Part shown: positions 1 through 64,000 of the stretch, piece after piece
Layout: the number at the start of each line of letters is the position of its first letter
Numbering within the stretch: the first letter of the stretch is position 1
Origin: an uncultured Gammaproteobacteria bacterium
GTDB taxonomy: Bacteria > Actinomycetota > Acidimicrobiia > Spongiisociales > SHLN01
Assembly (NCBI GenBank): GCA_964195905.1
Contig: CAXMQV010000128.1
Span: 459-64,458 of the forward strand
Direction: 5' to 3'
DNA: 64,000 bases
Position numbers and translations under genes: made by a program
The notes under the pieces: model-generated
The model's database searches: none
Told to the model about the DNA's origin: nothing
What the model saw: only the letters and a program-made list of their open reading frames with translations

Positions 1-1273
1 CGGACGGGAGGTAGGAGACCATGGCCGCCAGACCCTCGGGGACCGACCGGGTCGGAACACACACGACCTGCTTATCGGTCAGAGCATCGAGTTGTCTGGC
101 GACTGGAACGATGTTCTTGTTGTTGGGGAGGATGATCACGTCGCCGGCGGGGACCGCTTCGACCGCGGCCAGGAGCTCCTCGGTAGAGGGATTCATCGTC
201 TGCCCCCCGACTACGACACCCTGCACGCCGAGCTGCCGGAACATCTCGACGATTCCGCTCCCCACCGCCACTGCCACCACCCCGAGATCGGCAGCCGCGA
301 AGGCGGGCAGCGGTTCGAACAGTGATGGATGGTGATGGGTTGCCTCGGCTTCTGCCTGGTCGAGCAGATCGGTCACTTGAATCCGGAAGGGTCGACCGGC
401 CCGGATCCCTGACTCGACGGCTTCGCCGATGTCGTCGGTGTGGATGTGGCAGTTGAAGACACCGTCTCCGCCCACCACCACGATCGAGTCGCCGATCTCC
501 ATCCACTCCCGCTTGAAGATCTCCAGTTTCTCTGCCTCGGCTTCGAGGAAGAACATGACCTCGTAGCGAAGTCCGCTGATGTCATGTTCGCCGGCCACGT
601 CCTCGGCGATCACCCCGGCTACGACCTTGAAGATCTCCGCCGGCAGGATCGTTTCCTCACCCGTCACCTCCTCCAGGAAGGCGGCCATGAGAAGGAGGAA
701 TCCGGCCCCCCCGGCGTCGACCACACCGGCCTCCTTCAAGACAGGCAGCAGCTCGGGCGTGTTCTGGAGCGAAACCGCCGCCCGGTCGTAGGTTCGCCTC
801 AGCAGGTGGGAGAGGTCCTCCCCCTCGGGCGTCTGGGTCTGGCCGGCCGCCTCGGCAGCCTCGCGCAGGACGGTGAGAATGGTTCCCTCAACGGGACGCA
901 TGACCGCTTCGTAGGCGGCAGTCGAGGCACGGTCGAAGGCGTCGACGATCTGAGCTGTCCCCACCGTGTCGGCCGAGCGGAAGGTGTCGGCAAGGCCTCG
1001 CAAGATCTGGCTGAGAATCACTCCACTGTTGCCGCGAGCACCCATGAGCGACCCGTGGGCGATGGCCGTCGAAAGCTCCTCCATCGTCTCGGCGCCCGAT
1101 ACCTCTTCGACGACGGCGGCAACCGTCAGCGCCATATTCGTCCCGGTATCTCCATCGGGCACCGGATAGACATTGAGGAGGTTCAACGCCTCACGGTGCT
1201 CATGGAGCCGGTCGTAGAACCGCTGCATGATGTTCTTGAGACCCTGGACCTTGAGGGTTGCTTTCGGTGGCAT
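1..1273 (-). CDS. DAK2 domain fusion protein (YloV-like); 3' end runs off the window
   Basis: Absent from the ORF track because there is no stop in the window. Manual translation from the ATG at 1273 gives MPPKATLKVQGLKNIMQRFYDRL..VYPVPDGDTGTNMALT..GARGNSGVILSQ, the Dak2 signature. The frame stays open to position 1. Divergent from rpmB. Confidence 0.85.
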   Translation of the reverse strand, partial: MPPKATLKVQGLKNIMQRFYDRLHEHREALNLLNVYPVPDGDTGTNMALTVAAVVEEVSGAETMEELSTAIAHGSLMGARGNSGVILSQILRGLADTFRSADTVGTAQIVDAFDRASTAAYEAVMRPVEGTILTVLREAAEAAGQTQTPEGEDLSHLLRRTYDRAAVSLQNTPELLPVLKEAGVVDAGGAGFLLLMAAFLEEVTGEETILPAEIFKVVAGVIAEDVAGEHDISGLRYEVMFFLEAEAEKLEIFKREWMEIGDSIVVVGGDGVFNCHIHTDDIGEAVESGIRAGRPFRIQVTDLLDQAEAEATHHHPSLFEPLPAFAAADLGVVAVAVGSGIVEMFRQLGVQGVVVGGQTMNPSTEELLAAVEAVPAGDVIILPNNKNIVPVARQLDALTDKQVVCVPTRSVPEGLAAMVSYLPS

Positions 1274-1293
1274 GGGGCGAGTATATGAGATAA

Positions 1294-1328
1294 CCCGCTG
1301 CCCGCTGCCCGCTGCGCGCTGCCCGCTC
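1294..1328. repeat. Heptamer array (CCCGCTG)x3 plus 2 variants
   Basis: Read directly. Lies in the divergent DAK2/rpmB spacer. Confidence 0.9.
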
Positions 1329-1392
1329 AGAGGCAACTGGACAGGGCCTTTTCCGCTGTCCGTGCTACAGTTCCGCCGCTTGGAGGTCTCGA

Positions 1393-1581
1393 ATGTCAGC
1401 TATTTGTGAAGTGTGCGGGAAGAAGCCGTGGTTCGGCAAACAGGTCAGCTTCTCCCATAAGCGGTCCAGCCGTCGCTGGGATCCGAACATTCAACGCGTC
1501 CGGGTCAAGGACGGCACCAACTCCAAGCGGGTCCGCGCCTGCACTTCCTGCATCAAGGCCGGCAAGGTCGAGAAGGTTTAG
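1393..1581 (+). CDS. rpmB: 50S ribosomal protein L28
   Basis: 62 aa, [38 protein letters not shown].., the typical L28 sequence. GGAGG lies upstream of the ATG. Confidence 0.95.
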
Positions 1582-1583
1582 GA

Positions 1584-1596
1584 AGCCCTTCGGGCT
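1584..1596 (+). terminator. Weak hairpin just after the rpmB stop (agccc-ttc-gggct), no U-tract
   Basis: 5-bp GC stem 3 nt after the stop codon. Followed by a heptamer array, not by T residues. Confidence 0.25.
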
Positions 1597-1598
1597 GC

Positions 1599-1675
1599 CG
1601 TCACCGGTCACCTGTCACCGGCTTCCCAGCGGTCACGGTCACCTGTCACCGGCTTTTCAACGGTCAACGGTGGGC
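1599..1675. repeat. Heptamer-derived tract (GTCACCG/GTCACCT/GTCAACG) with an internal duplicated block ggtcacctgtcaccggctt
   Basis: Read directly. Fills the convergent spacer after rpmB. Confidence 0.8.
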
Positions 1676-2652
1676 TAGTCGACCGGTTGGAGGTAGCTGC
1701 GAACCTCTACCAGGCCGGGGCCGAATTGCTCGTCGACCCAGGTCTGGGCATTCGGGCTGGTGACGACCATCACCCAGGCCTCGACCACTCCTCGGAACTG
1801 ATTTGAGCCGGAGCCCATGCCGTACCCGGCGTGAATACCGGCCTGGACTGCTTCGGGGGTCGACAACACATCGAACACGGTGTCCTGGATCGCACGCAAT
1901 TCGGCGAGCGGCCGCACGCCCTGGCTGACGCAGGCCGGACCTCCGTAGATCTTCTCGAGGGCGGCCCGATGCTCGTCGAGGTCGCCGGTGAAGGTGAAGT
2001 TGGCGACGAAGGTTGATGCGTCGTGCTCTTCGTTCTCACGCTCCCCCGGCTTGAGCAGCTGATCGACCCAGAGCCCTGCGAAGTCTGGTTGGGCTTCGGC
2101 ATAGATCCGGGCCCGGTTCCAATCTGTGTCGTCGGTGAGTGCCGGGTTCCGAATCACCCAGCCGCCTTCGGGCTCAGGACACGGGGAGGTGAAGTCCTGT
2201 GTTTCGTGGGGAAGCTCTCCACCGACCGGCTCGCCGGGAGGTTCCGTGAGGATGAGGGCTGTTCCGTCGAAGATTCCCACCACCCTGACAGAGGCCCAGG
2301 TGGTGTCCCCGGCGCTCTCGGCTCCGGGTACCTCGTCCCAGTCGACGCCGATTACGGGTAGGCCCCGGCACTGCGGCGGAAGCGAGGTGTTGACGAAGTT
2401 GCACAGCTGCGGGCCGGCCCCCTCCTTGTCGAGAAGCGTGCCTTCAACGAAGTACCGGTCCGGCACAGCTGGGTCCGACCCGAGGGTGGTGGGCGGCGGG
2501 ATCGTGGTCGAGGAACCGGGTGTGGTTGGAGAAGAGGCAGTCGTCGTCGGAGTCGGTTCGGTGGCGGTGTCGATTCCGCAGGAAGCTGCCGCCAGCGCCA
2601 GGCCGAGGAGGAGAACCAGGGCGCGGGTGTCTCGCATGTCCCTCAGACGCAC
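1675..2652 (-). CDS. Putative secreted lipoprotein, function unknown
   Basis: N-terminus ..ALVLLLGLALAAASCG (lipobox) followed by a Thr/Pro-rich linker. The 325-aa ORF dominates the locus. Confidence 0.7.
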   Translation of the reverse strand: MRLRDMRDTRALVLLLGLALAAASCGIDTATEPTPTTTASSPTTPGSSTTIPPPTTLGSDPAVPDRYFVEGTLLDKEGAGPQLCNFVNTSLPPQCRGLPVIGVDWDEVPGAESAGDTTWASVRVVGIFDGTALILTEPPGEPVGGELPHETQDFTSPCPEPEGGWVIRNPALTDDTDWNRARIYAEAQPDFAGLWVDQLLKPGERENEEHDASTFVANFTFTGDLDEHRAALEKIYGGPACVSQGVRPLAELRAIQDTVFDVLSTPEAVQAGIHAGYGMGSGSNQFRGVVEAWVMVVTSPNAQTWVDEQFGPGLVEVRSYLQPVD

Positions 2653-2690
2653 CCCCCGGCAGCATGGTTCCCGCTCATTGCCCCCGAAGG

Positions 2691-3938
2691 CTACGTCTCA
2701 GCCCGCACGATGGGATCCGACGGTGCGTTCTCCCGTCGCGCCAACCAGAAGAATGGAATGGCCACCACCGAGATTGCTGAGCTGACGACGTACGAGGCTC
2801 CATAGCTCCAGACGTCGGCGACTCGTCCGAGAGCAGGTTGGGCACCCACTCCCCCGGCCGAGGACATGAGGGCGTCGAACGAAAGCACGGTCGCTCGCTG
2901 GTCGGAGTCGATGAGGCCGTTCAGATAGGCCTGCCGCATCGGGAGACTCACCGAGGAGGCCAGCGACCAGAGCACGAGCAGTCCGATGGCGACCCAGAAA
3001 CTCGAGGTCAGGCCGATGGCCAGCAGCGCCAGCGTTCCGACTAATCCGGACAACACAAGCACATCGGTGCGCCTGCGGAGCAATCGTCGAACGAGGGGCA
3101 CGATGAGGCCACCGACGATCTGGGCACCGGCGACGATGGCGGCCGCCAGACCGGCGATGCCGAATGCGTTCGGGTCGCCGTACAGCTCGAGCAGGTAGGG
3201 CTGGAGTGCGTAGAACGCGTACACGCCCACTCCCCCGGTGAATGGCGCGGCCAGCATGAGCCAGCGGATGGGTGGCTTGCGCCATCCATTGTCGATCGAG
3301 GCAGTAACGATCTTCTTCATTTCCTTCATCGGGCTCGCTCCCCGGTGAGGCGTGAAGCCGATATCGCGCATGAGGAGGAAGGCGGCCGCGAACGTGACTC
3401 CAAGCAAGACCGCTCGCAGGATGTAGGGAACACCGAGATTCGTGATCTGGGCGATGAACCCACCGGCCACCGAACCGGTCAGCATGGCCACACCCATCGT
3501 GGTCTGACCTTTGGCAAACACCGTCTCGTACTCGCCGTCGAAATCCGATGCATTTAGCGCATCCACCAGCCACGCCTCGACCGCTCCCGAGAAGAAGGTG
3601 AATCCGAGACCGATCAGCACTGAAGAAAGTAGCCAGCCCCAAAACGGGGCTTCGGCGTACCACATGAACAGGTAGAGCAGGGTGGAGACGAGCAGCGTGG
3701 CGGCGCCGAGAAGGTAGGACGCCCGCCTGCCCACCGTGTCGGCGATGACGCCGGTGGGGACCTCAAAGAGCACCTGGCCTGCCGTGAAGGCGGCGTTTGC
3801 TCCAAAGGCCTGGGCGTTGTTGAGGCCGGCATCGAGGAGGAACAGGGTGTTGACGCCCCAGATGAGCGAGGCCGACAGCGTGGAGAGCAGCGTGAGCAGG
3901 AGGTAGATGCGTTGAACCCGTTGCGCTGCCTCAGTCAT
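2691..3938 (-). CDS. MFS transporter
   Basis: 415 aa, about 12 hydrophobic spans, and an MFS-like motif ..GVIADTVGRRASYLLG.. after TM2. Confidence 0.85.
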   Translation of the reverse strand: MTEAAQRVQRIYLLLTLLSTLSASLIWGVNTLFLLDAGLNNAQAFGANAAFTAGQVLFEVPTGVIADTVGRRASYLLGAATLLVSTLLYLFMWYAEAPFWGWLLSSVLIGLGFTFFSGAVEAWLVDALNASDFDGEYETVFAKGQTTMGVAMLTGSVAGGFIAQITNLGVPYILRAVLLGVTFAAAFLLMRDIGFTPHRGASPMKEMKKIVTASIDNGWRKPPIRWLMLAAPFTGGVGVYAFYALQPYLLELYGDPNAFGIAGLAAAIVAGAQIVGGLIVPLVRRLLRRRTDVLVLSGLVGTLALLAIGLTSSFWVAIGLLVLWSLASSVSLPMRQAYLNGLIDSDQRATVLSFDALMSSAGGVGAQPALGRVADVWSYGASYVVSSAISVVAIPFFWLARRENAPSDPIVRAET

Positions 3939-3951
3939 TGGAGGACCCTAG

Positions 3952-3972
3952 CCAGCTACCAGCCACCAGCTA
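3952..3972. repeat. Heptamer array CCAGCTA CCAGCCA CCAGCTA
   Basis: Read directly. Confidence 0.75.
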
Positions 3973-4115
3973 CCCGCACGGCGGGAACGGGGTTTCGCTG
4001 GGCCTGGCGCCGGCGGCGCCGGCCGTCCCTACGATTGACGTCCGGCGGTAGCATTCGGATTTCTCCGCCCGATCGCGCGCTAGACATGGCGCGGCGGAGA
4101 AATCGAGAGGAAGAA

Positions 4116-4328
4116 ATGCAGGGAGTAGTTCAGGTTTACGATCCCGCCACGGGGGTGGGGATCATTGTTCGGGAGGACAATCGGGAGAAGGTCCTACTCC
4201 GGCCCGGGTCGCTGACAGGCAGCATGTTCCGCATGCTCCGCCAGGGTCAACGGGTCAACTTCGACCTCGAAACCGAGGACGGCACCGACTACGCCAAACG
4301 GCTCCGGTTCGGGAGCGACGGCTACTAA
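4116..4328 (+). CDS. Small cold-shock-domain-like (OB-fold) protein
   Basis: MQGVVQVYDPATGVGIIVREDNREKVLLRPGSL..GQRVNFDLETEDG resembles a degenerate CspA-type fold. The start was chosen at the internal ATG after GAGAGGAAGAA; ATG 4086 is an alternative. Confidence 0.55.
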   Translation: MQGVVQVYDPATGVGIIVREDNREKVLLRPGSLTGSMFRMLRQGQRVNFDLETEDGTDYAKRLRFGSDGY

Positions 4329-4331
4329 TCA

Positions 4332-4366
4332 GTCACCGGTCACCGGTCACCGGTCACCGGTCACCA
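4332..4366. repeat. Heptamer array (GTCACCG)x4 plus GTCACCA
   Basis: Begins 4 nt after the csp-like stop codon. Confidence 0.95.
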
Positions 4367-4405
4367 GCCAGAAACGGGTCGCGTCCTCGTAGCAGAGCGA
4401 GGGAG

Positions 4406-4425
4406 GGCTGACAGACGGGTCAGCC
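4406..4425 (+). terminator. Hairpin ggctgac-agacgg-gtcagcc downstream of the csp-like gene
   Basis: Perfect 7-bp stem seen in the sequence. No U-tract, so the terminator function is inferred only. Confidence 0.25.
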
Positions 4426-4482
4426 GCAACGGGCCGATCACCGGCCTAGAGTCAACAGCAGCAACGATTCCGAGGAGGAACA

Positions 4483-4716
4483 TTGGTCGAAGCGTTCGTG
4501 CTCATTCAGACAGAGGTAGGCAAAGCGGCTGCAGTTGCTGCGGCGCTCGCAGACATCGAGGGCGTCGTCCGCTCGAGTGCCGTCACCGGACCGTATGACG
4601 TGATCGTGGATGCCCGGGCGGAAGACATCGACGCCCTCGGCAAACTGGTGGCCAGCAAGGTCCCGTCAGTGTCGGGCATCGTCCGTACTGTCACCTGCCC
4701 GGTGGTTTCCCTCTAG
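4483..4716 (+). CDS. Stand-alone Lrp/AsnC ligand-binding (RAM) domain protein
   Basis: 77 aa, MVEAFVLIQTEVGKAAAVAAALADIEGVVRSSAVTGPYDVIV.. matches the AsnC_trans_reg-type fold. TTG start after GAGGAGGAA. Confidence 0.75.
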   Translation: MVEAFVLIQTEVGKAAAVAAALADIEGVVRSSAVTGPYDVIVDARAEDIDALGKLVASKVPSVSGIVRTVTCPVVSL

Positions 4717-5711
4717 GGAAGCGCCGACCGCACCAATCGGTCGAACAATTCATTGTTCGGCACTCCCGTTGCCTCCCACAGCATCGGGAACATCGACCGC
4801 GATGTACAACCTGGCATCGTGTTCAACTCGTTGATTAGGAATCCGCGGCCACCCTCCTCGTAGAAGAAATCGACGCGTGCCAGCCCGCGCACGCCAAGCA
4901 CTTCGAAAGCCCTCCCGGCCAGATTTCGAACGGTCTCGGACTCCTCCTCAGTGAGCGGTGCCGGCACGAGTAGCCCGGTCGCCTCATCGGCGTACTTGGC
5001 GTCGTAGTCGTACCACCCGACAGGGACGATCTCTCCGGGGACGGAGGTGGCCGGCCCGTCGAGTACGGCTACCTCGATCTCCCGGGCGTTGACTCCTTGT
5101 TCGACAACGGCTTTGTCGCCGTATTTGAAGGCAATCGCCATCGCATCGGAAAGCTCGAATTCTTCATTCACCTTCGTGATCCCGACCGAGGACCCGAGGG
5201 AGGCCGGTTTCACAAATAAGGGCAGGCCGAGCTTCTCGATCAGGCTGATGTCGACCTCGGGGCCGTACGCATCGAGGGACACGGCCACCGAGGCCGTCAT
5301 GGGGAGACCGGCCTGGGCCAGGAGTCGATTGGCCACGTCCTTGTCCATGGCAGCCGCTGAGGCCAGCACCCCGGCGCCCACGTAGGGAATGCCGACCACT
5401 TCGAACAGGCCCTGGATAGTCCCGTCCTCACCAAACGGGCCGTGCAGCACCGGGAACACGACGTCGAAGTGAAGTTCGGCCGCTCCGTGCATCACCGACC
5501 CATCCGGAACGGAGAATGAGACCGGATCCCCGGCGGCCACGAGCGGTCGGGAGGCATCCTCTACGAGGTGCCACCCCCCGGCGGCGTCGATTCCGACGAG
5601 GGTGACGTCATGGCCGGTTTCGATCAACGATTCGGCGACGGTTGCCGCCGACTTGCAAGAAACCTCATGTTCAGCAGATCTTCCACCGAAAAGGACTAGT
5701 ACTGCAGGCAT
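4713..5711 (-). CDS. ddl: D-alanine--D-alanine ligase
   Basis: 332 aa, VLFGGRSAEHEVSCKSA.., ..VLHGPFGEDGTIQGLFE.., ..INELNTMPG.. are classic Ddl motifs. Confidence 0.95.
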   Translation of the reverse strand: MPAVLVLFGGRSAEHEVSCKSAATVAESLIETGHDVTLVGIDAAGGWHLVEDASRPLVAAGDPVSFSVPDGSVMHGAAELHFDVVFPVLHGPFGEDGTIQGLFEVVGIPYVGAGVLASAAAMDKDVANRLLAQAGLPMTASVAVSLDAYGPEVDISLIEKLGLPLFVKPASLGSSVGITKVNEEFELSDAMAIAFKYGDKAVVEQGVNAREIEVAVLDGPATSVPGEIVPVGWYDYDAKYADEATGLLVPAPLTEEESETVRNLAGRAFEVLGVRGLARVDFFYEEGGRGFLINELNTMPGCTSRSMFPMLWEATGVPNNELFDRLVRSALP

Positions 5712-5737
5712 GAAGTGACATTACCGGTTGGGACGGG

Positions 5738-8551
5738 ATGGATAACAACATCTACAACGAGATGTCGAACTTGCCTCCGAAAGGACGCGGCCGGCGCCGG
5801 GACAGGGCGTCCCGCAAGCAGGGCCCAAATACCCGCCAAGAGGCGGAAGAGTCTTCGACCAGCCAACCCCCGGTGCCGATCGCGGTCGCTGTGCCGCAGA
5901 GTCGTGATCTGAATCTGCCTACTCGAACAACCATTCTCCACCCGCCCGAGGACCCCCTTCCGGCAGACGGCCAGCTAGCCGCCAGCATCGAGCATTTGCG
6001 ACGGCGCTCGGCCTTCCGACCCGACGGGTCGGTTTCGGCCTCGCCCGAGCCACCGACGGCGGCAGCCGCCCCTCCCGAGGCACTGGCCGAAGCCTCACCA
6101 GGCGGGAGCGAGCCGAACTCGCGACCGTCGCGACAGGATCGAAAGGCTGCCCGCCACACCGCGAACAACCAAGGGCGGGAAGCCAAGACACAGGCCGCCA
6201 CAGACAGAGCAGCGGACAAAGCGTCCAAGCAAACCGAGGCGGCCGTCGAACGAACCGAACGGCCGCGCCGGTTCATGCGCACCCCGAAGGCGCCGGCTCC
6301 GGCGGCTCCACCCTCGCCGCCAATGCAATCCGAACGTCTCGGCCGCAAGGCCGAAAGGCTGGCGCGGCGCCAGCGGATCAAAGAGGCCTCAGAGACCGTC
6401 GCCACCCAGCGACGCGAAGGCAAGGAGCGAGTCTCCGAGGCCGAACAGAAGTCCAGGTCCAGTGAGTATTTGAGCACCAAGATCCCACCAGGCGATTGGA
6501 ACCGGAGGGAGTCCCGCCGCCACCTCAAGGCGGCCAAACAGGAAGCCACCGCCGAGGCCGCCGCGGTCAAGGCAGAGCAAGCGGCTCTCTTGGCCACAGC
6601 CAGGGAGCGGCGCACCGCCGAGAAAGGTGCTCCGCGACGCCTCGCCAGGATCGGCCGAGCTCATCTGGCCGACGCCCGCGTACGATCCATCCGGCTCGGG
6701 CTGGCCGGCAGCTGGTTCGGCCTGGCGGTGTTTGCGTGGCTGGCATGGGATACCGGCCACATCGATGAGTTCGCCTACTGGATCCCACTGGGAGCCGGGG
6801 CAGCCGGCATGCTCATCCTCACGGTCATGCCATGGAAGAAGATCAGCGGGCGACCCATCACTTCGGTGCTCGTGTTCCTGTGGCTCGGGTTGCTCATGGG
6901 TGGGATTGCGGCCACCGCTCCGCTCCACGAAACCACGATGGGCATCTTCATCGCCACCGTCTGGATCCTCCTCTATGCCGGGGTTCTCCTCCCACTGGTG
7001 GGCTTCGCCTTCTCGGCCAGCCTGGCGATCACGGTGTTCGCGGTATCGGTCGAGATGGGCTCGGTGGCCATCGACACCGTCGACTTCGCTCTCTATGTGA
7101 CCGGGCTGGCCATGACCACCATCATTGTGGGAATCACTGTCCACGAGCTCCGATCGCAGGCGATCCATACTGCCAGGCGCCTCGCCGACCTCGATACCCA
7201 GGGTGACGCACTCAGGCGGCGTGAGAGCGAGTTGATGGCACTCTACGAGGTCTCACGAACGATCGGGGTGGGCGAAGACATTCGAGAGGTCCTCCCCGAG
7301 CTCGTTGCCCGCACAGCCGGATACATCGGGGCCAAGGTCGGTCTTGTCATACTTCACAAACCTGAAGATGACGAGCTCATCGCGCTCTCCCCTCTGTGGG
7401 TGGCCGGCCAGGCTCTCGAGGCGGAGGGATATCGCTTCGCCATCGACGGCGACTCGACCGCGGCCTCGGTCTTCTCGTCGGGAGCCACCTACCTGCGCAA
7501 CGATGTGACCGAAGTGAATATCGCCCACGACCAGCTCCTCGCCGACCTCGGAGTGACCCGAGTGGCGGCCGTGCCCCTCCAGGTCGAGGGCAAAACGATC
7601 GGGGTTCTCCTTGTGGCAGACAAGGCGACCGACTTCACCGACGAGGACGCTGCCGCTCTCGAACTCCTGTCGGCCCCGGCCGGCCTGGTCCTCGACCACC
7701 TCTCCCGGTACGAGGAAGCCCAGGAGACAGGGCGCCGAATGAGCGAAGTAGCCCAGCTGAAATCCGACTTCGTGTCCGTCGTCAGCCACGAGCTGCGCAC
7801 ACCCTTGACGTCGGTGATCGGCGCCCTCTCCACGTTGTCGCGCCCGGAGCTCGCTCCCGACAATCCCGTGGCGGCCAGCCTCCTCGAGTCGGCATCCAAT
7901 CAGGCCAACCGATTGAAGACACTCATCGAGGACCTACTGACGGTTTCGAAGATCGACAACCAGGCCCTGCCGATCCGGCTCGAGTCCATTGATCTGGGCG
8001 GTCTCATCACCCGCCTGATCGGGCGAATCCCCACCTGGGGCGAGCATGTTGACATCGAGCTCTCGCCCTTGCTGCCGGCGGTCGCGATCGACCCCGATCA
8101 CCTCGAACGGATCATCACCAACCTGGTCGACAACGCCCGCAAATACGCCAGCGAGTCGCGTATCGAATTGACCGCCCGCGCCGTCGATGACGAGGTGTGG
8201 GTGTCGGTCATAGACCACGGTGAAGGCATCCCGTATGAGTACGAAGACACGATTTTCGAACGCTTCACTCAGATCGAACGCCCCGACACCCGGTTCAAGG
8301 GCGGCACCGGCCTTGGCCTGAATATCGTGAAAGACCTGACCGAAGCCATGCGCGGTCGGGTCTGGCTCGAGGCCACACCGGGCGGCGGAGCCACGTTCAG
8401 CATCGCCTTCCCCCGCAGCGACGAAGCAATCACGCCGAGCGTCGAGGTCGGGTCGGGGATGCTACTCGTCGACCCCAGCCGCGATCGCGTGGAAGCCCCC
8501 ATCAACATGGACGATCTCCCCGGAAGTGGCGGGAGCCCAATCGCTGAATAG
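5738..8551 (+). CDS. Sensor histidine kinase (TM region, GAF, HisKA, HATPase_c) with a long basic N-terminal extension
   Basis: H-box SDFVSVVSHELRTPLTS, N-box NLVDNARKY, G-boxes DHGEGI and GGTGLGLNIV. Multiple TM spans at about aa 330-480. The first ~330 aa are Arg/Lys/Ala/Glu-rich, and the start codon is uncertain. Confidence 0.85.
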   Translation: MDNNIYNEMSNLPPKGRGRRRDRASRKQGPNTRQEAEESSTSQPPVPIAVAVPQSRDLNLPTRTTILHPPEDPLPADGQLAASIEHLRRRSAFRPDGSVSASPEPPTAAAAPPEALAEASPGGSEPNSRPSRQDRKAARHTANNQGREAKTQAATDRAADKASKQTEAAVERTERPRRFMRTPKAPAPAAPPSPPMQSERLGRKAERLARRQRIKEASETVATQRREGKERVSEAEQKSRSSEYLSTKIPPGDWNRRESRRHLKAAKQEATAEAAAVKAEQAALLATARERRTAEKGAPRRLARIGRAHLADARVRSIRLGLAGSWFGLAVFAWLAWDTGHIDEFAYWIPLGAGAAGMLILTVMPWKKISGRPITSVLVFLWLGLLMGGIAATAPLHETTMGIFIATVWILLYAGVLLPLVGFAFSASLAITVFAVSVEMGSVAIDTVDFALYVTGLAMTTIIVGITVHELRSQAIHTARRLADLDTQGDALRRRESELMALYEVSRTIGVGEDIREVLPELVARTAGYIGAKVGLVILHKPEDDELIALSPLWVAGQALEAEGYRFAIDGDSTAASVFSSGATYLRNDVTEVNIAHDQLLADLGVTRVAAVPLQVEGKTIGVLLVADKATDFTDEDAAALELLSAPAGLVLDHLSRYEEAQETGRRMSEVAQLKSDFVSVVSHELRTPLTSVIGALSTLSRPELAPDNPVAASLLESASNQANRLKTLIEDLLTVSKIDNQALPIRLESIDLGGLITRLIGRIPTWGEHVDIELSPLLPAVAIDPDHLERIITNLVDNARKYASESRIELTARAVDDEVWVSVIDHGEGIPYEYEDTIFERFTQIERPDTRFKGGTGLGLNIVKDLTEAMRGRVWLEATPGGGATFSIAFPRSDEAITPSVEVGSGMLLVDPSRDRVEAPINMDDLPGSGGSPIAE

Positions 8552-9244
8552 CACCGCGACCATCTTGGCTACCGGTTCCGGATCGTGCGTGTCCCACACC
8601 AGCGGCGAACGACGCTTCCATTCATCCGCCAGACCCTGAAAGCCGGGAATCGACTTGGCCGCCACCGTGGCAAGCGGGCCGGCCGACACGGCGTTTACCC
8701 GGATGAGGTCACCACCCAGATCGCGAGCGAGATACCGAACCACCGATTGCAACGCCGACTTGGCCACTCCCATCCAGTCATAGATCGGCCACGCCTTGGA
8801 GTTGTCGAAATCGAGCGTGACCACGCTGCCCCCGCCGGCCGCCTGCATGAGTGGACGCAGACCAACGGCGAGGGTCTTGAGTGAGAATGCCGAGGTCATG
8901 AAAGCGATCTGGGCACTCTCGGGCGGCGTGTTGAGGAAGTTCCCCCCGAGGGCGTCCTCCGGGGCATAGGCGATGGCGTGGAGCGCCCCGTCAACGGAAC
9001 CCCATCGACTGTCGAGGTCGGCGACGAGTGCGTCCATGTGAGCCGGGTCGTTGATGTCGAGCTCGATGACGTCGGGACGCGATGGAAGACGCTCGGCAGC
9101 CCGCTCTGTCAGTTTCATACCGCGGCCAAAGCCGGTGAGGACGATCTCCGCGCCCTGTTCGAGCGCGACCCGGGCGGTATGCCACGCAATGGAGGAGTCG
9201 GTGAGCACCCCTGTGATCACGAATCGTTTGCCTTCGAGCAGCAT
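8462..9244 (-). CDS. fabI: Enoyl-[acyl-carrier-protein] reductase (NADH), FabI/InhA type
   Basis: MLLEGKRFVITGVLTDSSIAWHTARVALEQGAEIVLTGFG.. with the downstream YDWMGVAKSALQS motif. Start trimmed to the internal ATG at 9244. Confidence 0.9.
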   Translation of the reverse strand: MLLEGKRFVITGVLTDSSIAWHTARVALEQGAEIVLTGFGRGMKLTERAAERLPSRPDVIELDINDPAHMDALVADLDSRWGSVDGALHAIAYAPEDALGGNFLNTPPESAQIAFMTSAFSLKTLAVGLRPLMQAAGGGSVVTLDFDNSKAWPIYDWMGVAKSALQSVVRYLARDLGGDLIRVNAVSAGPLATVAAKSIPGFQGLADEWKRRSPLVWDTHDPEPVAKMVAVLFSDWAPATSGEIVHVDGGFHAIAAGVDE

Positions 9245-9329
9245 GCATGTCCTCCCTCGCCGCAGGTCGGGGGCCATGCTATCGGTTGCCCGCGGTCCGC
9301 CGTCGGCTCTCGGCGATCGATCGGCAACA

Positions 9330-9385
9330 GTCAACGGTCAACGGTCAACGGTGGGCGGTGGGCGGCGGGCAGTGGGCGGTCGGCT
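9330..9385. repeat. Heptamer array (GTCAACG)x3, (GTGGGCG)x2, GCGGGCA, GTGGGCG, GTCGGCT
   Basis: Eight in-phase units read directly. Confidence 0.95.
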
Positions 9386-9386
9386 C

Positions 9387-9749
9387 TCAGAAACTCTTTC
9401 CGAACGTCATGACGGCCCGGATGCCGAGACCCATGACGAACAGAAGGAGGAGGCCCCAGCGCAAGCCGGCCTTCTTGGCGAGCTGCGAGCGGTAGACGTA
9501 ACTGAACGTCAGAGTGAACAGAATGACGAACCCGTAGAACATGTGCGGACTGCCTGGGCGGCCGTCCTGGGTATACAAGTACACGCCGATCAGGACCTGA
9601 AGCACCATTGCCCCCATGGCGGCACCGCCGAACCACCAGAACCAGCCGGGGAGTTCGCGACGGAGAATGGCAACTATCAGCGCCAGGCCTGCCGCGTGAG
9701 CACTGAGCCCGATCGCCAACCATGCAAAACCTTCGTGGAATTCAGTCAT
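9387..9749 (-). CDS. Small integral membrane protein, function unknown
   Basis: 120 aa with four hydrophobic spans and no competing ORF. Confidence 0.6.
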   Translation of the reverse strand: MTEFHEGFAWLAIGLSAHAAGLALIVAILRRELPGWFWWFGGAAMGAMVLQVLIGVYLYTQDGRPGSPHMFYGFVILFTLTFSYVYRSQLAKKAGLRWGLLLLFVMGLGIRAVMTFGKSF

Positions 9750-9799
9750 GGAGAGAGGCTACATCCGGTTGCCGACCACGAAGCGCTTGCCGGTCATTC

Positions 9800-9820
9800 G
9801 TTGCCCGCTACCCGTTGCCC
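9800..9820. repeat. Heptamer array GTTGCCC GCTACCC GTTGCCC
   Basis: Read directly. Confidence 0.8.
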
Positions 9821-9883
9821 GACAGCGTTGCTCTGGTAGCGAGCTCGCAACGCGAGCTGGGAAAGATGTTCGGGTGCGGATGG

Positions 9884-9915
9884 CGGGGAGCGGGGAGCGG
9901 GGAGCGGGGAGCGGG
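9884..9915. repeat. Heptamer array (CGGGGAG)x4
   Basis: Read directly. Lies 15 nt upstream of the amidohydrolase start. Confidence 0.95.
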
Positions 9916-9929
9916 TTTAACCTCTGCTC

Positions 9930-11102
9930 ATGGCACGAGTAGCGATTACCGGGGCAACCCTCCTGGACGGCACGATGGCAGATGCCGCGGTGGGGCAAAC
10001 GATCATCTGGGAAACCGGTGTCATCTCCTGGATCGGGCCGGATTCGGAGGCAAACCTCGACCATTCACTACTCATCGCGGCCGACGGCGGGATCGTGCTT
10101 CCTGGCCTCATCGATTCGCATGTGCACATCAGCCTCGCCCCGACCCTGACCGGCATCTACGACATAGAGGAAGAGCCGGTGACGCGTTCGTTGATCAGGG
10201 CCGCCCACGGAGCCGGCCTGCTCTTGCGGGCCGGGATCACGACGGCCCGCGACGTCGGTAGCCGCGAGGGCGTCGCCATCGACATTGCCGCCGCTCAGCG
10301 CGACGGAGATCTAGCCGGAGCCCGGATCCTGGCTGCCGGCCGGGGCCTGACGCCCCCAGGCGGGCACGGTCAGGCGATGGCAGTTGAGGTCCGCGGAGCC
10401 GAGGAAGTTGCGGCCGCCGTCCGCGCCGAACACGAACGAGGCGCCGACCTCATCAAGCTATTCCCCACCGGCGGCGTCCTCGGGGCGGGCACCCATGGCT
10501 TCGACGTGGTGATGACACTCGAAGAGATGCGAGCCGCGGTGGAAACCGCCCACGAGCTCGACATCCACGTGGCCGCCCACGTCCATGGGACCGAGGGCAT
10601 TGAGATCGCCCTCGAGGCCGGCATCGACACGATCGAGCATGGGACGGGGGCGAGGCGGGAGCAATCGGAACGAATGCTCGAGGACGGTGTCGCACTCGTG
10701 CCGACCCTGGTGCCGCTCGTGGCACTTCGGCAACGTGAACTGGACCTGCCCCGGGATCTCATGAAGCGGGCCAATGAGGTGGCGGCCATCCAGTCCGAAT
10801 CAGTAGCCACCGCCATTGAGGTCGGTGTACGAGTACTGCCCGGAACCGATGCCGGCACTCCGTTCAATCCTCCAGGCCAACTCGTCCAGGAGATGGAGCT
10901 GCTCGTCGAACTCGGGATGAGCCCCCACGAAGTGATTGTGGCGGCGACCTCGGCCGCCGCCGACACGTTCGGATGGGACGACGTGGGCGTGCTCGCAATC
11001 GGCAATGTTGCCGACCTGCTTCTCGTCGATGACGATCCGATCGAGAACCTCGGCACGCTTTCCTGGCCGGCCACCATCATCCAAGACGGCGTCGTCATCT
11101 AG
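9930..11102 (+). CDS. Amidohydrolase-family metal-dependent hydrolase
   Basis: 390 aa; ..LPGLIDSHVHIS.. (HxH), ..VAAHVHG.., ..IEHG.., ..LPGTDAG.. fit the amidohydrolase_1 metal ligands. Confidence 0.85.
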   Translation: MARVAITGATLLDGTMADAAVGQTIIWETGVISWIGPDSEANLDHSLLIAADGGIVLPGLIDSHVHISLAPTLTGIYDIEEEPVTRSLIRAAHGAGLLLRAGITTARDVGSREGVAIDIAAAQRDGDLAGARILAAGRGLTPPGGHGQAMAVEVRGAEEVAAAVRAEHERGADLIKLFPTGGVLGAGTHGFDVVMTLEEMRAAVETAHELDIHVAAHVHGTEGIEIALEAGIDTIEHGTGARREQSERMLEDGVALVPTLVPLVALRQRELDLPRDLMKRANEVAAIQSESVATAIEVGVRVLPGTDAGTPFNPPGQLVQEMELLVELGMSPHEVIVAATSAAADTFGWDDVGVLAIGNVADLLLVDDDPIENLGTLSWPATIIQDGVVI

Positions 11103-11110
11103 GAGCACGA

Positions 11111-11386
11111 ATGGGGCGCTTGGAACGACGACTCTTGACTATCGGCGATCAGCTCGACGATCTCCGGGAGGAGGAGCGGCTCCTCACCGAGGAGCTCGCC
11201 TATCACCGATCCCTGGCCGATGACGCCGCCCGAGACGCCGCCGTATTCGACGACCCGATCGAACGGGAGAACGCCGCCATGACCTCGGGTGATGTTCAAC
11301 GATCCGAGCGCCGCCTCGAGAAGCTCGCCGACCGGCGCCAGAAACTCGAAACCCGCCGGGCTCGGTGGCTGGAGAAGCTGGAGTAA
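11111..11386 (+). CDS. Hypothetical coiled-coil protein
   Basis: 91 aa, charged heptad-like sequence. Starts 9 nt after the amidohydrolase stop. Confidence 0.5.
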   Translation: MGRLERRLLTIGDQLDDLREEERLLTEELAYHRSLADDAARDAAVFDDPIERENAAMTSGDVQRSERRLEKLADRRQKLETRRARWLEKLE

Positions 11387-11407
11387 CCAGACCCCAGACC
11401 CCAGATG
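11387..11407. repeat. Heptamer array (CCAGACC)x2 plus CCAGATG
   Basis: Starts at the stop codon of the 11111-11386 gene. Confidence 0.85.
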
Positions 11408-11428
11408 AAGCGTGTCGTAGCTCTTGCT

Positions 11429-11477
11429 GGTGACCGGTGACCGGTGACCGGTGACCGGGGACCGGGGACTGGTCGCC
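11429..11477. repeat. Heptamer array (GGTGACC)x4, GGGGACC, GGGGACT, GGTCGCC
   Basis: Seven in-phase units. Reverse complement of the GTCACCG family. Confidence 0.95.
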
Positions 11478-11487
11478 CGCAGGCCGC

Positions 11488-12087
11488 CTAGATCTCTTCC
11501 AGGAGCTTTGCCTTTTTGGAGGCGAACTCCTCGTCGGTGAGGACTCCGTCGGCGTGGAGTCGGGCGAGGGTTGCAAGCGTGTCAGATGGGGACTCAGACG
11601 AGGAAAGTGCCCTGGTCCGGTCCTCACGCACCCGATAGAGCTGGGCCTGGAACTCGTCGGGTTTCGGGATATTCGAGAAGCGGCTCTGTCCCATTTCGCC
11701 TGCCGATTCGATAATGAGGTCACCGAAGCCCAGCAGCCGCTCGAACACCGTCTGGGAGAAGATCACGTCGTTGATGACTTCGAGGGGTATCTCAACCCCA
11801 CTGCGGGCGATGATGCCTTTGCGCAGGACAAGGCGCTCGTTGGTGAGCACGAATTGGGTGTACCACCAGCGGAGGGTGGGGACCGCCGCAACGACGATCC
11901 AGCCGAGCACGAGGATGGCGGTCACACCGGCCCGCAGCCAGACTTCCTCGGGAAGCCTTGGAACCAGCGCGATTCCGATCACGACGAACACCGTCCACAA
12001 GGCCGGGATAACGAGCGACTTCCAATGGGGTCGAAACGAGCGCAGGACTTCTTCCCCATCGCTGAGGAGTGACTCGGGATACTTCAT
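11488..12087 (-). CDS. Membrane protein with a bacterial PH (YdbT-like) domain and a C-terminal SHOCT domain
   Basis: Two TM spans, then ..YTQFVLTNERLVLRKGIIARSGVEIPL.. (bPH_2-like). C-terminus LARLHADGVLTDEEFASKKAKLLEEI is SHOCT-like. Confidence 0.75.
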   Translation of the reverse strand: MKYPESLLSDGEEVLRSFRPHWKSLVIPALWTVFVVIGIALVPRLPEEVWLRAGVTAILVLGWIVVAAVPTLRWWYTQFVLTNERLVLRKGIIARSGVEIPLEVINDVIFSQTVFERLLGFGDLIIESAGEMGQSRFSNIPKPDEFQAQLYRVREDRTRALSSSESPSDTLATLARLHADGVLTDEEFASKKAKLLEEI

Positions 12088-12141
12088 GATGCGATCTTAC
12101 GACCGTGAGGCCAGCAGTGCGGCCCGAGCTATTCTGCGCAA

Positions 12142-14085
12142 ATGCTCTACGACTACACCCAAACCACGCCCGCCGCCGTGAGGCGCATCACCGACACGGC
12201 AATCGCGGACGCCAACCGGCTCATCGATACGGTCGTCGCCGTCGACGGTCCAAACACGATCGCCAACACACTCCTCCCGCTCAACGAGGCGGTCGCCGTA
12301 ATCGGAGAGGGGTACGGCCAGGGCGCCTTCATGGCACGGGTCCACCTCGAGGAGTCGGTCCGGGTCGCCGCCACCGACGAAGAGGAGAGGATCAACAAGT
12401 GGGGCATCGACGTGGTGTTCCGATCCGATCTCTACGCCGCCCTGCGCCGCCTCGCCGACAGTGAACCTGCGGCGACCGCCGAACAGCTCCGCCTCCTGGA
12501 CTTCTGGATGCGAGATTTCAGACGGGCCGGTCACGAGCTGGAGGCCGGGGAACGAATCGAGCTCAAGGCGCTCAAGGAGCGGCTCGTTGAACTCGAGGTG
12601 GCTTTCAGCGCCAACGTCGACGCCCACTCGGACCACATCGAAGTCACCAGAGAGGAGCTGGACGGGCTTCCCGACTCCTACATCGACGCCCTCAAGCCGG
12701 GCGATGCCGACGGCACCTATCGGGTCACCCTCGACTACCCGGACCTCTACCCCTTCCTGCAAAACGCCACCAACCGCGCCTGTCGCCAAGAGTTGTCTCG
12801 GAAGAACAACACTTCGGTGGTCGAGGAGAATCGCCCACTCCTTGAGGAAGCACTCGGTCTGCGTCGCCGGATCGCCCAGCTGGTCGGATACGAGTCGTGG
12901 GCCCACCACAGCATGGACGTCAAGATGGCCGATCCGGGTCGGGTCGAGAAGTTCTACGCCGATCTCGTGCCCCGTTTGAAGGAGAAAGTGAAGGCCGAGC
13001 ACGAGAAAATGCGCGGGAGGCTGGCCGACGAGTACGGCGACAACACGCTTCAGCAGTGGGACATCAACTACTACAGCACCCAGATCCGCCGGGACGAGTA
13101 CGGCGTTGATCAGTACGAGGTCGCCAACTACTTCCCGCTCGAAGCCGTCATCGACGGAATGCTTGACCTCACCGCCGAGATGTTCGGCGTCACGTACGTC
13201 CGCCAGGAGGACCCGAAAGCCTGGCACCCCGACGTCTATCTCTATCAGGTGGCCGACAGCACCAGCGGCGACCACCTCGCCTACTTCTACATGGACCTGT
13301 TCCCCCGTGAGGGCAAATACGGCCACGCCGCCGCGTTCGACCTGGTCGGCGGCCACACCAACCTGGCGGGAGAGAAGGTCCGGCCGGTCGCCGCCATGGT
13401 GGCAAATTTCACGAAACCGACAGGGGACGCTCCGTCGTTGCTGCGCCATGATGAGGTGCTGACGCTGTTCCACGAGTTCGGTCACATACTTCATCAGACA
13501 CTGACTCAGGCCGAGACGGTCCGATTCTCGGGCGCCAACACCGAGTGGGACTTCGTTGAGGCTCCCAGCCAGATCATGGAGCACTGGACCTGGGAGCCGG
13601 ACGTATTGGCCCGCTTCTCCCGTCACTACCAGACCGGTGGGCGGATCCCCGAGGAGCTCGTTGGCCAACTCGTAGCCGCTCGTGACGTGAATATCGCGGC
13701 CGCGAGCTTGCGCCAGGCCTACTTCGGCATCTTCGATTTGCTGCTCCATGACGACGCAGAACAACGCGACCTCGATGCCCTCGATCGGCAGGCATTTGAA
13801 GTCAACGAGCTCCCATTCCCCGAAGGAACCTTCTTCGCGGCCAGCTGGGGCCACATCATGGGCGGCTACGACGCCGGCTACTACGGCTACCTTTGGTCGA
13901 TGGTGTTCGGCGACGACATGTACAGCCGATTCCAGGCCGAAGGAATTCTCAACCCGGCGGTGGGACGCGCTTACCGGTCGGTCATCCTCGAACAGGGCGG
14001 CAGCAAGGACGCCGACACGCTCCTCGTTGAATTCCTCGGACGCGAGCCGAACAACGAGGCCTTCCTCGCCAATCTGGGTCTTTAG
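12142..14085 (+). CDS. M3-family zinc metallopeptidase (oligopeptidase / peptidyl-dipeptidase Dcp-like)
   Basis: 647 aa with HEFGH zinc motif (..TLFHEFGHILHQ..) and downstream ..EAPSQIMEHW.. Confidence 0.9.
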   Translation: MLYDYTQTTPAAVRRITDTAIADANRLIDTVVAVDGPNTIANTLLPLNEAVAVIGEGYGQGAFMARVHLEESVRVAATDEEERINKWGIDVVFRSDLYAALRRLADSEPAATAEQLRLLDFWMRDFRRAGHELEAGERIELKALKERLVELEVAFSANVDAHSDHIEVTREELDGLPDSYIDALKPGDADGTYRVTLDYPDLYPFLQNATNRACRQELSRKNNTSVVEENRPLLEEALGLRRRIAQLVGYESWAHHSMDVKMADPGRVEKFYADLVPRLKEKVKAEHEKMRGRLADEYGDNTLQQWDINYYSTQIRRDEYGVDQYEVANYFPLEAVIDGMLDLTAEMFGVTYVRQEDPKAWHPDVYLYQVADSTSGDHLAYFYMDLFPREGKYGHAAAFDLVGGHTNLAGEKVRPVAAMVANFTKPTGDAPSLLRHDEVLTLFHEFGHILHQTLTQAETVRFSGANTEWDFVEAPSQIMEHWTWEPDVLARFSRHYQTGGRIPEELVGQLVAARDVNIAAASLRQAYFGIFDLLLHDDAEQRDLDALDRQAFEVNELPFPEGTFFAASWGHIMGGYDAGYYGYLWSMVFGDDMYSRFQAEGILNPAVGRAYRSVILEQGGSKDADTLLVEFLGREPNNEAFLANLGL

Positions 14086-14162
14086 CGGCCAAAAGGCGCC
14101 TCCAGTCTTAGGGGGAACCGGGCGTCGCTCCCGAGCGTCTGTTCTGTAGCGGCATCCAGAGA

Positions 14163-14852
14163 TTGGAACTCTCGCTAATGAGCTGGGAGCAAACCATTCC
14201 GATACGGCCTCGGGCAGTACCAGCCGCGCGCCCCCTCAGACTCTTGAGTGGGGAGCGATGGATGCTCCTGTCCCTCGTATCCGTCTTGATGGCCCTCATC
14301 GCCGTCAGCGCGTTGGGCCGGGTCGCCGCAGGCCTGACGTTGTCCCGACCGCTCCCCGATCTAGTGGCGGCCATCAACGAGGGGGACACGGCGGCCGTCT
14401 CGGCGCTACTGCTCGACGACTCCGAAACCTGGACGGTCCGGACTGATTGGTTGGCGGCCACCGGCGCAGTGATCAGTTTGAGTTCCTGCAATCCTGGCAC
14501 CGGCACATCGGTCACCTGCGCAGTTCGCTTCGGAAACGACTGGTTCTACAACCAGGCGGCGCCGCCCGAGGTGGCCCGGCAGGGCTCATTCGGCACGGTC
14601 CTCACCGTCGAGATCGAAGGCGATCAGATTCGTACGATCGACTTCCCGCTCCCGGCCGGGCTCAGCGCAGTGGAAGAGCCCTTCTACCAATGGGTATCGC
14701 GAGCCGACCCCACGTCGGTTGAGTCGATGTGGCGCCGACCGGGAGTCAAAGCCGAATTGTGGATAGATGCCAAAGCCGGGGAGGCACACCGGTCATTGCT
14801 AGACGAGTACGTCGGATACCTCCACGAGTCCCTCCTACACACCCCCGGATAG
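14163..14852 (+). CDS. Hypothetical membrane-anchored protein (possible NTF2/SnoaL-like ectodomain)
   Basis: One TM span (LLSLVSVLMALIAVSAL), then ..AAINEGDTAAVSALLLDD... The start codon is uncertain. Confidence 0.5.
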   Translation: MELSLMSWEQTIPIRPRAVPAARPLRLLSGERWMLLSLVSVLMALIAVSALGRVAAGLTLSRPLPDLVAAINEGDTAAVSALLLDDSETWTVRTDWLAATGAVISLSSCNPGTGTSVTCAVRFGNDWFYNQAAPPEVARQGSFGTVLTVEIEGDQIRTIDFPLPAGLSAVEEPFYQWVSRADPTSVESMWRRPGVKAELWIDAKAGEAHRSLLDEYVGYLHESLLHTPG

Positions 14853-14862
14853 GATCTCCGAC

Positions 14863-15336
14863 TCACCGGCTCCCGAATACCGGCCGTCGGTTCACCGGTC
14901 TCTGACCGGAACGGCGTCTTGGCGCGGCCCGGCCGGGCACATCGGGAAGCCCGGCGTCCGGACGGGGCCGGACCTCCCTCAGGGGAGCGTCTGAGATCGG
15001 GCCCTCGACGTCTGCGGCAGCCAGCACCCGCTCGACCGGGCCCCCGCTTCTCAGGAATTTGAGGGGCGTGGAGAAGTCGAGAGATCGATTGGACCGAACC
15101 AGCCAATCGGCGATCTCGATATCGCCATGCGTTCTCTTCATGAGGTGCACCACGGAACCCAGTTCGGGTCGCACACCGTCGCGATCGAATTGAAATGCGA
15201 AGTAGGCCTCCTGGAGCCATCTGCCCTCGACTCTGAGGAGGTCCGGTCGGTGAACGATGAGCTGCGCAGGCACCCCTGCTCGCCGGGCTGCCTGCGCTCG
15301 CGTCAGAAAGGGTCCTTTCAGGATTCGCTCGGTCAC
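14863..15336 (-). CDS. HTH-like plus DUF2384-like (Xre/MbcA/ParS antitoxin-type) protein
   Basis: N-terminal LTRAQAARRAGVPAQLI (HTH-like). Central ..DWLVRSNRSLDFSTPLKFLRSGGPVERVLAAA resembles the toxin-binding domain of ParS/MbcA antitoxins. 4-nt start/stop overlap with the upstream gene. Confidence 0.55.
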   Translation of the reverse strand: MTERILKGPFLTRAQAARRAGVPAQLIVHRPDLLRVEGRWLQEAYFAFQFDRDGVRPELGSVVHLMKRTHGDIEIADWLVRSNRSLDFSTPLKFLRSGGPVERVLAAADVEGPISDAPLREVRPRPDAGLPDVPGRAAPRRRSGQRPVNRRPVFGSR

Positions 15337-16085
15337 GCCCGGATCTCATTCCGGTGCTCGGCGGCCTGGTGTCGCAGCGTTGCCACAACAGATTCGGCAA
15401 TGGCACCAATCGGCATCCGTCCGGTATTCCAGATCGCGTCGTATCGCGTTGGATCGTCGATGTCGACCCGGAAGTGAGCTTTCAACAGGCGCGCCCGGGA
15501 CGAGTCGATTCTGCGAGCTTCGTCGCGGGCGGAGCGCTCCTCGAACCCGTAGTACTCCATGACCCTCCGGATCCGGGTTTCCTCAGGAGCGATGAGGCGA
15601 AGCGAAAGACCCTGGCCCATGTCCCTCGTGACTTCCGAGCCGGCCCGCCCGACGATGATGCTCTTGCCGATGGAAGCCACTGCTGTCACTACCTGAAATA
15701 CGTGCAGCATCAACATGTCCTGGTCGATGCTCGAGCCGAGCATCTGACGGAGGAACTCGTCGGTCCTGGTGCGGTACTCCTCGGCGACCAGCGACGCCAT
15801 CGACTTCGAGAAGGTGGGGTTCTCGGCAACGATCTCGCAGAGCCGGCGGTCGAAGACCTGCCACCCCCCGAAGACTTGCGCGTCGTCCTGGCGAGCAAAC
15901 ACCTCGAGCAGCGTCTCGGCCAGCAGGTGCCCTCCCGCCCCTGCTTGTCGCGAGATGGTGATGAACGGCCGGGCGCCTGGCTCCGAACCGTGGTCCTCTG
16001 AACGCAGCTCGGCCGCGTGAGCTGCCAGATAGCCCTCCATGGCCGTCAGCCGGTTCGTGCCGCGTGCTTTTGTGGTCTTGTCCAT
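15333..16085 (-). CDS. Cytidylate-kinase-like family protein (Cytidylate_kin2 type, degenerate P-loop)
   Basis: ..PFITISRQAGAGGHLLAETL.., ..IIVGRAGSEV.., ..LRLIAPEETRIRRVMEYYG..ARRIDSSRARLLKAHF.. fit the family pattern. Start taken at the ATG at 16085; a TTG at 16094 is possible. Confidence 0.8.
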   Translation of the reverse strand: MDKTTKARGTNRLTAMEGYLAAHAAELRSEDHGSEPGARPFITISRQAGAGGHLLAETLLEVFARQDDAQVFGGWQVFDRRLCEIVAENPTFSKSMASLVAEEYRTRTDEFLRQMLGSSIDQDMLMLHVFQVVTAVASIGKSIIVGRAGSEVTRDMGQGLSLRLIAPEETRIRRVMEYYGFEERSARDEARRIDSSRARLLKAHFRVDIDDPTRYDAIWNTGRMPIGAIAESVVATLRHQAAEHRNEIRA

Positions 16086-16559
16086 CAACCACAAGCATCG
16101 GTCTCTTGGTGCCGGATGCGCCAGGGGCAGGTGGCACCATCCGAAGGGCCGAAGCTACTTTGGTTGAAAAGCCAAAATCGTCCGAGGACCCAAGATCCCA
16201 GACCCCAGACCCCAGACCAGCGGGCCACGGCAACCCCCCGGCAACCCGAAGGCGTTGCCGGGGTCTTGGAACAGTCGGACGCGGAAAACCCCGGTTGAGC
16301 GTCGGCCGAAACCTTCGCCCCTCCGGGGCTTCCGTCCGAAGCGGCCCGAGGGCTGCTCCGATTCCTCTCCGTTTGGCCGAAGCCTCCCGGTGAGGGACCT
16401 CTCTGGTCGGCCGAAACCTTCCTTCGAGGTAGTGGCTTCGCCAGCGTCCGAGTGAGCCCGAAGGCCCTCTTGGCCGTTCCCCTTGCGGGGCGTCCGACGA
16501 AGCCGCTCCTCCGACCCTTGCGAGCCTTCGGAGCGTGTGTTGAGGTTTCCCTCAGCACT
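16086..16559 (-). ncRNA. Candidate long structured 5' leader of the cytidylate-kinase-like operon
   Basis: Lies between the predicted promoter (16566-16594) and the start codon, with no credible ORF. Minus-strand hairpins ggcUUCGgcc (16375-16384), gccUUCGggc (within 16456-16467) and ccccGCAAgggg (16479-16490). Contains a (GTCTGGG)3 array. Confidence 0.3.
16190..16217. repeat. Heptamer tandem array: ccaagat cccagac x3
   Basis: Four in-phase 7-nt units read directly from the sequence. Confidence 0.9.
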
Positions 16560-16565
16560 TGAAAG

Positions 16566-16594
16566 AATCTACAGGGCCGTCATCGTTGCGTCAA
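16566..16594 (-). promoter_or_regulatory. Putative sigma-A-type promoter TTGACG-N17-TAGATT (minus strand)
   Basis: Reverse complement of 16561-16600 reads ctgagtTTGACGcaacgatgacggccctgTAGATTctttc. It sits in an AT-rich island in otherwise GC-rich DNA. Confidence 0.5.
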
Positions 16595-16610
16595 ACTCAG
16601 GGGCTACCTA

Positions 16611-16639
16611 GTTTTCGCGCTCTAGAAGTAGTTTTCGCG
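16611..16639 (-). promoter_or_regulatory. Two direct repeats CGCGAAAAC (minus-strand reading), 20-nt spacing, 16 nt upstream of the -35
   Basis: Plus strand shows GTTTTCGCG at 16611-16619 and 16631-16639. The same motif and spacing occur at 18472-18524. Confidence 0.45.
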
Positions 16640-16703
16640 GGGACATCGGAACTCTGGACTCGATGCCGCAATCGACACCCGTCGACTCCTACTCTCAGGA
16701 CCG

Positions 16704-17591
16704 ATGGGCGATTTCTTGAGCGATCCGGAACACCAGTGGCAGGTTCGAATGCTTGCCACGCTAGCGGTCCTGATTGCCACCATCATCGTCCGGCTCTTCG
16801 TCCTGAGGATGGTGCGCCGTCGGGTCGTAGACACCGAGATCTGGTACCGCACCCAGAAGGTAACGAGCTACGCGGGTACATTCATCGTCCTCCTTGTCAC
16901 GAGCTTCGTGTGGCTCCGGGTCAGCAATGTCGGCGCTTGGATCGGCGTGGCGTCTGCCGGTATCGCAATCGCACTGGCCGACGTTCTCCGGAATTTCGTC
17001 GGTCTCAGCTACATCCTGATCCGCCGTCCCTTCAAGATCGGCGATCGGATCGAAATCGACGGCCAAGCAGGCGACGTCGTCGACGTGCGGGCGCAGCGGT
17101 TCTCGCTGCTCGAGATAAAGGGATGGGTCGACGCCGACCAGTCGACCGGCCGCATCATTCAGATCCCGAATGGTCTGCTATTCAGCAAGCCGCTCGCCAA
17201 TTACACCGAAGGCTTCCCCTACATCTGGCACGAGATCCCGATGCTCGTTACCTTTGAGTCCGACTGGAAGCGGGCCGAAGCACTGATGACCGAGGCGCTC
17301 GGCGAGCACGCTCCCAGCATGGCGTCGGAGGAGGCCCGCAAGGCCATCCGGGAGGCGGCCACCGAGTATCGGATCCGCTACACCCATCTCACGCCCACAA
17401 CGTATGTGACTGTCAAAGACAGCGGCGTGATGATCACCGGCCGCGCCATCATTCCGGTCAGGTCGCGCCGCCACGTTGACTCCACCATCTGGCGGTCGCT
17501 GTTAGAGAAGCTCGACGCCGAGCCGAGTGTGGAGCTCGCGTATCCGACGGTACGGACGTATTTGCCGGAGCTGAGGGTCACGCGACAGTAG
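16704..17591 (+). CDS. Mechanosensitive ion channel family protein (MscS-like)
   Basis: 295 aa, three N-terminal TM spans, then ..RRPFKIGDRIEIDGQAGDVVDVRAQRFSLLE..GRIIQIPNGLLFSKPLANYT.., the MscS beta-domain signature. Confidence 0.9.
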   Translation: MGDFLSDPEHQWQVRMLATLAVLIATIIVRLFVLRMVRRRVVDTEIWYRTQKVTSYAGTFIVLLVTSFVWLRVSNVGAWIGVASAGIAIALADVLRNFVGLSYILIRRPFKIGDRIEIDGQAGDVVDVRAQRFSLLEIKGWVDADQSTGRIIQIPNGLLFSKPLANYTEGFPYIWHEIPMLVTFESDWKRAEALMTEALGEHAPSMASEEARKAIREAATEYRIRYTHLTPTTYVTVKDSGVMITGRAIIPVRSRRHVDSTIWRSLLEKLDAEPSVELAYPTVRTYLPELRVTRQ

Positions 17592-17640
17592 GCATCCGGC
17601 ATCCGGCATCCGGCATCCGGCATCCGGCATCCGGCATCCG
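17592..17640. repeat. Heptamer tandem array (GCATCCG)x7
   Basis: Seven perfect units beginning one nt after the mscS stop codon. Confidence 0.95.
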
Positions 17641-18420
17641 GCAAGCATCGTTACCCGGTTACCCGAAGAAGACCACCATCGAGGCGTGTCGCGCTGGGAA
17701 GGGGTTTCTCTGGACCTGGCGCAGGCGGCGCCGGTCGTCCCACGGTCGGCTGTCCTGCGGTAGCAGTCGACTTTTCAGCCAGTGGCGCGCCGGATCCAGG
17801 GCTCGACCGAAAAGTGACAGAGGGCATCGCGCGGAAAATCCCGAGTGAGCCTCGGCCGTGACCAAAACCCTCTCGGGATGTTTCCGCTGCCGGGCGGCTC
17901 CCTTGCGGGTGCCGTGCCGGCGGTTTCCGCCCGAGGTCGGTGCCCGAAGGCCCGTGTCCCTTGCGGCGCCGAAGCGTTTTTGGCGCTTCAGCGTTCCAGC
18001 GTCGCTGGCCCGACGACCTTGCGGTCATCGAGTGCCGGTCCGAAGCCGCGCCCTTGCGGGTCTGGCCCTCGCCGACTCTCATCCTCCGCCGAAGCGGTGA
18101 ACGAGTCGTGGTCTCCCGGCGACTATCTGAGCCTTGTGAGCCCATCCAGCCGGCCCGATCGGGGCCCGGGTGGCCACTCCCCACGATCGCGAATCGTAGG
18201 GCCCGGTCCGGTTTTGACACCTTTCCAGGACTCCGGTCCGGCTTTTAGACCTTCCCAGAGATCCGGTTGGGCTTTCGCCCTTCCAGTCCAGTCGGGCTGT
18301 TACACCCTTCTGGGGTCCGGCCGGGCTTTCGCCCTTCCGGGGTTCTCACAAACCTTTCGATCTGCAAGCCTGCCGTCCACTTTCGCTTCCGGCCGGGTCG
18401 TTCCGGTTGCCCGGGCGACA
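17641..18420 (-). ncRNA. Candidate large structured non-coding RNA (no ORF, own promoter)
   Basis: Downstream of TTGACG-N17-TACATT. At least eight GC-clamped hairpins have UUCG, GCAA or GAAA loops on the minus strand only (17900-09, 17942-51, 17967-76, 18015-26, 18051-60, 18086-97, 18269-80, 18324-35). Confidence 0.3.
18203..18346. repeat. Degenerate ~30-nt tandem repeat, 5 copies (CCGGYCSGG-YTTT..CCTTYCCAG..)
   Basis: Copies at 18203-32, 18233-62, 18263-92, 18293-316 (24 nt) and 18317-46. No unique spacers lie between the copies. Confidence 0.7.
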
Positions 18421-18426
18421 AAGACA

Positions 18427-18455
18427 AATGTACGGGCGAACCTCCGCACCGTCAA
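18427..18455 (-). promoter_or_regulatory. Putative sigma-A-type promoter TTGACG-N17-TACATT (minus strand)
   Basis: Reverse complement of 18421-18460 reads ctcatTTGACGgtgcggaggttcgcccgTACATTtgtctt. Confidence 0.5.
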
Positions 18456-18471
18456 ATGAGATTGGTAGTTA

Positions 18472-18524
18472 GTTTTCGCGCCATAGGAGCATTTTTCGCG
18501 GAAGCGCCGCAGACGGTTTTCGCG
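18472..18524 (-). promoter_or_regulatory. Three direct repeats CGCGAAAA(C/A) (minus-strand reading), 20- and 24-nt spacing, 16 nt upstream of the -35
   Basis: Plus strand shows GTTTTCGCG 18472-80, TTTTTCGCG 18492-500 and GTTTTCGCG 18516-24. Confidence 0.45.
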
Positions 18525-18540
18525 GTTCGCGGAGGGGTTG

Positions 18541-18645
18541 GTTCCCCGTTCCCCGTTGCCAGGTGACAGTTGACCGTTGACCGTTGCCAGGTGACCGGTG
18601 ACAGTTGACCGGTGACAGTTGACCGGTGACAGTTGACCGTTGACC
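18541..18645. repeat. Mosaic heptamer array, 15 in-phase units (GTTCCCC, GTTGCCA, GGTGACA, GTTGACC, GGTGACC)
   Basis: Read directly. All 15 units keep a 7-nt register across 105 nt. Confidence 0.95.
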
Positions 18646-18689
18646 TCCGAATTACATTCGTGTCACTCTCGTCCCGTATAGTGCCGGAT

Positions 18690-19502
18690 ATGGATCGAGT
18701 GTCACCAAGCCGGCTAAGCGACTTCAAGCAGTGCCCCCAGCTGTTCAAGTTCCGATCGATCGATCGACTGCTCGAACCGGCCACAATCTTTCAAGCTCGC
18801 GGCACCACCGCCCACCTGGCTCTTCAGCGCCTTTACGGCCTGGACGCCACCGATCGCACGCCCGAGCGTCTCTACGACCTGTTCCGGGAAGCTTGGGCTG
18901 AGGTCCGCGACGACGAGTATCCGGACATGTTCGAGACCGTCGAGGAGGAGCGCGCCTGGGGTATCGAGAGCATGGAGCTGCTCGCCAACTACTTCGCGGT
19001 GGAGGACCCCCGGGCCATCACCCCGGTGGGGTGCGAGCTCGACTTGCTCGAGGAAGTCAACACCGTGCGGGTGCGCGGGATTCTCGATCGCATCGATGAG
19101 AACGAGAGCGGCGACCTGGTGGTCACCGACTACAAGACCGGCAAGGCTCCACCCGAGCGTTACGCACTCCCCGCCTTCTTCGCACTCAAGATCTACGCCC
19201 TGCTGACCCGCAAGCACCTCGAGCGGACTCCGGTGCAGCTCCGGTTGCTCTACCTGAACGGCCCAACGCTGTACTCCCTCGACGTCGACGAGCAGCAACT
19301 CGACGCCATGGAGCGCCAGGTGCTTGCCCTGTGGGATGCCATTCAGCGGGCCGAGCAGCGCCAGTCCTATCCCCCCCGTCAGTCGAGGCTCTGTGACTGG
19401 TGCTCGTTCCAGGAAATCTGCCCTGCTTTCGGCGGCACCGGCGAGCCGACCGCAGACATGAAGCGTCGGCCCGAGCAGGTGCCCGAGCCGACTCCGGCCT
19501 AG
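18690..19502 (+). CDS. PD-(D/E)XK nuclease, RecB/Cas4-like with Fe-S cysteine cluster
   Basis: MDRVSPSRLSDFKQCPQLFKF.. (N-terminal Cys), ..RGILDRID..LVVTDYKTGK.. (nuclease core), C-terminal CDWCSFQEICPAF (3 Cys). Start trimmed to the ATG at 18690, outside the heptamer array. Confidence 0.8.
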   Translation: MDRVSPSRLSDFKQCPQLFKFRSIDRLLEPATIFQARGTTAHLALQRLYGLDATDRTPERLYDLFREAWAEVRDDEYPDMFETVEEERAWGIESMELLANYFAVEDPRAITPVGCELDLLEEVNTVRVRGILDRIDENESGDLVVTDYKTGKAPPERYALPAFFALKIYALLTRKHLERTPVQLRLLYLNGPTLYSLDVDEQQLDAMERQVLALWDAIQRAEQRQSYPPRQSRLCDWCSFQEICPAFGGTGEPTADMKRRPEQVPEPTPA

Positions 19503-19528
19503 GCGATCACGGTAACGGAGAAGGACTG

Positions 19529-19972
19529 ATGCTTTACACCATCGGACACGGCACCCTCCCGATCGATGACTTCCTACGCAATCTGGATGCTCACGGCGTG
19601 CGCACCGTGCTCGACGTCCGCGCCCAACCCCACTCGAGCCACGCCCCGCACTACAACAAACACGAACTCGAAGCAGAACTGGTGGCGGCCGGGATCTCGT
19701 ACCGATGGATGGGCGACCACCTGGGCGGCCGGCCCCTCCGACCCGGCGACCGGTCCCCCATCGAAGACCCGGAGCGAATGGCTTCAGGTGTTACCGAGGC
19801 CGCCGGGCTGGCCCGGGGCGCGACGAGCGTGCTGCTGTGCGCCGAGCTCGATCCCACTCACTGCCATCGGACGACGGCGCTAGCCCCCCGATTCGAGGAC
19901 GCCGGGTTCGCCGTCGTCCACATCCTGGCCGATGGGTCCGCTCGTACCCACCAGCCGACGTTGGGCTTGTAG
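19529..19972 (+). CDS. DUF488 family protein
   Basis: MLYTIGHGTLPIDDFLRNLDAHGVRTVLDVRAQPHS..LLCAELDPTHCHR.. matches the DUF488 pattern. GGAGAAGG lies upstream of the ATG. Confidence 0.8.
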   Translation: MLYTIGHGTLPIDDFLRNLDAHGVRTVLDVRAQPHSSHAPHYNKHELEAELVAAGISYRWMGDHLGGRPLRPGDRSPIEDPERMASGVTEAAGLARGATSVLLCAELDPTHCHRTTALAPRFEDAGFAVVHILADGSARTHQPTLGL

Positions 19973-20016
19973 CGCCCTACCCGTTCGCGTCACACCCGGG
20001 CGGTACCGTGGTGGCC

Positions 20017-22974
20017 ATGAGTGAAGAGCGGATAGATCCCGCCGACTGGGACGCCACCATCTCCGACACCGACGGACCGCAACTCATTGTCGGCGGTCCC
20101 GGCACCGGCAAGACCGAGTTCCTGGTGCGCCGCGCCGCCTACCTGATCGAGCAGGGGGTGGCGACCCCGGATCAGGTCCTGGCGCTCAGCTTCTCCCGGC
20201 GCGGGTCGGCCGGTCTCCGATCCCGAATCCAGGATTCCCTCACCGGCACCCATGCCGAGCTCGACGCCTCCACCTTCCATTCGTTCTCGTTCCGGCTGCT
20301 CGAGACGTACGCCGCCGACGCCCTCGGGTGGGAGCAGATGCCGACGCTGCTCACCTCACTCGAATACGTGCTGAAGATCCGGTCGTTGCTCGAATCGGAG
20401 GACCCGGCCGGTTGGCCGGTCCTGTTCCGGGGCCTCCTCACCAGCACCACATTCGCCGAAGAAGTAGCCGATTTCATGTTGCGGTGCAGCGAGCTGCTGA
20501 TCGGGCCGGACGAGCTTGCCACCTTCGGCCGCGATGACTGGCGGGCGTTGCCGGCGTTCATGGCCCGGTACCGGGCCGACACCCTGGCCGGTCATCGCAT
20601 CGACTACGGAACACTGCAGACCTCGGCCGTCGAGGCACTCGCTCATCAGCCGACCCTGGAGGAGATTGTCGAGCGCTATCGCTACATCCTCGTCGACGAG
20701 TATCAGGACACGACATTGGCGCAGGCTGCTCTGCTCCGGCTCCTCGTCTCGGGCGGGTCCCACCTGACGGTGGCCGCCGACCCGTACCAGTCCATATACA
20801 GCTTCCGGGGCGCCGATCTCGAGAACGTCGCCAACTTCCCGGAGGCGTTCGCCGCCGCCGACGGCACCCCGGCCGCCCGCCGGGTGCTCACCACCTCGTT
20901 CCGGGCCCCGGTCGAGATCCTCGACGCCGCCGTCAAGCTGACCGAAGGGCTCGACCTGCCGGGGTCGAGCGGTCCGGTGGTCCCCGCCGCCGGCACCGGG
21001 TCGGTCGAGACCTACATATTCGACCAGGCCACCCGGGAAGCCGAATGGATCGCCGACGAGATCCAGCTCCTCCATGCCGGTGGGCTTCCGTATCGCTCGA
21101 TGGCTGTGTTCGTCCGCTCCAAGCGGCGCTTTCTCCCGGGCTTGTCGCGAGCTCTGGAACGGCGCGGGGTCCCTCATGCCCAGCCCGACTCTCGCCTGTC
21201 CGACCATCCGGCCGTCCGGGCCGTGTTCGACTGTGTCACCGCCGCCACCGCTCCCGATCCCGAATCGAGCATGGCCATCCGTCGCCTCTTGCTCGGTCCT
21301 CTGTTCCGCCTCCCGGTCGGGCGCTTGAGAGAGCTAGAGCGGGATCGGGCAAGACAACCCGCGCCGTGGGCTGAGATCATCGAGGACTCCGTTCCCGATG
21401 GTGGCCCGCTGGCCGGCCTGCTGCGCCAGGCAGGGTGGGCCGAGACCCATCCGGCCGTCGATGGGTTCTGGCACCTCTGGAATGCTCTCCCCCAATTCGT
21501 CCATCTCGTGGTCGATCCGAACCGTTCGGAAGAGCGGGCCGCCTGGAGCTCGTTCTCGCAGGTGCTCGGACGGCTCTACGACCGGGACCGATCTGCGTCG
21601 CTGTGCGACTTCGTCCGCTGGTCCGAGGAGGAGAGCTTCGAGGCCCAACCGCTCCTCGACTTCCGGGATCGGGGTGCCGATCGGTTAACCGTCACCACCC
21701 TCCACCAGTCCAAAGGCCTCGAGTTCGAGGTCGTCTTCATCGCCGATGCCGTTGACGGAGTCTTCCCCGACCTCCGGTCTCGTGAATCACTCATCGGCAC
21801 CCGGCATCTGGCCGCCCACCTGCCGACCGATCCAAACGAGTACCGCCGGTTCCGGATGCAAGAAGAAACCCGGCTCGCCTATACCGCCATGACCCGGGCC
21901 CGGTTGCGAGTCGTCTGGACGGCCACCACCGCCGGACTGGATGAGGGTGAGGGCGCACCCAGCCCACTGCTGGTCCGTCTTGCGGGCGACAACCCCGGCC
22001 TCCCCCCCGACGATGATCGGCTGCCGGTAACCACCGGACAGGCCGAAGCCTGGCTGCGCCGCATCGCCGCCGATCCCTCGGCCTCCCAACCCCGCCGCCT
22101 CGCCGCCATGCGGAGCCTCGGAACGGGCGAGGCGTGGGGCCTCCGAGATCCGGCCTTGTTCGCCGGCCTCCGCCCTCCCGGCCCCGATGGCGGCCTCGCC
22201 CCCGACAAGCTCCTCCTGTCGCCGAGCCAGGCCGGTTTGTACGAGACCTGCCCGCGCCGCTACGCCATCGAACGGCGCCTCCGGGTGGGCGCCGGCGAGA
22301 CGGTCTATCTCACGTTCGGGTCCCTCGTACACAAGGTGCTGGAACTGACAGAGAAGGCCGCCATGGCGGACGGCCGGACGTATGGGACGTTCGCCGAGGC
22401 CCTCGAGCATCTCGACTCACAGTGGGATCCGGCTCCATTCGGCGGGCGGCCGTGGGCCGATGCCTGGCGACGCCGCGCCGAGGAGGCGCTTGAGTTCGCC
22501 TACCAACATTGGCCCCATCCCGACGCAACCCCACTGGCCCTCGAGCACAAGCTGACGCTCGACATCGACGGTGTGTCCTGGCGGGGAATCGCCGATCGAA
22601 TCGAAGCCGAAGACGGGCATGTGCGAATCGTCGATTACAAGACGAGCCGGTCGCGGCCAAATGCCGAGGAAACGGCGGCCTCCCTCCAGCTCGGCTTCTA
22701 TCTGCTGGCGGCGGCCGCCGACCCCAACATCGCCCGGCACGGGCGGCCCGATGCCGGAGAACTGTGGATGGTGGCCATGCAGAACGTCAAGTCATTCCCG
22801 GTCGTCAAGTTCGATCCAGCCAACCTCGACGATGTCGAGCAGCGATTGAGGGACGTCGCCGAAGGAATCGCCGGCGACCAGTGGGATCCGGTCCCTCACG
22901 ACCGATGTGACCGTTGCCCGGTGCAGCTTGTCTGTCCGGCCTGGCCCCACGGAGCAAAGGCATACCAGTCGTGA
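20017..22974 (+). CDS. adnA: AdnA-like helicase-nuclease subunit (UvrD-like ATPase plus C-terminal RecB nuclease)
   Basis: Walker A GGPGTGKTEFLV, ..ILVDEYQDT.., C-terminal ..RIVDYKTSRS.. and CDRCPVQLVCPAW. Start trimmed to the ATG at 20017 to avoid overlap with DUF488. Confidence 0.85.
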   Translation: MSEERIDPADWDATISDTDGPQLIVGGPGTGKTEFLVRRAAYLIEQGVATPDQVLALSFSRRGSAGLRSRIQDSLTGTHAELDASTFHSFSFRLLETYAADALGWEQMPTLLTSLEYVLKIRSLLESEDPAGWPVLFRGLLTSTTFAEEVADFMLRCSELLIGPDELATFGRDDWRALPAFMARYRADTLAGHRIDYGTLQTSAVEALAHQPTLEEIVERYRYILVDEYQDTTLAQAALLRLLVSGGSHLTVAADPYQSIYSFRGADLENVANFPEAFAAADGTPAARRVLTTSFRAPVEILDAAVKLTEGLDLPGSSGPVVPAAGTGSVETYIFDQATREAEWIADEIQLLHAGGLPYRSMAVFVRSKRRFLPGLSRALERRGVPHAQPDSRLSDHPAVRAVFDCVTAATAPDPESSMAIRRLLLGPLFRLPVGRLRELERDRARQPAPWAEIIEDSVPDGGPLAGLLRQAGWAETHPAVDGFWHLWNALPQFVHLVVDPNRSEERAAWSSFSQVLGRLYDRDRSASLCDFVRWSEEESFEAQPLLDFRDRGADRLTVTTLHQSKGLEFEVVFIADAVDGVFPDLRSRESLIGTRHLAAHLPTDPNEYRRFRMQEETRLAYTAMTRARLRVVWTATTAGLDEGEGAPSPLLVRLAGDNPGLPPDDDRLPVTTGQAEAWLRRIAADPSASQPRRLAAMRSLGTGEAWGLRDPALFAGLRPPGPDGGLAPDKLLLSPSQAGLYETCPRRYAIERRLRVGAGETVYLTFGSLVHKVLELTEKAAMADGRTYGTFAEALEHLDSQWDPAPFGGRPWADAWRRRAEEALEFAYQHWPHPDATPLALEHKLTLDIDGVSWRGIADRIEAEDGHVRIVDYKTSRSRPNAEETAASLQLGFYLLAAAADPNIARHGRPDAGELWMVAMQNVKSFPVVKFDPANLDDVEQRLRDVAEGIAGDQWDPVPHDRCDRCPVQLVCPAWPHGAKAYQS

Positions 22975-25900
22975 CGACCATCCGGCCGAGCCCTGAGCAA
23001 CAAGCGATCATCGACTACCCGCTCCAGCCCCTGCGGGTCGACGCCGGCGCCGGCACCGGCAAGACGACCACCATGGCGCTCCGACTGGCCCGGCTGCTCA
23101 ACAGCGGCCAGGTCGACGCTGCCCTCGGGATCACGTTCACCAACAAGGCCTCCCAGGAGCTGCGAGAGCGGATCGAAGTCATGCGCTCCTGCCCCGACCT
23201 CGGGGCGGTAGAGGTCGCCACCTATCACGGGTTCGCCCACAGTTTGCTGAGCGAATTCGGCGCCTACGTTGGAGTAGAAAGGACCTCCCGCCTCATCACC
23301 CCCGGATTCGTCCGCCAGCTCATGCGAGACGCCCTAGGGGCCGGCACCTACACAGCGCTCGACCTGGCCGCCCCCGGTTACCGGGTCGAGGAAATGGCGG
23401 CCCTCAGTGGTCAGATAGCAGACAACCTCGGGCGGCCCGGGGAAGTGGAGTCGCTGCCCGGAGACATCGGCGACAAGCGGGCCGAGCTGCTCGGCGCCCT
23501 CGAGCGATACGAGCACCTCAAGTGGAAGATCGGCGTCGTCGACTACGGCGATCTCATCGGGCTGGCCCATCGCCTTCTCGAGGAAGTCCCGGCCGTGGTA
23601 GCTCAGATCCGGGCCCGGTTCCAGGTTGTGCTCCTCGACGAGTACCAGGACACCAATCCGGCCCAGCGCGAGCTGCTGCGGCTCGTGTTCGGCAACGGCT
23701 TCCCGGTCACCGCCGTCGGTGACGCCGATCAGACCATCTACGAGTGGCGGGGCGCCTCGCTCGAGAACTTCGCCGAGTTCCCCAACCACTTCCCGGGCGA
23801 GGCGGGCCCGGCGGTCACCCTTCCCCTCACCCTCAATCGGCGATCCGACGCCGGGATCCTCGACGCCGCCAATGCGATCGCGGCCCAGATCGGCAGCCGG
23901 GCCGGGGAATTCGACCTCGCCCCGGTGGACGGAGCGGCCGCCGGTGAAGTCGGGCACGGCTGGTTCCGCACCGCCGACGACGAGGCCCACTGGATCGCCG
24001 ACTCGGTCCTGGAGACCGCGGCAGCAGGGACCGGCTGGGGCGAGATTGCGATCGTGTTTCGAAAGAACGCTCAGATCCCGCTCGTGCGGAGCGTCCTGGC
24101 GGCCGCCGGGATCCCGGTTCAGGTGGTGAGCCTCGGCGGCCTCCTTCATGTTCCCGAGGTCACCGACCTGTGGGTCTGGCTTCGGATCCTCGACGACCCT
24201 TCCGACGGCTCGGCACTGCTACGGGTTGTCCTCGGCCCCCACTTCCAACTCGGCCTCGGCGACCTGATGCCGCTCGCCCGCTGGGTGCGTGATCAGAACG
24301 CGCCCACCGGCACCAGCGACGATGAGGCGGGCCCCGGATACTCGCTGCTTGAGGCTGCCTTCGCCGTTGACGACTTCGAGCGCCACGAAGTCTTCGGAGC
24401 CATCCACCGGTTCCGGTCTCTCTATGAGCAGCTGGTCGAAGACGCTCAGGGGGTGACACTGGTTGAGCTGTGCCGGCGCGTCCTCACCGGCCTCGGAGTG
24501 TGGATCGAGGTCGAGGCACTCGAGGACGCTGCCGCCCGATCGGCCAGGCTCAACCTCTATCGATTCCTCGACCTGGCCGAATCGTGGAGCCCGCTCGAAG
24601 GCCGGCCCTCGCTGACCGCTTTCCTCGACTACCTCACCACCCTGCTCGACGAGTCGGCTCCCGAAGAGCTCGATCTCGCCCGGGTGGCCGAGGCCGACGC
24701 CGTCACCCTCATCACCGCCCACCGGGCGAAGGGCCTCGAATGGGACATCGTGTTCCTGCCGGCCTTGGTCGGCGATACGTTTCCGGCCCGGCTGCGGGCC
24801 TTCGACGATCCGTTCTCGCGACCCTCCTCGCTTCCTTACTCAGCGCGGCTAGACGCAGCCGTGTTACCGGTACTCGACCCCGATGACGAAAAGGCACGTA
24901 AGGCGTTGCTTCGTCCACGCCATCTCGACCAGGAGTGGCGGACCGCTTACGTCGCCACCACCCGCGCCCGCCATCGGCTGCTCGTCTCGGGCGCGTTCTG
25001 GTATGGCCAGAAAAGACCGAAGAAGCCGAGCGCCCTGTTCGATTTGATTACCGATCTCCCAGACGCGGTGAGCCATGCGACCTGTGACGATCCGGGGCAA
25101 CGGCCGACGATTGCCGTTGCAGCCGGGGCCGGTCCCGCTCCCGACCCGCATTTCGGCGATGGGTGGGCGGCCGCGCTGCAGGCGGCGATCGCCGACCCGG
25201 CCTGGCCGGCCGCCGAGACAACGAGCCAAGCCGCGTACGATGACCAAGTGAATCAGCTGTCCCTCGTTCTCGACAGCCTTCCTGAGCCGACCCCGGAGGA
25301 AGGCACCGTTCCTTCCACGACGTCGGTATCGGGCCTCGTTACCTATGCCACGTGCCCGAAGCGGTTCTACTGGAGCGAAATCGATCGGCTTCCTCGTCGT
25401 CCAGCCCCCTGGCTGAAGCGGGGAGTCGAACTGCATCGAAAGATCGAACTCCACAACCGCGGCGTGGTTCCCCTCGATCTGGCTGAGGACGACACGTACG
25501 ATTTCGCTCCGGACGAAGCCGAACCGAAGGCCGGCGCCTACACCACCTTCCAGGAATCCCGGTTCGGACAACTCAAGCCCCGCTGGATCGAGGCCCCGTT
25601 TTCGCTGGCAAGTGAGGGCCTACGCATCCGGGGTCGCATCGATGCGATCTATGACACCGACGGTTCGTGGGAGGTGGTCGACTTCAAATCCGGCCGGCAC
25701 CGGCCGGATCCTGCCCGCATCGTCCAGCTCCAGGCCTATGCGGTAGCCGTCGACGAGGGGGCGTTGAGCGGCGAGCGACCCGATGCGGTGGCCGTCACCT
25801 TCGCTTACTTCGGTGACGGCCTCGAAGAGGTGACCGAGACGGTCGACGAAGCGTGGCTCGGAACCGCCCGCCATCGCATCACCGGCATCCTCTCAGGTAT

Positions 25901-26003
25901 CACCGACGAGCAGTTCGAACCGACCCCGTCGGCCGCCTGCCACCACTGCGACTTCGCCAAGTTCTGCGATGCCGGTCAGGCGTGGCTGGTTCAGAACGAG
26001 TAG
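22971..26003 (+). CDS. adnB: AdnB-like helicase-nuclease subunit (UvrD-like ATPase plus C-terminal RecB nuclease)
   Basis: Walker A AGAGTGKTTTMA, ..VLLDEYQDTNPAQ.., ..EVVDFKSGRH.., C-terminal CHHCDFAKFC. GTG start overlaps the adnA stop (GTGA). Confidence 0.85.
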   Translation: MTTIRPSPEQQAIIDYPLQPLRVDAGAGTGKTTTMALRLARLLNSGQVDAALGITFTNKASQELRERIEVMRSCPDLGAVEVATYHGFAHSLLSEFGAYVGVERTSRLITPGFVRQLMRDALGAGTYTALDLAAPGYRVEEMAALSGQIADNLGRPGEVESLPGDIGDKRAELLGALERYEHLKWKIGVVDYGDLIGLAHRLLEEVPAVVAQIRARFQVVLLDEYQDTNPAQRELLRLVFGNGFPVTAVGDADQTIYEWRGASLENFAEFPNHFPGEAGPAVTLPLTLNRRSDAGILDAANAIAAQIGSRAGEFDLAPVDGAAAGEVGHGWFRTADDEAHWIADSVLETAAAGTGWGEIAIVFRKNAQIPLVRSVLAAAGIPVQVVSLGGLLHVPEVTDLWVWLRILDDPSDGSALLRVVLGPHFQLGLGDLMPLARWVRDQNAPTGTSDDEAGPGYSLLEAAFAVDDFERHEVFGAIHRFRSLYEQLVEDAQGVTLVELCRRVLTGLGVWIEVEALEDAAARSARLNLYRFLDLAESWSPLEGRPSLTAFLDYLTTLLDESAPEELDLARVAEADAVTLITAHRAKGLEWDIVFLPALVGDTFPARLRAFDDPFSRPSSLPYSARLDAAVLPVLDPDDEKARKALLRPRHLDQEWRTAYVATTRARHRLLVSGAFWYGQKRPKKPSALFDLITDLPDAVSHATCDDPGQRPTIAVAAGAGPAPDPHFGDGWAAALQAAIADPAWPAAETTSQAAYDDQVNQLSLVLDSLPEPTPEEGTVPSTTSVSGLVTYATCPKRFYWSEIDRLPRRPAPWLKRGVELHRKIELHNRGVVPLDLAEDDTYDFAPDEAEPKAGAYTTFQESRFGQLKPRWIEAPFSLASEGLRIRGRIDAIYDTDGSWEVVDFKSGRHRPDPARIVQLQAYAVAVDEGALSGERPDAVAVTFAYFGDGLEEVTETVDEAWLGTARHRITGILSGITDEQFEPTPSAACHHCDFAKFCDAGQAWLVQNE

Positions 26004-26124
26004 CGATCGGGAACCAACCATGCTCCCTGCCGGTTCGAGAGCGGGTTCACGATGCCCGTCAGACGGGGTCTCGTCGTTGTTGCGCCGCCCTGCCTCCTAC
26101 CCGCCACCGCGAAGCGTCGAACGG

Positions 26125-27951
26125 TCACCTGCCGGGCGAAGGTGAGAAATCGCCACTGACGACGTTCCAGTGGATCTGGGCGTATGGCCCGTACTCGCCG
26201 AAGTGGTTGAGGTATTGCCGATCGGCGAATCCGGTCGTGTTGGTGAAGCGGAAGAAGAACGCGCCTGGCTCGACACTTCGACCGATGGTGCCGAAGTTGC
26301 GGCGGAAGGCTCCGACCGTGTCGATGCCGTCACCCGTCCAGTCGCCCACAAACACTATGTCCCCGTGGGTTCCGTACCAGAACTGCTGATCCACCGACGC
26401 GACCGGCCCGGTGGGAGCGACGTCGTTCAGGTGAACGTGGGCAGCCGAGTAGTAGTACTGAACACCGACCGTCTCCATTCCGTCTCCATTGAAATCCCCT
26501 GAGAACGGTCGACGGCCATTGCTGAATTCGGAGCCGAACCGGTAGGTCTGTTCGGCCGCGAATGTCGCGCCGCTGGGCGGCAAGGTGTTGGATATGAAGA
26601 CCTCACCCTTTGAGAACACGCCCACGGTGTCACATCCGTCCCCATCCCAGTCCCCAGCAAGGACACCACCCCGATCCCGGCTGATCGCGCCGGGCGGGTC
26701 GGCATTGAACCCCGCAATATCGATACGGAACGAAAGCTCTCCGAAACCCGTGGTGTTCGAGTTTCGCAGGTACACGGTGTCGTTCGATTGTCGGTACACA
26801 CCCGGGGTATCGATTCCGTCGCAATCCCAATCACCCAGAAACGGTAGGTCTGCGCTGACGATGGTCCCGCCTATGCCGAAGTAGAAGGTCGTTACCCGAC
26901 CGGTGGCGTCGCGGAGATACCACTTGCCCGTGCCGGGATCCACCAGGCCAATCGGGATGGGGTTGAGCGGCTGCCAAGCCGGCTGTGAGTCCCAGGCCGG
27001 ATGATTGGTCAGGTTGACGGGATCGGTCCCATCGGGGTTGATGATCATGATCTCCGCAGGGCTGATGGCGAGGTCCGACACGGTGGTGGCAATCCGAGAC
27101 CCGTCGGGAGCGATTGCCGGATCCACCAGGTGCGATGCCCCGCCCGGGTTGGGAATCTCGACCTCGCCCGACTCAGACACCAGCAACAGATTGGCCTGTG
27201 TGTCGTTGGTGCCAACGCGGGCAACCGCCATGTAGGCGTGATCGGGTGCCCAGTCGATGCCGCCACTGTTCCACCCGCCTTCGGTGGATTGAACCGGCAC
27301 CGGCACCCCGGTCGCGGCCTCCCACCAAACGGACTCGATCGTGTACACGATGGCCGCGGATTCATCGGCGGTTGCTCCACTGAACGTCCGAACGAAGGCA
27401 ATACGGTGCCGGTGGGGCTGCGGCTGGGAGGACCAGACCGGTGATGAGTCAACAGCACCGAGGGCCCACGCTAATTCGCCCAAACCTGAGGCGGGATCCG
27501 TCAGACGAAGCCGATTGGCGCCGTCGGCGTCTATCGCGAAGATACCGCTCTCAGATGTGAACGCAATGATGCGACCGTCAGGGGACCAGGTTGGCTCCCC
27601 GTCCCTGGCAGGGTTATTGGTGAGGTTGACGAGGTTCGAGCCGTCAGCATCCATCACATAGATCTCGTCGTTTCCGTCCCGGTTCGATACGAACGTGATC
27701 CGTAACCCGTCCGGGGACCAGGCAGGAGCCCGGTCATTAGCCGGGTGATTGGTGAGGTTGACAAGGTCGGAGCCGTCGGCGCCCATGAGGTAGATCTCGT
27801 CGTTCCCGTCTCGGTCGGACACGAAGGCAATCCTGCCGTTGTCTCCCGGCACGACCGCCACGGCCACCTCCGAATCGACGACAACGACAGCCGCCACCAG
27901 CAAACAACACAACAAGACCGGGAACCAACGGGCACGTCGAACGACGGCCAT
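26125..27951 (-). CDS. Secreted protein: TolB-like PD40 beta-propeller repeats plus C-terminal GDWDGDG-type (FG-GAP-like) repeats
   Basis: Signal-like N-terminus MAVVRRARWFPVLLCCLLVAAVVV. Repeated ..GRIAFVSDRDGNDEIY.. and ..NDRAPAWSPDG... C-terminal half has 4-5 GDW(D/T)GDGxDTxG repeats. AGGAGG precedes the ATG at 27951. Confidence 0.8.
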   Translation of the reverse strand: MAVVRRARWFPVLLCCLLVAAVVVVDSEVAVAVVPGDNGRIAFVSDRDGNDEIYLMGADGSDLVNLTNHPANDRAPAWSPDGLRITFVSNRDGNDEIYVMDADGSNLVNLTNNPARDGEPTWSPDGRIIAFTSESGIFAIDADGANRLRLTDPASGLGELAWALGAVDSSPVWSSQPQPHRHRIAFVRTFSGATADESAAIVYTIESVWWEAATGVPVPVQSTEGGWNSGGIDWAPDHAYMAVARVGTNDTQANLLLVSESGEVEIPNPGGASHLVDPAIAPDGSRIATTVSDLAISPAEIMIINPDGTDPVNLTNHPAWDSQPAWQPLNPIPIGLVDPGTGKWYLRDATGRVTTFYFGIGGTIVSADLPFLGDWDCDGIDTPGVYRQSNDTVYLRNSNTTGFGELSFRIDIAGFNADPPGAISRDRGGVLAGDWDGDGCDTVGVFSKGEVFISNTLPPSGATFAAEQTYRFGSEFSNGRRPFSGDFNGDGMETVGVQYYYSAAHVHLNDVAPTGPVASVDQQFWYGTHGDIVFVGDWTGDGIDTVGAFRRNFGTIGRSVEPGAFFFRFTNTTGFADRQYLNHFGEYGPYAQIHWNVVSGDFSPSPGR

Positions 27952-28179
27952 CACGCCTCCTTTCGGAGCCACCACCAACGTAAGCCTTGTGCGCCTCCGC
28001 AATAGAGGAAAACGGCACCCCGCAATAGTCAGCACCCTGCCCTGCCCACCACAACCGATCCTCGATCTGGCGACGCCACCCGCGGCCGGTCCCCCACCAG
28101 ATCACCAAACATGGGCGATATCGCCTCAACCTGATCATGCGCGAGATCTGCACTGATACGCTCGGTGGGGATGTCTCGG

Positions 28180-28941
28180 CTATCCCTCGAAGATCACACC
28201 TTTGCAGCTGATGGCGCCCTCGGCCTTGCCGAATTCGTCGACGTGCACCTCGACCACCTGTTCGCCGCGCTCCTTGAGCATCGCAATAGTGCGTGGGGCA
28301 GATGCGTCCGCCAGCAACGAGTCGCCGATGCGAACCACGTTGGCGCCTTGCGGCTCGTCCGGATGGGTCGTAAGCATCTCGGCATCGAGGAATCCGAGAT
28401 CCACGAAGGCCGGATGGGCGATGATCGTCTCCTCGTCCACAACCGTCGCCGCCGACTTGAGGTGGAGCACGTCCCGGATGGGTACACCTTGCACCATGTA
28501 CCCGAAGGGCCCGAGGAGATCGCCGAGCGCCCCGATCCCGACCGCGTTTGACCGGGTCGTCTCCCCAACCAGAATGCGCTTGCCGAACACGATCACATCT
28601 CCGCCATCGAGCGTGGCAGGCGCCTCCATCGCAACGCAGTCGCGGTAGCCGGCAAGGGCTGCCGCCATCGATGGAACCTCACCTTGACGCGATGGCGCTC
28701 CGGGTCGCAGCAGAACTGCTACCTCCGGGAGCGCAAGCGCCGTGTCTTCCACGAACACGGCATCGGGATAGCCCGGAAGCCTGGGCAACTCAACCACGGC
28801 AACATCAAGGGATCGGAGCACTTCCAGGTAGTCGTCGTGTTGAACACGCGCTCGCTCAACGTCGATGGGAATCCGGTCGATGTGGGTCAGCTCGCAATCG
28901 AGCAGTTCCTCGCCGGTAGGACGGGTGAGGGCGATCAGCAC
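28180..28941 (-). CDS. Dimethylarginine dimethylaminohydrolase / amidinotransferase-family protein
   Basis: 253 aa; ..AVFVEDTA.., ..LDGGDVIVFG.., ..HLKSA.. and the catalytic-type Cys near the C-terminus (..GAISCKGVIFE) fit the DDAH fold. Confidence 0.8.
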   Translation of the reverse strand: MLIALTRPTGEELLDCELTHIDRIPIDVERARVQHDDYLEVLRSLDVAVVELPRLPGYPDAVFVEDTALALPEVAVLLRPGAPSRQGEVPSMAAALAGYRDCVAMEAPATLDGGDVIVFGKRILVGETTRSNAVGIGALGDLLGPFGYMVQGVPIRDVLHLKSAATVVDEETIIAHPAFVDLGFLDAEMLTTHPDEPQGANVVRIGDSLLADASAPRTIAMLKERGEQVVEVHVDEFGKAEGAISCKGVIFEG

Positions 28942-29007
28942 GCCACCACGCTAGTTGCACACTCAAAGACCCGGCCAGGCCGAGCACTGCCGGTACCCTC
29001 CCGGACC

Positions 29008-29832
29008 ATGTCAGACAGCAATCGCTGGGCCGCCGACGACGTCATCGACGCCGACAAGCAAGCCGCCATAGCCCCCGACATCGAGGTCCCGCTCGGAATT
29101 GTGCTCACGCACCGTTCGACCAAAATCACCGGACGGGTGATCGCATTCACTGAGGGCCAACGGATCGTCCTGAAGGATGCCGCCGGACAACAACACGAGT
29201 TCGCTCCCATCGACGGGTTCTTCGAACACGACGGACTCAGGGTCGCTCTCAGGGCTCCGAGAACCACCGGGAAGACTGCTCCCCGCTTCACCCCCTCGGG
29301 GTCCGTCGAGGTCGGCGCCTCCCGAGCCAAGGTCGCCCGCGCCAGCCGGATATGGGTGGAGGGTATTCATGACGCTGAACTCATTGAGAAGATCTGGGGC
29401 GATGATCTGCGGGAAGAAGGCGTCGTGGTTGAGCCGCTGCATGGCGCCGACGATCTGGCGGCGGCGGTTCGTGACTTCGAGCCCGGTCCGGCACGGCGGC
29501 TCGGTGTCCTTCTCGACCACCTCGTCGAAGGATCCAAGGAATCCCGCCTGGCCGCCGAGGTGACGAGTCCGCATGTGCTGATCACCGGCCACCCCTACGT
29601 CGACATTTGGCAGGCCATCAAGCCGGCCGCTTTCGGCATCGACGCATGGCCGCTCGTGCCCCGGAGTGAACCGTGGAAAGAAGGGGTCGTCGCCGCCCTC
29701 GGGTTTCGAGAGGAGACGGGACAGTTCTGGAGGGGGGTGCTGGCATCGGTCGCGACCTACGCCGACGTTGAGACACCGCTCGTGAACGCAGTGGAGCAGC
29801 TTCTCGATTTCGTGGCGGGACAGGACGACTAG
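29008..29832 (+). CDS. DUF3097 family protein (actinobacterial conserved hypothetical)
   Basis: ..RIWVEGIHDAELIEKIWGDDLR.., ..VLITGHPYVDIWQAIKP.. match my recollection of DUF3097. Start trimmed to the ATG at 29008. Confidence 0.7.
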   Translation: MSDSNRWAADDVIDADKQAAIAPDIEVPLGIVLTHRSTKITGRVIAFTEGQRIVLKDAAGQQHEFAPIDGFFEHDGLRVALRAPRTTGKTAPRFTPSGSVEVGASRAKVARASRIWVEGIHDAELIEKIWGDDLREEGVVVEPLHGADDLAAAVRDFEPGPARRLGVLLDHLVEGSKESRLAAEVTSPHVLITGHPYVDIWQAIKPAAFGIDAWPLVPRSEPWKEGVVAALGFREETGQFWRGVLASVATYADVETPLVNAVEQLLDFVAGQDD

Positions 29833-29838
29833 CCGTCC

Positions 29839-30294
29839 TTACTGAATGCGCCCGTCTACGGTCTCCAGGATGATGGTGACCGGTCCGTCGTTGACGAGAT
29901 CAACTTTCATATGTGCGCCGAACTCTCCGGTGGCGACCCGCAGCCCGTGCCCGGCGACCGCCTCGGCAAGCTGTTGAACGAGCGGATCGGCTAGCTCGGG
30001 GGCGGCGGCGTGCGCAAAGGACGGGCGGCGCCCCTTGCGAACATCGGCCAGCAGGGTGAATTGGCTGATCACGAGGACTTCGCCCCCGGCCTCAAGCACA
30101 GAACGGTTCATCTTGCCGTCGTCGTCAGGGAAGATCCTTAGCCCGGCCAGCTTGTCAGAGAGAGCGATTACATCTGCTTCGGTGTCACCGTCGCCCACGC
30201 CGACCAGGGCTGCCAGCCCCAGCCCGATCTCACCCACGATCCGCCCGCCCACCGAGACGGAGGCCCGAGATACCCGCTGCACGACGGCCTTCAT
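29839..30294 (-). CDS. dtd: D-aminoacyl-tRNA deacylase
   Basis: MKAVVQRVSRASVSV..GLAALVGVGDGD..VLVISQFTL..GRRPSF.. is canonical Dtd. Confidence 0.95.
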   Translation of the reverse strand: MKAVVQRVSRASVSVGGRIVGEIGLGLAALVGVGDGDTEADVIALSDKLAGLRIFPDDDGKMNRSVLEAGGEVLVISQFTLLADVRKGRRPSFAHAAAPELADPLVQQLAEAVAGHGLRVATGEFGAHMKVDLVNDGPVTIILETVDGRIQ

Positions 30295-31163
30295 CGGCTG
30301 GCGGCGGGTTCGCGATCAGAGCCGAGCCGGGTGATGAGGAACACAAGGCTGGCACCGATCACCGCTAACAGGAACGGTGCCGCGAACTTATCTGCAACCG
30401 GCCCGGACAATTCCGGACCATCGATGCCGTTCGGCCAGGGCCACAGCACCCTGAGCGACCCGAGCAGCAACCCGGTGATAGCCGCCATCACGAGATCGTG
30501 ATGGGAGTCGAGCGCCCGGTGCAGGACCGAGGAGAAGAGGGCCAGGCCAATCACCGCTCCGAGAATGAACACGAGCAACACCAGGATGTCGCGGTCGTTA
30601 ACGGCCGCCAGCACCGCCTCGTACATGCCGAGCATGAGAAGGAGAAACGACCCTGAGACGCCGGGGAGAATCATGGCGCAGATGGCGACCGCGCCCGCCA
30701 CGAAGAAGATCCAGGTGGCGGGACTATCTGCCTCTCCGCCCCGGAGACCGAGGAGGAAGAAGGCACCTATCGCTACCAAGGCGAAGGTGGCGATCCGAGT
30801 CGAATCCCAGCGTGACACCATCCCCGAAGCAACAAACACGGATGCAATGACCAGCCCGAAGAACAGGGCCGACATCTCAACCGGGTAATCGTCAAGCAGA
30901 CCCTCGATCACTTTCGCAAGCGACACAAGAGCAACGGCCATTCCGGCGAGGAGAGGAAGCAAGAATGACCACTCGATGGCGCCGAGTCGTTCTATTGCGT
31001 CGGAGAATCGAAGCCGGACAAAAGCGCCGAGGGCGCCGGCACCCTGGCGAATGTTGGCGATCAGTCGCGGGTAGATGCCAACGATGAGGGCGATCGTGCC
31101 ACCCGACACGCCGGGGACCACGTCGGCCGATCCCATGAGAAATCCTCGGATGAAGTGCAGCAT
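30291..31163 (-). CDS. DUF368 domain membrane protein (family implicated in undecaprenyl-phosphate recycling)
   Basis: ..GSADVVPGVSGGTIALIVGIY.. and a second ..LPGVSGSFLLLMLGMY.. repeat. 4-nt overlap with dtd. Confidence 0.9.
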   Translation of the reverse strand: MLHFIRGFLMGSADVVPGVSGGTIALIVGIYPRLIANIRQGAGALGAFVRLRFSDAIERLGAIEWSFLLPLLAGMAVALVSLAKVIEGLLDDYPVEMSALFFGLVIASVFVASGMVSRWDSTRIATFALVAIGAFFLLGLRGGEADSPATWIFFVAGAVAICAMILPGVSGSFLLLMLGMYEAVLAAVNDRDILVLLVFILGAVIGLALFSSVLHRALDSHHDLVMAAITGLLLGSLRVLWPWPNGIDGPELSGPVADKFAAPFLLAVIGASLVFLITRLGSDREPAASR

Positions 31164-31193
31164 TGAGCGATCAGCGTAGTTGCGAGCGGTGGC

Positions 31194-31358
31194 TCAGTTG
31201 CGGCGCCCGGACCGGCCTCGCCAGGTGAGGATGGACTCGGCCACCCACTCGGCGGGTATGAGGTAGCTGCCGGAGGAGATCTGCCGGACAAGATCCTGAA
31301 TGCGATCTGTCCTGCTCTTTGGCCGGCTGGCGTCGATCTTCTGAGGTGGTCTGTCCAT
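31194..31358 (-). CDS. Possible FlgM-like anti-sigma factor domain protein (54 aa)
   Basis: MDRPPQKIDASRPKSRTDRIQDLVRQISSGSYLIPAEWVAESIL.. follows the FlgM C-terminal pattern R-I-x2-L-x3-I-x2-G-x-Y-x-I-x4-VA-x2-IL. No obvious SD sequence. Confidence 0.4.
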   Translation of the reverse strand: MDRPPQKIDASRPKSRTDRIQDLVRQISSGSYLIPAEWVAESILTWRGRSGRRN

Positions 31359-31978
31359 GGCTACTATTTCGACCACTCTTAGTGGTGGTTTGAGGACTAT
31401 TGACGAATAGCACGTTGTAGCTAGACAGTTGACAGTTGGTGGAGTCACCGCTTTGGGTGGTGAACTCGTTACTCGCGGCCCGAATTCCTCCCCTCCATGG
31501 GGTGTCGGGTCGCGGTTGGGTGCGACACCTGGATCCGGGTTTGAATTCCCCTCCCTCAGGGAGGGGGCGAACCCTCCGGGTTCGGAGCTCCGACGAAGGA
31601 GGAGCCGGAGTGGGCCTCTCGGGCGAATCACCCGTGTTTCGCTCGGGTGTTGATAGGTGCAGTGGAGACTCATCCCAACCCCGCTGACGCTCGGCCACTC
31701 AGAACCACCGAATGTGACGCATCACTCGCGAAGCACGACCCATGAGGGAGGGGTGGCCGAGCGAAGCGAGGTCGGGTGGGAGAGGCCAGGAAGCCACCAA
31801 CCGACGAGATCGTTGACGACCCCATGCCTCCCCCCATCCGACCTCGGCGAAGCGCCGAGCCCACCTTCCCCTCAAGGGGGAGGAAGAAGATCGGGTGAGG
31901 TGAACGCAGCAGATCACCTCCGGGGGAAGAAAGGCGGTCGGCGGTCGGCGGCAACGCCTCCGGCGTTCGGGTCAGTCC
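31359..31978. other. ORF-free, hairpin-dense 620-bp spacer
   Basis: Perfect stems: 31502-07/31523-28, 31548-55/31559-66 (8 bp), 31629-34/31644-49, 31843-49/31853-59 (7 bp), 31953-58/31962-67. Also short heptamer runs at 31424-44 and 31933-53. Confidence 0.6.
31953..31967 (-). terminator. Hairpin aacgcc-gga-ggcgtt 12 nt downstream of the ychF stop
   Basis: Perfect 6-bp stem. No U-tract, so the function is inferred. Confidence 0.3.
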
Positions 31979-33070
31979 CTACACGTTGAAGCGGAAGAGG
32001 ATGATGTCGGCTTCCTGGACGATGTAGTCCTTGCCTTCCAGGCGCCATCGACCCGCCTCCTTGGCGGCCTGTTCGCCTCCGAGCTCGATGAAGTGGTCGT
32101 AGCCGATTACCTCGGCCCGGATGAAGCCCTTCTCGAAATCGGTATGAATCGAGCCGGCAACCTCGGGAGCCTTCTCCCCGTGACGGAACGGCCAGGCGCG
32201 AACCTGCTTCTCCCCCGCCGTGAAGAACGTGTTGAGGCCGAGCAATTCGTATCCGGCCCGGATGACCCGGTTGAGGCCCGGCTCGGTCTGGCCGAGATCG
32301 GCCAGGAAGTCGGCCCGGTCGACAGGGTCGAGGACGGCGATCTCGCCCTCGACGGCCGCACAGATGACGACCACCGTCGAGTGTTGCGCAGCCGCGTACT
32401 CACGAACGAGATCGACATACTGATTGCCGAGCGCTCCGGCCTCATCAACGTTGGCGATGTACTCAACGGGCTTCATCGTGAGAAGGAACAGGTCATGTAC
32501 CACCAGGCGCTCGGCGGCGGTCAGATCGAGGATTCGGGCAGGCTTGCCCTCGTCGAGGTGAGCGAGGAGCCGATCGAGAGCGCCAACCGCCACCTGAGCC
32601 TCGTTGTCCCCCGACCTGGCCTTGCGGCCGAAGCGGTCGAGCGAGCGCTCGACGCTGGCAAAGTCGGCGTAGATGAGCTCGAGGTTGATGGTCTCGATAT
32701 CCCGAATGGGGTCGACGTTGCCGTCCACGTGAACGACATCGTCGTCATCGAAGCACCGGACGACGTGGACGATTGCATTGGTCTCTCTGATATGAGAGAG
32801 GAACTTGTTGCCGAGCCCCTCACCCCTGGAGGCCCCCTCTACCAGGCCGGCGATATCCACGAACTCGATGGCAGTGGGAACGATCTCCCCCGGCTTCACG
32901 ATGTCGGAGATCGTACCCAAGCGAAGGTCGGGAACGAGTGCCACGCCCAGATTGGGTTCGATCGTCGTAAACGGATAGTTCTCGGCCGGGATGCCGGCAC
33001 CGGTGAGCGCGTTGAACAGGGTGGACTTCCCCACATTGGGTAGGCCGACGATTCCACATTTGATTCCCAT
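31979..33070 (-). CDS. ychF: Redox-regulated ribosome-binding ATPase YchF
   Basis: MGIKCGIVGLPNVGKSTLFNALT.., ..FVDIAGLVEGAS.G.GLGNKFL.., C-terminal ..DGDIILFRFNV-type ending. Start trimmed to the ATG at 33070. Confidence 0.95.
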   Translation of the reverse strand: MGIKCGIVGLPNVGKSTLFNALTGAGIPAENYPFTTIEPNLGVALVPDLRLGTISDIVKPGEIVPTAIEFVDIAGLVEGASRGEGLGNKFLSHIRETNAIVHVVRCFDDDDVVHVDGNVDPIRDIETINLELIYADFASVERSLDRFGRKARSGDNEAQVAVGALDRLLAHLDEGKPARILDLTAAERLVVHDLFLLTMKPVEYIANVDEAGALGNQYVDLVREYAAAQHSTVVVICAAVEGEIAVLDPVDRADFLADLGQTEPGLNRVIRAGYELLGLNTFFTAGEKQVRAWPFRHGEKAPEVAGSIHTDFEKGFIRAEVIGYDHFIELGGEQAAKEAGRWRLEGKDYIVQEADIILFRFNV

Positions 33071-33150
33071 GACAAGCTCGCAGATGGAGAGTTGAGCGCC
33101 GGAACAGTAGCTCACGGTGTTCTTTTCTCGAGAACTGCCGATACAGCTGC

Positions 33151-33741
33151 ATGGAGGAGTTTGCAGGAACCGTTCGGTTGGTCAATGACGACGTGACGTT
33201 GCAGGCCGTACTGCTCGTTGCCGACAACCGGCTGCGCGTGTCCGCTCAGGAGCACAAGATCGGTGACTGGAAGCTGACCGACATCTCGACTCGCATGCTG
33301 CCCGACGGCTGTCACCTGGCGGTCGAAGGAGAAGAGCTCGTTGTGTCGGTCTCTGAGCCGCATCGGTTCGCGGAGGCCATCGGTCCCTCCATGGAGAATC
33401 CCGGGGATGGATCGCTCAGGAGCCTCGGCGATCGTGACCGGAGAGACAAGGAGCCAAGGGAGCGTCCCGAACGGGAGGACACCTTCGCCGATCGCATGCC
33501 TCCGGTCACCCCGCTGGTCCTGATCGGCATCGCCACGGTGGGGCTGCTGGCGCTGTGGGCACCACTCGTGCTCGTGGCCCTTGTGTTGACCGGTGCACTC
33601 GCCAGCCTTCTCGTCGGTGGATTCGCGCTCATGGACCCGTTCACCGCCGTACGGTTGCCCGACCGGATAACACCCAGCCGTCTCTTCCGGGCCGGCGTCG
33701 GCGGGCTAATGATTGCCATGCTGCTCGCCGTGCTCCTGTGA
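33151..33741 (+). CDS. Hypothetical membrane protein (soluble N-terminal domain plus two C-terminal TM spans)
   Basis: 196-aa ORF with TM spans LVLIGIATVGLLALWAPLVLVALVLTGALASLLVGGF and GGLMIAMLLAVLL. No recognised domain. Confidence 0.55.
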   Translation: MEEFAGTVRLVNDDVTLQAVLLVADNRLRVSAQEHKIGDWKLTDISTRMLPDGCHLAVEGEELVVSVSEPHRFAEAIGPSMENPGDGSLRSLGDRDRRDKEPRERPEREDTFADRMPPVTPLVLIGIATVGLLALWAPLVLVALVLTGALASLLVGGFALMDPFTAVRLPDRITPSRLFRAGVGGLMIAMLLAVLL

Positions 33742-33742
33742 G

Positions 33743-34360
33743 CTACCGGACGACTACCACCACGGCTAGGCCCAGAACGAGAAGATTGCCGGCCAGGATG
33801 GTGCCGACCCGTACTCGCTGCGAAAGCCGGTGACCGGCTATCGATCCGACCGCCGCCAGCAGCAGCTGCCACGAGAGGGATGCCAGGAACGCTCCTCCCA
33901 CAAATATCGCCCCGCCTCCCAGGCTGAGCCCGTCGGCCAGCCCGAGCCCGACCACGAACGCCGCGAAGTAGACGACGGTGAGCGGGTTGATGATTGTCAA
34001 TCCAAGGAACCGGAGGTAGGTCCCGACCAACTCGGCCCGGTCAGGCATAGCGGCCGCGGTCGGGTTCTCCGCCCCACCGCGGCGAAGACGCCACAGACCG
34101 GCGATGGCAAGCAAGGCCAACACGGCGCCGCTCAGGAGTCGGAGTGGTGTTTCGACCGATTCGACGGCCGCGGCGAGGGCAGCTCCGCCTCCGACGGCTG
34201 CCGTCGCGTATACGAGATCGGCGGAAGCGGCACCGGCGCCGGCGAAGGCTGCGCACCGAAACCCACAGCGCATGCCGACTTCGACGATGAGCACCGCGAT
34301 GGCGCCGACCGGGATGGCGATGCCGTACCCGGCAAGTACTCCATTGAGAAACGCTTCCAT
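33743..34360 (-). CDS. LysE/RhtB-family amino-acid exporter
   Basis: 205 aa, MEAFLNGVLAGYGIAIPVGAIAVLIV.., about six TM spans, ..NPLTVVYFAAF.. is typical of the LysE family. Confidence 0.85.
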   Translation of the reverse strand: MEAFLNGVLAGYGIAIPVGAIAVLIVEVGMRCGFRCAAFAGAGAASADLVYATAAVGGGAALAAAVESVETPLRLLSGAVLALLAIAGLWRLRRGGAENPTAAAMPDRAELVGTYLRFLGLTIINPLTVVYFAAFVVGLGLADGLSLGGGAIFVGGAFLASLSWQLLLAAVGSIAGHRLSQRVRVGTILAGNLLVLGLAVVVVVR

Positions 34361-34561
34361 GCTTCAACTACCTCGAAGAGTACATTCTGAACCAATCAAG
34401 TCGTGATCCGCACTCTGAGCCATGGACGGTGAAGCACCCGCGGAAGCCGGTTCCCAACCCAGCCGGAACTCGGAATCGCCGCCCGCCCTGTGTGCCGGCC
34501 GAGCCCCGGAGCACCAGGCTGCTCGGCTACCTCGACGGCTCACCGAAACGGCCCTGCCCCC

Positions 34562-34837
34562 TCAGTCACGGTCCGCCCAATAGGCCTCTGCCTCGGCTTC
34601 CATGCGGCCGAGACGTGTGTAGTAATCGGGGAATTCTCGGAGGTGGGCGAGCGCAATCTTGCCGGTTGCTGCCAGGTCGTCGTCGGTTACGTTGGTTCCG
34701 GAATCGTGCGTGCCGTGTTCCAATTCGACGGCCAGTCCCATACGGAACTCCTCGACAGGAATCCGGTCCCAATCAACGCCAACGATGTCGCCGATCGACC
34801 TTGCTTCATCCGCAGTGAACTCACGCTTCGCCATCAT
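34562..34837 (-). CDS. Small conserved hypothetical protein (LEHG..IALAHL.E.PDYY motif)
   Basis: MMAKREFTADEARSIGDIVGVDWDRIPVEEFRMGLAVELEHGTHD..KIALAHLREFPDYYTRL... Start trimmed to the ATG pair at 34837/34834. Confidence 0.6.
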   Translation of the reverse strand: MMAKREFTADEARSIGDIVGVDWDRIPVEEFRMGLAVELEHGTHDSGTNVTDDDLAATGKIALAHLREFPDYYTRLGRMEAEAEAYWADRD

Positions 34838-34911
34838 GCCTCCATGGCCGGGAACTACCAAGAAGCCTAGGTCTGGTCGATCCTCTCGCTCCCTCGCCGG
34901 CGGGGAGTGGC

Positions 34912-36051
34912 GTGCGAGAATCCCCTCCGACCACCATGTATGTTCCCGCCCGACTCTCATATGCGTTGCGTCCGGGAGCGCCACCGGGCATCCTCGTCGC
35001 CGCCGCCGCGGTCGCGTTCATGTTCGGCGCCACCCCGTTTCTCATTCCGGAGGTGGCGGCCCATTTCGACGTGTCCCAGGGCCTGGCCGGAGGCATCTCA
35101 GTCGCCCAGGTGGGTGCATTCGCGACCGTCAACATCGCCCTTCCCAAGCTGGTGCAGCCTTCCGGACGACTGCTCATCGTCGCCGGGGGCGGATTGGTCA
35201 TCGCCAACATTTTCAGCGCGTTCGCTCCCGGCTTCGCCGTTCTGCTTGCCCTGCGAGCCGGCGCCGGCGCGGCGGCCGGCACGCTCACCTGGATCGCGTG
35301 GACCGATGCCATGCGCCGGCCCCGGTCCCTGTCATCGCTGGCCTCTGCTGGGCCCGTCACTGCTCTCGTCGGCGCACCGCTCCTTTCGCTGATTGCCGAA
35401 CTCGGTGACCGGGCCGTCTATCTGGCGCTGGCCGCGGCGGCGATTCCCATTGTGTTCATGAAGTTCAATCCCGGCGTAGCCACCCGGACGCAGACGGTCA
35501 GCAAATCCCGTTCCAACCGAATCCTCCTGGCCGCGCTCTTCCTGCAGGTTCTGGCGGGCTCGGCTCTCTTCGTCTTCCTGGCCGTGGCCGCTCGCGAGGA
35601 GCTCGGCCTGAGCCCGGTGGCGGCATCGCTGGCGTTCAGCCTCAACGCTCTCGGCGGCTTGATCGGCGCCCGCTTGTCGGCCCGGCATCGCCGGCCGGGA
35701 TTGTGGCTGGCGACATCAGGCATAGCGGCCTTCCTGACGATCGGCGGTGGCCACCCGGTATGGTTCTTCGCCGGATTGTTCTGGTGGGGACTGGCATTCT
35801 GGATGGGGATCCCCGGGGTGCTCCAGATGCTGTCAGAACGATCGATCGAGCCCGGGGAGCGAGCGGGCGATGCCCAGGCCGTCATGGCGATCGGCCGGAC
35901 GATCGGCCCAATCATCGGCGGCGGCTTCACCGATGCAGGAGCCTTTACCGGCCTCGCCATCATCGCCGGTGTCGGCATGGCTACATCGGGACTGACAGTG
36001 GCAGGGGTACAGGAAGGGCGAGAGCTGCTCCCGCCCACCGACCCGCAGTGA
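34912..36051 (+). CDS. MFS transporter
   Basis: 379 aa, 10-12 hydrophobic spans, Ala/Gly/Leu-rich. Confidence 0.8.
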   Translation: MRESPPTTMYVPARLSYALRPGAPPGILVAAAAVAFMFGATPFLIPEVAAHFDVSQGLAGGISVAQVGAFATVNIALPKLVQPSGRLLIVAGGGLVIANIFSAFAPGFAVLLALRAGAGAAAGTLTWIAWTDAMRRPRSLSSLASAGPVTALVGAPLLSLIAELGDRAVYLALAAAAIPIVFMKFNPGVATRTQTVSKSRSNRILLAALFLQVLAGSALFVFLAVAAREELGLSPVAASLAFSLNALGGLIGARLSARHRRPGLWLATSGIAAFLTIGGGHPVWFFAGLFWWGLAFWMGIPGVLQMLSERSIEPGERAGDAQAVMAIGRTIGPIIGGGFTDAGAFTGLAIIAGVGMATSGLTVAGVQEGRELLPPTDPQ

Positions 36052-36072
36052 AGGGCCGATGGGACCCTGGTG

Positions 36073-36549
36073 CTAGGAGACGTCGCCCAGGTAGACAGGC
36101 TTGACCACCGTCCGGTCGGTCAGGAAGGCGTTCAGCGCCGGTTTGATCGCCGCTGGATGCAACGGCGTGTCCGCCAGTTGGCTGGCGCCTACCCATTCGA
36201 TTCCGATCTGATAGCTGTCGAGCTCATGGGCTTCGACGACCGCGGCTCCGGCCAACGTACAGTGAAAGAGAAGGTCGACCGCGTGGAAGCCGGGCGGTGA
36301 GAGGTGCCCGAAACGATGGTTGGCCGCGATGTAGTCACGGACCCAGAGCAGCTCGCGTACCTCGACTGAGTAACCGGTCTCCTCTCGCGTCTCCCGGATC
36401 ACGGCTTGCTCGAGTGTCTCACCGGGCCGGATCCCTCCACCCGGCAGTTCATAGAAATCGCCGATCGTCTCGTGCCTGAGGTGGGTGAGCAGCACCCGGT
36501 CCTCTTCTACCAGCACCGCCCGGGCCGAAGGACGCACCGGGCGGGTCAC
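36073..36549 (-). CDS. NUDIX hydrolase
   Basis: Nudix box GGGIRPGETLEQAVIRETREETG. The start overlaps the sbcC stop by 4 nt. Confidence 0.9.
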   Translation of the reverse strand: MTRPVRPSARAVLVEEDRVLLTHLRHETIGDFYELPGGGIRPGETLEQAVIRETREETGYSVEVRELLWVRDYIAANHRFGHLSPPGFHAVDLLFHCTLAGAAVVEAHELDSYQIGIEWVGASQLADTPLHPAAIKPALNAFLTDRTVVKPVYLGDVS

Positions 36550-39059
36550 GCCCGAACCACGATTGTGTCGCCGGTTACCGGATCATTGTCCAGCTCGATG
36601 AGGTCCTCGACCCGGTCCCGCAGCTGCGGAACGTGGCTGACGACGGCCACGAGACGGTTGCCTCCGACGAGTGCCTCGATACCTTCCATCGCCAGGTCGA
36701 GGTGCTCTGGGTCGAGACTCCCGAAGCCCTCGTCGAGGAAGAAGGCGTCGAGACGCCCCCCGCTTCGGGTCACCATCTCGGCGAGCGCCAGGGCCAGGGA
36801 GAGCGACGCCAGGAAGGTCTCCCCACCCGAGAGGGACTCGGCCCGTCGCTCGGCTTCGGCGGCGCTCAGATCGGCGACGTCGAACTCGCCGTCTGTCGTG
36901 AAGCGGTAGCGACCCCGGGTCATCCGTTCGAAGTGTTCGCTACCGAGCTCTGCCAGGGCCCGTCGTTCCTCATCGAGGATGAACTTCAGAAACCGGGCCG
37001 GCAGCAAGTCAGCGGCGAGGGTGGTGTAAGTATCGAGCCGGGCCACGGCCTCGGCCGAGCCGGCTTCCAATTCCTCGAATTTCGCGATGCGGGTCGCCAG
37101 GGCCGAGACCTCCCCAGCCAGCCTGCCGTGCTCGGCGGCCGCTTGCTGTTGGGCCTCTGCGATCGTCTCATCACCCTCCAGCCCGAGGCCGCTCCGAACC
37201 AGAGAAAGCTCCGAGGCCGACCCAGCCTCCCGGGACCCGGCCGCTTCCCGCTCGGCCGTCGTCTCATCGTTGGCCGCTTCCCACAGTTGTCGGAGCCCGT
37301 CGAGCGACTCGGCGAGCTCGCCGGGCGTGGCTCCCGGGCGAAGGTCACCGCCGAGCTGTCCGGCCAGGGTGGCCACGGTTGTGGCGAGCGTGACGAGCTC
37401 GGTCGACACCCTCCCCTGGCCCGATCTCAACTCCTCGAGAGCCGCCCGGGCGGCGGCTTCGCGTCCGCTGCTCGCCTCGACCAGAGCGCTGGACTCCGCC
37501 AGCGTGCGGCGGCGGGATTCCATCTCGGTGATCGGGTCCTCTCCCGGCACCAGCTCGGCCAGCTCCGTCGCCAGAACGATGTCGCTTGATTGGGTCTCGG
37601 TCAGCTCCTGGCGAGCATCAGACTCCATCTGTTTGGCCGACTCGAGAGCTGAGGCACGCAACGCCACCTCGGCGACGGCTCCGGCTCGAACGGTGGCGGC
37701 CGCCGTGTGCGCTTCCCGGGCGTCGTTGAGGGCTGCCCGAACTTGCCGGGACACCTTCTCGGCCCGCTCAAGGGCCGCCACCTTCCCGGGCGGCGGGACC
37801 GTGGTCACCGTCTGCGCACAGACCGGACAGGTGTCGCCTGCGGCGATCTCCTTCCGGAGGGCAACGGCCATCGATTCATGGCGGGCCGCGTGGAGGGCAG
37901 CATCGGCTTCATCGACCGCTCGGCTCGCCTCCGCCTGCGCCACCCTGGTGGACTCCTCGGCTTCGCCGTCGGCAACAGCCTTCGCCTCGGCGGTCGCAAG
38001 GTCGTCGACGGCTCGCTGAGTCCGGGCTGCGGCGGTCCCGGCGTGCTCGGCCAGCACCTCGAGCCGTTTGGTGAGATCTGCCTTCCGGTCAATGAGCCCG
38101 GCCACCTTTGCGATCACCTCGGGACCTCCCGTCTGCTTCACCGCCTCGGCATGGTGACGGCGGGCTGCCTCGAGCTCGGCAGTCGTTTCGGAAAGAGCGC
38201 CAGCGGCGGCCTCGAGCAACTCCGAGCCGGCGATGGCCCGGTCGAGCAGCCCGGCGGTCTGTTTACGAGCCGGCAGCTGAGCCGCTATGTCCTTGAGCTC
38301 ACCGAGCCGGCGCTCGGCGCGTTCGACGTCGCGGCGTCCCGTTTCGGCGGCCGCTTCCAGCTCGCCGGCTCTGGTGCGGCTGGCATCGAGCTCGGCCGAT
38401 CGAAGGCGGGCCGCTTCGAGGGCGGGCTCGGTACTTCGAAGAGCCTCCCGATCGGTCTCGACCTCCCCCCGAAGCCGTTCGAGGTCGGCCAATTGGCCGC
38501 GCAGGTCGTCCCGCCGGTCCTTGGCGACTGCGGCCATCTGATCTAGCCGGTCGAACCCGAACACACCCTTGAGCACCGCGTCGCGCTGGGCGGCCGTCGC
38601 CTGGAGGAATTCGGCGAACCGGTTCTGGGCCAGGAAGACAGAGCGGTTGAATGCATCGAAGTCGAGGCCGAGCAGCTCATCGATGCGGGAAGTCATCGCC
38701 CGCTCTCCCGTCACCTCCTCGAGGCGCTCGGATTCGGGGTCGGCCTCGATGTGCCGGTAGAGGTTGTGGGCACTTTGGCCCCTTCGCCGCAGGGCGCGCA
38801 CCGCCCTCCAGATCTCTCCCTCGACCTCGAACCAGAGCTCGACGTGGGCAGAGGCGCCCCGCTGATTGATGAGGTCCTTTGTCTTGCTCCCGGCCCGGGG
38901 AGTCTTTCCGTAGAGGGCGAAGGCAATTCCGTCGAGCAGAGATGACTTGCCGGATCCGATCGGCCCGACGACGCCGAGCAGGTGGCGATCTCGAAAGTCG
39001 AAGGTATGCCGTGCGGCATAGGACTGGAAGCCCTGCAGTGTGAGCTCAAGGGGCCGCAT
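36546..39059 (-). CDS. sbcC: SbcC/Rad50-like SMC-family ATPase
   Basis: Walker A GPIGSGKSSLLD, long coiled coil with CPVC zinc-hook (..AAGDTCPVCAQTV..), signature LSGGETFLASLSLALAL, Walker B AFFLDEGFGSLD. Confidence 0.9.
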   Translation of the reverse strand: MRPLELTLQGFQSYAARHTFDFRDRHLLGVVGPIGSGKSSLLDGIAFALYGKTPRAGSKTKDLINQRGASAHVELWFEVEGEIWRAVRALRRRGQSAHNLYRHIEADPESERLEEVTGERAMTSRIDELLGLDFDAFNRSVFLAQNRFAEFLQATAAQRDAVLKGVFGFDRLDQMAAVAKDRRDDLRGQLADLERLRGEVETDREALRSTEPALEAARLRSAELDASRTRAGELEAAAETGRRDVERAERRLGELKDIAAQLPARKQTAGLLDRAIAGSELLEAAAGALSETTAELEAARRHHAEAVKQTGGPEVIAKVAGLIDRKADLTKRLEVLAEHAGTAAARTQRAVDDLATAEAKAVADGEAEESTRVAQAEASRAVDEADAALHAARHESMAVALRKEIAAGDTCPVCAQTVTTVPPPGKVAALERAEKVSRQVRAALNDAREAHTAAATVRAGAVAEVALRASALESAKQMESDARQELTETQSSDIVLATELAELVPGEDPITEMESRRRTLAESSALVEASSGREAAARAALEELRSGQGRVSTELVTLATTVATLAGQLGGDLRPGATPGELAESLDGLRQLWEAANDETTAEREAAGSREAGSASELSLVRSGLGLEGDETIAEAQQQAAAEHGRLAGEVSALATRIAKFEELEAGSAEAVARLDTYTTLAADLLPARFLKFILDEERRALAELGSEHFERMTRGRYRFTTDGEFDVADLSAAEAERRAESLSGGETFLASLSLALALAEMVTRSGGRLDAFFLDEGFGSLDPEHLDLAMEGIEALVGGNRLVAVVSHVPQLRDRVEDLIELDNDPVTGDTIVVRA

Positions 39060-40215
39060 GGCTCACCTCGTCCTCGACCTCCCGGAAGGCGGCCAGCAGT
39101 TGCTCGAGAGCGGGTTCCCCATGCTGCTGCTGGTAGTACTCGGCGTATATGTCCTCCCAGGCGAGGTGGCTGTATGACACCTGGTCGGTGGCTGCCCGCT
39201 CGTAGACGGCGGCCACCTTCACGAGGTGCGGGAAGACATCCCGGGCGAGGGCGTCGAGGCCGGGCTCCGGTCCATCGGTGTCGACCCGCAGATCAAGGTA
39301 GCAATCAGCCAGATCCTCGCGGTCGCCGATCTCTTCCCAGGTCCCCGAAACCTGCATGAGCCGGCGGCCCGCCGTCAGCGGGACGCTCTGCACGCCAGCA
39401 AGCTTCCCGGGCTCGGCGTCGACAATGACTACGCGTTTCTGCTCGCCCGCTTCTCCGAAGTCGAGCTCGAGCAGGGACCCGGCGTACTCGGCAGGCACGT
39501 TCGCCCCCGGAACCGGCTGGGGGGCATGGATGTGACCCATCGCCACATAACTCAGAGACGGTGGGATGGCCCCCTCCCCAACCGCGTAGGCCTCCCCCAT
39601 ATGGAGCTCCCGCTCACCCCGCGGTGCTCCGTGCCCGCCCACCCGGGCGCCGGTGATCATGAAGTGAGCAACGAGCAGCGAGACGGCATCGGTCCCGGCC
39701 TCCTCGATGAGATATTCGGAGTAGGCCTCGGTCAGGCGCCGAACCCGGTCGGCATATTGGCCATACCAGCGGTCGGTGTCTGCCATGAAGTCGACAACCC
39801 GGCCCTCGCGTAGGAAGGGAAGGCACGCCACGAGCGCGTTGCCGGCACCGGTTTCCAGCCGCAGCACCCCTCCATCGGCCGGGGACTTGATGGCTCCGAC
39901 GAGATGAATCCCCCACCCGGCGAGAAACGGCGCCAGGGCCTCGAACAGGTCGCTCGAATCGTGATTGCCTGCCACCACGACGACGGGACGGGCCCCGCCG
40001 CCGCTGAGTCGCACCAGTCCGGCCAGTCCGACCTGGAGCGCCTCCATGGGTGGCACCGGCCGGTCGAAGAGGTCGCCGGAGTGGACAACCAGATCGACAG
40101 CTTGGGCGTCGGCAATCGAAGCAACCTCTTCAATCGCCTGGCGCGTCTCCTCGATCCGGTCGTAACGGCCGAGGCGCTTGCCGACGTGCCAGTCGGAGGT
40201 GTGGAGGATCCGCAC
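39046..40215 (-). CDS. sbcD: SbcD/Mre11-like nuclease
   Basis: MRILHTSDWHVGKRL.., ..VVHSGDLFD.., ..VVAGNHDS.., ..GHIH.. are calcineurin-like phosphoesterase motifs of SbcD. Confidence 0.9.
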   Translation of the reverse strand: MRILHTSDWHVGKRLGRYDRIEETRQAIEEVASIADAQAVDLVVHSGDLFDRPVPPMEALQVGLAGLVRLSGGGARPVVVVAGNHDSSDLFEALAPFLAGWGIHLVGAIKSPADGGVLRLETGAGNALVACLPFLREGRVVDFMADTDRWYGQYADRVRRLTEAYSEYLIEEAGTDAVSLLVAHFMITGARVGGHGAPRGERELHMGEAYAVGEGAIPPSLSYVAMGHIHAPQPVPGANVPAEYAGSLLELDFGEAGEQKRVVIVDAEPGKLAGVQSVPLTAGRRLMQVSGTWEEIGDREDLADCYLDLRVDTDGPEPGLDALARDVFPHLVKVAAVYERAATDQVSYSHLAWEDIYAEYYQQQHGEPALEQLLAAFREVEDEVSHAAP

Positions 40216-41943
40216 CTATAGACCCTCGAAGGGGTCGCCGTCGGGCACCACTTCCTCCTTGCGGGTTGCCCATGGCGGGAACGGAAAGTCGACCACAAGC
40301 GGGATCGGGATGGCCGGTTGACTCACCACCATCGTGCCCGGTTTCAACAACCGTGCCCGCGCCCGGGTCGACGGCAGCATCCAGCCATACTCGGCTCGTT
40401 CTGCTTCGGCGGCATCGAGGCGGCCGGCCACTTTGAGGGCGGCGTTCTCCATGACTTCCTGGGCCACCCGGGAGGCCGACTGCTGGGCACCGACCAGCAG
40501 CACGCCGAGCGACCGGCCCCGCTGGGCGATGTCGATAAGCATGTCCTTGATGGGGCTCTGACCCTCGCGGGGGGCGTATTTGTTCAACTCGTCGAGGACG
40601 ATGACCGACAGCGGGAAACGCTGTCCGCTGCGCTCCTTTTCGGCGAAGGTCTCGGCCAGAAGCGCCCCAACCACGAACCGCTGGCCGAGGTCATGCAACG
40701 ACTGGATCCCGACCACAGTGACCTGGGCACCCGATCGATCGATCCGGCGACTCTCGCCCGCCCTGATGAGGTGGCCGAGGCGGCTGGCACCGGCATGGAC
40801 CCGTCGCATGAAGGCTGAGACGGTGCCGGCCTGAACCCGGCCGGTCCAACGGGTATCGGGCTCGCCGTCAGGTGGATCGACAAACTCCTCGATGGCTTCC
40901 GACAGCGACTTGAGGTCACGGATGACGATCTCACCCTTGCCGGCGGTCACGACATCGCCCGGTTTGTGTCCTTCGATCGGGTCTCGCAATACGACGGCTC
41001 CCGGCTCGCCTGCCACGTCGACGGCGTAGCGCTGGAGTTGAGCTTCGACCCGCTCTTCGATAAACGGGATCTGGTTGCGGGTGTCGGAGGCGTCGGTGAA
41101 CAGGAAACGCAGTAAGCCCTCGTCGATGAATTCACGAGGGGTCCAGGCGAACGCTTCGACCCCCTCCTGGCGCCCACCGATGTCGGGCACAACCACGTCT
41201 CCCGAGCGCGGCCGGGGCGGAGCCCAGAAGGCAACCGAATCAAACGGGGTTGGTTCGACGCCGAGCACGTCCCATCCGGCCGCCGCCGCCTCGGTGAAGT
41301 CCTTGTTGCGTTTATCGAGCCACAGGAGGTCCTCACCTTTCACGTTGAAGACGAGGACCCGCAGGTTGGCGGCTCCCTCGCCGACTACTTCGGGCTTGGA
41401 GGTGAGCATTCGGAGGAAGAAGAGAGCGAAGCTGGTCTTGGTGGCGACGCCGCTAATGCCGGAAATCGACATATGGCCGCCCTTGCGGCCGTCGAAGAAA
41501 TCGAGATCGACGAACATCGGCTCCCCGTCTCGCCCAAGACCGATGGCCAGCGGGCGGCCCATTTCATCGGTGTAGAGCGCTTTGTGGCGCTCCAGTCCGG
41601 TCGCCCGACGAACCACCTCGCCGGGATCGGGCGACACCCACAGCTCGGGATCGACGCGGGTGATGGCAATCTGGGCGGACCGCACTTTGGCACCGGGCAG
41701 GATGCCCTCGGCGGCGATGCGGTGGGTGTCGGATTCGAAGGTGGCACCCTCGTAGACGGCTTCGGACTCGGTGACCACGCCGTAGGTCTTCACCACGCCG
41801 AACTTGGGGACATCGGTCGAGACGACGACGAGGTCGTCGAGTTGGAGATACTCGTCGTCTTCGAGCACGACCCGGAACTCGCGGGTGGAGGTGTGCTGGG
41901 TGCCGAGAACCCGGCCAACCCCCTTCTCTGTATTGTCGGTCAT
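40216..41943 (-). CDS. herA: HerA-like FtsK/HerA-superfamily ATPase
   Basis: 575 aa, N-terminal barrel-like region, P-loop region ..HMSISGISGVATKTSFALFFL.., Walker B ..SVIVLDELNKYAP.., ..LLVGAQQSAS... Directly abuts sbcD. Confidence 0.8.
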   Translation of the reverse strand: MTDNTEKGVGRVLGTQHTSTREFRVVLEDDEYLQLDDLVVVSTDVPKFGVVKTYGVVTESEAVYEGATFESDTHRIAAEGILPGAKVRSAQIAITRVDPELWVSPDPGEVVRRATGLERHKALYTDEMGRPLAIGLGRDGEPMFVDLDFFDGRKGGHMSISGISGVATKTSFALFFLRMLTSKPEVVGEGAANLRVLVFNVKGEDLLWLDKRNKDFTEAAAAGWDVLGVEPTPFDSVAFWAPPRPRSGDVVVPDIGGRQEGVEAFAWTPREFIDEGLLRFLFTDASDTRNQIPFIEERVEAQLQRYAVDVAGEPGAVVLRDPIEGHKPGDVVTAGKGEIVIRDLKSLSEAIEEFVDPPDGEPDTRWTGRVQAGTVSAFMRRVHAGASRLGHLIRAGESRRIDRSGAQVTVVGIQSLHDLGQRFVVGALLAETFAEKERSGQRFPLSVIVLDELNKYAPREGQSPIKDMLIDIAQRGRSLGVLLVGAQQSASRVAQEVMENAALKVAGRLDAAEAERAEYGWMLPSTRARARLLKPGTMVVSQPAIPIPLVVDFPFPPWATRKEEVVPDGDPFEGL

Positions 41944-41974
41944 GCTTCCTCCAGCGCTCCGGCCATTATGGCGG

Positions 41975-42916
41975 TCACGTGGCCACCCGCATGGTTGCTT
42001 CCCGCAATGCCCGGTAGATGATGTGCTGGTCGCCGAGCCGGGCCCTGAGTTGCTTCTCGAGCGCTCCGATGGGGACGAGGTTCTGGGGTGCTCGCGGGTC
42101 GATGTGCGGCTCGGAGGCGAAGCGGGGTAACAAGGCGGCGGTGCGGTCGGCCAGCACCTTCACCTTTTCGAGGGACAGCGACCCGGGGGCCTCGCACCGC
42201 ACGATTCCCGACCAGCTGTGCCCTCCCGCCGGGCGGGTGAGACGGAGGTACCAGGAGTAACGCTTGTAGCTCGGCATCCCGAAAAGCGGCGTGCGCTGGC
42301 CCGGCTCGATTCGCCCCATGATGGGAGCGACCTCCGGCGGTAGATAGGACACCCGGTGGCTTTTGATGTAGCCGACGACCGACTCGGCCGCCAGCTCAGA
42401 AATCGGACCATCGGCGACGACGAAGTAGCCGGCCCGTGCCAGATCGAGCGCGATCTCCGCCTCGGCCCGGCGCATCTGGGTGTGGAAGTGCGATACGAGC
42501 ATGCCGGGATCCGAGCTTCCGACCGATTCGGTCCGATAGGAGAGGCCGTGGCTGAGCGGAGGGATATCCGAGGCCGCTCCCTCGGTGAAGATGGCGAGGC
42601 GCTCGACCCGGACCGCTTCGATCTCGGAACGGGGCGGGTCGCGGCGCCACAGGGTCGCTCCGGCCGCGAACGAACCACAGATCCCCGGAATGGGTCCCAC
42701 GCTCGGGTCATCGATGGTGAGCCGGGCATCGACACGGCGAATTCCGTCAACGAACGCTATGGCGGGGAAGCCGTCATCGTGACCGTCGATCGGCTCCCAA
42801 TCGCCCGTGACCTCCACTCCGGTGTCGATCTGTCCGGCGGCAGGCGCCAGCGACTCATCGGTGTCTACGGACGCTCCATATTCGGGCGACCATTCCTCGA
42901 CATAGAGACGGGCCAT
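41975..42916 (-). CDS. nurA: NurA-like nuclease
   Basis: 313 aa immediately upstream of herA. ..IAFVDGIRRVD.. and later acidic/His positions are consistent with a NurA domain. The call leans on herA adjacency. Confidence 0.65.
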   Translation of the reverse strand: MARLYVEEWSPEYGASVDTDESLAPAAGQIDTGVEVTGDWEPIDGHDDGFPAIAFVDGIRRVDARLTIDDPSVGPIPGICGSFAAGATLWRRDPPRSEIEAVRVERLAIFTEGAASDIPPLSHGLSYRTESVGSSDPGMLVSHFHTQMRRAEAEIALDLARAGYFVVADGPISELAAESVVGYIKSHRVSYLPPEVAPIMGRIEPGQRTPLFGMPSYKRYSWYLRLTRPAGGHSWSGIVRCEAPGSLSLEKVKVLADRTAALLPRFASEPHIDPRAPQNLVPIGALEKQLRARLGDQHIIYRALREATMRVAT

Positions 42917-43087
42917 CGTGAGCGATGGTAACGGGAGCGTGGGACATGGAGTGTTCTCAATCCGACCGCGACCAACCGCCGGACTGAACGGGCCAATGGA
43001 TCGCGCAGAGCTCCTCGATTCACCGGCGCCGAGAAGGTAACCGGGGGCGTCAACGGGAAGTCAAACGAGCGACCGGTAACCCGAACA

Positions 43088-44548
43088 ATGGGGAAACGCC
43101 CGCCTACGATTGCCATGTTGAACAACCTTCCAACCATCATTCAAGGCGGCATGGGCGTTGCCGTCTCCGGCTGGCAACTCGCCAATGCCGTTTCCTCCGA
43201 GGGCCAGCTCGGCGTCGTGTCGGGCACTGCCCTCGACGTGGTGCTCGCCCGACGCCTTCAACGCGGCGATGAGGGCGGCCATATGCGCCGGGCACTCGAA
43301 GCCTTCCCGGTACCCGAAGTGGCCGGCCGTATCGTCGACCGGTACTTCGTGCCAGACGGAACCCCCCATGGGGTCCGGCTCGGGACCAAACCGATGCACA
43401 AGATGCAACAGTCGCGGCACGTCGAGGAGCTTCTCGTCGCCTCCAACTTCGTCGAGGTGTTTCTCGCCAAAGAGGGGCACGGCAATCCGGTCGGCATAAA
43501 CTATCTCGAGAAGGTCCAGATCCCCACGCTCCCCTCTCTGTATGGGGCAATGCTGGCCGGCGTCGACTACGTACTCATAGGGGCCGGCATCCCCCGCGCC
43601 ATCCCGGGAATCCTCGACCGCCTATCGGTCGGGCTCGGGGTGGAGCTGAAGATCGACGTGAAGGGGGCCACCGGGGAGGATGACCCGTACACCCGCTTTG
43701 ATCCGGGCGAGTTCACAAACGGCGTGCTCCCTCAGGTTGCTCGACCGGCCTTTCTGGCCATTGTGTCCTCGCATATCCTCGCCACGATGCTGGCTAAGAA
43801 AGTCGAGGCGCGGGTGGACGGCTTCGTCGTGGAAGCTCCAACCGCCGGTGGGCACAACGCCCCGCCCCGGGGCCGTGGCGAGCTCACCGAAGACGGTGAA
43901 CCCCTGTACGGCGATCGAGATGTCCCCGACCTCGAGGTCATACGCGACCTGGGCCTCCCCTTCTGGCTGGCCGGCTCCCGCGCCGAGCCCGAGCAAGTCG
44001 TCGAAGCCCTCGAACTGGGCGCCACCGGCGTGCAAGTGGGAACGGCCTTTGCCTTCTGCGAGGAGTCCGGGTTCGAAGGCAAGATCAAGCGAACTGTTCT
44101 TGAATTGAGCGAGGCAGGGACGGCCCGGGTGTTCACCGATCCGGTTGCCTCTCCGACCGGCTTTCCGTTCAAGGTCGTGCAGCTGGACGACACGATCGCC
44201 ACCGACGAGGCTTACCAGGCCCGGCCCCGCACATGCGATCTCGGTTACCTCCGGAGCGCCTACCGCCGCGACGACGGATCAATCGGATGGCGGTGCGCAT
44301 CCGAGCCGGTGGAGGACTTCCTGGACAAGGGCGGGGCGATCGAAGACACCGTAGGCCGCAAATGCCTCTGCAACGCCTTGATGGCGAACGTCGGCCTCGG
44401 CCAAACCCAGACGAACGGATATGTCGAGCCCAGGCTCATCACCTCGGGCGACGACATTGCCGGCGTGGCCCGCTTCCTCCGTCCGGGGGCGGACACTTAC
44501 CGGGCCGCCGACGTGCTCGACTACCTACTCCCCGACCGCAGGCGATAG
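43088..44548 (+). CDS. Nitronate monooxygenase-family flavin oxidoreductase (long, PfaD-like form)
   Basis: ..IIQGGMGVAVSGWQLANAVSSEGQLGVVSG.., ..VVEAPTAGGHN.., ..GATGVQVGTAF.. are NMO/2-nitropropane dioxygenase motifs. Confidence 0.85.
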   Translation: MGKRPPTIAMLNNLPTIIQGGMGVAVSGWQLANAVSSEGQLGVVSGTALDVVLARRLQRGDEGGHMRRALEAFPVPEVAGRIVDRYFVPDGTPHGVRLGTKPMHKMQQSRHVEELLVASNFVEVFLAKEGHGNPVGINYLEKVQIPTLPSLYGAMLAGVDYVLIGAGIPRAIPGILDRLSVGLGVELKIDVKGATGEDDPYTRFDPGEFTNGVLPQVARPAFLAIVSSHILATMLAKKVEARVDGFVVEAPTAGGHNAPPRGRGELTEDGEPLYGDRDVPDLEVIRDLGLPFWLAGSRAEPEQVVEALELGATGVQVGTAFAFCEESGFEGKIKRTVLELSEAGTARVFTDPVASPTGFPFKVVQLDDTIATDEAYQARPRTCDLGYLRSAYRRDDGSIGWRCASEPVEDFLDKGGAIEDTVGRKCLCNALMANVGLGQTQTNGYVEPRLITSGDDIAGVARFLRPGADTYRAADVLDYLLPDRRR

Positions 44549-44600
44549 GCGCCACCTGGCAACCAACTCGGTGGGAATCCGCGGATGTACCGCCGCCCGA

Positions 44601-44930
44601 TCAGCCCCTGCGAAGCAGCGTGAGCAGCATCACGCTCGGTTCGAGGGCGAGAACCGCATGGGTGAGGTTTGCCTCCATGCGCACCCACGAGCCTGCCTCG
44701 AGCTCGACTGCCTCTCCCGCCATATCGAGGCGGATCCGACCAGAGACGACCTGTACGAGTGCCGGCACCGCCGCCGTGTGGTCGGTCAACTCCTGTCCGC
44801 TATCGAATGCGAACACGACGACCCGGATCAGGTCATCGCGGTACAGAGTCCGGCTGAGCGTTCCGTCTTCGGGTATCTCAACCTCGGCGGCGAGATCAAG
44901 GAACACGGTGGAGCGAGCATCAGATGTCAT
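44601..44930 (-). CDS. Cupin domain protein
   Basis: 109 aa after trimming to the ATG at 44930. ..VVVFAFDSGQELTDHTAAVPALVQVVSGRIRLDMAGEAVELEAGSWVRMEANLTHAV.. is cupin_2-like. Confidence 0.7.
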   Translation of the reverse strand: MTSDARSTVFLDLAAEVEIPEDGTLSRTLYRDDLIRVVVFAFDSGQELTDHTAAVPALVQVVSGRIRLDMAGEAVELEAGSWVRMEANLTHAVLALEPSVMLLTLLRRG

Positions 44931-44993
44931 GGCCACCCACCCTACCGAGCGTACTCGTCGCGGTAGCTCGCCCGATCGCGATACAGTCCAGCC

Positions 44994-46250
44994 ATGACCA
45001 ACCAACCACCCATCACCTGGGTTCCCAACCCCCGCGCCCGCTCCATCACCGACAGCGAAGCCGTCGCCGAAAACTTCCCCGAAGGGGTGTTCGCTCAGAC
45101 CCGCGCCTTTCACCGCCAGATTCCCGGCTACAAGCCGAGCCCGCTGCGCAACCTGTCCGGACTGGCCAACATGCTTGGAGTCGGCGGCATCTGGGTGAAG
45201 GACGAATCGGTCCGCCTCAACCTCAACTCGTTCAAGGTGCTGGGCGGTTCTTTCGCCATCTATCAGTTCATCAAGCGTCAACTCGGCATGGAAGACCAGG
45301 ACCTTTCGTTCGAGGAGCTGATCTCAGACGAGACGCACGCCAGGCTCGGCGAGATCACGTTCGCCACCGCCACCGACGGCAACCACGGCCGCGGCGTCGC
45401 CTGGGCGGCCGAGAAACTCAAGTGCAAGGCCGTCATATACGTACACAAGGCCACGTCGGTGGCTCGCATCCGCGCTATCGAGAGCTACGGAGCCGAGGTT
45501 CACATCGTGGACGGCACCTACGACGACGCAGTCCACCTGGCCAGCCGGGAGGCCGATGCCAATGGCTGGCAGGTCATCTCAGACACCTCGTGGGAGGGCT
45601 ACGAGGACATTCCTCGCTGGGTCATGCAGGGCTACACCACCATGTTGACCGAAGCCCAGGAACAGCTGGCCGGCACCGGGATCGTCAAACCAACCCACGT
45701 CTTCGTGCAGGCCGGGGTCGGCGCTCTGGCGGCGGCGGTGACCGGGTTCTATGCGAGTCGGTTCGGAGCCGATCGACCCACCCAGGTGGTCGTCGAGCCG
45801 GCCACCGCCGACTGCCTGTACCAGTCGGCCAAGATCGGTGACGGCCTACCGCACGACGTTGACGGTGACCTTCAGACGATCATGGCCGGACTCGCCTGTG
45901 GCGAGCCGAGCGCCATCGCCTGGGGTGTGCTGTGGGATTCGGTCGACGCCTTCATGACGTCACCCGACTACGTCGCCGCCAAGGGAATGCGCGTCTACGG
46001 CATGCCGCTGGCCGGAGACCCATTCATTGTTTCAGGAGAGTCCGGGGCGGTAACGCTTGGCGCCCTCACATTCATTGCCGAGGACTCGGGCTTTGCCGAT
46101 CTCAAAGACTACCTCGGGCTCGGCCCTGACTCCCAGATCCTGCTCATCAACTCGGAGGGCAATACCGATCCCGACTACTTCCGGCGGGTGGTGTGGGAAG
46201 GGGCTAACTCTGTCCCGGGCGAGTACCGCAAAGCGATGTCGGGCGTCTAG
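44994..46250 (+). CDS. Diaminopropionate ammonia-lyase (PLP-dependent)
   Basis: ..FHRQIPGYKPSPLRNL..IWVKDESVRLNLNSFKVLGGSFA.. (PLP-Lys) and ..TATDGNHGRGVAWAA.. match the DpaL family. Confidence 0.85.
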   Translation: MTNQPPITWVPNPRARSITDSEAVAENFPEGVFAQTRAFHRQIPGYKPSPLRNLSGLANMLGVGGIWVKDESVRLNLNSFKVLGGSFAIYQFIKRQLGMEDQDLSFEELISDETHARLGEITFATATDGNHGRGVAWAAEKLKCKAVIYVHKATSVARIRAIESYGAEVHIVDGTYDDAVHLASREADANGWQVISDTSWEGYEDIPRWVMQGYTTMLTEAQEQLAGTGIVKPTHVFVQAGVGALAAAVTGFYASRFGADRPTQVVVEPATADCLYQSAKIGDGLPHDVDGDLQTIMAGLACGEPSAIAWGVLWDSVDAFMTSPDYVAAKGMRVYGMPLAGDPFIVSGESGAVTLGALTFIAEDSGFADLKDYLGLGPDSQILLINSEGNTDPDYFRRVVWEGANSVPGEYRKAMSGV

Positions 46251-46465
46251 CCGTCGGAAGAACCTGAAGAGCCAGCCGAGCTCTTCTTCGGTTTGGGCGC
46301 TTTCGGTTTGCCCGATGCGGGCGGTTTCGGAGCGCCCGAACGACCGCCAGGATCACCGACCCCGCGGTAGACGTTGGTCTGCTTCTTGGCGAGCTTGTCG
46401 TGCCGGGAGCAGGACCCGACCGAACCTGACCGCCATTTGCCGTGGCAGTAGTGACTGGTAGCCAA
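46247..46465 (-). CDS. Small basic protein with CH..C..H motif and Lys/Pro/Ser-rich tail
   Basis: TTG start 7 nt after a perfect AAGGAG. (M)ATSHYCHGKWRSGSVGSCSRHDKLAKKQTNVY.. then KPKAPKPKKSS... No family recognised. Confidence 0.55.
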   Translation of the reverse strand: MATSHYCHGKWRSGSVGSCSRHDKLAKKQTNVYRGVGDPGGRSGAPKPPASGKPKAPKPKKSSAGSSGSSDG

Positions 46466-46530
46466 CTGGTTTCTCCTTGATGTCAGTTGTTCAGCGAGGT
46501 ATTCAACCAGACCCCGCCGGACTCTGTTCC

Positions 46531-48225
46531 CTACCGCCGGTAGGGGATCACCTGCACCGCCCCCGCAGGCCCCGGGACAACCAGCAGGTTGCCGTGAGGT
46601 GCCCCGGCTATGGCAGCTGCCACCGCCTGCGGATCGCCCGGGTCGCCGTTGGCGTCCAGCCGATGGAGCACAGTTACCCGGGCACCGGTCAGGTCGCGAA
46701 CCGCGGTAGCGAATACCTCGTCGCCGGTGACGAGCACCACTTGCTTGGGTGGAGGGACGGCCGGAACGTGCTCATATTCTTCTCGCTGAAGCAGCAGGTG
46801 GTAGATGGCGGCCGCGCCGACGGTGACGAGCAATGCCACCGGGACCTGGATGTTGTTGCGGAGCTCGGCTCCGCTGTCTCCGAGCACGCTGTTGAAGACC
46901 GCTATCAGCAGAACGATCAGCGAAACGGCGGCGACGACGCCTCCGATGCCAATGATGCCGAGCAAGTAGCTCCGTCTGGTCGGTGATGTCACCTCCGGGG
47001 TTCCCTCCGCCTTGACGAAACGGTTGATGCGCAGCCACGATTGCGCCCACAGCGGGACGCCGACGGCCAGGCTTGTGAGAGCACCGAGCAGGATGTTGAT
47101 CTCCGACGTCATGCTGTCTTGGGGTGGAAACACAACCTCCTGGAACCCGATCACGAGAATAACGACGCCGACAGTCGCCGTCACCAGTCCGACCGCCGCC
47201 ACGACGTAGTCGTACACCCGCTGAACCTCGGTCCTGTCGCCGCGTATGGGACCGAGCACCCGGCGGTGATAGAACCAGACGGCCGCCCCGACGAGGAGCG
47301 CTACCAGGGCGGGGACGAAATCGGCGAAGTGGCGGACCGCCGAGCCTGTGCCCGGATCGCCGAACCACCACTGGAGGATTCTGAACAGGACGCTACCGGC
47401 GCCGGCCACGGCGGCGATGAGCCCACCCAGCACGCCGATCAGCACGACATAGGCATGCCAGAGCGTGTCGCGGGTCTCTCGCATACCGTTGACGATCCAG
47501 TACCAGCCGAAGACGGTGGCACCAACCGCCAGCCCGATCACCCAGGTCGAAACGTTCGCATCGCTGCGAGCAGCCAGGTCGATCGATGTGCCCGAATCGA
47601 GCAGTCGGGTAAAGATCTCATCCAGCAGGGCGGCGCCGTAGCCGGCCATCGTCCCTAGTCCGGCGGTGGCCCCGACATAGACATGAAGGTTGGACACGTC
47701 GGCCCGGTATGTCCGGTACAGCCACCAGTGGCCGAACCAGATAGGGGTCCAGACGAGCAGCGACGCGAGCGCCATGCTGGAGAAGTCGTCCTCCCCCACG
47801 AGCCATTGGCCCGATATCACGGAGGTAACCATGACCACTGCGAGGGCAGTCAGGAGAGTGGCATTCAGGTAGATGCCAAAGGCGCCACCGCGCTCGGCCG
47901 GGTCCGACAGGCTTCGCAATATCCAGCGGCCGAGGAAGAAGAGGACGGGGAGGCCGACGATGGTCATGGCCAGCGGCACCGAGGCCCTCTCACCACGGCC
48001 GACGGTGTCTTCAGCCAGGAGTGCCAGCAAGCCGGCGATGCCCCAGGCCGCTACATGGAGAGCGGCGTAGAGCGACCCGAACAGCAGTAAACGCTTCACC
48101 GTGACCGGAGCCGATTCGGGCGATGGCTCGCTCTTGCGGCCGGTGACCGCTCTCACGATGAACACGACGATGCCGACCATCACGGCTAGCGGAATCAATG
48201 AGGCAAGGATGCCGAGGATGATCAT
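46531..48225 (-). CDS. Polytopic integral membrane protein, function unknown
   Basis: 564 aa with more than 12 hydrophobic spans and a soluble ~90-aa C-terminal domain. Confidence 0.75.
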   Translation of the reverse strand: MIILGILASLIPLAVMVGIVVFIVRAVTGRKSEPSPESAPVTVKRLLLFGSLYAALHVAAWGIAGLLALLAEDTVGRGERASVPLAMTIVGLPVLFFLGRWILRSLSDPAERGGAFGIYLNATLLTALAVVMVTSVISGQWLVGEDDFSSMALASLLVWTPIWFGHWWLYRTYRADVSNLHVYVGATAGLGTMAGYGAALLDEIFTRLLDSGTSIDLAARSDANVSTWVIGLAVGATVFGWYWIVNGMRETRDTLWHAYVVLIGVLGGLIAAVAGAGSVLFRILQWWFGDPGTGSAVRHFADFVPALVALLVGAAVWFYHRRVLGPIRGDRTEVQRVYDYVVAAVGLVTATVGVVILVIGFQEVVFPPQDSMTSEINILLGALTSLAVGVPLWAQSWLRINRFVKAEGTPEVTSPTRRSYLLGIIGIGGVVAAVSLIVLLIAVFNSVLGDSGAELRNNIQVPVALLVTVGAAAIYHLLLQREEYEHVPAVPPPKQVVLVTGDEVFATAVRDLTGARVTVLHRLDANGDPGDPQAVAAAIAGAPHGNLLVVPGPAGAVQVIPYRR

Positions 48226-48292
48226 GGCGTTCTCCCGTTCGTTCTTTCCATGCCATCAGCTTGCTCCCCGGCCGGTGCTTTCACAATCGGGG

Positions 48293-48319
48293 CCGACCCT
48301 GATTGTCTCTCAGGGTCGG
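48293..48319. promoter_or_regulatory. Perfect 10-bp inverted repeat CCGACCCTGA-N7-TCAGGGTCGG in a divergent promoter region
   Basis: Read directly. Lies between the minus-strand membrane-protein start (48225) and the plus-strand start at 48440. Confidence 0.4.
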
Positions 48320-48439
48320 TTAGTCGCGACGCAGAGCCCGCGGCAATCCGCGGTGGTGGACCAACGAAGGATCGGCACGGTAGTAGGGAGCGTCCATCAC
48401 GGCCTCATAGTGCCACGCCGAACTGCGTAGGCTGATCCC

Positions 48440-48697
48440 ATGCACGAGTTGGCCGACCTTCTCCAAGAGACCGGCACGGCTCACCACGAGTCGTTCATCG
48501 AAACCAACGGGTTCGACCCCGAATGGGCACTCTGGTACGCCGAGCATCTCGAGGACAAGCTCCCCACCCACCTCGGCCGCGAGCTGACCCGCAGTGAGAT
48601 CGTCTACCTCTTGTGGGCGGCCATGAAGGCTCAAGCCGAAGATGAGAGCCCGGAACCGTGGCCCGAGTACTACGCCCGCTTTCTCGGCGGGGATTAG
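48440..48697 (+). CDS. Hypothetical protein (85 aa)
   Basis: Acidic, Trp/Tyr-containing, protein-like composition. No domain recognised. Confidence 0.5.
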   Translation: MHELADLLQETGTAHHESFIETNGFDPEWALWYAEHLEDKLPTHLGRELTRSEIVYLLWAAMKAQAEDESPEPWPEYYARFLGGD

Positions 48698-49692
48698 CCG
48701 AGATCGGGCCCGGACTGGCCGTACACCTCGGGATTGGCGCAGGCAAGCAGGCGTTCATCGCGCAGCCCGGCCAGCAGGTTGGCGACGGCTAGATCGGCCA
48801 TTGCCTCCCGGGTACGACGACTCGAGCTGCCGAGGTGGGGAATAATGAAACAGTTGTCGAGACCAACCAGAGGGTGGTCGGCTGGAATCGGTTCGGGATC
48901 GGTGACGTCCAATCCGGCCGCGGCGATCTGACCTGACCGCAACGCCTCGGCGAGGGCGACCGAATCCACGGTTCCTCCCCGCGAGATGTTGACGAGCGTT
49001 GCGGTCGGTTTCATCCGTTCGAGGGCGGCGGCGTTGATGAGGTGGGCGGTTTCCGAGGTGAGCGGCGTCGCCACCACGACGTGGTCGCTCTGGGCCAACA
49101 AGTCATCGATCTCGCGGTAGATCAATCCCAACTGTGCTTCGGCGGTGGGCTGCCGGTTGCGCCCCGCGTACAGGACTCGCATGCCGAACCCCAGGCCGCG
49201 GCGGGCAATGGCTTGCCCGACCCGACCTAAGCCGATGATTCCGAGCGTCGAACCGTGCACGTCGTGGCCGAGCAGCAGCTCCGGCTCCCACCGCTGCCAC
49301 TCCCCCGCCCGGACGTAATCGCGGCCCTCTCCCAGCCGCCGGGCGGCCGCCATCAGCAGCGCAAAGGCGGTGTCGGCGGTGGTCTCGTTGAGGACGTCCG
49401 GGGTATGGCCGACCGGGATGCTCCTGGCCGTGCAGGCAGCCAGGTCGATGTGGTCGATTCCCACCGACATCGTGCTAACGACCCGCAGGTCGGGAGCTTT
49501 GGCCAGCAGTTCCTCGTCGATTGTGTCGGTCAACGTGCAATAGAGGCCATCGGCTCTCGCCATCGCGCTCCGCAGCTGATCGCCCGGGATCGGCCGGTCC
49601 GCCTCCCACAGCCAAACCTCAGCCTCGCCCTCGATTGCCTCGAGGGCTGAGCCGGGAGGGCGGCGGGTCACGACTACATGTGGTTTCGTCAC
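48694..49692 (-). CDS. D-isomer-specific 2-hydroxyacid dehydrogenase (glyoxylate/hydroxypyruvate reductase-like)
   Basis: ..STLGIIGLGRVGQAIARR.. (NAD GxGxxG), ..NISRGG.VD..AL.., ..PHLGSS.. are family motifs. Confidence 0.9.
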   Translation of the reverse strand: MTKPHVVVTRRPPGSALEAIEGEAEVWLWEADRPIPGDQLRSAMARADGLYCTLTDTIDEELLAKAPDLRVVSTMSVGIDHIDLAACTARSIPVGHTPDVLNETTADTAFALLMAAARRLGEGRDYVRAGEWQRWEPELLLGHDVHGSTLGIIGLGRVGQAIARRGLGFGMRVLYAGRNRQPTAEAQLGLIYREIDDLLAQSDHVVVATPLTSETAHLINAAALERMKPTATLVNISRGGTVDSVALAEALRSGQIAAAGLDVTDPEPIPADHPLVGLDNCFIIPHLGSSSRRTREAMADLAVANLLAGLRDERLLACANPEVYGQSGPDLG

Positions 49693-49809
49693 CAGCCCAT
49701 TCTCACATCACTGCACCCGCCGTGACAGAACCCTTGGATCAGGGCCCGTTTCGGCGCACTATCGCCCTGCCACCGCTCACCATGTAGCACGCGTGCTACG
49801 CTCAAGAAC

Positions 49810-50064
49810 ATGGAGAATGAAGTGACTCAACGCCAGCTTCGCAATGACAGCGGCGAGATCATGCGAGCCCTCGATCGAGGGACGTCGTTCGTCGTTACCC
49901 GCAACGGCGTACCGGTTGGCGAGCTGATCCCGGTGCGCAGCCATCGCTTTGTGCCCGCCCAAGAGGCTCTGGCGGTCTTCCGAAACGCGCCGGCCATTGA
50001 CGGAGAACGGCTGCGCTCCGACCTCGCTCGCTGGGTCGATCAGGACCTCCCGTCCGGTGGATGA
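49810..50064 (+). CDS. Type II antitoxin, Phd/YefM family
   Basis: MENEVTQRQLRNDSGEIMRALDRGTSFVVTRNGVPVGELIPV.. is the typical prevent-host-death N-terminus. Overlaps the downstream PIN gene by 8 nt. Confidence 0.85.
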   Translation: MENEVTQRQLRNDSGEIMRALDRGTSFVVTRNGVPVGELIPVRSHRFVPAQEALAVFRNAPAIDGERLRSDLARWVDQDLPSGG

Positions 50065-50479
50065 CGCAGCGCCCGAGCGCGGGCTCATCGACACCTCCGT
50101 GGTCATCGACCTCGAGCGGGTTGATCCGACCTCCTTGCCGGCTGAGCTCGCCGTCTCGGCGATAACCCTCGCCGAACTGGCCGCCGGCCCGCACGCCACC
50201 GACGACCTCGCCGAACGCTCTCGGCGCCAGGACCGGCTGCAGCGAGTCGAAGCGACCTTCGATCCCCTTCCCTTCGACGATGCCGCTGCCCGAGCGTACG
50301 GGCGGATCTACGCAACGGTCGTGCAGGCCGGGCGCAAAGCCCGAGGAGCTCGAGTCGTGGACCTCCTCATCGCGTCAACCGCTCTCGCCAACGACCTGCC
50401 GCTCTACACGAACAACATTGCGGATTTCTCGGGGCTCGGCGATCTGCTCGAAGTCAGGACACCCACCCGGACCGATTGA
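50057..50479 (+). CDS. vapC: Type II toxin VapC (PIN domain ribonuclease)
   Basis: GTG start; ..GLIDTSVVIDLE.. (first acidic residue), ..ITLAELAAG.., ..DLLIASTALANDLPLYTNNIADF.. is a PIN signature. Confidence 0.85.
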   Translation: MDDAAPERGLIDTSVVIDLERVDPTSLPAELAVSAITLAELAAGPHATDDLAERSRRQDRLQRVEATFDPLPFDDAAARAYGRIYATVVQAGRKARGARVVDLLIASTALANDLPLYTNNIADFSGLGDLLEVRTPTRTD

Positions 50480-50488
50480 GCGGGCCGC

Positions 50489-51736
50489 CTAACGAACCGG
50501 AACGATCCGCCAGATCGACCCGTTCAGCGTGACCACGAGGACGCTGTCGTCGGAGTCGACACCGAAGCTGCTTATGGAGCCGAGACCGGTCAGGATCTCG
50601 GCCTGGCCGTCGGCGCCGGGCCCGAAGAAGCCGCGCACAAATCCTCCGCAATAGTCGCCGTAGACGTAGAAGCCTTCGAGTTCGGGAATGGCCGGGTCAT
50701 GCATGACGACGCCGCCTGTGATGGAACAACCATCAGGATGGGAGTACTCGACCACCGGCTCCACCATGAAAGCGTCGGGGATAAGCCCGGAAGAGCGGTC
50801 GCAGTTGCTGGTTCCGAAGCAATGCGACCCTTCGAGAACCGGCCACCCGAAATTCTCGACGTAGTTCGATTGTGTCCCGACCACACTGACTTCCTCCCAG
50901 GTCCCCTGCCCGACGTCGGCGATGAACAGCAGGTCGCCGTCGAAGCTGAACCGCCAGGGATTGCGCAGCCCGTAGGCGTAGACCAGGGGATCGCCCTCCC
51001 CCTCCGGCATCGGGTTGTCGGCGGGAATCGTGTACGGCAGATCACCTGATGGGGTCGGATCCAACCGCAGCATCGAGCCAAGCAGAGTGAACGGATCCTG
51101 GCCGTTCCCAAATCGGTCGTTTGAGGCCCCGCCGTCGCCCAACGCGGTGTAGAGCATCCCATCGGGCCCGAAGACGACGTTGCCGCCGTTGTGGTTGGAG
51201 GCAGGCTGGTCTATCTCGAGCAGGACCCGCTCGGTGCCGGCGTCCATCACTCCAGCCACCCGGCGGAACTCGGAAACAACCGTGTCGCCACTCCCGACGG
51301 CCGTGTAGTTGACATAGAAGGTGTCCGGGTCCTCGGGGTGGAAGGCCAGTCCGAGCAGTCCTTGCTCGGTGCTTCCCGAGCCGACCCGGGGGTCGATATC
51401 GAACCGCGCTTCACCGTCGATGGTCAGGATCCGACCGGGCCGCTCGATGACGAGCAGCTCCCCGGTCCCCGGATCCACCCCCGCCCACACCGCGTTATCG
51501 AATCCGTCGGCCACCAGCAGCGCCTCCACCCCCTGCAGCGGCAGAAGCGTGGTCGTGGTCGTCGTAGCGGCTGGAGCCGTCGTCGACGTTCCACTGATCA
51601 CCGAGGTAGAAGTCGGGGAGGTCGTCGAGGTCGCCGGCAGCGGAGGAAGGCTCGTGACCGGGACCGTGTCGGCGTTACGACAAGCCGTCGCTACCAGGGC
51701 CAGCACAAACAGAAGAAGCAAGATCCGTCTCATCAT
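50489..51736 (-). CDS. PQQ-dependent sugar dehydrogenase (sorbosone/glucose dehydrogenase-B-like), lipoprotein
   Basis: MMRRILLLLFVLALVATAC lipobox. ..EQGLLGLAFHP.., ..NHNGG.VVFGPDGMLY...GDGG.., ..YAYGLRNPWRFSFD.. are family motifs. Confidence 0.85.
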   Translation of the reverse strand: MMRRILLLLFVLALVATACRNADTVPVTSLPPLPATSTTSPTSTSVISGTSTTAPAATTTTTTLLPLQGVEALLVADGFDNAVWAGVDPGTGELLVIERPGRILTIDGEARFDIDPRVGSGSTEQGLLGLAFHPEDPDTFYVNYTAVGSGDTVVSEFRRVAGVMDAGTERVLLEIDQPASNHNGGNVVFGPDGMLYTALGDGGASNDRFGNGQDPFTLLGSMLRLDPTPSGDLPYTIPADNPMPEGEGDPLVYAYGLRNPWRFSFDGDLLFIADVGQGTWEEVSVVGTQSNYVENFGWPVLEGSHCFGTSNCDRSSGLIPDAFMVEPVVEYSHPDGCSITGGVVMHDPAIPELEGFYVYGDYCGGFVRGFFGPGADGQAEILTGLGSISSFGVDSDDSVLVVTLNGSIWRIVPVR

Positions 51737-51785
51737 CGGAGAGGCTATCGGCGGACCGGCAGTACTGAATCTCCTGTCCTCCAGC

Positions 51786-51827
51786 GGTGGGCGGTGGGCG
51801 GTGGACGGTCGGCCCCGGCCGGTGGGC
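51786..51827. repeat. Heptamer array (GGTGGGC)x2, GGTGGAC, GGTCGGC, CCCGGCC, GGTGGGC
   Basis: Read directly. Lies in the divergent spacer upstream of the first UMF1 gene. Confidence 0.85.
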
Positions 51828-51857
51828 TGTGAAGAATTCCCCTACGATCCCTCCTCA

Positions 51858-53897
51858 ATGAGCTACCAACCGGCATACGAAGGCATCGACGAGGCCGAAT
51901 ACCAGAAGCGCATCCGAGCCTGGACCATGTACGACTGGGCCAACTCGGCGTTTGCCACCACCATCCTGGCGGCCGTTCTCCCCATCTATTACAGCCAGGT
52001 GGCCGGCGACACACTTCCGAGCGCGGCGGTGGCCACCGCCTACTGGACTGCCGGCCTGAGCATCGCCCTGTTCATCGTCGCCATCATCTCGCCCATCCTC
52101 GGCACCATCTCGGACATCCGTCGCGGGAAGAAGAAGTTCCTCTCCATCTCCGTTGGGGTCGGCGTGGTCGCCACCGGCTTGCTCGTCTTCGTCGGTTCGG
52201 GCGACTGGTTCCTCGCTTCGATCCTGTTCATTGTCGGCCGGGTCGGATTCGGCGCCGCCAATGTCTTCTACGACTCACTGCTCCCCCATGTGGCCAGGGA
52301 AGAGGACCAGGACCGGGTTTCGACGCGCGGCTACGCCATGGGGTATCTGGGCGGCGGCCTCCTGCTTGCCCTCAACGCTGCCATGATCTTCATCATCGGC
52401 CCCGAAGGCGGTGCCCGCCTCTCCTTCCTCTCGGTGGCGGTGTGGTGGGCGGTGTTCTCGATTCCCATCATGCGCCGGGTCCCGGAGCCGCCATCGGACA
52501 CCGAGGAACTAGCTGAAGGCGAATCCCTCTTGAGGGTCAGCTTCGGTCGATTGAAGGAGACCCTGGCCCACATCCGGCGCTTCAAGGAGTTGTTCCGCTT
52601 CCTCATCGCCTTCCTCATCTACAACGACGGCATCGGCACGATCATCGGGGTAGCCGCCATCTACGGTGCCGAGCTTGGCTTCGGCGCCACCGAACTGATC
52701 CTGGCCTTGCTCCTGGTCCAGTTCGCCGGCATACCGTTCGCTCTCATCTTCGGCAGGATTCCGGACCCGGCCGAGACCCGACGCCGGGCCTTCCTGGCCT
52801 TCATTGTCTTCAACGCCGTCGCACTTCCTCTTGTCGGGATCATCGGGGCCAGGGTCCTCGACGCCGACACCGTCGGCCGACCGGGCGCTCCGTTTGAGAC
52901 CTCAGGAGCCTTCGTCGGCGAAGGCGAGTACGGAGCGGATTCGTTCGGAGTTCAGCCGGCGGGGGCCTGGGAGCTCAGGACGGCAGACGAGCTGGGGACC
53001 GGCGCTCGCCGGGACTACGGCTTCACCGAGTCGATCGGCAGCCAGATCCGGTTCACATTCACCGGCCGCGAGATCGAAGTCGCTTACCGCACCGGGCCCG
53101 ACGGTGGCAGCCACACGGTGCTCGTCGACGGGCTCGAGCCGACCGAAATCGACGGGTTCACCATCGACGCATACGAGCCGGACCCAACCGAGCCAACCGG
53201 CGAGGACGGACTCACCATCGACGGCTACAACAGCAAGGAGCGGTTCGAGGAGATCGCCCGCATCGACGTCGGCACACCTGGCGAGCACGAGCTCATCCTG
53301 GTCAGCCTCAAGAACCTCGACGACGAGCGCTCCGGCACCGTCATGGGCATTGGCCGAATCGAAGTCCTCGATCCCACCCGTACCTCCAGCCTGGGAACGA
53401 TCCTCGGCCTGCTCGTCATCATCGAATTGATCGGTCTCGGCTTCGCGTTCGGGCCCGGCAAGAGTCTCGTAACCGGGCTCATCGAGCGGTTCGACACGAA
53501 GCACACGATCCTGCTGTCACTGGTCGTCTACGCCATCATCGCGGTGTGGGGATTCACCCTCAACGCCGTGATCGAGTTCTGGTTCCTCGCCTTCATGGTG
53601 GCAACCGTTCAAGGTGGCAGCCAAGCCCTGAGCCGCAGCCTCTATGCCTCCATGTCGCCGACCTCCCAGAGCGGAGAGTTCTTCGGCTTCTTCTCCATCA
53701 TGTCGAAGTTCTCGGCGCTGATCGGGCCGCTCGTGTTCTTCGGAGCCGTCCAGGCCTTCGGGTCGAGCCGCCCCGCCGTGCTGGCCATCATCGTGTTCTT
53801 CATAACCGGTGGGCTCTTGTTGAATCGGGTCGATGTCGAGGAGGGCCGCCGGGTCGCCCGGGCCGCCGACGCCGGCGGGCTCGACGACGAAACCTGA
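51858..53897 (+). CDS. MFS transporter, UMF1/Atg22-like, with inserted TM-ectodomain-TM module
   Basis: ..RIRAWTMYDWANSAFATTILAAVLPIYY.. is the UMF1 N-terminus. About 14 TM spans, with a ~175-aa soluble insert encoded at about 52860-53390. Start trimmed to the ATG at 51858. Confidence 0.8.
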   Translation: MSYQPAYEGIDEAEYQKRIRAWTMYDWANSAFATTILAAVLPIYYSQVAGDTLPSAAVATAYWTAGLSIALFIVAIISPILGTISDIRRGKKKFLSISVGVGVVATGLLVFVGSGDWFLASILFIVGRVGFGAANVFYDSLLPHVAREEDQDRVSTRGYAMGYLGGGLLLALNAAMIFIIGPEGGARLSFLSVAVWWAVFSIPIMRRVPEPPSDTEELAEGESLLRVSFGRLKETLAHIRRFKELFRFLIAFLIYNDGIGTIIGVAAIYGAELGFGATELILALLLVQFAGIPFALIFGRIPDPAETRRRAFLAFIVFNAVALPLVGIIGARVLDADTVGRPGAPFETSGAFVGEGEYGADSFGVQPAGAWELRTADELGTGARRDYGFTESIGSQIRFTFTGREIEVAYRTGPDGGSHTVLVDGLEPTEIDGFTIDAYEPDPTEPTGEDGLTIDGYNSKERFEEIARIDVGTPGEHELILVSLKNLDDERSGTVMGIGRIEVLDPTRTSSLGTILGLLVIIELIGLGFAFGPGKSLVTGLIERFDTKHTILLSLVVYAIIAVWGFTLNAVIEFWFLAFMVATVQGGSQALSRSLYASMSPTSQSGEFFGFFSIMSKFSALIGPLVFFGAVQAFGSSRPAVLAIIVFFITGGLLLNRVDVEEGRRVARAADAGGLDDET

Positions 53898-53936
53898 TTC
53901 CAGGCGGCGACGGACCACGCTCTGTGACCGTCTACT

Positions 53937-56084
53937 ATGGGCGCCGGAGTAACTGAGAGGGCCATACGGGTGGGGCGGAGAACTGCCGGGCTCAAACGAG
54001 CCGAGTACAACAAACGCGTGCGGGCCTGGTCCTTTTATGACTGGGCAAACTCAGCGTTCGCAGTCGTCGTTCTGGCGGCCGTGCTCCCCACCTACTTCGT
54101 AGATGTGGCCGGAACCAGCCTCGACAGCCCGCAAACGGCTGCCGCCTATTGGGCGATCATCATCGCGATCAGTCTGGTGCTCGTTGCCGTTCTGGCCCCC
54201 ATTGTCGGGACCATGAGCGACGTCATGCGGGGCAAGAAGTACCTGCTGGCATTCTTCACGCTCGTGGGCGTCGGGGCCACCGGCAGCCTGTTCTTCGTGA
54301 ACACCGGCGATTGGCAGCTGGCGGGCGGTCTCTTCATCATCGGTCGCCTCGGTTTCGGGCTCGCCAACGTGTTCTACGACAGCCTCCTCCCCCATGTCGC
54401 GGTCGAAGAGGACCAGGACCGGGTTTCCACCCGGGGTTATGCCTTTGGATATCTCGGTGGTGGCCTCTTGCTCGTGATCGCGGTTGGTCTCATCCTCACC
54501 CTCCCCGATGAGGACAACCTCGGAGTCCGGGTGGCGTTCGTGGCGGTGGCGGCGTGGTGGCTGCTGTTCTCCATTCCCATCCTCCGGCGCCTGCCTGAGC
54601 CGCCGGCGGCCGCCGCCAAGCTCGCTCGGGACTCATCGGTCGTGCGCACCAGCTTCGGCCGGCTCCGCACAACGTTTCGGAACATCCGCACCTACCGGGA
54701 GCTCACCAAGTTCCTCTTCGCGTTCCTCCTCTACGACAACGGTATCGGCACGGTCATCGCGCTCGCCGTCGTCTACGGCGCCGAGCTCGGCTTCGGCACT
54801 CTCGAGCTGATCGGGGCGCTCGTTCTCGTACAGTTCGTCGGCATCCCGTTCACGCTCATGTTCGGTGCCGTCACCGACGAGCAGTCACGACGCCGCGGCC
54901 AGATCCTCACCCTCCTCGTCGTGAACATCATCGCCGTACCCGCCCTCGGCATCGCCGCCGCCCACACGCTCGAGCGCGATACGGTCGGACGCCCTGACCC
55001 GGCGTTTGAGGCCATCGGTCCCTTCGTCGGCGAAGGGGAACACAACTCGACCATCGCCGAATTCACGAGAACCGGTGATTGGCGGGTCATCGGCCAGGAC
55101 GACCTGCCCGCCGGGGCCCGCTCCGACTACGTGGCGGCAGGCGCCGCCGGATCGCGGATCGACATCCCCTTCAACGGGCAGCGCATCACCTTCAACCACT
55201 CCGAGGGAGCCGACCACGGGACCTGGGACGTACTCATGGACGGCGCACCCTTGCTCGAAGACGGCGAACCGATCATCATCGACGCCTACCGACCGACGGT
55301 CCGGTTCGAGGTGCCCGAGGCGTATGAGGCCGATACCGAAGGCACCCACACCCTCAGCCTCATCAGCTCCTCTGAGAGGAATCCGGCGGCGATCGGGACC
55401 GTGATTGCCATCGGCCAGATCGAGGTCCTCCCCCCGGCTCGCGCCTCGAACCTCGCAGTCATTCTCGGATTACTCGGTGTGGTACTGGCAGCATCGCTGG
55501 TGGCGGCCGCCCTCTTCGGCAAGCGACTCAACGACCTCGCCGCGCGACTCGATTCGAAGCGCACGATCCTTCTCACGCTCGCCGTCTACACAGGGATTGC
55601 GGTGTGGGGATACTTCCTCGACACAGTCATTGAATTCTGGTTCCTCGCCTGGGCGGTCGCCATCGTCCAGGGCGGGAGCCAGGCGCTCAGCCGCAGCTTG
55701 TATTCGACCATGGCGCCTGCGTCACAAAGCGGCGAGTTCTTCGGGTTCTTCACAGCGGTGGCCCGCTTCGGTGCGGTCATCGGCCCGCTCCTGTTCGCCG
55801 GAGCGGTTGCGGTGTTCGACAACAGCCGGCCGGCCGTGGCCAGCCTGGCCGTTTTGTTCATACTCGGCGCCGTGGCGCTGTCGCGGGTCAATGTGCATGA
55901 GGGGAGAATGGCGGCCGCCTTCCACGACCTGACCGCTCTCAGCTACCCACGGCACGTGGAGGGTGGGTTGACCAACTATGGCCGGCCCGAATCACTCCCA
56001 GAAGCTGCGCAGGGCTTCCGTGAACGCATCAGGTCGCTCAATCGGGCCGAGGTGCCCGGCCCCGGGGACGACGAGAAACTCTGA
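53937..56084 (+). CDS. MFS transporter, UMF1/Atg22-like paralog with the same inserted module
   Basis: ..RVRAWSFYDWANSAFAVVVLAAVLPTYF... Colinear with the upstream paralog, including the insert encoded at about 54975-55450 (DTVGRP..FVGEGE..IGQIEVL). Confidence 0.8.
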   Translation: MGAGVTERAIRVGRRTAGLKRAEYNKRVRAWSFYDWANSAFAVVVLAAVLPTYFVDVAGTSLDSPQTAAAYWAIIIAISLVLVAVLAPIVGTMSDVMRGKKYLLAFFTLVGVGATGSLFFVNTGDWQLAGGLFIIGRLGFGLANVFYDSLLPHVAVEEDQDRVSTRGYAFGYLGGGLLLVIAVGLILTLPDEDNLGVRVAFVAVAAWWLLFSIPILRRLPEPPAAAAKLARDSSVVRTSFGRLRTTFRNIRTYRELTKFLFAFLLYDNGIGTVIALAVVYGAELGFGTLELIGALVLVQFVGIPFTLMFGAVTDEQSRRRGQILTLLVVNIIAVPALGIAAAHTLERDTVGRPDPAFEAIGPFVGEGEHNSTIAEFTRTGDWRVIGQDDLPAGARSDYVAAGAAGSRIDIPFNGQRITFNHSEGADHGTWDVLMDGAPLLEDGEPIIIDAYRPTVRFEVPEAYEADTEGTHTLSLISSSERNPAAIGTVIAIGQIEVLPPARASNLAVILGLLGVVLAASLVAAALFGKRLNDLAARLDSKRTILLTLAVYTGIAVWGYFLDTVIEFWFLAWAVAIVQGGSQALSRSLYSTMAPASQSGEFFGFFTAVARFGAVIGPLLFAGAVAVFDNSRPAVASLAVLFILGAVALSRVNVHEGRMAAAFHDLTALSYPRHVEGGLTNYGRPESLPEAAQGFRERIRSLNRAEVPGPGDDEKL

Positions 56085-56792
56085 CCCCGGGATCGCCGAG
56101 GACATCTCATGCGAATCGAGCGGGGGGATGAGAGCGTCCTCCTCTCCCGAAATCACCAGTGTTGGCACGCTGATGGTTGCCAGCAGCCCGGTACGGTCCG
56201 GCCGGGCCGCCATGCCCCTGAGTGAGCCGACAATCGTCTCCACCGGCGTGCCCTCGACCATCGTTCGAAGGCGGGCGGCGGCGGTCAAATCGTGGGTGGG
56301 AGCGAGCAGTGCCCCGATGAGCTTTCCGGCCAGGGCGGCCCGACCATCGGTCACTACAGCCTGGGCCTGAGCCTCCCGTCCGGCTCGGCCCTCCTCGGAG
56401 TCGGCGCCCGCCTTGGTGTCGGCGAGAACCAGGGACCGGATCGCGGCGGGATAGAGCTTCCAAAGGGCGAGGGCAACGTATCCGCCCATCGACAGTCCGA
56501 CGATGTCGGCCTGGTCGTAGCCGAGCGCCTTGATCAAGCCGGCCACATCTTCGGCCAGTCCGTCCATAGTGAGCGGCGTCCCGGTCACACGCTCGGACAT
56601 GCCATAGCCGGGTAGATCGATCGCCACGACCCGGCGTGACCCCGACAGTCCGGCCAGCTGATCAAGCCATAGGGTGTGATCAAGCGGGTACCCGTGGATC
56701 AGCACCGCCAGCGGACCGCTCCCCGTTTCGGCATAGTGGATTTCTCTTCCGTTCACATCGATAGTTGGCATGCGAGGCAGGTTAGGGGGCAA
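55992..56792 (-). CDS. Alpha/beta hydrolase
   Basis: ..LAVLIHGYPLD.., nucleophile elbow ..IVGLSMGGYVAL.., ..VPGAGHL... Confidence 0.85.
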   Translation of the reverse strand: MPPNLPRMPTIDVNGREIHYAETGSGPLAVLIHGYPLDHTLWLDQLAGLSGSRRVVAIDLPGYGMSERVTGTPLTMDGLAEDVAGLIKALGYDQADIVGLSMGGYVALALWKLYPAAIRSLVLADTKAGADSEEGRAGREAQAQAVVTDGRAALAGKLIGALLAPTHDLTAAARLRTMVEGTPVETIVGSLRGMAARPDRTGLLATISVPTLVISGEEDALIPPLDSHEMSSAIPGSEFLVVPGAGHLGPIERPDAFTEALRSFWE

Positions 56793-56860
56793 ACCGGGGA
56801 ATGCTCAGTCACGCGGATCTCGTCATGACGTCGACCCCAGTAAGCCGTGCCGAGGAGCGT

Positions 56861-57898
56861 TCACGGCAGGAGGCCCTGCGCCAGGTCGGGACGGTCGGTG
56901 ATGAGGCCATCTACCCCAAGGTCGATCAATGTCTGCATGCCGGAGAGGTCGTTCACCGTCCATGGCACCACCAGCATGCCCTCCTCGTGGGCGGCGGCGA
57001 CTCGGATCGCAGTCACGGCGCGATAGTCGGGAGACCAGACCGTTGCTCCCCACCCGGCGATTTCGACGGGGAAGTCCTCACTGCTCCGGGTGAGGGCAGC
57101 CAACCCAACCGTCTGGTGCAGCGTACGGATCGCCTGCAATGAACGGTGGTCGAAACTCTGAATCGTCACACGGTCGGTGAGCCCGTATTCGTCGAGCACG
57201 GCGAGGATTGCCAGCTCAAATGGGCCAGAGTTCTCGCCATCGAAACCGTCGTTGATAGTTGCGGGATCGCCGGGCACCCGCTTGGTCTCGATGTTGAATC
57301 GCACGCCACCGGCGTTCTGGCGCTGGGCTTCGGTCTTGCCGGCTGTTGTGACGTATCGGTCGACGAACTCGAACACCTCGGCGAGGGTGGCGATCCCGTA
57401 CTGGTTGCCGGCCACGGGCGTGGGAGCAGCGCTTTGCTCGGGGAATCGGCCCGGATCCGGGTTCCGATCGCAGCGATAGGCGCCCAGCTGACGGAGGGTG
57501 AGGCGAGCGATCGCAAGGTTCCCGACATCAGCCGTGTCGGGATCGGGCGCCGAAATCGACGAAGTCGGGTCGATGCCGCACTTGGCGGAATCGATGACCG
57601 GGTCGTGCCACACCACCACTGCACCGTCGGCCGTGAAGTGCAAGTCCATTTCGAGTGTTGTGACACCGAGATCGAGGGCGGTCTCGAAAGCCGGCAGCGT
57701 GTTCTCCGGCTTGAGCCCGCGTGCCCCCCGGTGGCCCTGGAGGTCGAAAGCACCGGCGGAAACAGTCGGGTTGGTCGCCACCACCCCGGTCGTCGCTGGA
57801 GGCTCCGCGGTTGTAGCTGTTGCCGAGTCGCTGCAAGCCCCGGCTATCAGCGCCACGAGCAAGATGCGCCTGCAGATGCGCCGGCTAACCGGTGACAC
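56861..57898 (-). CDS. Glycerophosphodiester phosphodiesterase (lipoprotein)
   Basis: ..FDLQGHRGARGLKPENTLPAFETALDLGVTTLEMDLHFTADG.VVVWHD.. is the GDPD signature. GTG start at 57898 gives signal/lipobox RRICRRILLVALIAGAC. The ORF extends to 58051. Confidence 0.8.
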   Translation of the reverse strand: MSPVSRRICRRILLVALIAGACSDSATATTAEPPATTGVVATNPTVSAGAFDLQGHRGARGLKPENTLPAFETALDLGVTTLEMDLHFTADGAVVVWHDPVIDSAKCGIDPTSSISAPDPDTADVGNLAIARLTLRQLGAYRCDRNPDPGRFPEQSAAPTPVAGNQYGIATLAEVFEFVDRYVTTAGKTEAQRQNAGGVRFNIETKRVPGDPATINDGFDGENSGPFELAILAVLDEYGLTDRVTIQSFDHRSLQAIRTLHQTVGLAALTRSSEDFPVEIAGWGATVWSPDYRAVTAIRVAAAHEEGMLVVPWTVNDLSGMQTLIDLGVDGLITDRPDLAQGLLP

Positions 57899-58136
57899 GA
57901 GACCAGTGGCCGACCGGTAGATGGGGTGTTTCGCCTTCGGAGCGGAAGTTGAGACCGGCCAGCGGGTGATTGACCGGTCGAGCCGCCTCACCGATCGCTT
58001 CTTATGCCGTTGCTGCACCATCGAGGACCTACTGTACGCGTCGATCAGCACTCACCGAGTTGCAGGGCCCGCTCGCCGGCCGACCGCCTACCCGAGCCCG
58101 GTGCCATGGCCGGCGCCTCGTTGAGAAAACTAGAGT

Positions 58137-59405
58137 TTGTCCGATACCACCACTATGCGTAGTCTCTCCGGCATGCTTCGCCTTGCCACGGCCGTTGCCG
58201 TGCTCGCCGCGGTGCTTGTCGCCCCCTCATCTCCGGCCCTGGCCGCCGAGTTTCCTGCCCCTGCGGTCGATGGCATCTACCCGATGGTGTTCCCGGTCGG
58301 CGGCGCAACCCATTTCACCAACACCTTTGGAGCCTGGCGTTCGGTCGACCGCACCCACGAAGGCACCGACATGATGGCCGACAAGATGGTCCCGGTGGTG
58401 GCGGCGGCTTCGGGGACGATCGGGTGGGTCTCGAACACCTGCTGCGCGCTTGAAATCGAGCATGACGACGGCTGGTCGAGCATGTATATCCACCTCAATA
58501 ACGACACCCCCGGTACCGACGACGGCCTTGGCTGGGGCATCATGCCCGGGTTGGTACGTGGTGTCCACGTCGAGGCCGGCCAGCTCATCGGGTGGGTAGG
58601 CGATTCGGGCAACGCAGAATCGACCGGATCGCATCTCCACTTCGAGCTCCATACGCCGGATGGTGCGGCCATCAGCTCGTACGAACACCTCCTCGAAGCC
58701 CGGGGGGCGGCCGAAGGCCGCGACGTGGCTGCCTACGTCGACGCCGGCTCGCGCTTCTACCGTCCAACGGTGCTCGGCGGGGCTCCGGAATGGTTCTACT
58801 TCGGCCTCCCGGATGATGTCCCCCTCATGGGCGACTGGGACTGCAACGGGACGAGGACCCCGGCCATGTACCGGGCGTCGAACGGCTTCGTCTATCTAAC
58901 CAATGCCAACGAATTCGGCGTCGCCGAGTCGGAGTTCTTCTACGGCATCCCCGGTGACATCCCGATCGCCGGCGACTGGAACGGCGACGGCTGCGACACT
59001 TTTGCCATCTACCGCCCAAGCGAAGGCAAGTTCTACGCCCGCAACTCGCTCGAGACCGGCATCGCCGACTTCAGCTTCACATTTGGCGTACCGGGCGACC
59101 AGCCCTTCGCCGGCGACTTCGACGGTGACGGAATCGACACCGTCGGCATGTACCGACTCCGCAACGGCCTTGTCTACTACCGCAACCAAAACGAAACCGG
59201 GACCGCCGACAAGCAGTTCTTCTTCGGAGCCCCCGGCGACAATATCGTGGCCGGCGACTGGGACGGCGATGGCGATGACACGGTGGCCATCTATCGGCCA
59301 TCCACTGGCTACCTCGTCGTGAACATGGAGAACAACACCGGGCCCACCGAGTACTCGTTGTGGGTGGGCAACTACGAGACAGTGGTGGCCTCGACGGGGA
59401 GCTGA
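58137..59405 (+). CDS. Secreted M23 peptidase with four C-terminal GDWDGDG-type repeats
   Basis: Signal-like N-terminus. M23 motifs ..HEGTDMMA.. and ..GSHLHFELH... C-terminal repeats LMGDWDCNGTRTPAMYR, IAGDWNGDGCDTFAIYR, FAGDFDGDGIDTVGMYR, VAGDWDGDGDDTVAIYR. Confidence 0.85.
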   Translation: MSDTTTMRSLSGMLRLATAVAVLAAVLVAPSSPALAAEFPAPAVDGIYPMVFPVGGATHFTNTFGAWRSVDRTHEGTDMMADKMVPVVAAASGTIGWVSNTCCALEIEHDDGWSSMYIHLNNDTPGTDDGLGWGIMPGLVRGVHVEAGQLIGWVGDSGNAESTGSHLHFELHTPDGAAISSYEHLLEARGAAEGRDVAAYVDAGSRFYRPTVLGGAPEWFYFGLPDDVPLMGDWDCNGTRTPAMYRASNGFVYLTNANEFGVAESEFFYGIPGDIPIAGDWNGDGCDTFAIYRPSEGKFYARNSLETGIADFSFTFGVPGDQPFAGDFDGDGIDTVGMYRLRNGLVYYRNQNETGTADKQFFFGAPGDNIVAGDWDGDGDDTVAIYRPSTGYLVVNMENNTGPTEYSLWVGNYETVVASTGS

Positions 59406-59410
59406 ATCCG

Positions 59411-59480
59411 GTCACCGGTCACCGGTCACCAGTCACCAGTCACCAGTCACCTGTCATCGGCATCCGGCATCAGGCATCCG
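59411..59480. repeat. Heptamer array, 10 units grading GTCACCG to GTCACCA to GTCACCT to GTCATCG to GCATCCG
   Basis: Read directly. Begins 6 nt after the M23 gene stop. Confidence 0.95.
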
Positions 59481-59647
59481 CGTTCCCGCCGAGAAATGAG
59501 AACGCAATCGACGGAAGCCGGAAAGCGAGCCCAGCGAGCGCCGGACAGCCACCCAATGGCGGTGGGCGGTGGGAAACCGACTATTGGCCCTTGAAAACCC
59601 TGCTGGGCAAATGCACGCTCTTGCCCTGAGACGAAGGAGGCCTGACT

Positions 59648-60136
59648 ATGCGCGTTCTCGTGGCGTATGGATCGAAGATGGGGGGAACGAAAGGTCTTGC
59701 CGAGATGGTGGGGACCGAGCTGGAGGCCAACGGATTTCGCGTCGATGTGATACCGGCTCGTTCCATCGGCGACCTGGCGGGATACGACGCGGTGATCGTG
59801 GGCGGAGCGCTCTATAGCTTGCGGTGGCACAAGGATGCACGCTGGTTCATGCGCAAGCATCGCTCGGCACTGCAAACGAGGCCCGTATGGCTATTCAGCA
59901 GCGGCCCGCTCGACGACTCGGCCATCAAGAAGGAGATCCCGCCGGTCCGTTTCGTCGCCAACGCCATGCGCCTAAGCCACGGCCACGGGCACATGACGTT
60001 CGGCGGTTGGATGCCGGCAGAGGCCAGGGGATTCCCCGCCGCCTCCATGGCGAGGAAGAATGCCGGCGACTGGCGCGATCCCGATCAGGTGCGTATGTGG
60101 GCCAAGCAGATAGCCGAGGACCTCCACGCCGGCTAG
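59648..60136 (+). CDS. Flavodoxin-like domain protein (HemG/flavodoxin_5-like)
   Basis: MRVLVAYGSKMGGTKGLAEMVG..YDAVIVGGALY...WHKDARWFMRKH.. GGAGG lies upstream of the ATG. Confidence 0.8.
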   Translation: MRVLVAYGSKMGGTKGLAEMVGTELEANGFRVDVIPARSIGDLAGYDAVIVGGALYSLRWHKDARWFMRKHRSALQTRPVWLFSSGPLDDSAIKKEIPPVRFVANAMRLSHGHGHMTFGGWMPAEARGFPAASMARKNAGDWRDPDQVRMWAKQIAEDLHAG

Positions 60137-60145
60137 GCCGTCCCC

Positions 60146-61915
60146 TCAGTCGGGCTCGAGTCCCGCTCCGCGCGACCACACCTCGACCAGGCGGGCATAG
60201 GGCCCTCCGGCTGCCACCAGGTCGGCATGACGGCCTTTGGCGATGATCCGTCCGCCATCCATCATGACGATCCGATCGGCCCGCTCGGCCGAGTTGAGGC
60301 GATGGGCAATCACGATGGCGGTGCGTGAATTCAGCACAACGTTGAGAGCGCGTTCCACCTTGGCTTCGGTCTCGGGGTCGAGGTTGGATGTCGCCTCGTC
60401 AAGGACGATGACGGCCGGGTCGGCCAGAAAAGCCCGCGCCAAAGCGACCAGCTGGCGCTCCCCGGCCGAGAAGCGGCTGCCCCGCTCGCGCACCTCGGTG
60501 TCGAGCCCGTCGGGGAGGGAGTCGACCCAATCATCAATTCCCATCTCGATGCACACTGCCCGAATCTGGCGGTCGTCGGCCTCGGGCCTGGCGTACCGGA
60601 GGTTGTCGCGCAGCGTGCCGTTGAAGAGGAAGCCCTCCTGGGGGATGAGGCTGATGGTGCGAGAGCGACTGGCGAACGTCAGATCTCGCAGGTCGTGGCC
60701 GTCCACCGACACCGAGCCACTCGTCGGGTCGTAGAACCGAAGCAGCAGCTTGGCGATCGTCGTCTTGCCTGCGCCGGTCTCCCCCACCACCGCCACCCGT
60801 TCTCCCGGTGCTACCGACATGTCGATGTCACTCAGGACGGGCGCCCCCGGCACGTACTCAAAGCCGACCGCATCGACCTCGATGCCGCCGCTCGCGCCTG
60901 GAGCGACATCGATTGCTGCCGGTCCTTCGACGATGGATGGGGTTGTATCGAAAAGGCGGAACACCTTCCCGAGGGCGGCCACCGCCGACTGGACCTGGTT
61001 GTAGATGTGAGACAGCTGGATAATCGGCTGGAAGAACCAGTCGAGATAGAACAGAAAGGCCACCAGCGACCCGAATGACAGATCGCCCTCCAGCACCCGC
61101 CGCCCGCCGAAGAACAGAACGGCGCCGATGGCAACCGTGCGCAGGAATGCCACCCCCGGGAAGTACCAGGCGATCGCCTTGGCGGCCCGCATGTTGGCCT
61201 CGTAGTAGTCCTCGTTTATCCGCCCGAACGCCCCGGCTTGCTCCCCTTCCTGAGTGAAGGCTTGCACGACCCGCACGCCGGTGATGCCCTCCTGGAGGCT
61301 GCCGAGCACTCGCCCGATGGCCTCGCGCACGTCGCGATAGGCGCGGCTGGCAAAACGCTGGAACACGAAGCTGGTGGCGAGTACCACCAGGATGATCCCG
61401 AACACGATGACGGCCAGCCGCCAATCGACCGCCACCATGACGACCGCCACTCCGACCACCGTGAGCAAGCTGGTCAGGAACGTAACCGCCCCCTCCTCGA
61501 CGAACTCGGTGAGGGACTCGATGTCATTGGTCATGCGGCTCACAAGCACCCCGGCCTTTGAGCGAGAGAAGAACCCCATGTCCAACGAGACAAGATGCCG
61601 GAATAATGTGGTGCGGAGAAGGAGGAGGTATCTCTCACCCAGCCAGGCGACCGAGAACTGGGCGAGGCGCTGGGCGAAGTACTGAATGGCGAGCAGGACG
61701 AGAAAGACGAGGGCCGCAGTGGTGATGGCCCCTTTGTCGTTGGCGCCGATGCCGTCGTCGATGCCACTGCGCACTGCCAGAGGCCCGAGCAAGCGGGCCA
61801 TCGTGGCCAGCAGGGCGGCAGCCAGGGCGCCGATCGCCGGCCATTTGAGCTCGGCGCCCAGAAGTGCCGATCGTCGCAGCAGCGAGCGCTGCGTCTCAAT
61901 GACAGGGGTCATCAC
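60146..61915 (-). CDS. ABC transporter permease/ATP-binding fusion protein (exporter half-transporter)
   Basis: Six N-terminal TM spans. Walker A GETGAGKTT, signature FSAGERQLVALARA, Walker B VIVLDEATS. Confidence 0.9.
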   Translation of the reverse strand: MMTPVIETQRSLLRRSALLGAELKWPAIGALAAALLATMARLLGPLAVRSGIDDGIGANDKGAITTAALVFLVLLAIQYFAQRLAQFSVAWLGERYLLLLRTTLFRHLVSLDMGFFSRSKAGVLVSRMTNDIESLTEFVEEGAVTFLTSLLTVVGVAVVMVAVDWRLAVIVFGIILVVLATSFVFQRFASRAYRDVREAIGRVLGSLQEGITGVRVVQAFTQEGEQAGAFGRINEDYYEANMRAAKAIAWYFPGVAFLRTVAIGAVLFFGGRRVLEGDLSFGSLVAFLFYLDWFFQPIIQLSHIYNQVQSAVAALGKVFRLFDTTPSIVEGPAAIDVAPGASGGIEVDAVGFEYVPGAPVLSDIDMSVAPGERVAVVGETGAGKTTIAKLLLRFYDPTSGSVSVDGHDLRDLTFASRSRTISLIPQEGFLFNGTLRDNLRYARPEADDRQIRAVCIEMGIDDWVDSLPDGLDTEVRERGSRFSAGERQLVALARAFLADPAVIVLDEATSNLDPETEAKVERALNVVLNSRTAIVIAHRLNSAERADRIVMMDGGRIIAKGRHADLVAAGGPYARLVEVWSRGAGLEPD

Positions 61916-63663
61916 GACAGCACCTCTTCCTGGGCTAGGACTTCGCCGTACCGGGGAACGGTCCGCAACAACTCGTCATGGGTCCCGACGGCGACGATGG
62001 CCCCCTCGTCGAGAAACACGACCCGGTCGACCAGGCTGAGCGTCGAGGTCCGGTGCGCGATGATGATGGTGGTCCGCCCTTCCATAACGTGTTCGAGCGC
62101 CGCCAGCATCTCGGATTCCACAATGGCATCCACCGAGGAGGTGGCATCGTCGAGGATGAGCACCCTGGGATCGCGCAGAACCGCCCGGGCCAACGCCACC
62201 CGCTGGCGCTGACCGCCCGACAGCGAGTGGCCGCGCTCACCAACAACAGTGTCGTATCCGTCGGGGAGATCGCAGATGAATCGGTGCGCCTGGGCGAGCC
62301 GAGCTGCCAGTCGCACCTGCTCGTCGGTGGCGGCCGAATTGCCGAACGCGATGTTGTCGCGCACCGGCGCCGAGAACAAGAAGGTTTCCTGGAACACCAG
62401 TGCTACCTCGCTACGAAGCTCGTCAAGTGGCACATCCCGCACGTCGACTCCATCGAGAGAGACCACGCCGGACGTTGGATCGTAGAACCGGGGTATGAGG
62501 TGAGCCAGGGTCGTCTTCCCCGAGCCGGTCGACCCGACCAGAGCGGCCGAGGTGCCGCCCGGTATAACGAGATCAACCGACTCGAGCACCGGCGGGCCCC
62601 CCGGGTAGGAAAAACCCGTGCCCGAAAAGCGGACTTCGCCGGAGCCATGCGACAGGGGCTGCGGTTTGCGACTGCTCGTAATCTCGGGCGCCTCGGCCAG
62701 CAGGACCTGGATGCGAGTAGCTGCTGCGCCCGCCCGGGGAAGCTGGGCGAAGAACCACCCGGTAATGCGAAGCGGGAACACGAGCACGGCCAGATACTGC
62801 GTGAATGCCACGAACTCACCGATGGTGAGGTCACCGTCGACGACCCGGAAACCGCCCAGCCAGAGGACAGACACCAGGGCCAGAGACGGAATGAGCTCAA
62901 AGAGTGGCGCGAACTTCGACCGAAGGCGCACGAGCGTCATGCTCTCGTCATAGATCTCGGTCGCCGTCGCTTCAAGTCGGGCCGACTCCTGGTGTTCCTG
63001 ACCGTAGGCCTTGACCACCTGGATGCCACCCACCGCCTCCTCAACCACTTCGCTCAAATCCGCAAGCCGCTCCTGCACCCGGAATGACACCTGAATGACT
63101 TTCCCGGCAAACCGATTCGCCGATCCGAACAGGGCCGGCACCGCCAGGGACGCCACTGCACCAAGCACCGGGTCGATCGCAATGAGGACGGTCACGACGA
63201 TGCCGAGCATCGCCACATTCGCGATGGTGATGGGAAGCATGGCGAACACGAGCCGGACCTGGGAAAGGTCGCTCGAGGCGCGGGCCATGAGCTGGCCGGT
63301 ACTGGTCCGATCGTGGAAGTTGAACGCCAATCGCTGAAGATGCTCGAACATCCGGTTGCGAAGGTCGGTCTCGGCTCGATAGGACAGCTTGAATCCGAAG
63401 TAGCGTCGCACCCCGATGCCGATCCCCTGCAGGAGGCCGGCGAAGATGAGCCAGCCAACGAGCGGGGCGATCCGATCCCGATCCCCAGCCGAGATGGCGT
63501 CATCGATGATGGAGCCGACGAGATACGGGATCGCCACCAGCGCCGCCATCCACAGCAGGGCACCGGCAATGGCGAACGCCGAGACTCGCCGGTAGCCAAG
63601 GAGGGTCCGCCCGATGAGCCCCAGCCCGGAGCGAACTTCTGGGCTGCGGAGACCGGTGGACAT
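61912..63663 (-). CDS. ABC transporter permease/ATP-binding fusion protein (partner half-transporter)
   Basis: Walker A GSTGSGKTT, signature LSGGQRQRVALARA, Walker B VLILDDATS. 4-nt overlap with the downstream paralog implies a heterodimeric exporter. Confidence 0.9.
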   Translation of the reverse strand: MSTGLRSPEVRSGLGLIGRTLLGYRRVSAFAIAGALLWMAALVAIPYLVGSIIDDAISAGDRDRIAPLVGWLIFAGLLQGIGIGVRRYFGFKLSYRAETDLRNRMFEHLQRLAFNFHDRTSTGQLMARASSDLSQVRLVFAMLPITIANVAMLGIVVTVLIAIDPVLGAVASLAVPALFGSANRFAGKVIQVSFRVQERLADLSEVVEEAVGGIQVVKAYGQEHQESARLEATATEIYDESMTLVRLRSKFAPLFELIPSLALVSVLWLGGFRVVDGDLTIGEFVAFTQYLAVLVFPLRITGWFFAQLPRAGAAATRIQVLLAEAPEITSSRKPQPLSHGSGEVRFSGTGFSYPGGPPVLESVDLVIPGGTSAALVGSTGSGKTTLAHLIPRFYDPTSGVVSLDGVDVRDVPLDELRSEVALVFQETFLFSAPVRDNIAFGNSAATDEQVRLAARLAQAHRFICDLPDGYDTVVGERGHSLSGGQRQRVALARAVLRDPRVLILDDATSSVDAIVESEMLAALEHVMEGRTTIIIAHRTSTLSLVDRVVFLDEGAIVAVGTHDELLRTVPRYGEVLAQEEVLS

Positions 63664-63682
63664 CCACCCAGACTAAAGAGTC

Positions 63683-63710
63683 GCTACCCGCTGCCCGTTG
63701 CCCGTTGCCC
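63683..63710. repeat. Heptamer array GCTACCC GCTGCCC (GTTGCCC)x2
   Basis: Read directly. Followed by the 10-bp inverted repeat 63712-21/63738-47. Confidence 0.9.
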
Positions 63711-63851
63711 GCCGAACCACCCCATGGCTCGGGGGTCGGTGGTTCGGCGCCGCACAATTGATCCCGGATGGGAGGGGTTGGCTGGCTGGTAACTAGTTAT
63801 CGCGCCACTGCTCAGTTCCCTTCTCGGGATATTGTGAACCGAACCGAATCC

Positions 63852-64000
63852 ATGGGTATGAGGATGCGTAAGGCGCTCACGATTTCGACATTGGCCATCG
63901 CGGCCGTGCTGCTGGCCGCCCCGGCCGCCCTGGCCGCCGACGATTACAGCGCCGATCCGAACGAGCTCATCAACCACTACGACGACGTCTCCCGCTACAG
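63852..64000 (+). CDS. Secreted protein, N-terminal fragment (runs off the window)
   Basis: Manual translation gives MGMRMRKALTISTLAIAAVLLAAPAALAADDYSADPNELINHYDDVSRY.., a signal peptide with an ALA-A cleavage site. Confidence 0.5.
   Translation, partial: MGMRMRKALTISTLAIAAVLLAAPAALAADDYSADPNELINHYDDVSRY

Follow-up and report, generated by a model that had tools for sequence, protein, structure and literature searches.

Why tandem repeats with a unit of seven nucleotides should recur between the genes of a housekeeping chromosomal segment is the question raised by this 64-kb stretch of DNA (the window) from an uncultured Acidimicrobiia species. The reading that we favour, with somewhat better than even confidence, is one of heptanucleotide microsatellites, of the type of Mrázek's long SSRs and the cyanobacterial STRRs, expanded by slippage in a 7-nt register from a unit library shared across the clade and surviving only where selection allows. 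They behave like fast-evolving slippage products, not like conserved signals. All 18 loci listed in an earlier note are present, 0-5 nt from where it placed them (TRF, heptad-register print). They total 735 nt and are intergenic throughout: in a window that is 88% coding a single one of these nucleotides overlaps a gene, within a stop codon, which bears out the claim that no array lies inside a gene. The description of arrays in almost every intergenic spacer was too generous, since 13 of the 34 spacers of at least 30 nt carry one and arrays make up about 10% of intergenic bases. Their distribution is uneven: they crowd into 1-19 kb and 51-64 kb, nearly none lie at 19.5-51 kb, and the 8.6 kb upstream of the window is array-free in the same species.

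The seven-nucleotide period itself is highly specific. Perfect tandem runs (at least two copies plus 5 nt) number 13 at period 7 against 0.05 expected from dinucleotide shuffles of the window, and the same scan found none at periods 5, 6 and 8-13; when mismatches were tolerated, period 7 yielded 14-16 arrays and those other periods 0-1. The enrichment of period 7 over other periods therefore stands for the window. Spacer arrays of period 4, 5 or 8 are absent although they would break a reading frame equally, which suggests that the 7-nt step comes from the generating process and not from selection. That the whole set reflects chance or misassembly is refuted, and we give this idea virtually no credence. 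It is true that short-read contigs of the source species often end inside or beside arrays, and that one of the three weak loci (31424, 59558 and 9799), (GACAGTT)x2.1 at 31424..31438 (TRF score 30; a rotation of GTTGACA), is at chance level by rough estimate. Against this stand the excess of perfect arrays and their reproduction in independent same-species assemblies (two NCBI MAGs, ENA and Logan contigs), with identical arrays in at least six; arrays that recur in this way are not assembly artefacts, as the earlier note had left possible.

Many arrays lie ahead of genes. TRF delimited all of those described here, with a register print for 1294, 9325, 11429, 18541, 51784, 59408 and 63682. (CCCGCTG)x4.9 (1294..1327, TRF score 61) sits in the divergent spacer between FakA (minus strand) and rpmB (plus strand), 20 nt upstream of the FakA start; strain L083 differs by one substitution, which makes the array perfect again. 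(CCAGCTA)x3.3 (3952..3974) is 14 nt upstream of a minus-strand MFS start, divergent with a cold-shock gene, and perfect (GCGGGGA)x4.7 (9883..9915), a G-quadruplex motif with one substitution in strain L204, is 15 nt upstream of an amidohydrolase ATG. Its inverted partner, (CGTTGCC/CGCTACC)x3.3 (9799..9821), lies in a divergent spacer (9799-9824 with 9881-9906, 26 nt, 77% complementary). (GCGGTGG)x3 with degenerate units (51784..51831) occupies the divergent spacer of GSDH (minus) and ATG22-MFS (plus); CGCTACC, CGCTGCC and (CGTTGCC)x2 (63682..63712; minus-strand G-quadruplex motif) lie 19 nt upstream of a minus-strand ABC transporter start; and (GGCGGTG)x2.3 (59558..59573), weak alone and identical in L208 and L209, lies 75 nt upstream of a flavodoxin gene. 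At 9325..9384, (GTCAACG)x4 then (GTGGGCG)x4-5 run in one 8-unit register in the spacer bounded by a minus-strand membrane gene's stop and a FabI-like gene's start, forming a plus-strand G-quadruplex motif and identical in strain L204. Sixteen units of GTTCCCC, GTTGCCA, GGTGACA, GTTGACC and GGTGACC share one register at 18541..18645, with higher-order periods of 14 and 28 nt, between two conserved divergent promoters. (GACCCCA)x4.6 (16187..16218; minus-strand G-quadruplex motif) is flanked by a CMK-like minus-strand start and by a candidate structured RNA on the minus strand, whose 3' end faces the array. Two unannotated structured RNAs adjoin arrays and are a more novel by-product of the analysis.

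Arrays 14-50 nt upstream of start codons (1294, 3952, 9883, 51784, 63682) could be contingency or rheostat loci, in which 7-nt copy-number steps in promoters or 5' leaders would tune or switch adjacent genes; precedents are known from Haemophilus hmw1A/hmw2A (7-bp repeats) and from the Vibrio ctxAB promoter (TTTTGAT repeats). We consider this quite improbable. Arrays do change: among 99-100% identical strains they show 4 change events in 683 nt compared with 21 in 18,472 nt of coding DNA, about five times the coding rate per nucleotide, with few changes overall. The only two indels between these strains fall in one array, 1600..1671, a composite of GTCACCG and GTCACCT in a 31-nt higher-order repeat followed by (GTCAACG)x2 (TRF periods 7 and 31), from which strain L082 lacks exactly one 31-nt unit and to which strain L083 adds 1 nt. 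At 95% identity, an orthologous array has 6 units in L016 and 4 in L020. However, length was constant in 14 of 16 comparisons of the co-occurring, near-identical strains, the neighbours are housekeeping genes (rpmB, fakA, the ddl neighbourhood, transporters) and not surface or virulence genes, and about half of the arrays are at 3' ends or between convergent genes, with no obvious phase-variation target. The suggestion of a contingency element thus finds little support. Array change scales with divergence.

The arrays at 3' ends raise another possibility. Eight abut stop codons, and the earlier observation of starts close to a stop is accurate for 4332, 11387, 17591 and 59408 (-1 to 3 nt after the stop). 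Perfect (GTCACCG)x4.9 (4332..4365, TRF 100% matches), without difference in strain L081, begins 3 nt past the stop of a cold-shock-domain gene; (CCAGACC)x2.7 (11387..11405) begins with the base next after a TAA; perfect (GGCATCC)x7.6 (17591..17643, TRF score 106) overlaps the final base of the MscS stop codon; and (CCGGTCA)x3, (CCAGTCA)x3, CCTGTCA and (CGGCATC)x3 (59408..59480), in one register and identical in strain L208, begin 2 nt past an M23 peptidase stop. (GGTGACC)x4 then (GGGGACC)x2 (11429..11473) abuts the stop of a convergent bPH/SHOCT gene, the 1600..1671 array occupies its whole convergent spacer from the rpmB stop to that of a minus-strand gene, and (GGCGGTC)x2.7 (31933..31951, also found by the perfect-run scan) lies 28 nt downstream of the minus-strand YchF stop. 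Quasi-palindromic GGTNACC arrays and inverted pairs might form long hairpins lacking a U-tract that stop or pause transcription, as terminators or insulators, presuming an organism without canonical intrinsic terminators. In line with this, hairpin plus U-tract terminators are no commoner in the window than in shuffles and none is at a gene end; inverted array pairs occur in the window (9799/9883, 11387/11457) and in L002, L004 and L027; and the entire convergent spacer 11387-11487 is one long hairpin (minus strand z = -2.8), formed by pairing of the 11387 array with the 11429 array at the latter's degenerate GGGGACC/GGGGACT end. We still hold this role to be improbable. Folding exceeds shuffles only for spacers with GTCACC-family arrays (z -1.9 to -2.8; z = -2.0 at 4332), and some of these fold weakly (1582-1674(+), z -0.5; 59406-59500, z -0.8). 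Excess structure is absent from GGCATCC (z = +0.3 at 17591), GCGGGGA, GGTGGGC, CGYTGCC and GACCCCA (z +0.3 to +1.6), and at least half of the arrays are complementary neither to themselves nor to a partner (z >= 0), so that no structure is common to all. Divergent promoter spacers are as array-rich as 3' ends (divergent 6/15, convergent 2/5, tandem 5/14), and there is no positional logic. Furthermore, rpmB has a separate stem-loop of its own ahead of the array, and convergent spacers of 12-15 nt suffice in relatives. A punctuation signal, as once proposed, is therefore poorly supported, also in view of the lack of U-tract terminators.

Local slippage on its own does not account for the relatedness of unlinked arrays. 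Among 24 array units 15 pairs are identical in any rotation or strand (0.5 expected), and 55 agree within one mismatch (8.3 expected; never more than 25 when non-array intergenic heptamers were resampled 2000 times), so the unit families named earlier are both correct and significant. It is mainly such families that make 59558 (2.3 copies) and 9799 (3.3 copies, 75% matches) credible. Close relatives reuse units (GTCACCG in L003, GTCAACG in L004). Distant loci even have rare features in common: the variant CGCTACC in the 9799 and 63682 arrays, the junction GTCAACGGTGGGC at both 1665 and 9346, and the irregular tail GGTGGGCGG.GG.C...GGTCGGC in the 51784 and 9349 arrays (family D6). To explain these, either selection must be invoked or a further step, whether ectopic copying or expansion that depends on sequence. 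Selection could act if a GKTSMCC-type library served as platform for a clade-specific DNA-, ssDNA- or RNA-binding protein with one heptamer per subunit, possibly as an insulator between adjacent transcription units or in nucleoid organisation, a role that we regard as unlikely. Unit relatedness beyond chance at unlinked loci and in sister species speaks for it, as does (AGCTACC)4 after an M3 peptidase gene, which L027 and L034, 79% identical, have kept at the same position with the same unit. According to work cited in PMC4679880, each domain of a cold-shock-domain protein binds one heptanucleotide; a cold-shock-domain gene is the immediate upstream neighbour of the perfect (GTCACCG)5 array, and a binding partner has been postulated for the Nostoc heptamer repeats. 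On the other hand, unrelated units coexist (GGCATCC, GCGGGGA, CCAGACC, CCAGCTA), more distant Acidimicrobiia have quite different ones, most orthologous spacers of sister species are array-free, and the analysis yielded no candidate protein. Orientation and position relative to genes are inconsistent. GTCACCG is oriented 26:25 to the upstream gene among about 70 metagenomic arrays, and 36 arrays of other genomes lack the window's G-rich/C-rich orientation pattern; there is no reproducible strand logic, which leaves the proposed strand-specific platform with little to commend it. Any of the roles proposed in the earlier note may still hold for individual arrays.

Units and some junctions common to unlinked loci might also be the footprint or cargo of a mobile element, either MITE- or REP-like or through repeated 7-bp target-site duplications by an excising transposon with a preferred heptamer. 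Arrays do appear as insertions relative to sister species, and at least 120 metagenomic contigs, of 39-75% GC, contain (GTCACCG)4. Yet the 64 kb contain no mobile-element gene and in particular no transposase or integrase, nothing conserved flanks the periodic part of the arrays, which also lack terminal inverted repeats and unit-length copies, copy number and unit mixture vary from locus to locus, and (GTCACCG)3 is essentially absent from viral contigs, all of which makes this origin very improbable.

Comparison between species reveals rapid turnover. At about 77% identity, five orthologous L001/L002 spacers are 12-70 nt long and array-free, whereas their counterparts in the window are about 100 nt and array-filled. 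Arrays are absent from the sites orthologous to 16187 and after the MscS orthologue in L001, L002 and L004, and from the spacers orthologous to 4332 and 9883 in L001, L002 and L006. The counterpart of the 9325..9384 spacer measures 12 nt in L002; in L001 it reaches 68 nt and holds no array. The 11429 spacer is 15 nt in L001, contains a GTCACCG array of opposite orientation in L003 and inverted GTCAACG arrays in L004, and that of 18541 holds GAGACCC in L002 and CAATCAG, CAATCGG and GACCGTC in L004, with none in L001. Sister-species spacers are thus mostly short and array-free or filled by other units, and one orthologous spacer carries arrays of unrelated units in three species. Array density is a lineage trait that drops with phylogenetic distance: the window has 2.0 arrays per 10 kb, close relatives 0.7, other Acidimicrobiia 0.2 and Chloroflexota (485 kb of loci) 0.0. 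The unit class of the 3952 array (ACCAGCT) is also found in the distant Actinomycetota/Acidimicrobiia loci L027 and L034. Some observations sit uneasily with microsatellites, namely the conserved (AGCTACC)4 and, in a genome that is 88% coding, the roughly 100 nt by which arrays lengthen spacers whose counterparts in relatives measure 12-15 nt. Recurrent inverted array pairs look like selected hairpins, but templated quasi-palindrome correction could be an alternative source.

The internal anatomy of the arrays is typical of satellite evolution. Single registers continue across unit changes (TRF, register print), identical variants stand in runs (GTCACCG x3 then GTCACCA x3; GGTGACC x4 then GGGGACC x2), and higher-order periods of 14, 21, 28 and 31 nt occur. 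We infer that slippage is the engine, with ectopic exchange between arrays. A heptamer would be tandemly duplicated, or copied from another array by template switching; array length would then rise and fall by 7 nt at a time, or by higher-order multiples (14, 21, 28, 31 nt), through slipped-strand mispairing or unequal exchange, new variants spreading in blocks. Exchange or shared descent between loci would yield the small clade library, roughly GKTSMCC and derivatives. Selection would purge arrays that break a reading frame, a structured RNA or a core promoter, so that they could build up only in permissive spacers, often occupying these as far as the adjacent stop codon. Hairpins (GTCACC family, inverted pairs) and G-quadruplex motifs (G3-4 units) would be by-products and not the cause of the arrays, although they may affect expression locally.

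Slippage with a preferred 7-nt step has already been proposed for heptanucleotide SSRs across bacteria (PMC4679880, PMC4692102), and heptamer arrays are described in Xanthomonas, Nostoc, Beggiatoaceae, Bacteroidetes and Chloroflexus (sources include PMC4679880 and PMC4692102). As relayed in these two papers, Mrázek (2007) found heptanucleotide long SSRs to be the most abundant 5-11-nt class in many bacteria and three Actinobacteria among the ten richest genomes. On this account, the view that nothing comparable has been described outside cyanobacteria is outdated. The arrays of the window are a new example of the known, still unexplained bacterial heptanucleotide microsatellites. The analogy drawn in the earlier note with cyanobacterial STRRs is apt: both consist of tandem heptamers in intergenic DNA, and in both one genome carries several families of units and arrays can be composite.

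Roughly 10% of the intergenic DNA of the window consists of tandem heptanucleotide arrays, and the data fit heptanucleotide microsatellites. TRF reports 22 period-7 rows, which fall at the same 18 loci that the earlier note had listed, each recovered within 0-5 nt of the coordinate given there. Weak when taken alone are the arrays at 31424 (2.1 copies), 59558 (2.3 copies) and 9799 (3.3 copies, 75% matches). When perfect runs of at least two copies plus 5 nt were counted in the window, period 7 yielded 13 against 0.05 expected from dinucleotide-preserving shuffles, and periods 5, 6 and 8-13 yielded none in the same scan; a mismatch-tolerant scan concurs on period 7. Close relatives carry six period-7 arrays versus none at other periods. 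With long simple sequence repeats (LSSRs) the window arrays share head-to-tail units of 5-11 nt that run longer than composition predicts and, in the window as in its close relatives, a period 7 that stands above the neighbouring periods. LSSRs whose unit length is not divisible by 3 are also expected to be non-coding, and despite a window that is 88% coding (64-65% GC), 734 of the 735 nucleotides in arrays fall between genes on the curated gene map. Periods of 4, 5 and 8 nt would break the frame equally and are missing from the spacers. Hence, the 7-nt step is a property of the generating process and is not due to selection against frameshifts. The earlier impression that almost every spacer is occupied was overstated: arrays are found in 13 of the 34 spacers of at least 30 nt, with no preference for divergent (6/15), convergent (2/5) or tandem (5/14) arrangement. 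Their spread is uneven, since 1-19 kb and 51-64 kb are rich and 19.5-51 kb is nearly empty, and none occur in the 8.6 kb that the same species has upstream of the window.

Composite arrays keep a single register through unit switches when they are printed heptad by heptad. The array at 9325-9384 consists of four GTCAACG followed by four GTGGGCG, the one at 59408-59480 of three CCGGTCA, three CCAGTCA, one CCTGTCA and then three CGGCATC, and the one at 18541-18645 of 16 units alternating between GGTGACA, GTTGACC and GTTGCCA. Unit variants are grouped in blocks, and the TRF output also shows higher-order periods (14, 21, 28 and 31 nt). The recurring unit families described earlier turn out to be linked by one-base steps (GGTGACC - GTTGACC - GTTGCCC - GCTGCCC - GCTACCC, and also GGTGACC - GGGGACC). 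Unlinked loci share 15 identical unit pairs where 0.5 are expected, and pairs with at most one mismatch number 55 versus 8.3 expected (resampling maximum 25, n=2000). The rare unit CGCTACC is common to the distant arrays at 9799 and 63682, and a GGTGGGC...GGTCGGC tail to those at 9349 and 51784. Two window spacers hold inverted array pairs (9799/9883 and 11387/11457), and similar pairs occur in the related-species loci L002 and L004 and in the more distant L027. A 22-mer, GTCACCGGTCACCTGTCACCGG, present in the window, L003 and L123, was discarded as proof of copying because chance is too likely among GTCACCN variants. Such a library of related units could also be read as a binding platform, maintained because the units serve as protein-binding sites, an explanation that we consider unlikely.

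The genes around the arrays are ordinary chromosomal ones, including FakA, ribosomal protein L28, a cold-shock protein, Ddl, a histidine kinase, an M3 peptidase, MscS, AdnAB-like helicase-nucleases, SbcCD, YchF and ABC and MFS transporters. Neither transposase nor integrase nor RAYT-like genes were found among them, and the repeat families consist of periodic cores only, with no conserved flanks of the MITE or REP type; to the arrays as footprints of mobile elements we give less weight than to the binding platform. Sizeable tandem repeats in the coding DNA of the window are confined to an M23 peptidase gene (58908-59300; three in-frame 141-nt units) and a PD40 beta-propeller gene (27575-27833; two in-frame 132-nt units). 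Two ATG22/MFS transporter genes (51858-53897 and 53937-56084) are tandem paralogues with blocks of 72-74% identical DNA spaced about 2.06-2.1 kb apart, and at 49810-50479 a small ORF is followed with an 8-nt overlap by a PIN-domain gene, a pair that is likely a VapBC-type toxin-antitoxin system.

Proteins of Acidimicrobiia MAGs match the M3 peptidase at 78-85% identity, and two NCBI MAGs (GCA_964196485.1 and GCA_964196415.1) together with several ENA and Logan contigs belong to the same species (98.6-100% nucleotide identity). Four of the same-species contigs (L204, L205, L083 and L209) end inside arrays or a few nucleotides from them, at window positions 11455, 1666 and 59487. Short-read assemblies of this species break at arrays, as would be expected if identical units recur in many copies across the genome; in practical terms, the arrays fragment MAGs and would be usable as strain markers. 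Across 16 array comparisons with same-species contigs at 98.6-100% identity, length was unchanged in 14, and both changes concern the 1600 array, which has lost exactly one 31-nt higher-order unit and, separately, gained a 1-nt insertion. Two substitutions bring the events to 4 in 683 array nucleotides, compared with 21 in 18,472 coding nucleotides and 0 in 1,644 nucleotides of other spacers. The arrays are therefore moderate mutation hotspots and not hypervariable. A function as contingency loci, in which frequent changes in copy number would switch neighbouring genes, could draw on the several arrays that lie 14-50 nt upstream of gene starts; no +/-7-nt polymorphism was caught in the array comparisons among 99-100% identical strains, and we rank this explanation, too, below the binding platform. 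The short contig L206 (ENA ERZ21818092, 756 nt, about 1x coverage) encodes a protein identical to the 91-aa product of window 11111-11386, with 99.3% identity across 557 nt of shared coding DNA. Its downstream spacer differs, carrying a stem-loop and (GTCAACG)3(GTCAACA)3, and its 5' end is divergent as well. L206 may thus come from a recombinant strain or be a chimera, and with its low coverage and its divergence from the window at both ends we set it aside as evidence.

Between species, the arrays turn over. An orthologous array has six units in L016 and four in L020, two related loci at 95% identity. At about 77% identity, the L001 and L002 counterparts of array-filled window spacers (about 100 nt) measure 12-70 nt and are array-free. 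The orthologue of the 11387 spacer holds a GTCACCG array in reversed orientation in L003 and inverted GTCAACG arrays in L004, and the spacer at 18.5 kb, located between two conserved promoters, has arrays whose units differ between the window, L002 and L004, and is array-free in L001. However, there is a counter-example to turnover, as (AGCTACC)4 after the M3 gene is kept in L027 and L034 at 79% identity. Strong period-7 arrays occur at 2.0 per 10 kb in the window, 0.7 in its six closest relatives, 0.2 in other Acidimicrobiia and 0.0 in 485 kb of Chloroflexota/Limnocylindria loci. At least 120 metagenomic contigs (39-75% GC) contain the sequence (GTCACCG)4; they are all unrelated to the window and also carry 73 other period-7 arrays with assorted units. 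(GTCACCG)3 gave one match in viral contigs and is essentially missing from phages. Two scrambled heptamers gave three and nine matches there. The viral contigs were rejected as a control for unit specificity, because the comparison is uninformative on bacterial genomes. The scrambled control (GCTCCAG)n forms long perfect arrays in several IMG/VR contigs (L215-L223), with up to eight consecutive 21-mers in L217.

As microsatellites, the arrays would lengthen and shorten through slippage or unequal exchange while keeping to a 7-nt register. Their evolution would be concerted, and seeding or homogenisation between loci could give rise to a unit library common to the clade, with arrays persisting in permissive DNA only. 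The abutment of arrays on stop codons would follow because the arrays grew within initially tiny spacers. The microsatellite reading leaves the 7-nt preference and the strength of unit sharing unexplained. A more far-reaching idea, which we regard as a long shot, is a clade-wide system that reads heptads, in which the arrays are cis-elements and a conserved library of related heptamers (GKTSMCC and derivatives), kept at ever-shifting spacers, is coated by a multimeric protein. This protein may be a single-strand or duplex binder, for example of the OB-fold/cold-shock-domain type with one heptamer per domain, and its effect may be to insulate neighbouring transcription units, or to stall RNA polymerase or terminate transcription where a lineage lacks canonical terminators. 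Such a system is compatible with the relatedness of units between loci and between species, with the one conserved array and with the inverted pairs, and if true, it would be the first mechanistic account of the 7-nt preference in bacterial intergenic microsatellites.

Several specific functions were weighed against the microsatellite reading. Hairpin terminators, which we also place below the binding platform, could draw on folding: GTCACC-family spacers fold more stably than shuffles in four of six cases tested (z = -1.9 to -2.8; -0.5 and -0.8 in the others), and spacers with other families show no excess folding (z = +0.3 to +1.6). A terminator scan of the window returned nine sites versus 11.3 expected, none coinciding with an array, and the T-run of an intrinsic terminator follows none of the arrays. 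Canonical G-quadruplex motifs (at least four G3+ tracts, loops of 1-7 nt) are present in four arrays (9353, 9885, 16189 and 63687), out of seven such motifs in the window; the motif scan found none in the remaining 14 arrays. On the sense strand, the nine 3'-proximal arrays of the window are without exception C-rich, and of the eight start-proximal ones 7-8 are G-rich. We dropped the idea that this strand pattern marks Rho-loading sites or 5' G4 elements as a general rule, because it is absent or reversed elsewhere: GTCACCG orientation in the metagenomic contigs is 26:25, and strongly skewed arrays of other genomes are 9 C-rich versus 13 G-rich at 3' sites and 12 C-rich versus 2 G-rich at 5' sites, counts from contigs with crude gene calls. 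GTTGACC/GTTGACA arrays, with their -35-like TTGAC, were likewise rejected as promoter arrays, as plausible -10 elements lie at an unsuitable distance (7, 14 or 21 nt) and a consensus promoter scan placed no promoter at arrays. Rfam searches (the window by gathering threshold, sub-regions by E-value) gave zero matches at arrays or scanned spacers, and a tRNA/tmRNA search of the window found none.

Two unannotated structured-RNA candidates on the minus strand flank the MscS gene; they adjoin arrays and are themselves free of them, and their novelty may exceed that of the arrays. The larger one, about 600 nt at ~17826-18420 within a conserved block at ~17700-18510, is 74-83% identical among four Acidimicrobiia species and has no credible ORF. 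RNAalifold on the minus strand of these four species predicts 181 pairs, 22 with compensatory double changes, and many of the hairpins are GNRA-capped. A conserved promoter-like TTGACG-N17-TACATT is located at 18455-18427, and the window copy additionally holds a 54-nt block in which a hairpin module of about 27 nt is repeated. With zero matches in Rfam 15 even at E<=1, and judged from alignment, this region is a candidate new large structured RNA. The second, about 290 nt at ~16276-16565, has 96 predicted pairs in an alignment of six species, 11 of them compensatory, UUCG and GNRA loops, and a promoter-like TTGACG-N17-TAGATT at 16594-16566. It matched no Rfam 15 family, and an Ms1/6S-like RNA is a possible identity. 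A covariance model of the 3' 141 nt of the large RNA matches the second RNA and its orthologues in L001, L002, L005 and L006 at 34-41 bits; with this homologous 3' domain, the two look like paralogues. An element of about 100 nt is duplicated at 3983-4110, upstream of the cold-shock-domain gene, and at 17696-17830, immediately past the large RNA's 3' end. Corresponding sites in L002, L005 and L081 carry it too (about 80% identity). It includes a perfect 12-bp inverted repeat (4058-4069/4093-4104), and its sole Rfam match is weak and sub-threshold (aspS RNA, E = 0.047). A PD-(D/E)XK nuclease gene is the first of a DUF488-AdnA-AdnB-like operon. Upstream of it, at 18650-18692, lies a conserved GTGTCACTC-N8-TATAGT that ends 7 nt before the ATG, implying a leaderless mRNA. 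This motif, conserved in L001 and partly in L002, also resembles the actinobacterial RecA-independent (PafBC-type) DNA-damage promoter motif.

Since 2007 the question has stood why bacteria that extend non-coding microsatellites do so overwhelmingly by 7 nt at a time, and it has mostly been studied in cyanobacteria and Xanthomonas. The Acidimicrobiia lineage is a dense high-GC case with nearly array-free sister species, co-occurring strains and a small library of related units, and is suited to telling mutational from selective causes apart. The novelty suggested in the earlier note was too high, since heptamer long SSRs are known from many prokaryotes, Actinobacteria included. As summarised in PMC4679880 and PMC4692102, heptanucleotides are the most abundant class of 5-11-nt long SSRs in many prokaryotes, Actinobacteria are among the ten richest genomes, and a polymerase-footprint slippage hypothesis with a favoured 7-nt step has been proposed (Mrázek 2007). 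According to these summaries, the long SSRs of Mrázek, Guo & Shah 2007 are, like ours, over-expanded, non-coding and phylogenetically patchy tandem heptamers; compared with that account, turnover between strains and species and a common unit library are followed here locus by locus. Our literature search found no report of heptamer arrays in Acidimicrobiia. The window arrays thus extend the known class of heptanucleotide microsatellites with an Acidimicrobiia example that is new to the literature searched.

Several other systems resemble the window arrays. TAACTGA direct repeats of marine Beggiatoaceae, some cyanobacteria and Bacteroidetes are abundant intergenic heptamers as well, mixed with other heptamers in some genomes and assembly-breaking (PMC4679880). 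However, TAACTGA is one dominant AT-rich unit, mostly immediately upstream of starts and in a preferred orientation (PMC4679880), whereas the window has many units without positional or reproducible orientation preference. GGGAATC of Xanthomonas and GGGGAYT of Nostoc are G-quadruplex-forming intergenic heptamer repeats, some arranged as inverted pairs like ours, which flank the same genes in related species with highly variable length and sequence (PMC4692102). In contrast, G4-capable arrays are a minority in the window, and the dominant GTCACCG/GTCAACG family cannot form such structures. Chloroflexus GATAGRA is another heptamer case, and for Nostoc heptamer repeats regulatory effects have been published, a mechanism has not. 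The analogy to the STRR of heterocystous cyanobacteria, drawn early on, holds: these too are composite tandem heptamer arrays at many dispersed intergenic sites, with several families per genome, sometimes hairpin-forming and of unknown function. The STRR units CCCCAGT, TTGGTCA and CAACAGT lie 0-2 mismatches from the window units CCCCAGA, CCGGTCA and CAACGGT/CAACAGT. However, the window represents another phylum and composition (65% GC), its units are only similar to the canonical STRR1-3, and there is no evidence for common descent. Single-locus contingency repeats (the 7-bp repeats of Haemophilus hmw1A/hmw2A, TTTTGAT at Vibrio ctxAB, and E. coli K1 neuO) likewise have tandem units of 7 nt close to promoters or 5' ends, with copy number changeable by slippage. 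Those repeats occur at individual loci, have a demonstrated expression read-out and vary strongly from strain to strain, while the window arrays are genome-wide, beside housekeeping genes and mostly invariant among co-occurring strains. Finally, in the 'library' model of eukaryotic satellite DNA, related species share repeat families that are amplified or lost locus by locus. Concerted evolution, block-wise variants and higher-order repeats are common to both, but satellites span kilobases to megabases, whereas the arrays described here measure tens of nucleotides in prokaryotic spacers under strong selection for compactness.

Follow-up and report, generated by a model that had tools for sequence, protein, structure and literature searches.

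A predicted, undescribed structured small RNA and its longer paralog in a clade of Acidimicrobiia

The 64,000-nucleotide stretch of DNA analysed here (the window) contains, upstream of a cytidylate-kinase-like gene, a tract which judging by its sequence features most probably constitutes a gene in its own right, encoding a structured non-coding RNA of ~283 nt (RNA A) read from the minus strand from ~16562 to ~16280. We put the probability of this at roughly 0.8. RNA A represents a real, undescribed small RNA family, and together with a longer paralog located further upstream (RNA B) it forms a pair that, as comparison of homologous loci indicates, has been preserved within a clade of Acidimicrobiia. 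Both members are large, highly conserved, supported by covariation and well bounded, they share an unusual promoter signature and contain a variable number of hairpin modules. The pair offers a concrete starting point for work on post-transcriptional or RNA-protein regulation in Acidimicrobiia, abundant and mostly uncultured marine and sediment Actinobacteria in which we know of no characterised regulatory RNAs; to our knowledge this lineage, like most Actinobacteria, possesses few classical small-RNA partners such as Hfq. Its recognition corrects an annotation trap as well, since spurious open reading frames cover the RNAs and RNA A is easily misread as the leader of the operon next to it.

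Structure and conservation of RNA A

The 5′ end of RNA A is placed according to the −10 hexamer of its predicted promoter and the 3′ end according to the point where conservation stops. Within these limits the following elements were distinguished:

16280–16562, minus strand: RNA A, structured small RNA of ~283 nt (covariance-model match, fold, compensatory changes)
16537–16558, minus strand: P1, 5′ hairpin with an invariant GAAA loop (helix 1; 3 of 9 pairs changed on both sides)
16506–16533, minus strand: P2, hairpin with a GCAA loop (helices 2–3)
16434–16504, minus strand: branched domain, in which a long closing stem (GGCUUCGUCGG / CUGGCGAAGCC) surrounds a CCCC-GCAA-GGGG hairpin and GGCC/UUCG hairpins
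16397–16430, minus strand: copy 1 of the hairpin module (CCUC...GGU-UUCG-GCC...GAGG), its internal loop rich in purines (helix 8; 2 compensatory pairs)
16364–16395, minus strand: hairpin module, copy 2 (alignment indels)
16337–16360, minus strand: P6, hairpin CGGAGCAGCC-CUCG-GGCCGCUUCG (helix 12; 2 compensatory pairs)
16281–16336, minus strand: 3′ terminator-like hairpin with an inner module-like hairpin and a U-tract at 16285–16288 (family D3; common to RNA B)

The minimum free energy of the predicted fold is −148.8 kcal/mol (z = −4.9), and the molecule is folded as a chain of short hairpins with UUCG or GNRA caps (loops UUCG, GCAA or GAAA), so that from 5′ to 3′ a first and a second hairpin are followed by the branched domain, one to three modules, a further hairpin and the terminator hairpin. 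Conserved linkers, such as ACACAC and AAUCGGAG, remain unpaired. The expectation of a hairpin-rich non-coding transcript was supported by the fold and by compensatory changes, and the hairpins GGCUUCGGCC (16375–84), GGGCCUUCGGGC (16456–67) and CCCCGCAAGGGG (16479–90) pointed out in the first-pass annotation were all found in their places. The degenerate duplication of ~105 nt proposed there had to be reinterpreted: the exact 16-mer GTCGGCCGAAACCTTC does occur at 16301 and 16406 (family D9), but there is no tandem 105-nt repeat. What was taken for it is a hairpin module of ~32 nt, present twice in the body of the RNA, with its apical hairpin found once more within the terminator hairpin.

Conservation in nine related Acidimicrobiia loci begins at the promoter and stops right after the 3′ hairpin, and nucleotide identity collapses directly after ...CCGGGGUUUUCCGCG in all homologs. 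Carriers of RNA A form a group of Acidimicrobiia, most of them from marine or sediment habitats; the A-type sequences, of which only about nine are distinct, are all fairly close relatives. The RNA is better conserved than the proteins that flank it: a 59-nt stretch is invariant between the window and locus L002, whereas the kinase-like proteins of the two are 75% identical. The covariance model matched positions 16280–16560 with 313 bits and homologs in L002, L010/L012/L013, L017, L019, L020 and L022 with 192–312 bits, while the opposite strand gained only ~15 bits; the strand of the RNA is fixed by many conserved G-U pairs. Homologs range in length from 245 to 315 nt, and the number of modules varies among them from one to three in the form of clean alignment indels, copy 2 being missing in L019, L020 and L022 and an extra copy being present in L010. 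The branched domain is the most conserved part, with even its loops almost invariant in seven genomes.

In the MAFFT alignment of seven RNAs 96.4% of cells form pairs, and compensatory changes were registered in 12 of 95 pairs, as compared with 3.8 ± 1.5 in shuffled alignments (none of 500 reached the observed value) and 0–3 in slid controls. Covariation extends to 58 of 94 pairs in a wider alignment fitted to the model. Separate helices illustrate this exchange: CUCCG/CGGAG of P2 is replaced by CUCUUC/GAAGAG in L022, and a UA-to-CG change was found in the closing stem of the branched domain (helix 4). The 3′ hairpin (−35 kcal/mol) is followed by UUUU, that is by four U only, and a simple terminator scan did not flag this site. 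Since a GC-to-AU compensatory change in L002 affects the GGAA/UUCC base of its stem, RNA A should extend a few nucleotides beyond the U-run, and its 3′ end could therefore stem from processing rather than from classical intrinsic termination; covariation suggests that the U-run pairs with the upstream GGAA.

A 157-aa open reading frame (16085–16558, minus strand) is present in the tract, yet the opinion that the spacer contains no credible frame held. In homolog L022 all three sense frames of this region are interrupted by stop codons, substitutions are distributed without codon periodicity (21/21/18), and no conserved reading frame over RNA A was found among the homologs. No Pfam match was obtained for frames over RNA A and RNA B, and a protein-database search with translated RNA A returned nothing similar. 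Gene callers nonetheless set spurious frames on both RNAs, for instance ‘genes’ of 196 and 462 aa in L022 and L023. It can be supposed that the tract is not an RNA gene at all and either encodes the 157-aa protein or represents a DNA-level repeat or mobile remnant with incidental hairpins, since the frame covers it, the region contains repeats, and the CGCGAAAAC boxes lying upstream of the promoter are near reverse complements of the 3′ end GTTTTCCGCG. We consider this hardly tenable and already largely refuted: the frame is lost in homologs and shows no coding signal, compensatory changes as well as G-U pairs are specific to one strand, synteny is fixed, mobility genes are absent nearby, and only one A and one B copy were found in 64 kb. 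The similarity between the boxes and GTTTTCCGCG also raised the idea of a mobile element with terminal inverted repeats, which was dropped because of the fixed synteny and the single-copy state of the locus; the 3′ GTTTTCCGCG motif is explained by its pairing with upstream CGGAA.

Searches for known RNA families gave nothing that would account for the tract. With Rfam 15 at gathering thresholds there were no matches in the 64-kb window and in 13 homologous loci; a permissive search (E up to 10) of the interval 15900–18800 gave only a 16-bit match to Transposase-2 inside RNA B, which is consistent with chance. ARAGORN registered no tRNA or tmRNA genes in the window, and nothing relevant was found in the literature on small RNAs of Acidimicrobiia. 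RNA A, RNA B or both might still play in this clade the part of 6S or Ms1, the RNAs that bind RNA polymerase. A length of ~280 nt and a strong-looking promoter suit an abundant RNA, and a survey of Ms1 (PMC9130861) nowhere contains ‘Acidimicrobi’ in its main text, so that an RNA of this type could have remained undescribed in this class. With both 6S and Ms1, the latter an abundant RNA of ~230–300 nt in Actinobacteria, RNA A has in common a similar size class, a stand-alone gene and a strong-looking promoter, and with Ms1 also the phylum. On the whole, however, we regard such a relationship as quite unlikely. Neither the 6S models nor any other Rfam family reaches E = 10 on this tract, and sequence similarity is lacking: in blastn against the RACE-verified Ms1 of S. 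coelicolor (the single Ms1 sequence used, PMC9130861 supplement) the lowest E was 0.53, over 17–23 nt. The predicted fold and the RNAalifold consensus consist of nine local hairpins instead of an end-closed rod with a central bubble, and only 2% of pairs in RNA A span more than half of its length. The synteny is also different: Ms1 is accompanied by genes for a HAD-IB hydrolase / phosphoserine phosphatase and an oxidoreductase (PMC9130861), which are absent at this locus.

Promoters, the paralog and adjacent genes

The promoter suggested earlier for the minus strand, TTGACG (16594–16589) and TAGATT (16571–16566) separated by 17 nt, was confirmed at these coordinates and found by an independent scan. 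The signals upstream of RNA A, and RNA B with its own promoter, are as follows:

16589–16594, minus strand: −35 hexamer TTGACG (independent promoter scan; TTGAC kept in all homologs)
16566–16571, minus strand: −10 hexamer TAGATT, 17-nt spacer (scan; TAnATT-like in most homologs)
16631–16639, minus strand: distal upstream box CGCGAAAAC, about −80 to −72 (exact match)
16609–16619, minus strand: proximal upstream box CGCGAAAACTA, about −60 to −50 (match to the box pattern)
18427–18524, minus strand: RNA B promoter with three CGCGAAAA(C) boxes, TTGACG (18455–18450) and TACATT (18432–18427)
17830–18425, minus strand: RNA B, paralog of ~590 nt, with A-like 3′ 200 nt and a 5′ extension of tandem GNRA-hairpin modules

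By sequence the RNA A promoter is of sigma-70 type; upstream of it stand two CGCGAAAAC boxes in direct orientation, spaced by 20 bp. Only two promoter-like sites, this one (16594–16566) and its twin at 18455–18427, were registered by the independent scan of the interval 15900–18800 with 0.2 expected, and the composite pattern of a box plus TTTGACG occurs twice in the window with none expected. The promoter with its boxes, the distal one included, recurs upstream of every homolog. In a metagenome scan, the search pattern of which left out the distal box, 14 of the 15 distinct promoters retained CGCGAAAA where the distal box lies. The promoter pattern had no matches in viral contigs and viral origin was rejected; a literature search with the CGCGAAAAC box led to unrelated papers only, mostly to eukaryotic E2F-site work and primer sequences.

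The promoter likeness of the two tracts, noticed already from the hexamers, thus spans the two upstream CGCGAAAAC boxes as well, and the assumption that the 16-kb locus and the tract at 17.6–18.4 kb are diverged paralogs is supported by the shared promoter architecture (two matches, none expected) and the shared 3′ domain: the covariance model of RNA A matches 17830–18033 over its whole length with ~30 bits (E about 1e-9 to 1e-11). True homology of RNA A and RNA B lies in the promoter and this 3′ domain. Exact sequence blocks previously cited in favour of paralogy are both present, but they turned out to be tetraloop-hairpin words at non-homologous positions. The branched domain is specific for RNA A and deleted in B-type RNAs, which vary in length from ~300 to 650 nt across loci; in the window, tandem repeats of RNA B occupy 18203–18343. 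In L008/L015 and L014, which are more distant, both RNAs follow each other in tandem with no gene between them.

The genes and spacer segments adjacent to RNA A are:

15333–16085, minus strand: cytidylate-kinase-like gene (PF13189; Pfam E = 3e-26)
16086–16163, minus strand: conserved block by the kinase-like start, ..GTGCCACCTGCCCCTGG..GAGACCGATG.. (window, L002, L017)
16187–16268, minus strand: non-conserved spacer outside RNA A, with heptamer repeats (16187–16218) and a GC hairpin (16231–16268)
16704–17591, plus strand: gene for an MscS-type mechanosensitive channel, divergent from RNA A (Pfam)

The MscS gene is divergent from RNA A in every A-type locus (nine distinct loci). This link may reflect local history only, since A-like and B-like RNAs stand in tandem without an intervening MscS gene in L008 and L014. 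An exact look-up of the MscS protein led to a 1.2-kb contig only. Among other neighbours of the locus are genes for an M3 peptidase and a PD-(D/E)XK nuclease.

In the first-pass annotation the entire interval 16086–16594 was taken as a leader of ~465 nt joined to the cytidylate-kinase-like operon, and in this case it would regulate the operon in cis, with the hairpin and the following U-run serving as a conditional attenuator. The RNA promoter does face the kinase-like gene, and a consensus promoter belonging to that gene itself was not found between 16280 and 16086; the same order of the RNA and the kinase-like gene is observed in L002 and L017, and with a short U-tract some read-through is plausible. 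Other data make cis regulation of this kind very improbable. Conservation of RNA A ends (~16280) 195 nt before the kinase-like start codon, and this distance is filled with non-conserved repeats and a separately conserved proximal block of ~80 nt. The block gives a weak echo in L003, which is devoid of RNA A, and is probably the kinase-like gene's own 5′ region. Both elements formerly ascribed to the leader, the 8-bp stem ccggcaac/gttgccgg (16231–45 with 16254–68, inverted repeat I6) and the heptamer run (16187–16218, period 7, 4.6 copies), do exist, but they lie downstream of the RNA and are not conserved, relatives having other heptamers or hairpins in place of the spacer 16187–16268. The kinase-like cassette itself is missing in three lineages (L010/L012/L013, L019 and L022), where a convergent M3 peptidase gene is located 44–174 nt from the 3′ end of the RNA, so that no gene of the same orientation follows; RNA A with its terminator hairpin is fully kept there. 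Conversely, no RNA A was found anywhere in the loci of kinase-like orthologs L003–L007 (44–62% identity), contrary to what is expected for a leader conserved upstream of these genes. The same 3′ hairpin is also present in paralog B, which has no downstream gene in its orientation and faces with its 3′ end the end of the MscS gene. Instead of one locus fused to coding genes and another free-standing, as was supposed, both loci appear to be free-standing, and from its distribution among the loci the kinase-like cassette is a lineage-specific neighbour and not a cis target of RNA A. A type III toxin-antitoxin arrangement (repeat RNA, terminator and toxin gene) was also considered, but was abandoned since conservation does not extend to the downstream gene.

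Possible function and relation to known systems

As a best guess, which we offer tentatively from its architecture and by analogy, RNA A may be a modular protein-binding RNA co-regulated with its paralog B. Shared upstream boxes would make RNA A and RNA B co-regulated, and both would act in trans as a decoy or scaffold for a protein, which would find iterated binding sites in the repeated hairpin modules; in RNA A the invariant branched domain would provide an element of specific recognition.

A more elaborate scheme, which we find speculative, assumes a clade-specific two-RNA system, where a box-binding factor induces both RNAs and these, modular in build, serve an RNA-binding protein as decoys or scaffolds. 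The factor, dedicated to this system, would bind DNA at the phased CGCGAAAAC boxes and possibly also drive MscS, for example in osmotic stress. The number of modules, which differs among closely related carriers, would determine how much protein can be bound by the tetraloop hairpins with their purine-rich internal loops. In a stronger version of the same scheme, the branched domain of RNA A would be a ligand- or protein-specific sensor.

It is likewise doubtful that RNA A acts in trans by base pairing, with a conserved single-stranded stretch that pairs with target mRNAs and hairpins that only stabilise the molecule. A free-standing gene with a predicted promoter and terminator, conserved unpaired linkers (ACACAC and AAUCGGAG) and divergent orientation relative to the stress-related MscS gene, as in some known small-RNA/gene pairs, are in line with such a role. 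At the same time the RNA is 245–315 nt long and nearly all paired (95 pairs in ~283 nt), its conservation peaks in the branched structured domain together with the loops and not in one short seed, and the linkers are short while the copy number of modules varies.

For protein-binding modular RNAs the closest comparison is provided by the Csr/Rsm system, known for two or more paralogs of differing length in one genome with shared upstream sequence, Rho-independent-type 3′ hairpins and variable repeated hairpin modules. Like CsrB/CsrC and RsmX/RsmY/RsmZ, RNA A and RNA B are free-standing, length-variable paralogs with a common upstream sequence, 3′ hairpins and repeated modules. Unlike them, they expose UUCG and GNRA tetraloops instead of GGA loops and have no Rfam match, and the large invariant branched domain of RNA A has no counterpart there. 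The multiple GGA motifs exposed in hairpin loops, by which Csr/Rsm RNAs are recognised, were not found in RNA A: UCGGA is enriched in it (5 observed versus 0.8 expected), with YGGA enrichment being partly a by-product of internal repeats and UUCG-G loops, and the words UCGGA, CCGGA and CUGGA sit in stems, internal loops and linkers. In RNA B CUGGA and CCGGA are enriched.

GlmY/GlmZ and OmrA/OmrB are pairs of homologous, closely spaced RNAs whose promoters are near-identical and carry upstream regulator sites, and whose 3′ ends are alike while their middle parts diverge. RNA A and RNA B resemble them as a closely spaced homologous pair with matching promoters, similar 3′ ends and differing middle parts, but show no similarity to them in sequence or by models and are far larger and more structured. 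Finally, the arrangement of RNA A and the MscS gene recalls micF-ompC, where a small RNA is divergent from a gene of membrane or osmotic-stress function and repeated regulator-like boxes lie between them. Here, too, a divergent small RNA and membrane gene share an intergenic region with repeated regulator-like boxes; the two systems, however, are not homologous, and the MscS gene is absent between the tandem A-like and B-like RNAs of the distant loci.

Boundaries of RNA A and its relation to the kinase-like operon

On direct reading of the window every motif listed by the first-pass annotation was found in its place, including the heptamer run, the 8-bp stem, the three tetraloop hairpins and the duplicated 16-mer. 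They had been assigned to a leader of about 465 nt fused to the kinase-like operon. The elements considered here are:

15333-16085, minus: cytidylate-kinase-like gene (PF13189)
16086-16163, minus: block of about 80 nt adjoining the kinase-like start
16281-16336, minus: putative terminator hairpin of RNA A, 57 nt, −35 kcal/mol, then UUUU; conservation end point
16562-16280, minus: RNA A, predicted structured small RNA
16594-16589 and 16571-16566, minus: promoter of RNA A, TTGACG and TAGATT, 17-nt spacer
16704-17591, plus: MscS-type channel gene
17830-18425, minus: RNA B, paralog of RNA A
18203-18343, minus: tandem 27-30-nt units within RNA B, in pairs of about 54 nt

Between 15900 and 18800 a mechanical scan for promoters returned exactly two sites (0.2 expected), that of RNA A and its twin at 18455-18427, both preceded by CGCGAAAAC boxes with 20 bp spacing upstream of the hexamers. 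The composite of the proximal box with the promoter, GCGCGAAAACTA..TA.C.......TTTGACG, occurs twice in 64 kb and never in shuffles. Scanning metagenomes with the promoter pattern yielded 14 loci, and two further RNA-carrying loci were obtained via MscS homologs. At L002, the related locus with a 75% identical kinase-like protein, the tract is near-identical in nucleotides from the boxes to ...GGCCGACGCTCACCCGGGGTTTTTCGCG and unalignable beyond. The same end point was registered in all A-type homologs (L002, L010/12/13, L017, L019, L020, L022). Since conservation stops at the hairpin and UUUU, RNA A should be about 283 nt long rather than 465 nt. The GC hairpin and (GTCTGGG)n lying 3′ of it in the window are not conserved, and other heptamers occupy this place in relatives.

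When proteins of the window were mapped with tblastn on all loci, RNA A lay divergent from the MscS gene in every case (9 distinct loci). The kinase-like gene and its 157-aa partner follow it in the window and in L002 and L017, but in no other locus. At L010/12/13, L019 and L022 this cassette is absent and an M3 peptidase gene converges 44-174 nt from the RNA 3′ end. Conversely, the covariance model of RNA A found no match in the loci of kinase-like orthologs L003-L007 (44-62% identity), and in L003 a peptidase gene is only about 90 nt upstream of the ortholog. Judged by these comparisons, the interpretation of a leader fused to coding genes is wrong, as the RNA is found without the cassette and is missing at the orthologs, an outcome that the first-pass annotation had itself set as refuting. 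Some read-through into the kinase-like gene may still take place in this particular genome, but conservation of RNA A is not owed to it. The block at 16086-16163 (..CCAAAGT..CTTCGGATGGTGCCACCTGCCCCTGG..GAGACCGATG.., with inverted repeat GGTGCC...GGCACC), conserved separately in the window, L002 and L017 and having a faint counterpart in L003, which lacks RNA A, may be a promoter or 5′ UTR element belonging to the kinase-like gene itself.

Structure and strand of RNA A

From 5′ to 3′ end the predicted RNA consists of six parts:

Part 1: P1, invariant GAAA loop
Part 2: P2, GCAA loop
Part 3: branched domain of about 70 nt, near-invariant including its loops, A-specific
Part 4: 32-nt module in 1-3 copies, CCUC..GGY-UUCG-GCC..GAGG, purine-rich symmetric internal loop
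Part 5: P6
Part 6: putative terminator hairpin, inner part module-like

Repeated sequence underlying the previously described 105-nt duplication is present, its true unit being the recurring 32-nt hairpin module. One weak, partial match of the RNA A model, to its module part only (40040-40098, plus, in a coding region; 14 bits, E ~0.003) is probably due to chance.

The fold of the window's RNA A (−148.8 kcal/mol) has z = −4.9 relative to dinucleotide shuffles. RNAalifold applied to a MAFFT alignment of 7 distinct A-type RNAs gave 95 pairs, 12 of which underwent pair-keeping changes on both sides. Shuffling of 3′ partners left 3.8 ± 1.5 such pairs and reached 12 in none of 500 trials, while sliding partners by 1-3 columns left 0-3. 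In the wider alignment (18 distinct A- and B-type RNAs) 95.9% of cells are paired versus 76% after shuffling, and 58 of 94 pairs covary, though these values come from a model-fitted alignment and lean toward the model. The strand is fixed by numerous conserved G-U pairs and by the model score, 313 bits as against about 15 bits for the reverse complement. A 157-aa ORF over the tract was rejected as spurious: in L022 all three sense frames contain stops, variable columns are split 21/21/18 by codon position, and its translation found no match in Pfam or the protein database. Sequence comparison shows RNA A to be an RNA gene of its own, running from promoter to hairpin and strongly selected at the RNA level.

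No Rfam 15 family matched it, no tRNA or tmRNA was found, and no viral contig carried the promoter pattern. Ms1, the abundant actinobacterial RNA that binds RNA polymerase, was rejected: its defining synteny is absent at the locus, no similarity to S. coelicolor Ms1 was detected, and local hairpins follow one another in the fold where 6S and Ms1 would form a rod. A polymerase-binding role is rated as very improbable.

RNA B and paralogy

That RNA A has a diverged paralog with a common promoter, as was proposed, holds true. The RNA A model matches 17830-18033 (minus) over its full length with 29.9 bits (E ~1e-9 to 1e-11, rough for this model) and the equivalent part of every B-type homolog with 24-34 bits. 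BLAST likewise picked out the promoter and, at the 3′ end, the 57-nt hairpin as the two common stretches, the hairpin with compensatory changes of CCCCGG/CCGGGG to CCCGAG/CUCGGG. The two exact blocks cited earlier do exist, but they are tetraloop words at non-homologous positions, and the paralogy stands on partly other grounds than those first given. The last 200 nt of RNA B are A-like, without the branched domain. Its 5′ extension alternates GNRA-capped with UGUMAAAR-capped hairpin modules (GAAA with UGUAACAG or GUCAAAAC; linkers CCGGA/CUGGA), and differs from L002 by compensatory changes such as GGGC/GCCC to GGAC/GUCC. Across relatives the whole RNA measures about 300 to 650 nt.

Public gene calls without Pfam matches lie over RNA A in L022 (3463-4053, 196 aa) and beside RNA B in L023 (1061-2449, 462 aa), the second adjoining and slightly overlapping the predicted 3′ hairpin and mostly outside the model match. 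Probably spurious, as products of high-GC non-coding RNA, are the call in L022 and the ORFs of 121 to 189 aa that overlie RNA B in the window. Between the RNA B hairpin and the (GGCATCC)n array, 17644-17829 (minus) is partly kept in L002 (..CCCTCTGTCACTT.TCGG.CGAG....GAAGTCGACTG..) and its TCGACTTTTC / GAAAAGTCGA-like arms are complementary. A second hairpin, or a terminator that also serves the convergent MscS gene, could lie here.

In L008 (337-1044), L015 (348-1151) and L014 (6-1284) A-like and B-like RNAs stand in direct tandem, with only repeats and a second promoter, and no gene, between them (in L008 with boxes CGCGAAAAC / GCGCGAAAACG and GGTTGAC). The tandem in distant loci indicates that the conserved unit is the pair, which, rather than the MscS linkage, seems ancestral.

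Genomic setting and possible function

RNA B is flanked by genes for a PD-(D/E)XK nuclease and for a helicase-nuclease pair of AdnAB type, and the opposite side of the locus by M3 peptidase, bPH_2/SHOCT protein and amidohydrolase genes. No mobility genes were found in these surroundings, an ordinary chromosomal setting. The genomes nearest to this one were assembled from metagenomes and belong to Acidimicrobiia; as far as sampled, the family is restricted to one clade of this class and is gone where the neighbouring MscS has at most 61% identity.

Nine short tandem heptamer arrays occur in the window, and the unit differs from one to the next (CCCGCTG, GTCACCG, GGTGACC, GACCCCA, GGCATCC, CCGTTGA, CCGGTCA and others); those compared with the ORF calls occupy intergenic spacers. 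The arrays are at 1294-1327, 4332-4365, 9349-9384, 9883-9915, 11429-11473, 16187-16218, 17591-17643, 18553-18645 and 59408-59460. Relatives have arrays with unrelated units at the same positions (L002 9880-9925; L017 ~2610-2720; L008/L015 3′ of the A-like RNA). They are reminiscent of cyanobacterial heptameric STRR repeats. A 132-nt tandem repeat (27575-27815, 1.8 copies, 79% identity) inside a PD40/WD40-like beta-propeller gene (26125-28101, minus) is presumably a repeated blade.

Identical box architecture suggests co-regulation of both RNAs, with the boxes serving as a possible activator site or phased A-tract/UP-like element. TACTCT 8 nt before the MscS ATG (16690-16706, plus) is kept in L002 and suggests a leaderless mRNA; the boxes would in that case occupy about −55 to −85 relative to the start of MscS as well and could act on both divergent genes. 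The constant MscS pairing hints weakly at a connection with osmotic or membrane stress. Neither for the box motif nor for small RNAs of Acidimicrobiia did literature searches bring up anything relevant, and we regard the RNAs as an undescribed, well-supported family of a familiar general kind.

The number of hairpin modules differs between close relatives and YGGA words are mildly enriched. Iterated modules, purine-rich internal loops, YGGA enrichment and two paralogs fit a protein-binding decoy or scaffold better than short-seed antisense; a base-pairing role looks unlikely. By analogy, RNA A and RNA B might tentatively (probability roughly 0.3) act as decoys or scaffolds of the CsrB/RsmZ kind, from which they differ in that their loops are not GGA loops.

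Follow-up and report, generated by a model that had tools for sequence, protein, structure and literature searches.

The promoter module that occurs twice in the 64,000-nucleotide stretch of DNA analyzed here (the window) is probably the common, class-specific promoter of a lineage-restricted family of structured noncoding RNAs in Acidimicrobiia, served by a putative upstream activator. The cassette comprises two, sometimes three, CGCGAAA(AC) repeats 20 nt apart, a 16-nt gap, a TTGACN −35 element, 17–18 nt, and a TAnnnT −10 element; it continues with an RNA body of 140–770 nt made up of stable hairpins, and then a long 3′ hairpin, common to the family, with a U-run. Conservation and structure mark the transcribed regions, which do not code for protein. 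While the first-pass annotation took the module for the promoter of a protein operon, both promoters in fact precede conserved, structured noncoding RNAs, here termed RNA-A and RNA-B, each of which closes with a terminator-like hairpin. The elements of the two promoters, at locus A and locus B, are as follows, with position numbers that assume a −10 hexamer placed at −12 to −7.

16631–16639, minus strand: locus A distal CGCGAAAAC, about −80 to −72 of the predicted start; an exact match, whose CGCGAAA is invariant among orthologs and whose spacer varies
16611–16619, minus strand: locus A proximal CGCGAAAAC, about −60 to −52, 16 nt upstream of the −35 element; an exact match
16589–16594, minus strand: locus A −35 element TTGACG, from the promoter scan; invariant in orthologs
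16566–16571, minus strand: locus A −10 element TAGATT, after a 17-nt spacer, from the promoter scan
18516–18524, minus strand: locus B most distal (third) CGCGAAAAC, about −104 to −96, 24 nt from the middle copy
18492–18500, minus strand: locus B middle copy, CGCGAAAAA, about −80 to −72, with one mismatch; 20 nt from the proximal copy and aligned with the distal copy of locus A
18472–18480, minus strand: locus B proximal CGCGAAAAC, 16 nt upstream of the −35 element
18450–18455, minus strand: locus B −35 element TTGACG, from the promoter scan
18427–18432, minus strand: locus B −10 element TACATT, after a 17-nt spacer, from the promoter scan

The tandem direct repeats noticed at first reading are confirmed at both loci. 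Exactly four exact matches to CGCGAAAAC occur in the 64-kb window, all on the minus strand and all at loci A and B, against a shuffle mean of 0.59; none of 100 shuffles reached four. When one mismatch to the 9-mer is tolerated, there is no enrichment in the window (13 found, 16.8 expected), and the signal resides in the exact copies and their arrangement. Two details of the original description needed amendment. Three copies had been listed at locus B, the outer two of which are exact and the middle one of which is not, and a common tail TA..TA.CC had been proposed after the proximal repeat, where TA..TA.C holds at both loci and the final C does not (locus B reads TAACTACCA). A third repeat copy, at a variable distance, is also present in two related contigs, L079 and L062.

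The geometry linking repeats to core promoter is equally specific. A 32-nt composite, GCGCGAAAACTANNTANCNNNNNNNTTTGACG (GCGCGAAAACTA..TA.C, seven free nucleotides, then TTTGACG), is found only at 16589–16620 and 18450–18481, with zero occurrences expected. A sigma-70-type scan of 16100–18700 returned two promoters only, TTGACG-17-TAGATT (16594 to 16566) and TTGACG-17-TACATT (18455 to 18427), where the shuffle mean was 0.4; both loci possess the TTGACA-like and TATAAT-like hexamers, 16–18 nt apart, of a sigma-70/sigma-A promoter. Together these searches bear out the reported order of repeat, 16 nt, TTGACG, 17 nt, and TAnATT at both loci. When the loci are aligned, repeats, −35, and −10 elements are equidistant and the bases between them differ. 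The 20-nt period falls a little under two turns of B-DNA (21 bp), and direct repeats about two helical turns apart would fit a putative DNA-binding factor that acts with RNA polymerase. Every repeat also has an A4 run, the proximal one at about −56 to −53, and the interval from −51 to −36 is variable, contains G+C, and is not A/T-rich. The window as a whole is that of a G+C-rich genome (G+C about 62–70%).

Both modules lie in divergent intergenic regions, adjoining an MscS gene and a PDDEXK_1 gene. Related contigs (labelled L002 and so forth) were reached through MscS homologs, which place the window in Acidimicrobiia. In these contigs the order Peptidase_M3 / MscS / ... / PDDEXK_1 is kept and both modules stand at equivalent places; two more distant MscS loci (55–56% identity) have neither the synteny nor an RNA within 20 kb. 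Downstream of locus A the next plausible ORF, about 470 nt away, encodes a Cytidylate_kin2 protein, and downstream of locus B no credible gene is found up to the convergent MscS gene. What follows the promoters is, in each case, a structured RNA:

16283–16558, minus strand: RNA-A, noncoding and structured, about 275 nt, from ortholog alignment and consensus fold
17834–18419, minus strand: RNA-B, noncoding and structured, about 585 nt, from ortholog alignment and consensus fold

We infer the start of RNA-A from the position of the −10 element and the onset of conservation, and its end from the U-run; the start and end given for the RNA-B transcript are likewise inferred. Orthologs of locus A have invariant repeats, −35, and −10 elements, with variable spacers, followed by about 240–310 nt of strong conservation that closes with CCCCGG...CCGGGGTTTTCCGCG, where similarity ends. 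The RNAalifold consensus fold of RNA-A has 93 pairs, 13 of them with compensatory double changes. In L002, L005, L007, and L009, RNA-A lies between convergent Peptidase_M3 and divergent MscS genes with no gene downstream, which marks it as a standalone RNA rather than a leader. In the window, transcription of RNA-A may read through into the gene for the cytidylate-kinase-like protein. Within the RNA is a module of about 34 nt, CCUCAC-CGG-gAGGCUUCGGCC-aAC-GG-AGAGG, built around GGCUUCGGCC and present in one to three tandem copies (window 16370–16440); L002 has one extra copy (5640–5760), and L007 and L020 have one fewer.

Orthologs of locus B likewise keep the repeats, −35, and −10 elements unchanged between divergent spacers, and conservation carries on for about 500–640 nt. 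The RNA-B orthologs span 452–644 nt, a range that arises because internal hairpin modules vary in copy number, and close with CCCGAG...CTCGGGATTTTCCGCG, conservation ending directly after the U-run. Here the RNAalifold consensus has 158 pairs, 35 of them compensatory. Repeat units measure about 27–57 nt and some are hairpins with UGUAAMA loops; the recurring loops look like a repeated binding motif. Tandem hairpin modules of RNA-B, CYGGAAGGGCGAAAGCCC..CCGG and GGGUGUAACAGCCC / GGUGUCAAAACC (window 18180–18345), differ in copy number in L012, L077, and L078. Variable numbers of hairpin modules in the RNA bodies suggest that these RNAs may act by binding or sequestering a protein.

We also considered whether the RNA-B region might code for protein (ORF 17651–18220 and others) and rejected this: stop-free stretches differ among orthologs, with none conserved, lengths vary by indels of RNA modules, and 35 pairs are compensatory. 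Public gene calls and mechanical ORF lists set protein ORFs over the RNA genes, for example a 196-aa "gene" on RNA-A in L090 (9252–9842), and in the window ORFs of 189 aa (17651–18220) and 157 aa (16085–16558). ORFs called over the RNA genes are very likely spurious.

The two RNAs differ along their bodies and end alike, in elements located as follows.

16280–16331, minus strand: RNA-A 3′ hairpin, CCCCGG...CCGGGG with a UUUUCCGCG tail; 66.3 bits with covariance model R1; fold −42.5 kcal/mol, tail paired to the 5′ flank
17830–17881, minus strand: RNA-B 3′ hairpin, CCCGAG...CUCGGG with a AUUUUCCGCG tail; 64.4 bits with R1; fold −42.3 kcal/mol, GCGGAAA paired to UUUUCCGC

The 3′ element common to all members reads CCCC(G/A)(G/A)GAGGG, a small hairpin (often GGCUUCGGCC), CUC.CUCGGGG, and a U-run. 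Both copies in the window combine a G+C-rich hairpin with an immediate U-run, as intrinsic terminators do (CCCCGG...CCGGGG-UUUU and CCCGAG...CUCGGG-AUUUU, about −42 kcal/mol), and by their sequence are terminator-like. A simple terminator scanner missed both because the hairpin is long and nested. Their tails, UUUUCCGCG, UUUCUCGCG, or UUUUUUGCGC, resemble the reverse complement of the upstream repeat. The tail pairs with the 5′ flank of the hairpin, with covariation between classes (GCGGAAA/UUUUCCGC, GAGAG/UUCUC, and GCGCAAAAA/UUUUUUGCGC), and this pairing accounts for its conservation; it would fit a symmetric, possibly bidirectional, terminator. That the tail (GTTTTCCGCG or GTTTCTCGCG) is an inverted upstream repeat for the same factor was also considered, and explains it less well than pairing with the flank that covaries between classes, even if a link may remain. 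A variant 3′ hairpin, CCCCGAGAGGGCGGACAUCUCUUCGGAGAU...CCCGGGGUUUUUGCGCG, ends a large conserved RNA of about 680–730 nt found after the module in two assemblies (L018 6130–6908, minus strand, and L023 5210–6039, minus strand), which has no match at the Rfam gathering score.

How far the arrangement extends was clear from scans of larger collections. A genome-collection scan that allowed 8–16 nt between repeats and 12–20 nt to TTTGAC matched 49 stretches. In all 19 from Acidimicrobiia/Actinomycetota the gaps are exactly 12 and 16 nt, which is to say repeat starts 20 nt apart and a proximal 9-mer 16 nt from TTGAC; two of the 19 belong to a bin labelled "Gammaproteobacteria" and are near-identical to Acidimicrobiia contigs. 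In the approximately 30 matches from other phyla the gaps are scattered; a single match, from a Clostridia bin, coincides by chance. The proposal of selection on geometry is upheld by the 19 lineage matches, and the spacing is kept by orthologous loci and also by unrelated RNA genes within the lineage. A metagenome scan in which only the proximal repeat, −35, and −10 elements were required gave 29 matches, and a second CGCGAAA stands at exactly the 20-nt period in 18 of them. The remainder divides into two family members with a degenerate distal copy and nine unrelated matches, none with a second copy. Viral contigs scanned for the module contained no instance. Each lineage match precedes noncoding, hairpin-rich sequence, very different in length and in sequence from one to another.

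The CGCGAAA core was built into most search patterns and its invariance is partly ascertainment; the non-circular evidence is the spacing and the co-occurrence of module and 3′ hairpin. The latter can be approached from the opposite end of the genes. Covariance model R1, built from 16 of the 3′ elements, finds only the two RNA ends in the window and 39 3′ hairpins in the fetched loci, the window's two included. Seven of the R1-found 3′ ends had been selected by neither promoter scan and have enough upstream sequence. For each of these seven genes, the upstream 900 nt contain exactly two CGCGAAA at a distance of 20 nt (21 in a single case), where the background is 0.19 per strand-kb. In six, the proximal copy stands exactly 16 nt from a −35/−10 pair; in the remaining one, L036b, repeats, 16-nt position, and −10 element are retained and the −35 is poor. 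Altogether the module is present at 37 of the 39 R1-defined 3′ hairpins, a count that includes L036b on a hand check, as the automated match took the promoter of a neighboring gene; of the two exceptions, one lacks upstream sequence and one has a degenerate distal copy. Across the 37 family promoters the spacer between −35 and −10 is 17 or 18 nt, mostly 17, and the TAnnnT −10 is kept. On clustering, the RNA bodies fall into at least 14 classes distinct in sequence, of about 140–770 nt.

Some members occur side by side. Tandem same-strand pairs of RNA genes, each gene with its own module and 3′ hairpin, are present at L036 4815–5674, L062 296–1044, L019 6681–7500, L056 590–1925, and L076 1746–3985. 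L036, at the position orthologous to RNA-B, has a short RNA of about 160 nt and then a second, longer one.

We propose that a sigma-A promoter drives each RNA gene and that a putative sequence-specific factor would bind the repeats, centered at about −56 and −76 (plus about −100 at locus B). The bound factor would contact RNA polymerase from upstream, in class I style, to activate transcription, and all family members would be co-regulated as one regulon. A sequence-specific upstream factor is favored because CGCG is invariant, the distance to an intact −35 element is fixed, and the period is about two helical turns. Across the loci, no regulator gene was found to be consistently adjacent to the module.

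The A-runs invite a reading that dispenses with a dedicated factor, whereby the repeats form an UP-like element or phased A-tracts and contact with alpha-CTD, or DNA bending, makes the promoters constitutively strong. Each repeat does contain an A4 run, phased at about two turns with the proximal one within reach of alpha-CTD, and stable-RNA promoters of other bacteria use upstream A/T elements. But CGCG forms part of what is invariant and is needed for neither bending nor alpha-CTD contact; its constancy beside the A-run points to recognition of a specific sequence rather than to bending by A-tracts alone. Moreover, the UP element site, −51 to −36, varies and is not rich in A/T, little curvature would come from two or three A4 runs at 20 bp, and, in the loci recovered by the strict pattern scans, no match adjoins an rRNA or tRNA gene, so this is no general strong-promoter element. 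An UP-like or bent-DNA role is less likely than an upstream factor, and we consider it rather unlikely overall. A repressor is a poorer prospect still. Promoter-adjacent direct repeats can be repressor sites, and one candidate, put forward in the first-pass annotation, was autoregulation by a 157-aa protein encoded downstream of locus A, where a same-strand pair of genes for 253-aa and 157-aa proteins follows RNA-A in the window, L012, and L078. Yet only those three loci have the pair: it was not found at L002, L005, L007, L009, L020, L025, L063, or L071, which keep the module and RNA-A, nor with any other RNA class. A strong hairpin and U-run stand between RNA-A and the gene pair, and the HTH/DUF2384-like label attached to the 157-aa protein found no backing, with no Pfam family matched at E≤0.01. 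Nor do the sites overlap the −35, −10, or +1 positions, as simple repression would usually have them do; the word "operator" implies repression, and activation is the more typical role of sites centered near −56 and −76 with an intact −35 element downstream. On these grounds we judge repression, whether by this protein or another, improbable.

More remote is the prospect that the module is a duplication relic of paralogous RNA genes, its repeats functionless, or that the repeats regulate the divergent protein genes (MscS and PD-(D/E)XK nuclease); we give this pair of readings very little credence. The tandem RNA gene pairs demonstrate that duplication occurs, and the placement of both window modules in divergent intergenic regions by MscS and PDDEXK_1 would suit control of the neighbors. 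Against a relic, neither the RNA bodies nor the promoter spacers are still recognizably similar between classes, while the 7–9-nt repeats and the exact 20- and 16-nt distances are kept in 36 of 37, which needs purifying selection. Control of the divergent genes sits poorly with flanking genes that differ by class and with modules that in some cases follow another RNA gene instead. The upstream activator remains our preferred reading of the module.

Known systems offer partial precedents for such an activator. In several small RNA (sRNA) regulons the members share an activator site: RsmX/Y/Z have the GacA upstream activating sequence, the csRNAs have CiaR direct repeats, and the Qrr RNAs depend on LuxO. 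As in the family described here, several noncoding RNA genes have one short upstream element in common, set at a constant distance from the core promoter, and RNAs of the Rsm/Csr type, like RNA-A and RNA-B, have repeated hairpin modules whose number varies between species. The comparison also brings out differences. GacA recognizes a palindrome and CiaR a TTTAAG-N5-TTTAAG repeat abutting the −10 element, whereas the element here is a direct repeat of 20-nt period; motif, lineage (Acidimicrobiia), and RNAs are unrelated, and the RNAs here are much larger (up to about 770 nt) with a common 3′ hairpin.

In terms of promoter architecture, the closest likeness is to class I sigma-70 promoters (CRP at −61.5) and to AraC/XylS direct repeats (period about 21 bp), which likewise have an intact −35/−10 pair and sites upstream at a fixed distance. 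The putative binding sites here lie upstream of an intact −35 element in fixed helical phase, as in class I, with 16 nt to the −35 and the second copy 20 nt farther; the centers at about −56 and −76, the 16-nt gap, and the recognition sequence all differ from CRP and AraC/XylS. UP elements and phased A-tracts share with this module an element with an A-run upstream of the −35 in front of structured RNA genes that look abundant. An UP element is an A/T-rich block that adjoins the −35 on its upstream side, at about −40 to −60; the conserved element here is instead CGCGAAAAC at −60 to −52, with a CGCGAAA core, and −40 to −51 is variable. SARP-type promoters have heptamer direct repeats of 11- or 22-bp period, the last overlapping the −35 element and 8 bp from the −10, whereas the period here is 20 nt and a 16-nt gap separates the proximal repeat from the intact −35 downstream of it. 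OmpR/PhoB boxes, direct repeats of 10–11-bp period, differ as well from a period of 20 nt (21 once) with no conserved intervening half-site.

Among RNA families, 6S, Ms1, raiA, GOLLD, ROOL, HEARO, and OLE are, like these, standalone and highly structured RNAs of 150–750 nt with their own promoter and terminator. RNA-A strings hairpins together, whereas 6S is one hairpin with a bubble at its center. Neither is RNA-A the antitoxin RNA of a type III toxin–antitoxin system, which would combine a ToxI-like array, a leaky terminator, and a downstream gene for a toxin endoribonuclease: it has one to three tandem modules of about 34 nt, and is followed by no gene in most loci and by Cytidylate_kin2 otherwise. 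Ms1 was rejected on its differing synteny—HAD-IB hydrolase / oxidoreductase (PMC9130861)—and because no covariance-model match was obtained; the Ms1 survey makes no mention of Acidimicrobiia (PMC9130861). Searches of Rfam 15 at the gathering threshold gave zero matches in the window and zero in 13 related loci, and nothing credible emerged at gathering and permissive E-values from the window and 19 related loci. For the two RNA genes of the window there was no Rfam match with E≤10, and below-threshold matches were at chance level only (Transposase-2, 16 bits; mir-4872, 30 bits). ARAGORN found no tRNA or tmRNA. A full-text literature search for the motif and 3′ hairpin sequences returned only E2F sites, primers, and unrelated matches, and a general search on Acidimicrobiia noncoding RNA returned nothing relevant. 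The motif, the strict geometry, the common 3′ hairpin, and above all the RNA family appear to be undescribed, although regulation of this kind is familiar.

Acidimicrobiia abound in soils, sediments, water-treatment systems, and the ocean but, to our knowledge, are almost unstudied genetically. If the family is true, it adds a new set of unexplained RNAs, some matching the biggest known bacterial noncoding RNAs in size. With the promoter module (50 nt) and the 3′ hairpin model (52 nt), members can be listed in any genome or metagenome, and the short invariant DNA repeat is a ready bait in the search for a regulator. Public gene calls, meanwhile, put very likely spurious protein ORFs on these RNA genes. 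A more ambitious proposal, which we offer tentatively and think rather less than even in its chances, is that this is an undescribed gene class—at least 14 sequence classes, several above 500 nt, with one dedicated promoter and 3′ hairpin—in which a single factor would switch the whole set on or off and the RNAs would act as multivalent protein sponges or scaffolds via their repeated hairpins (in RNA-B, the UGUAAMA loops). If such a class, with its dedicated promoter and 3′ hairpin, were to hold true, bacteria would have an equivalent of the promoters reserved for one class of genes, as in eukaryotic snRNA genes.

Several further observations concern the surroundings of these genes. Contigs L039 and L055, from bin 07C-BC-St04_bin.27, labelled Gammaproteobacteria, carry RNA-A-type and RNA-B-type genes near-identical to those of Acidimicrobiia L020 and L045; both contigs are probably mis-binned. 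On the far side of locus B, a TATAGT hexamer resembling a −10 element precedes the likely ATG of the PD-(D/E)XK nuclease gene by about 7 nt (window 18646–18700, plus strand), and the segment AATTACATTCGTGTCACTCTCGTCCCGTATAGTGCCGGATATG upstream of this gene is kept in distant loci (window, L005, L009, L036, L045, and L060). This spacing suggests that the nuclease mRNA, divergent from RNA-B, may be leaderless or near-leaderless.

Tandem arrays of 7-nt period are scattered through the window, with a unit that differs each time (for example, CCGTTGA ×13, GGCATCC ×7.6, and GACCCCA ×4.6), at the following positions.

18553–18645, 17591–17643, and 16187–16218 of the window: arrays of 7-nt period; also at 1294, 1600, 4332, 9325, 9872, 11429, 51784, 59408, and 63682

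Period 7 is the commonest tandem-repeat class, accounting for 30 of 85 TRF clusters in 281 kb (window and related loci). The arrays lying by both RNA genes were considered as a part of the module and rejected; several flank RNA genes but such arrays are present genome-wide. Three 7-nt units make 21 bp, or two helical turns.
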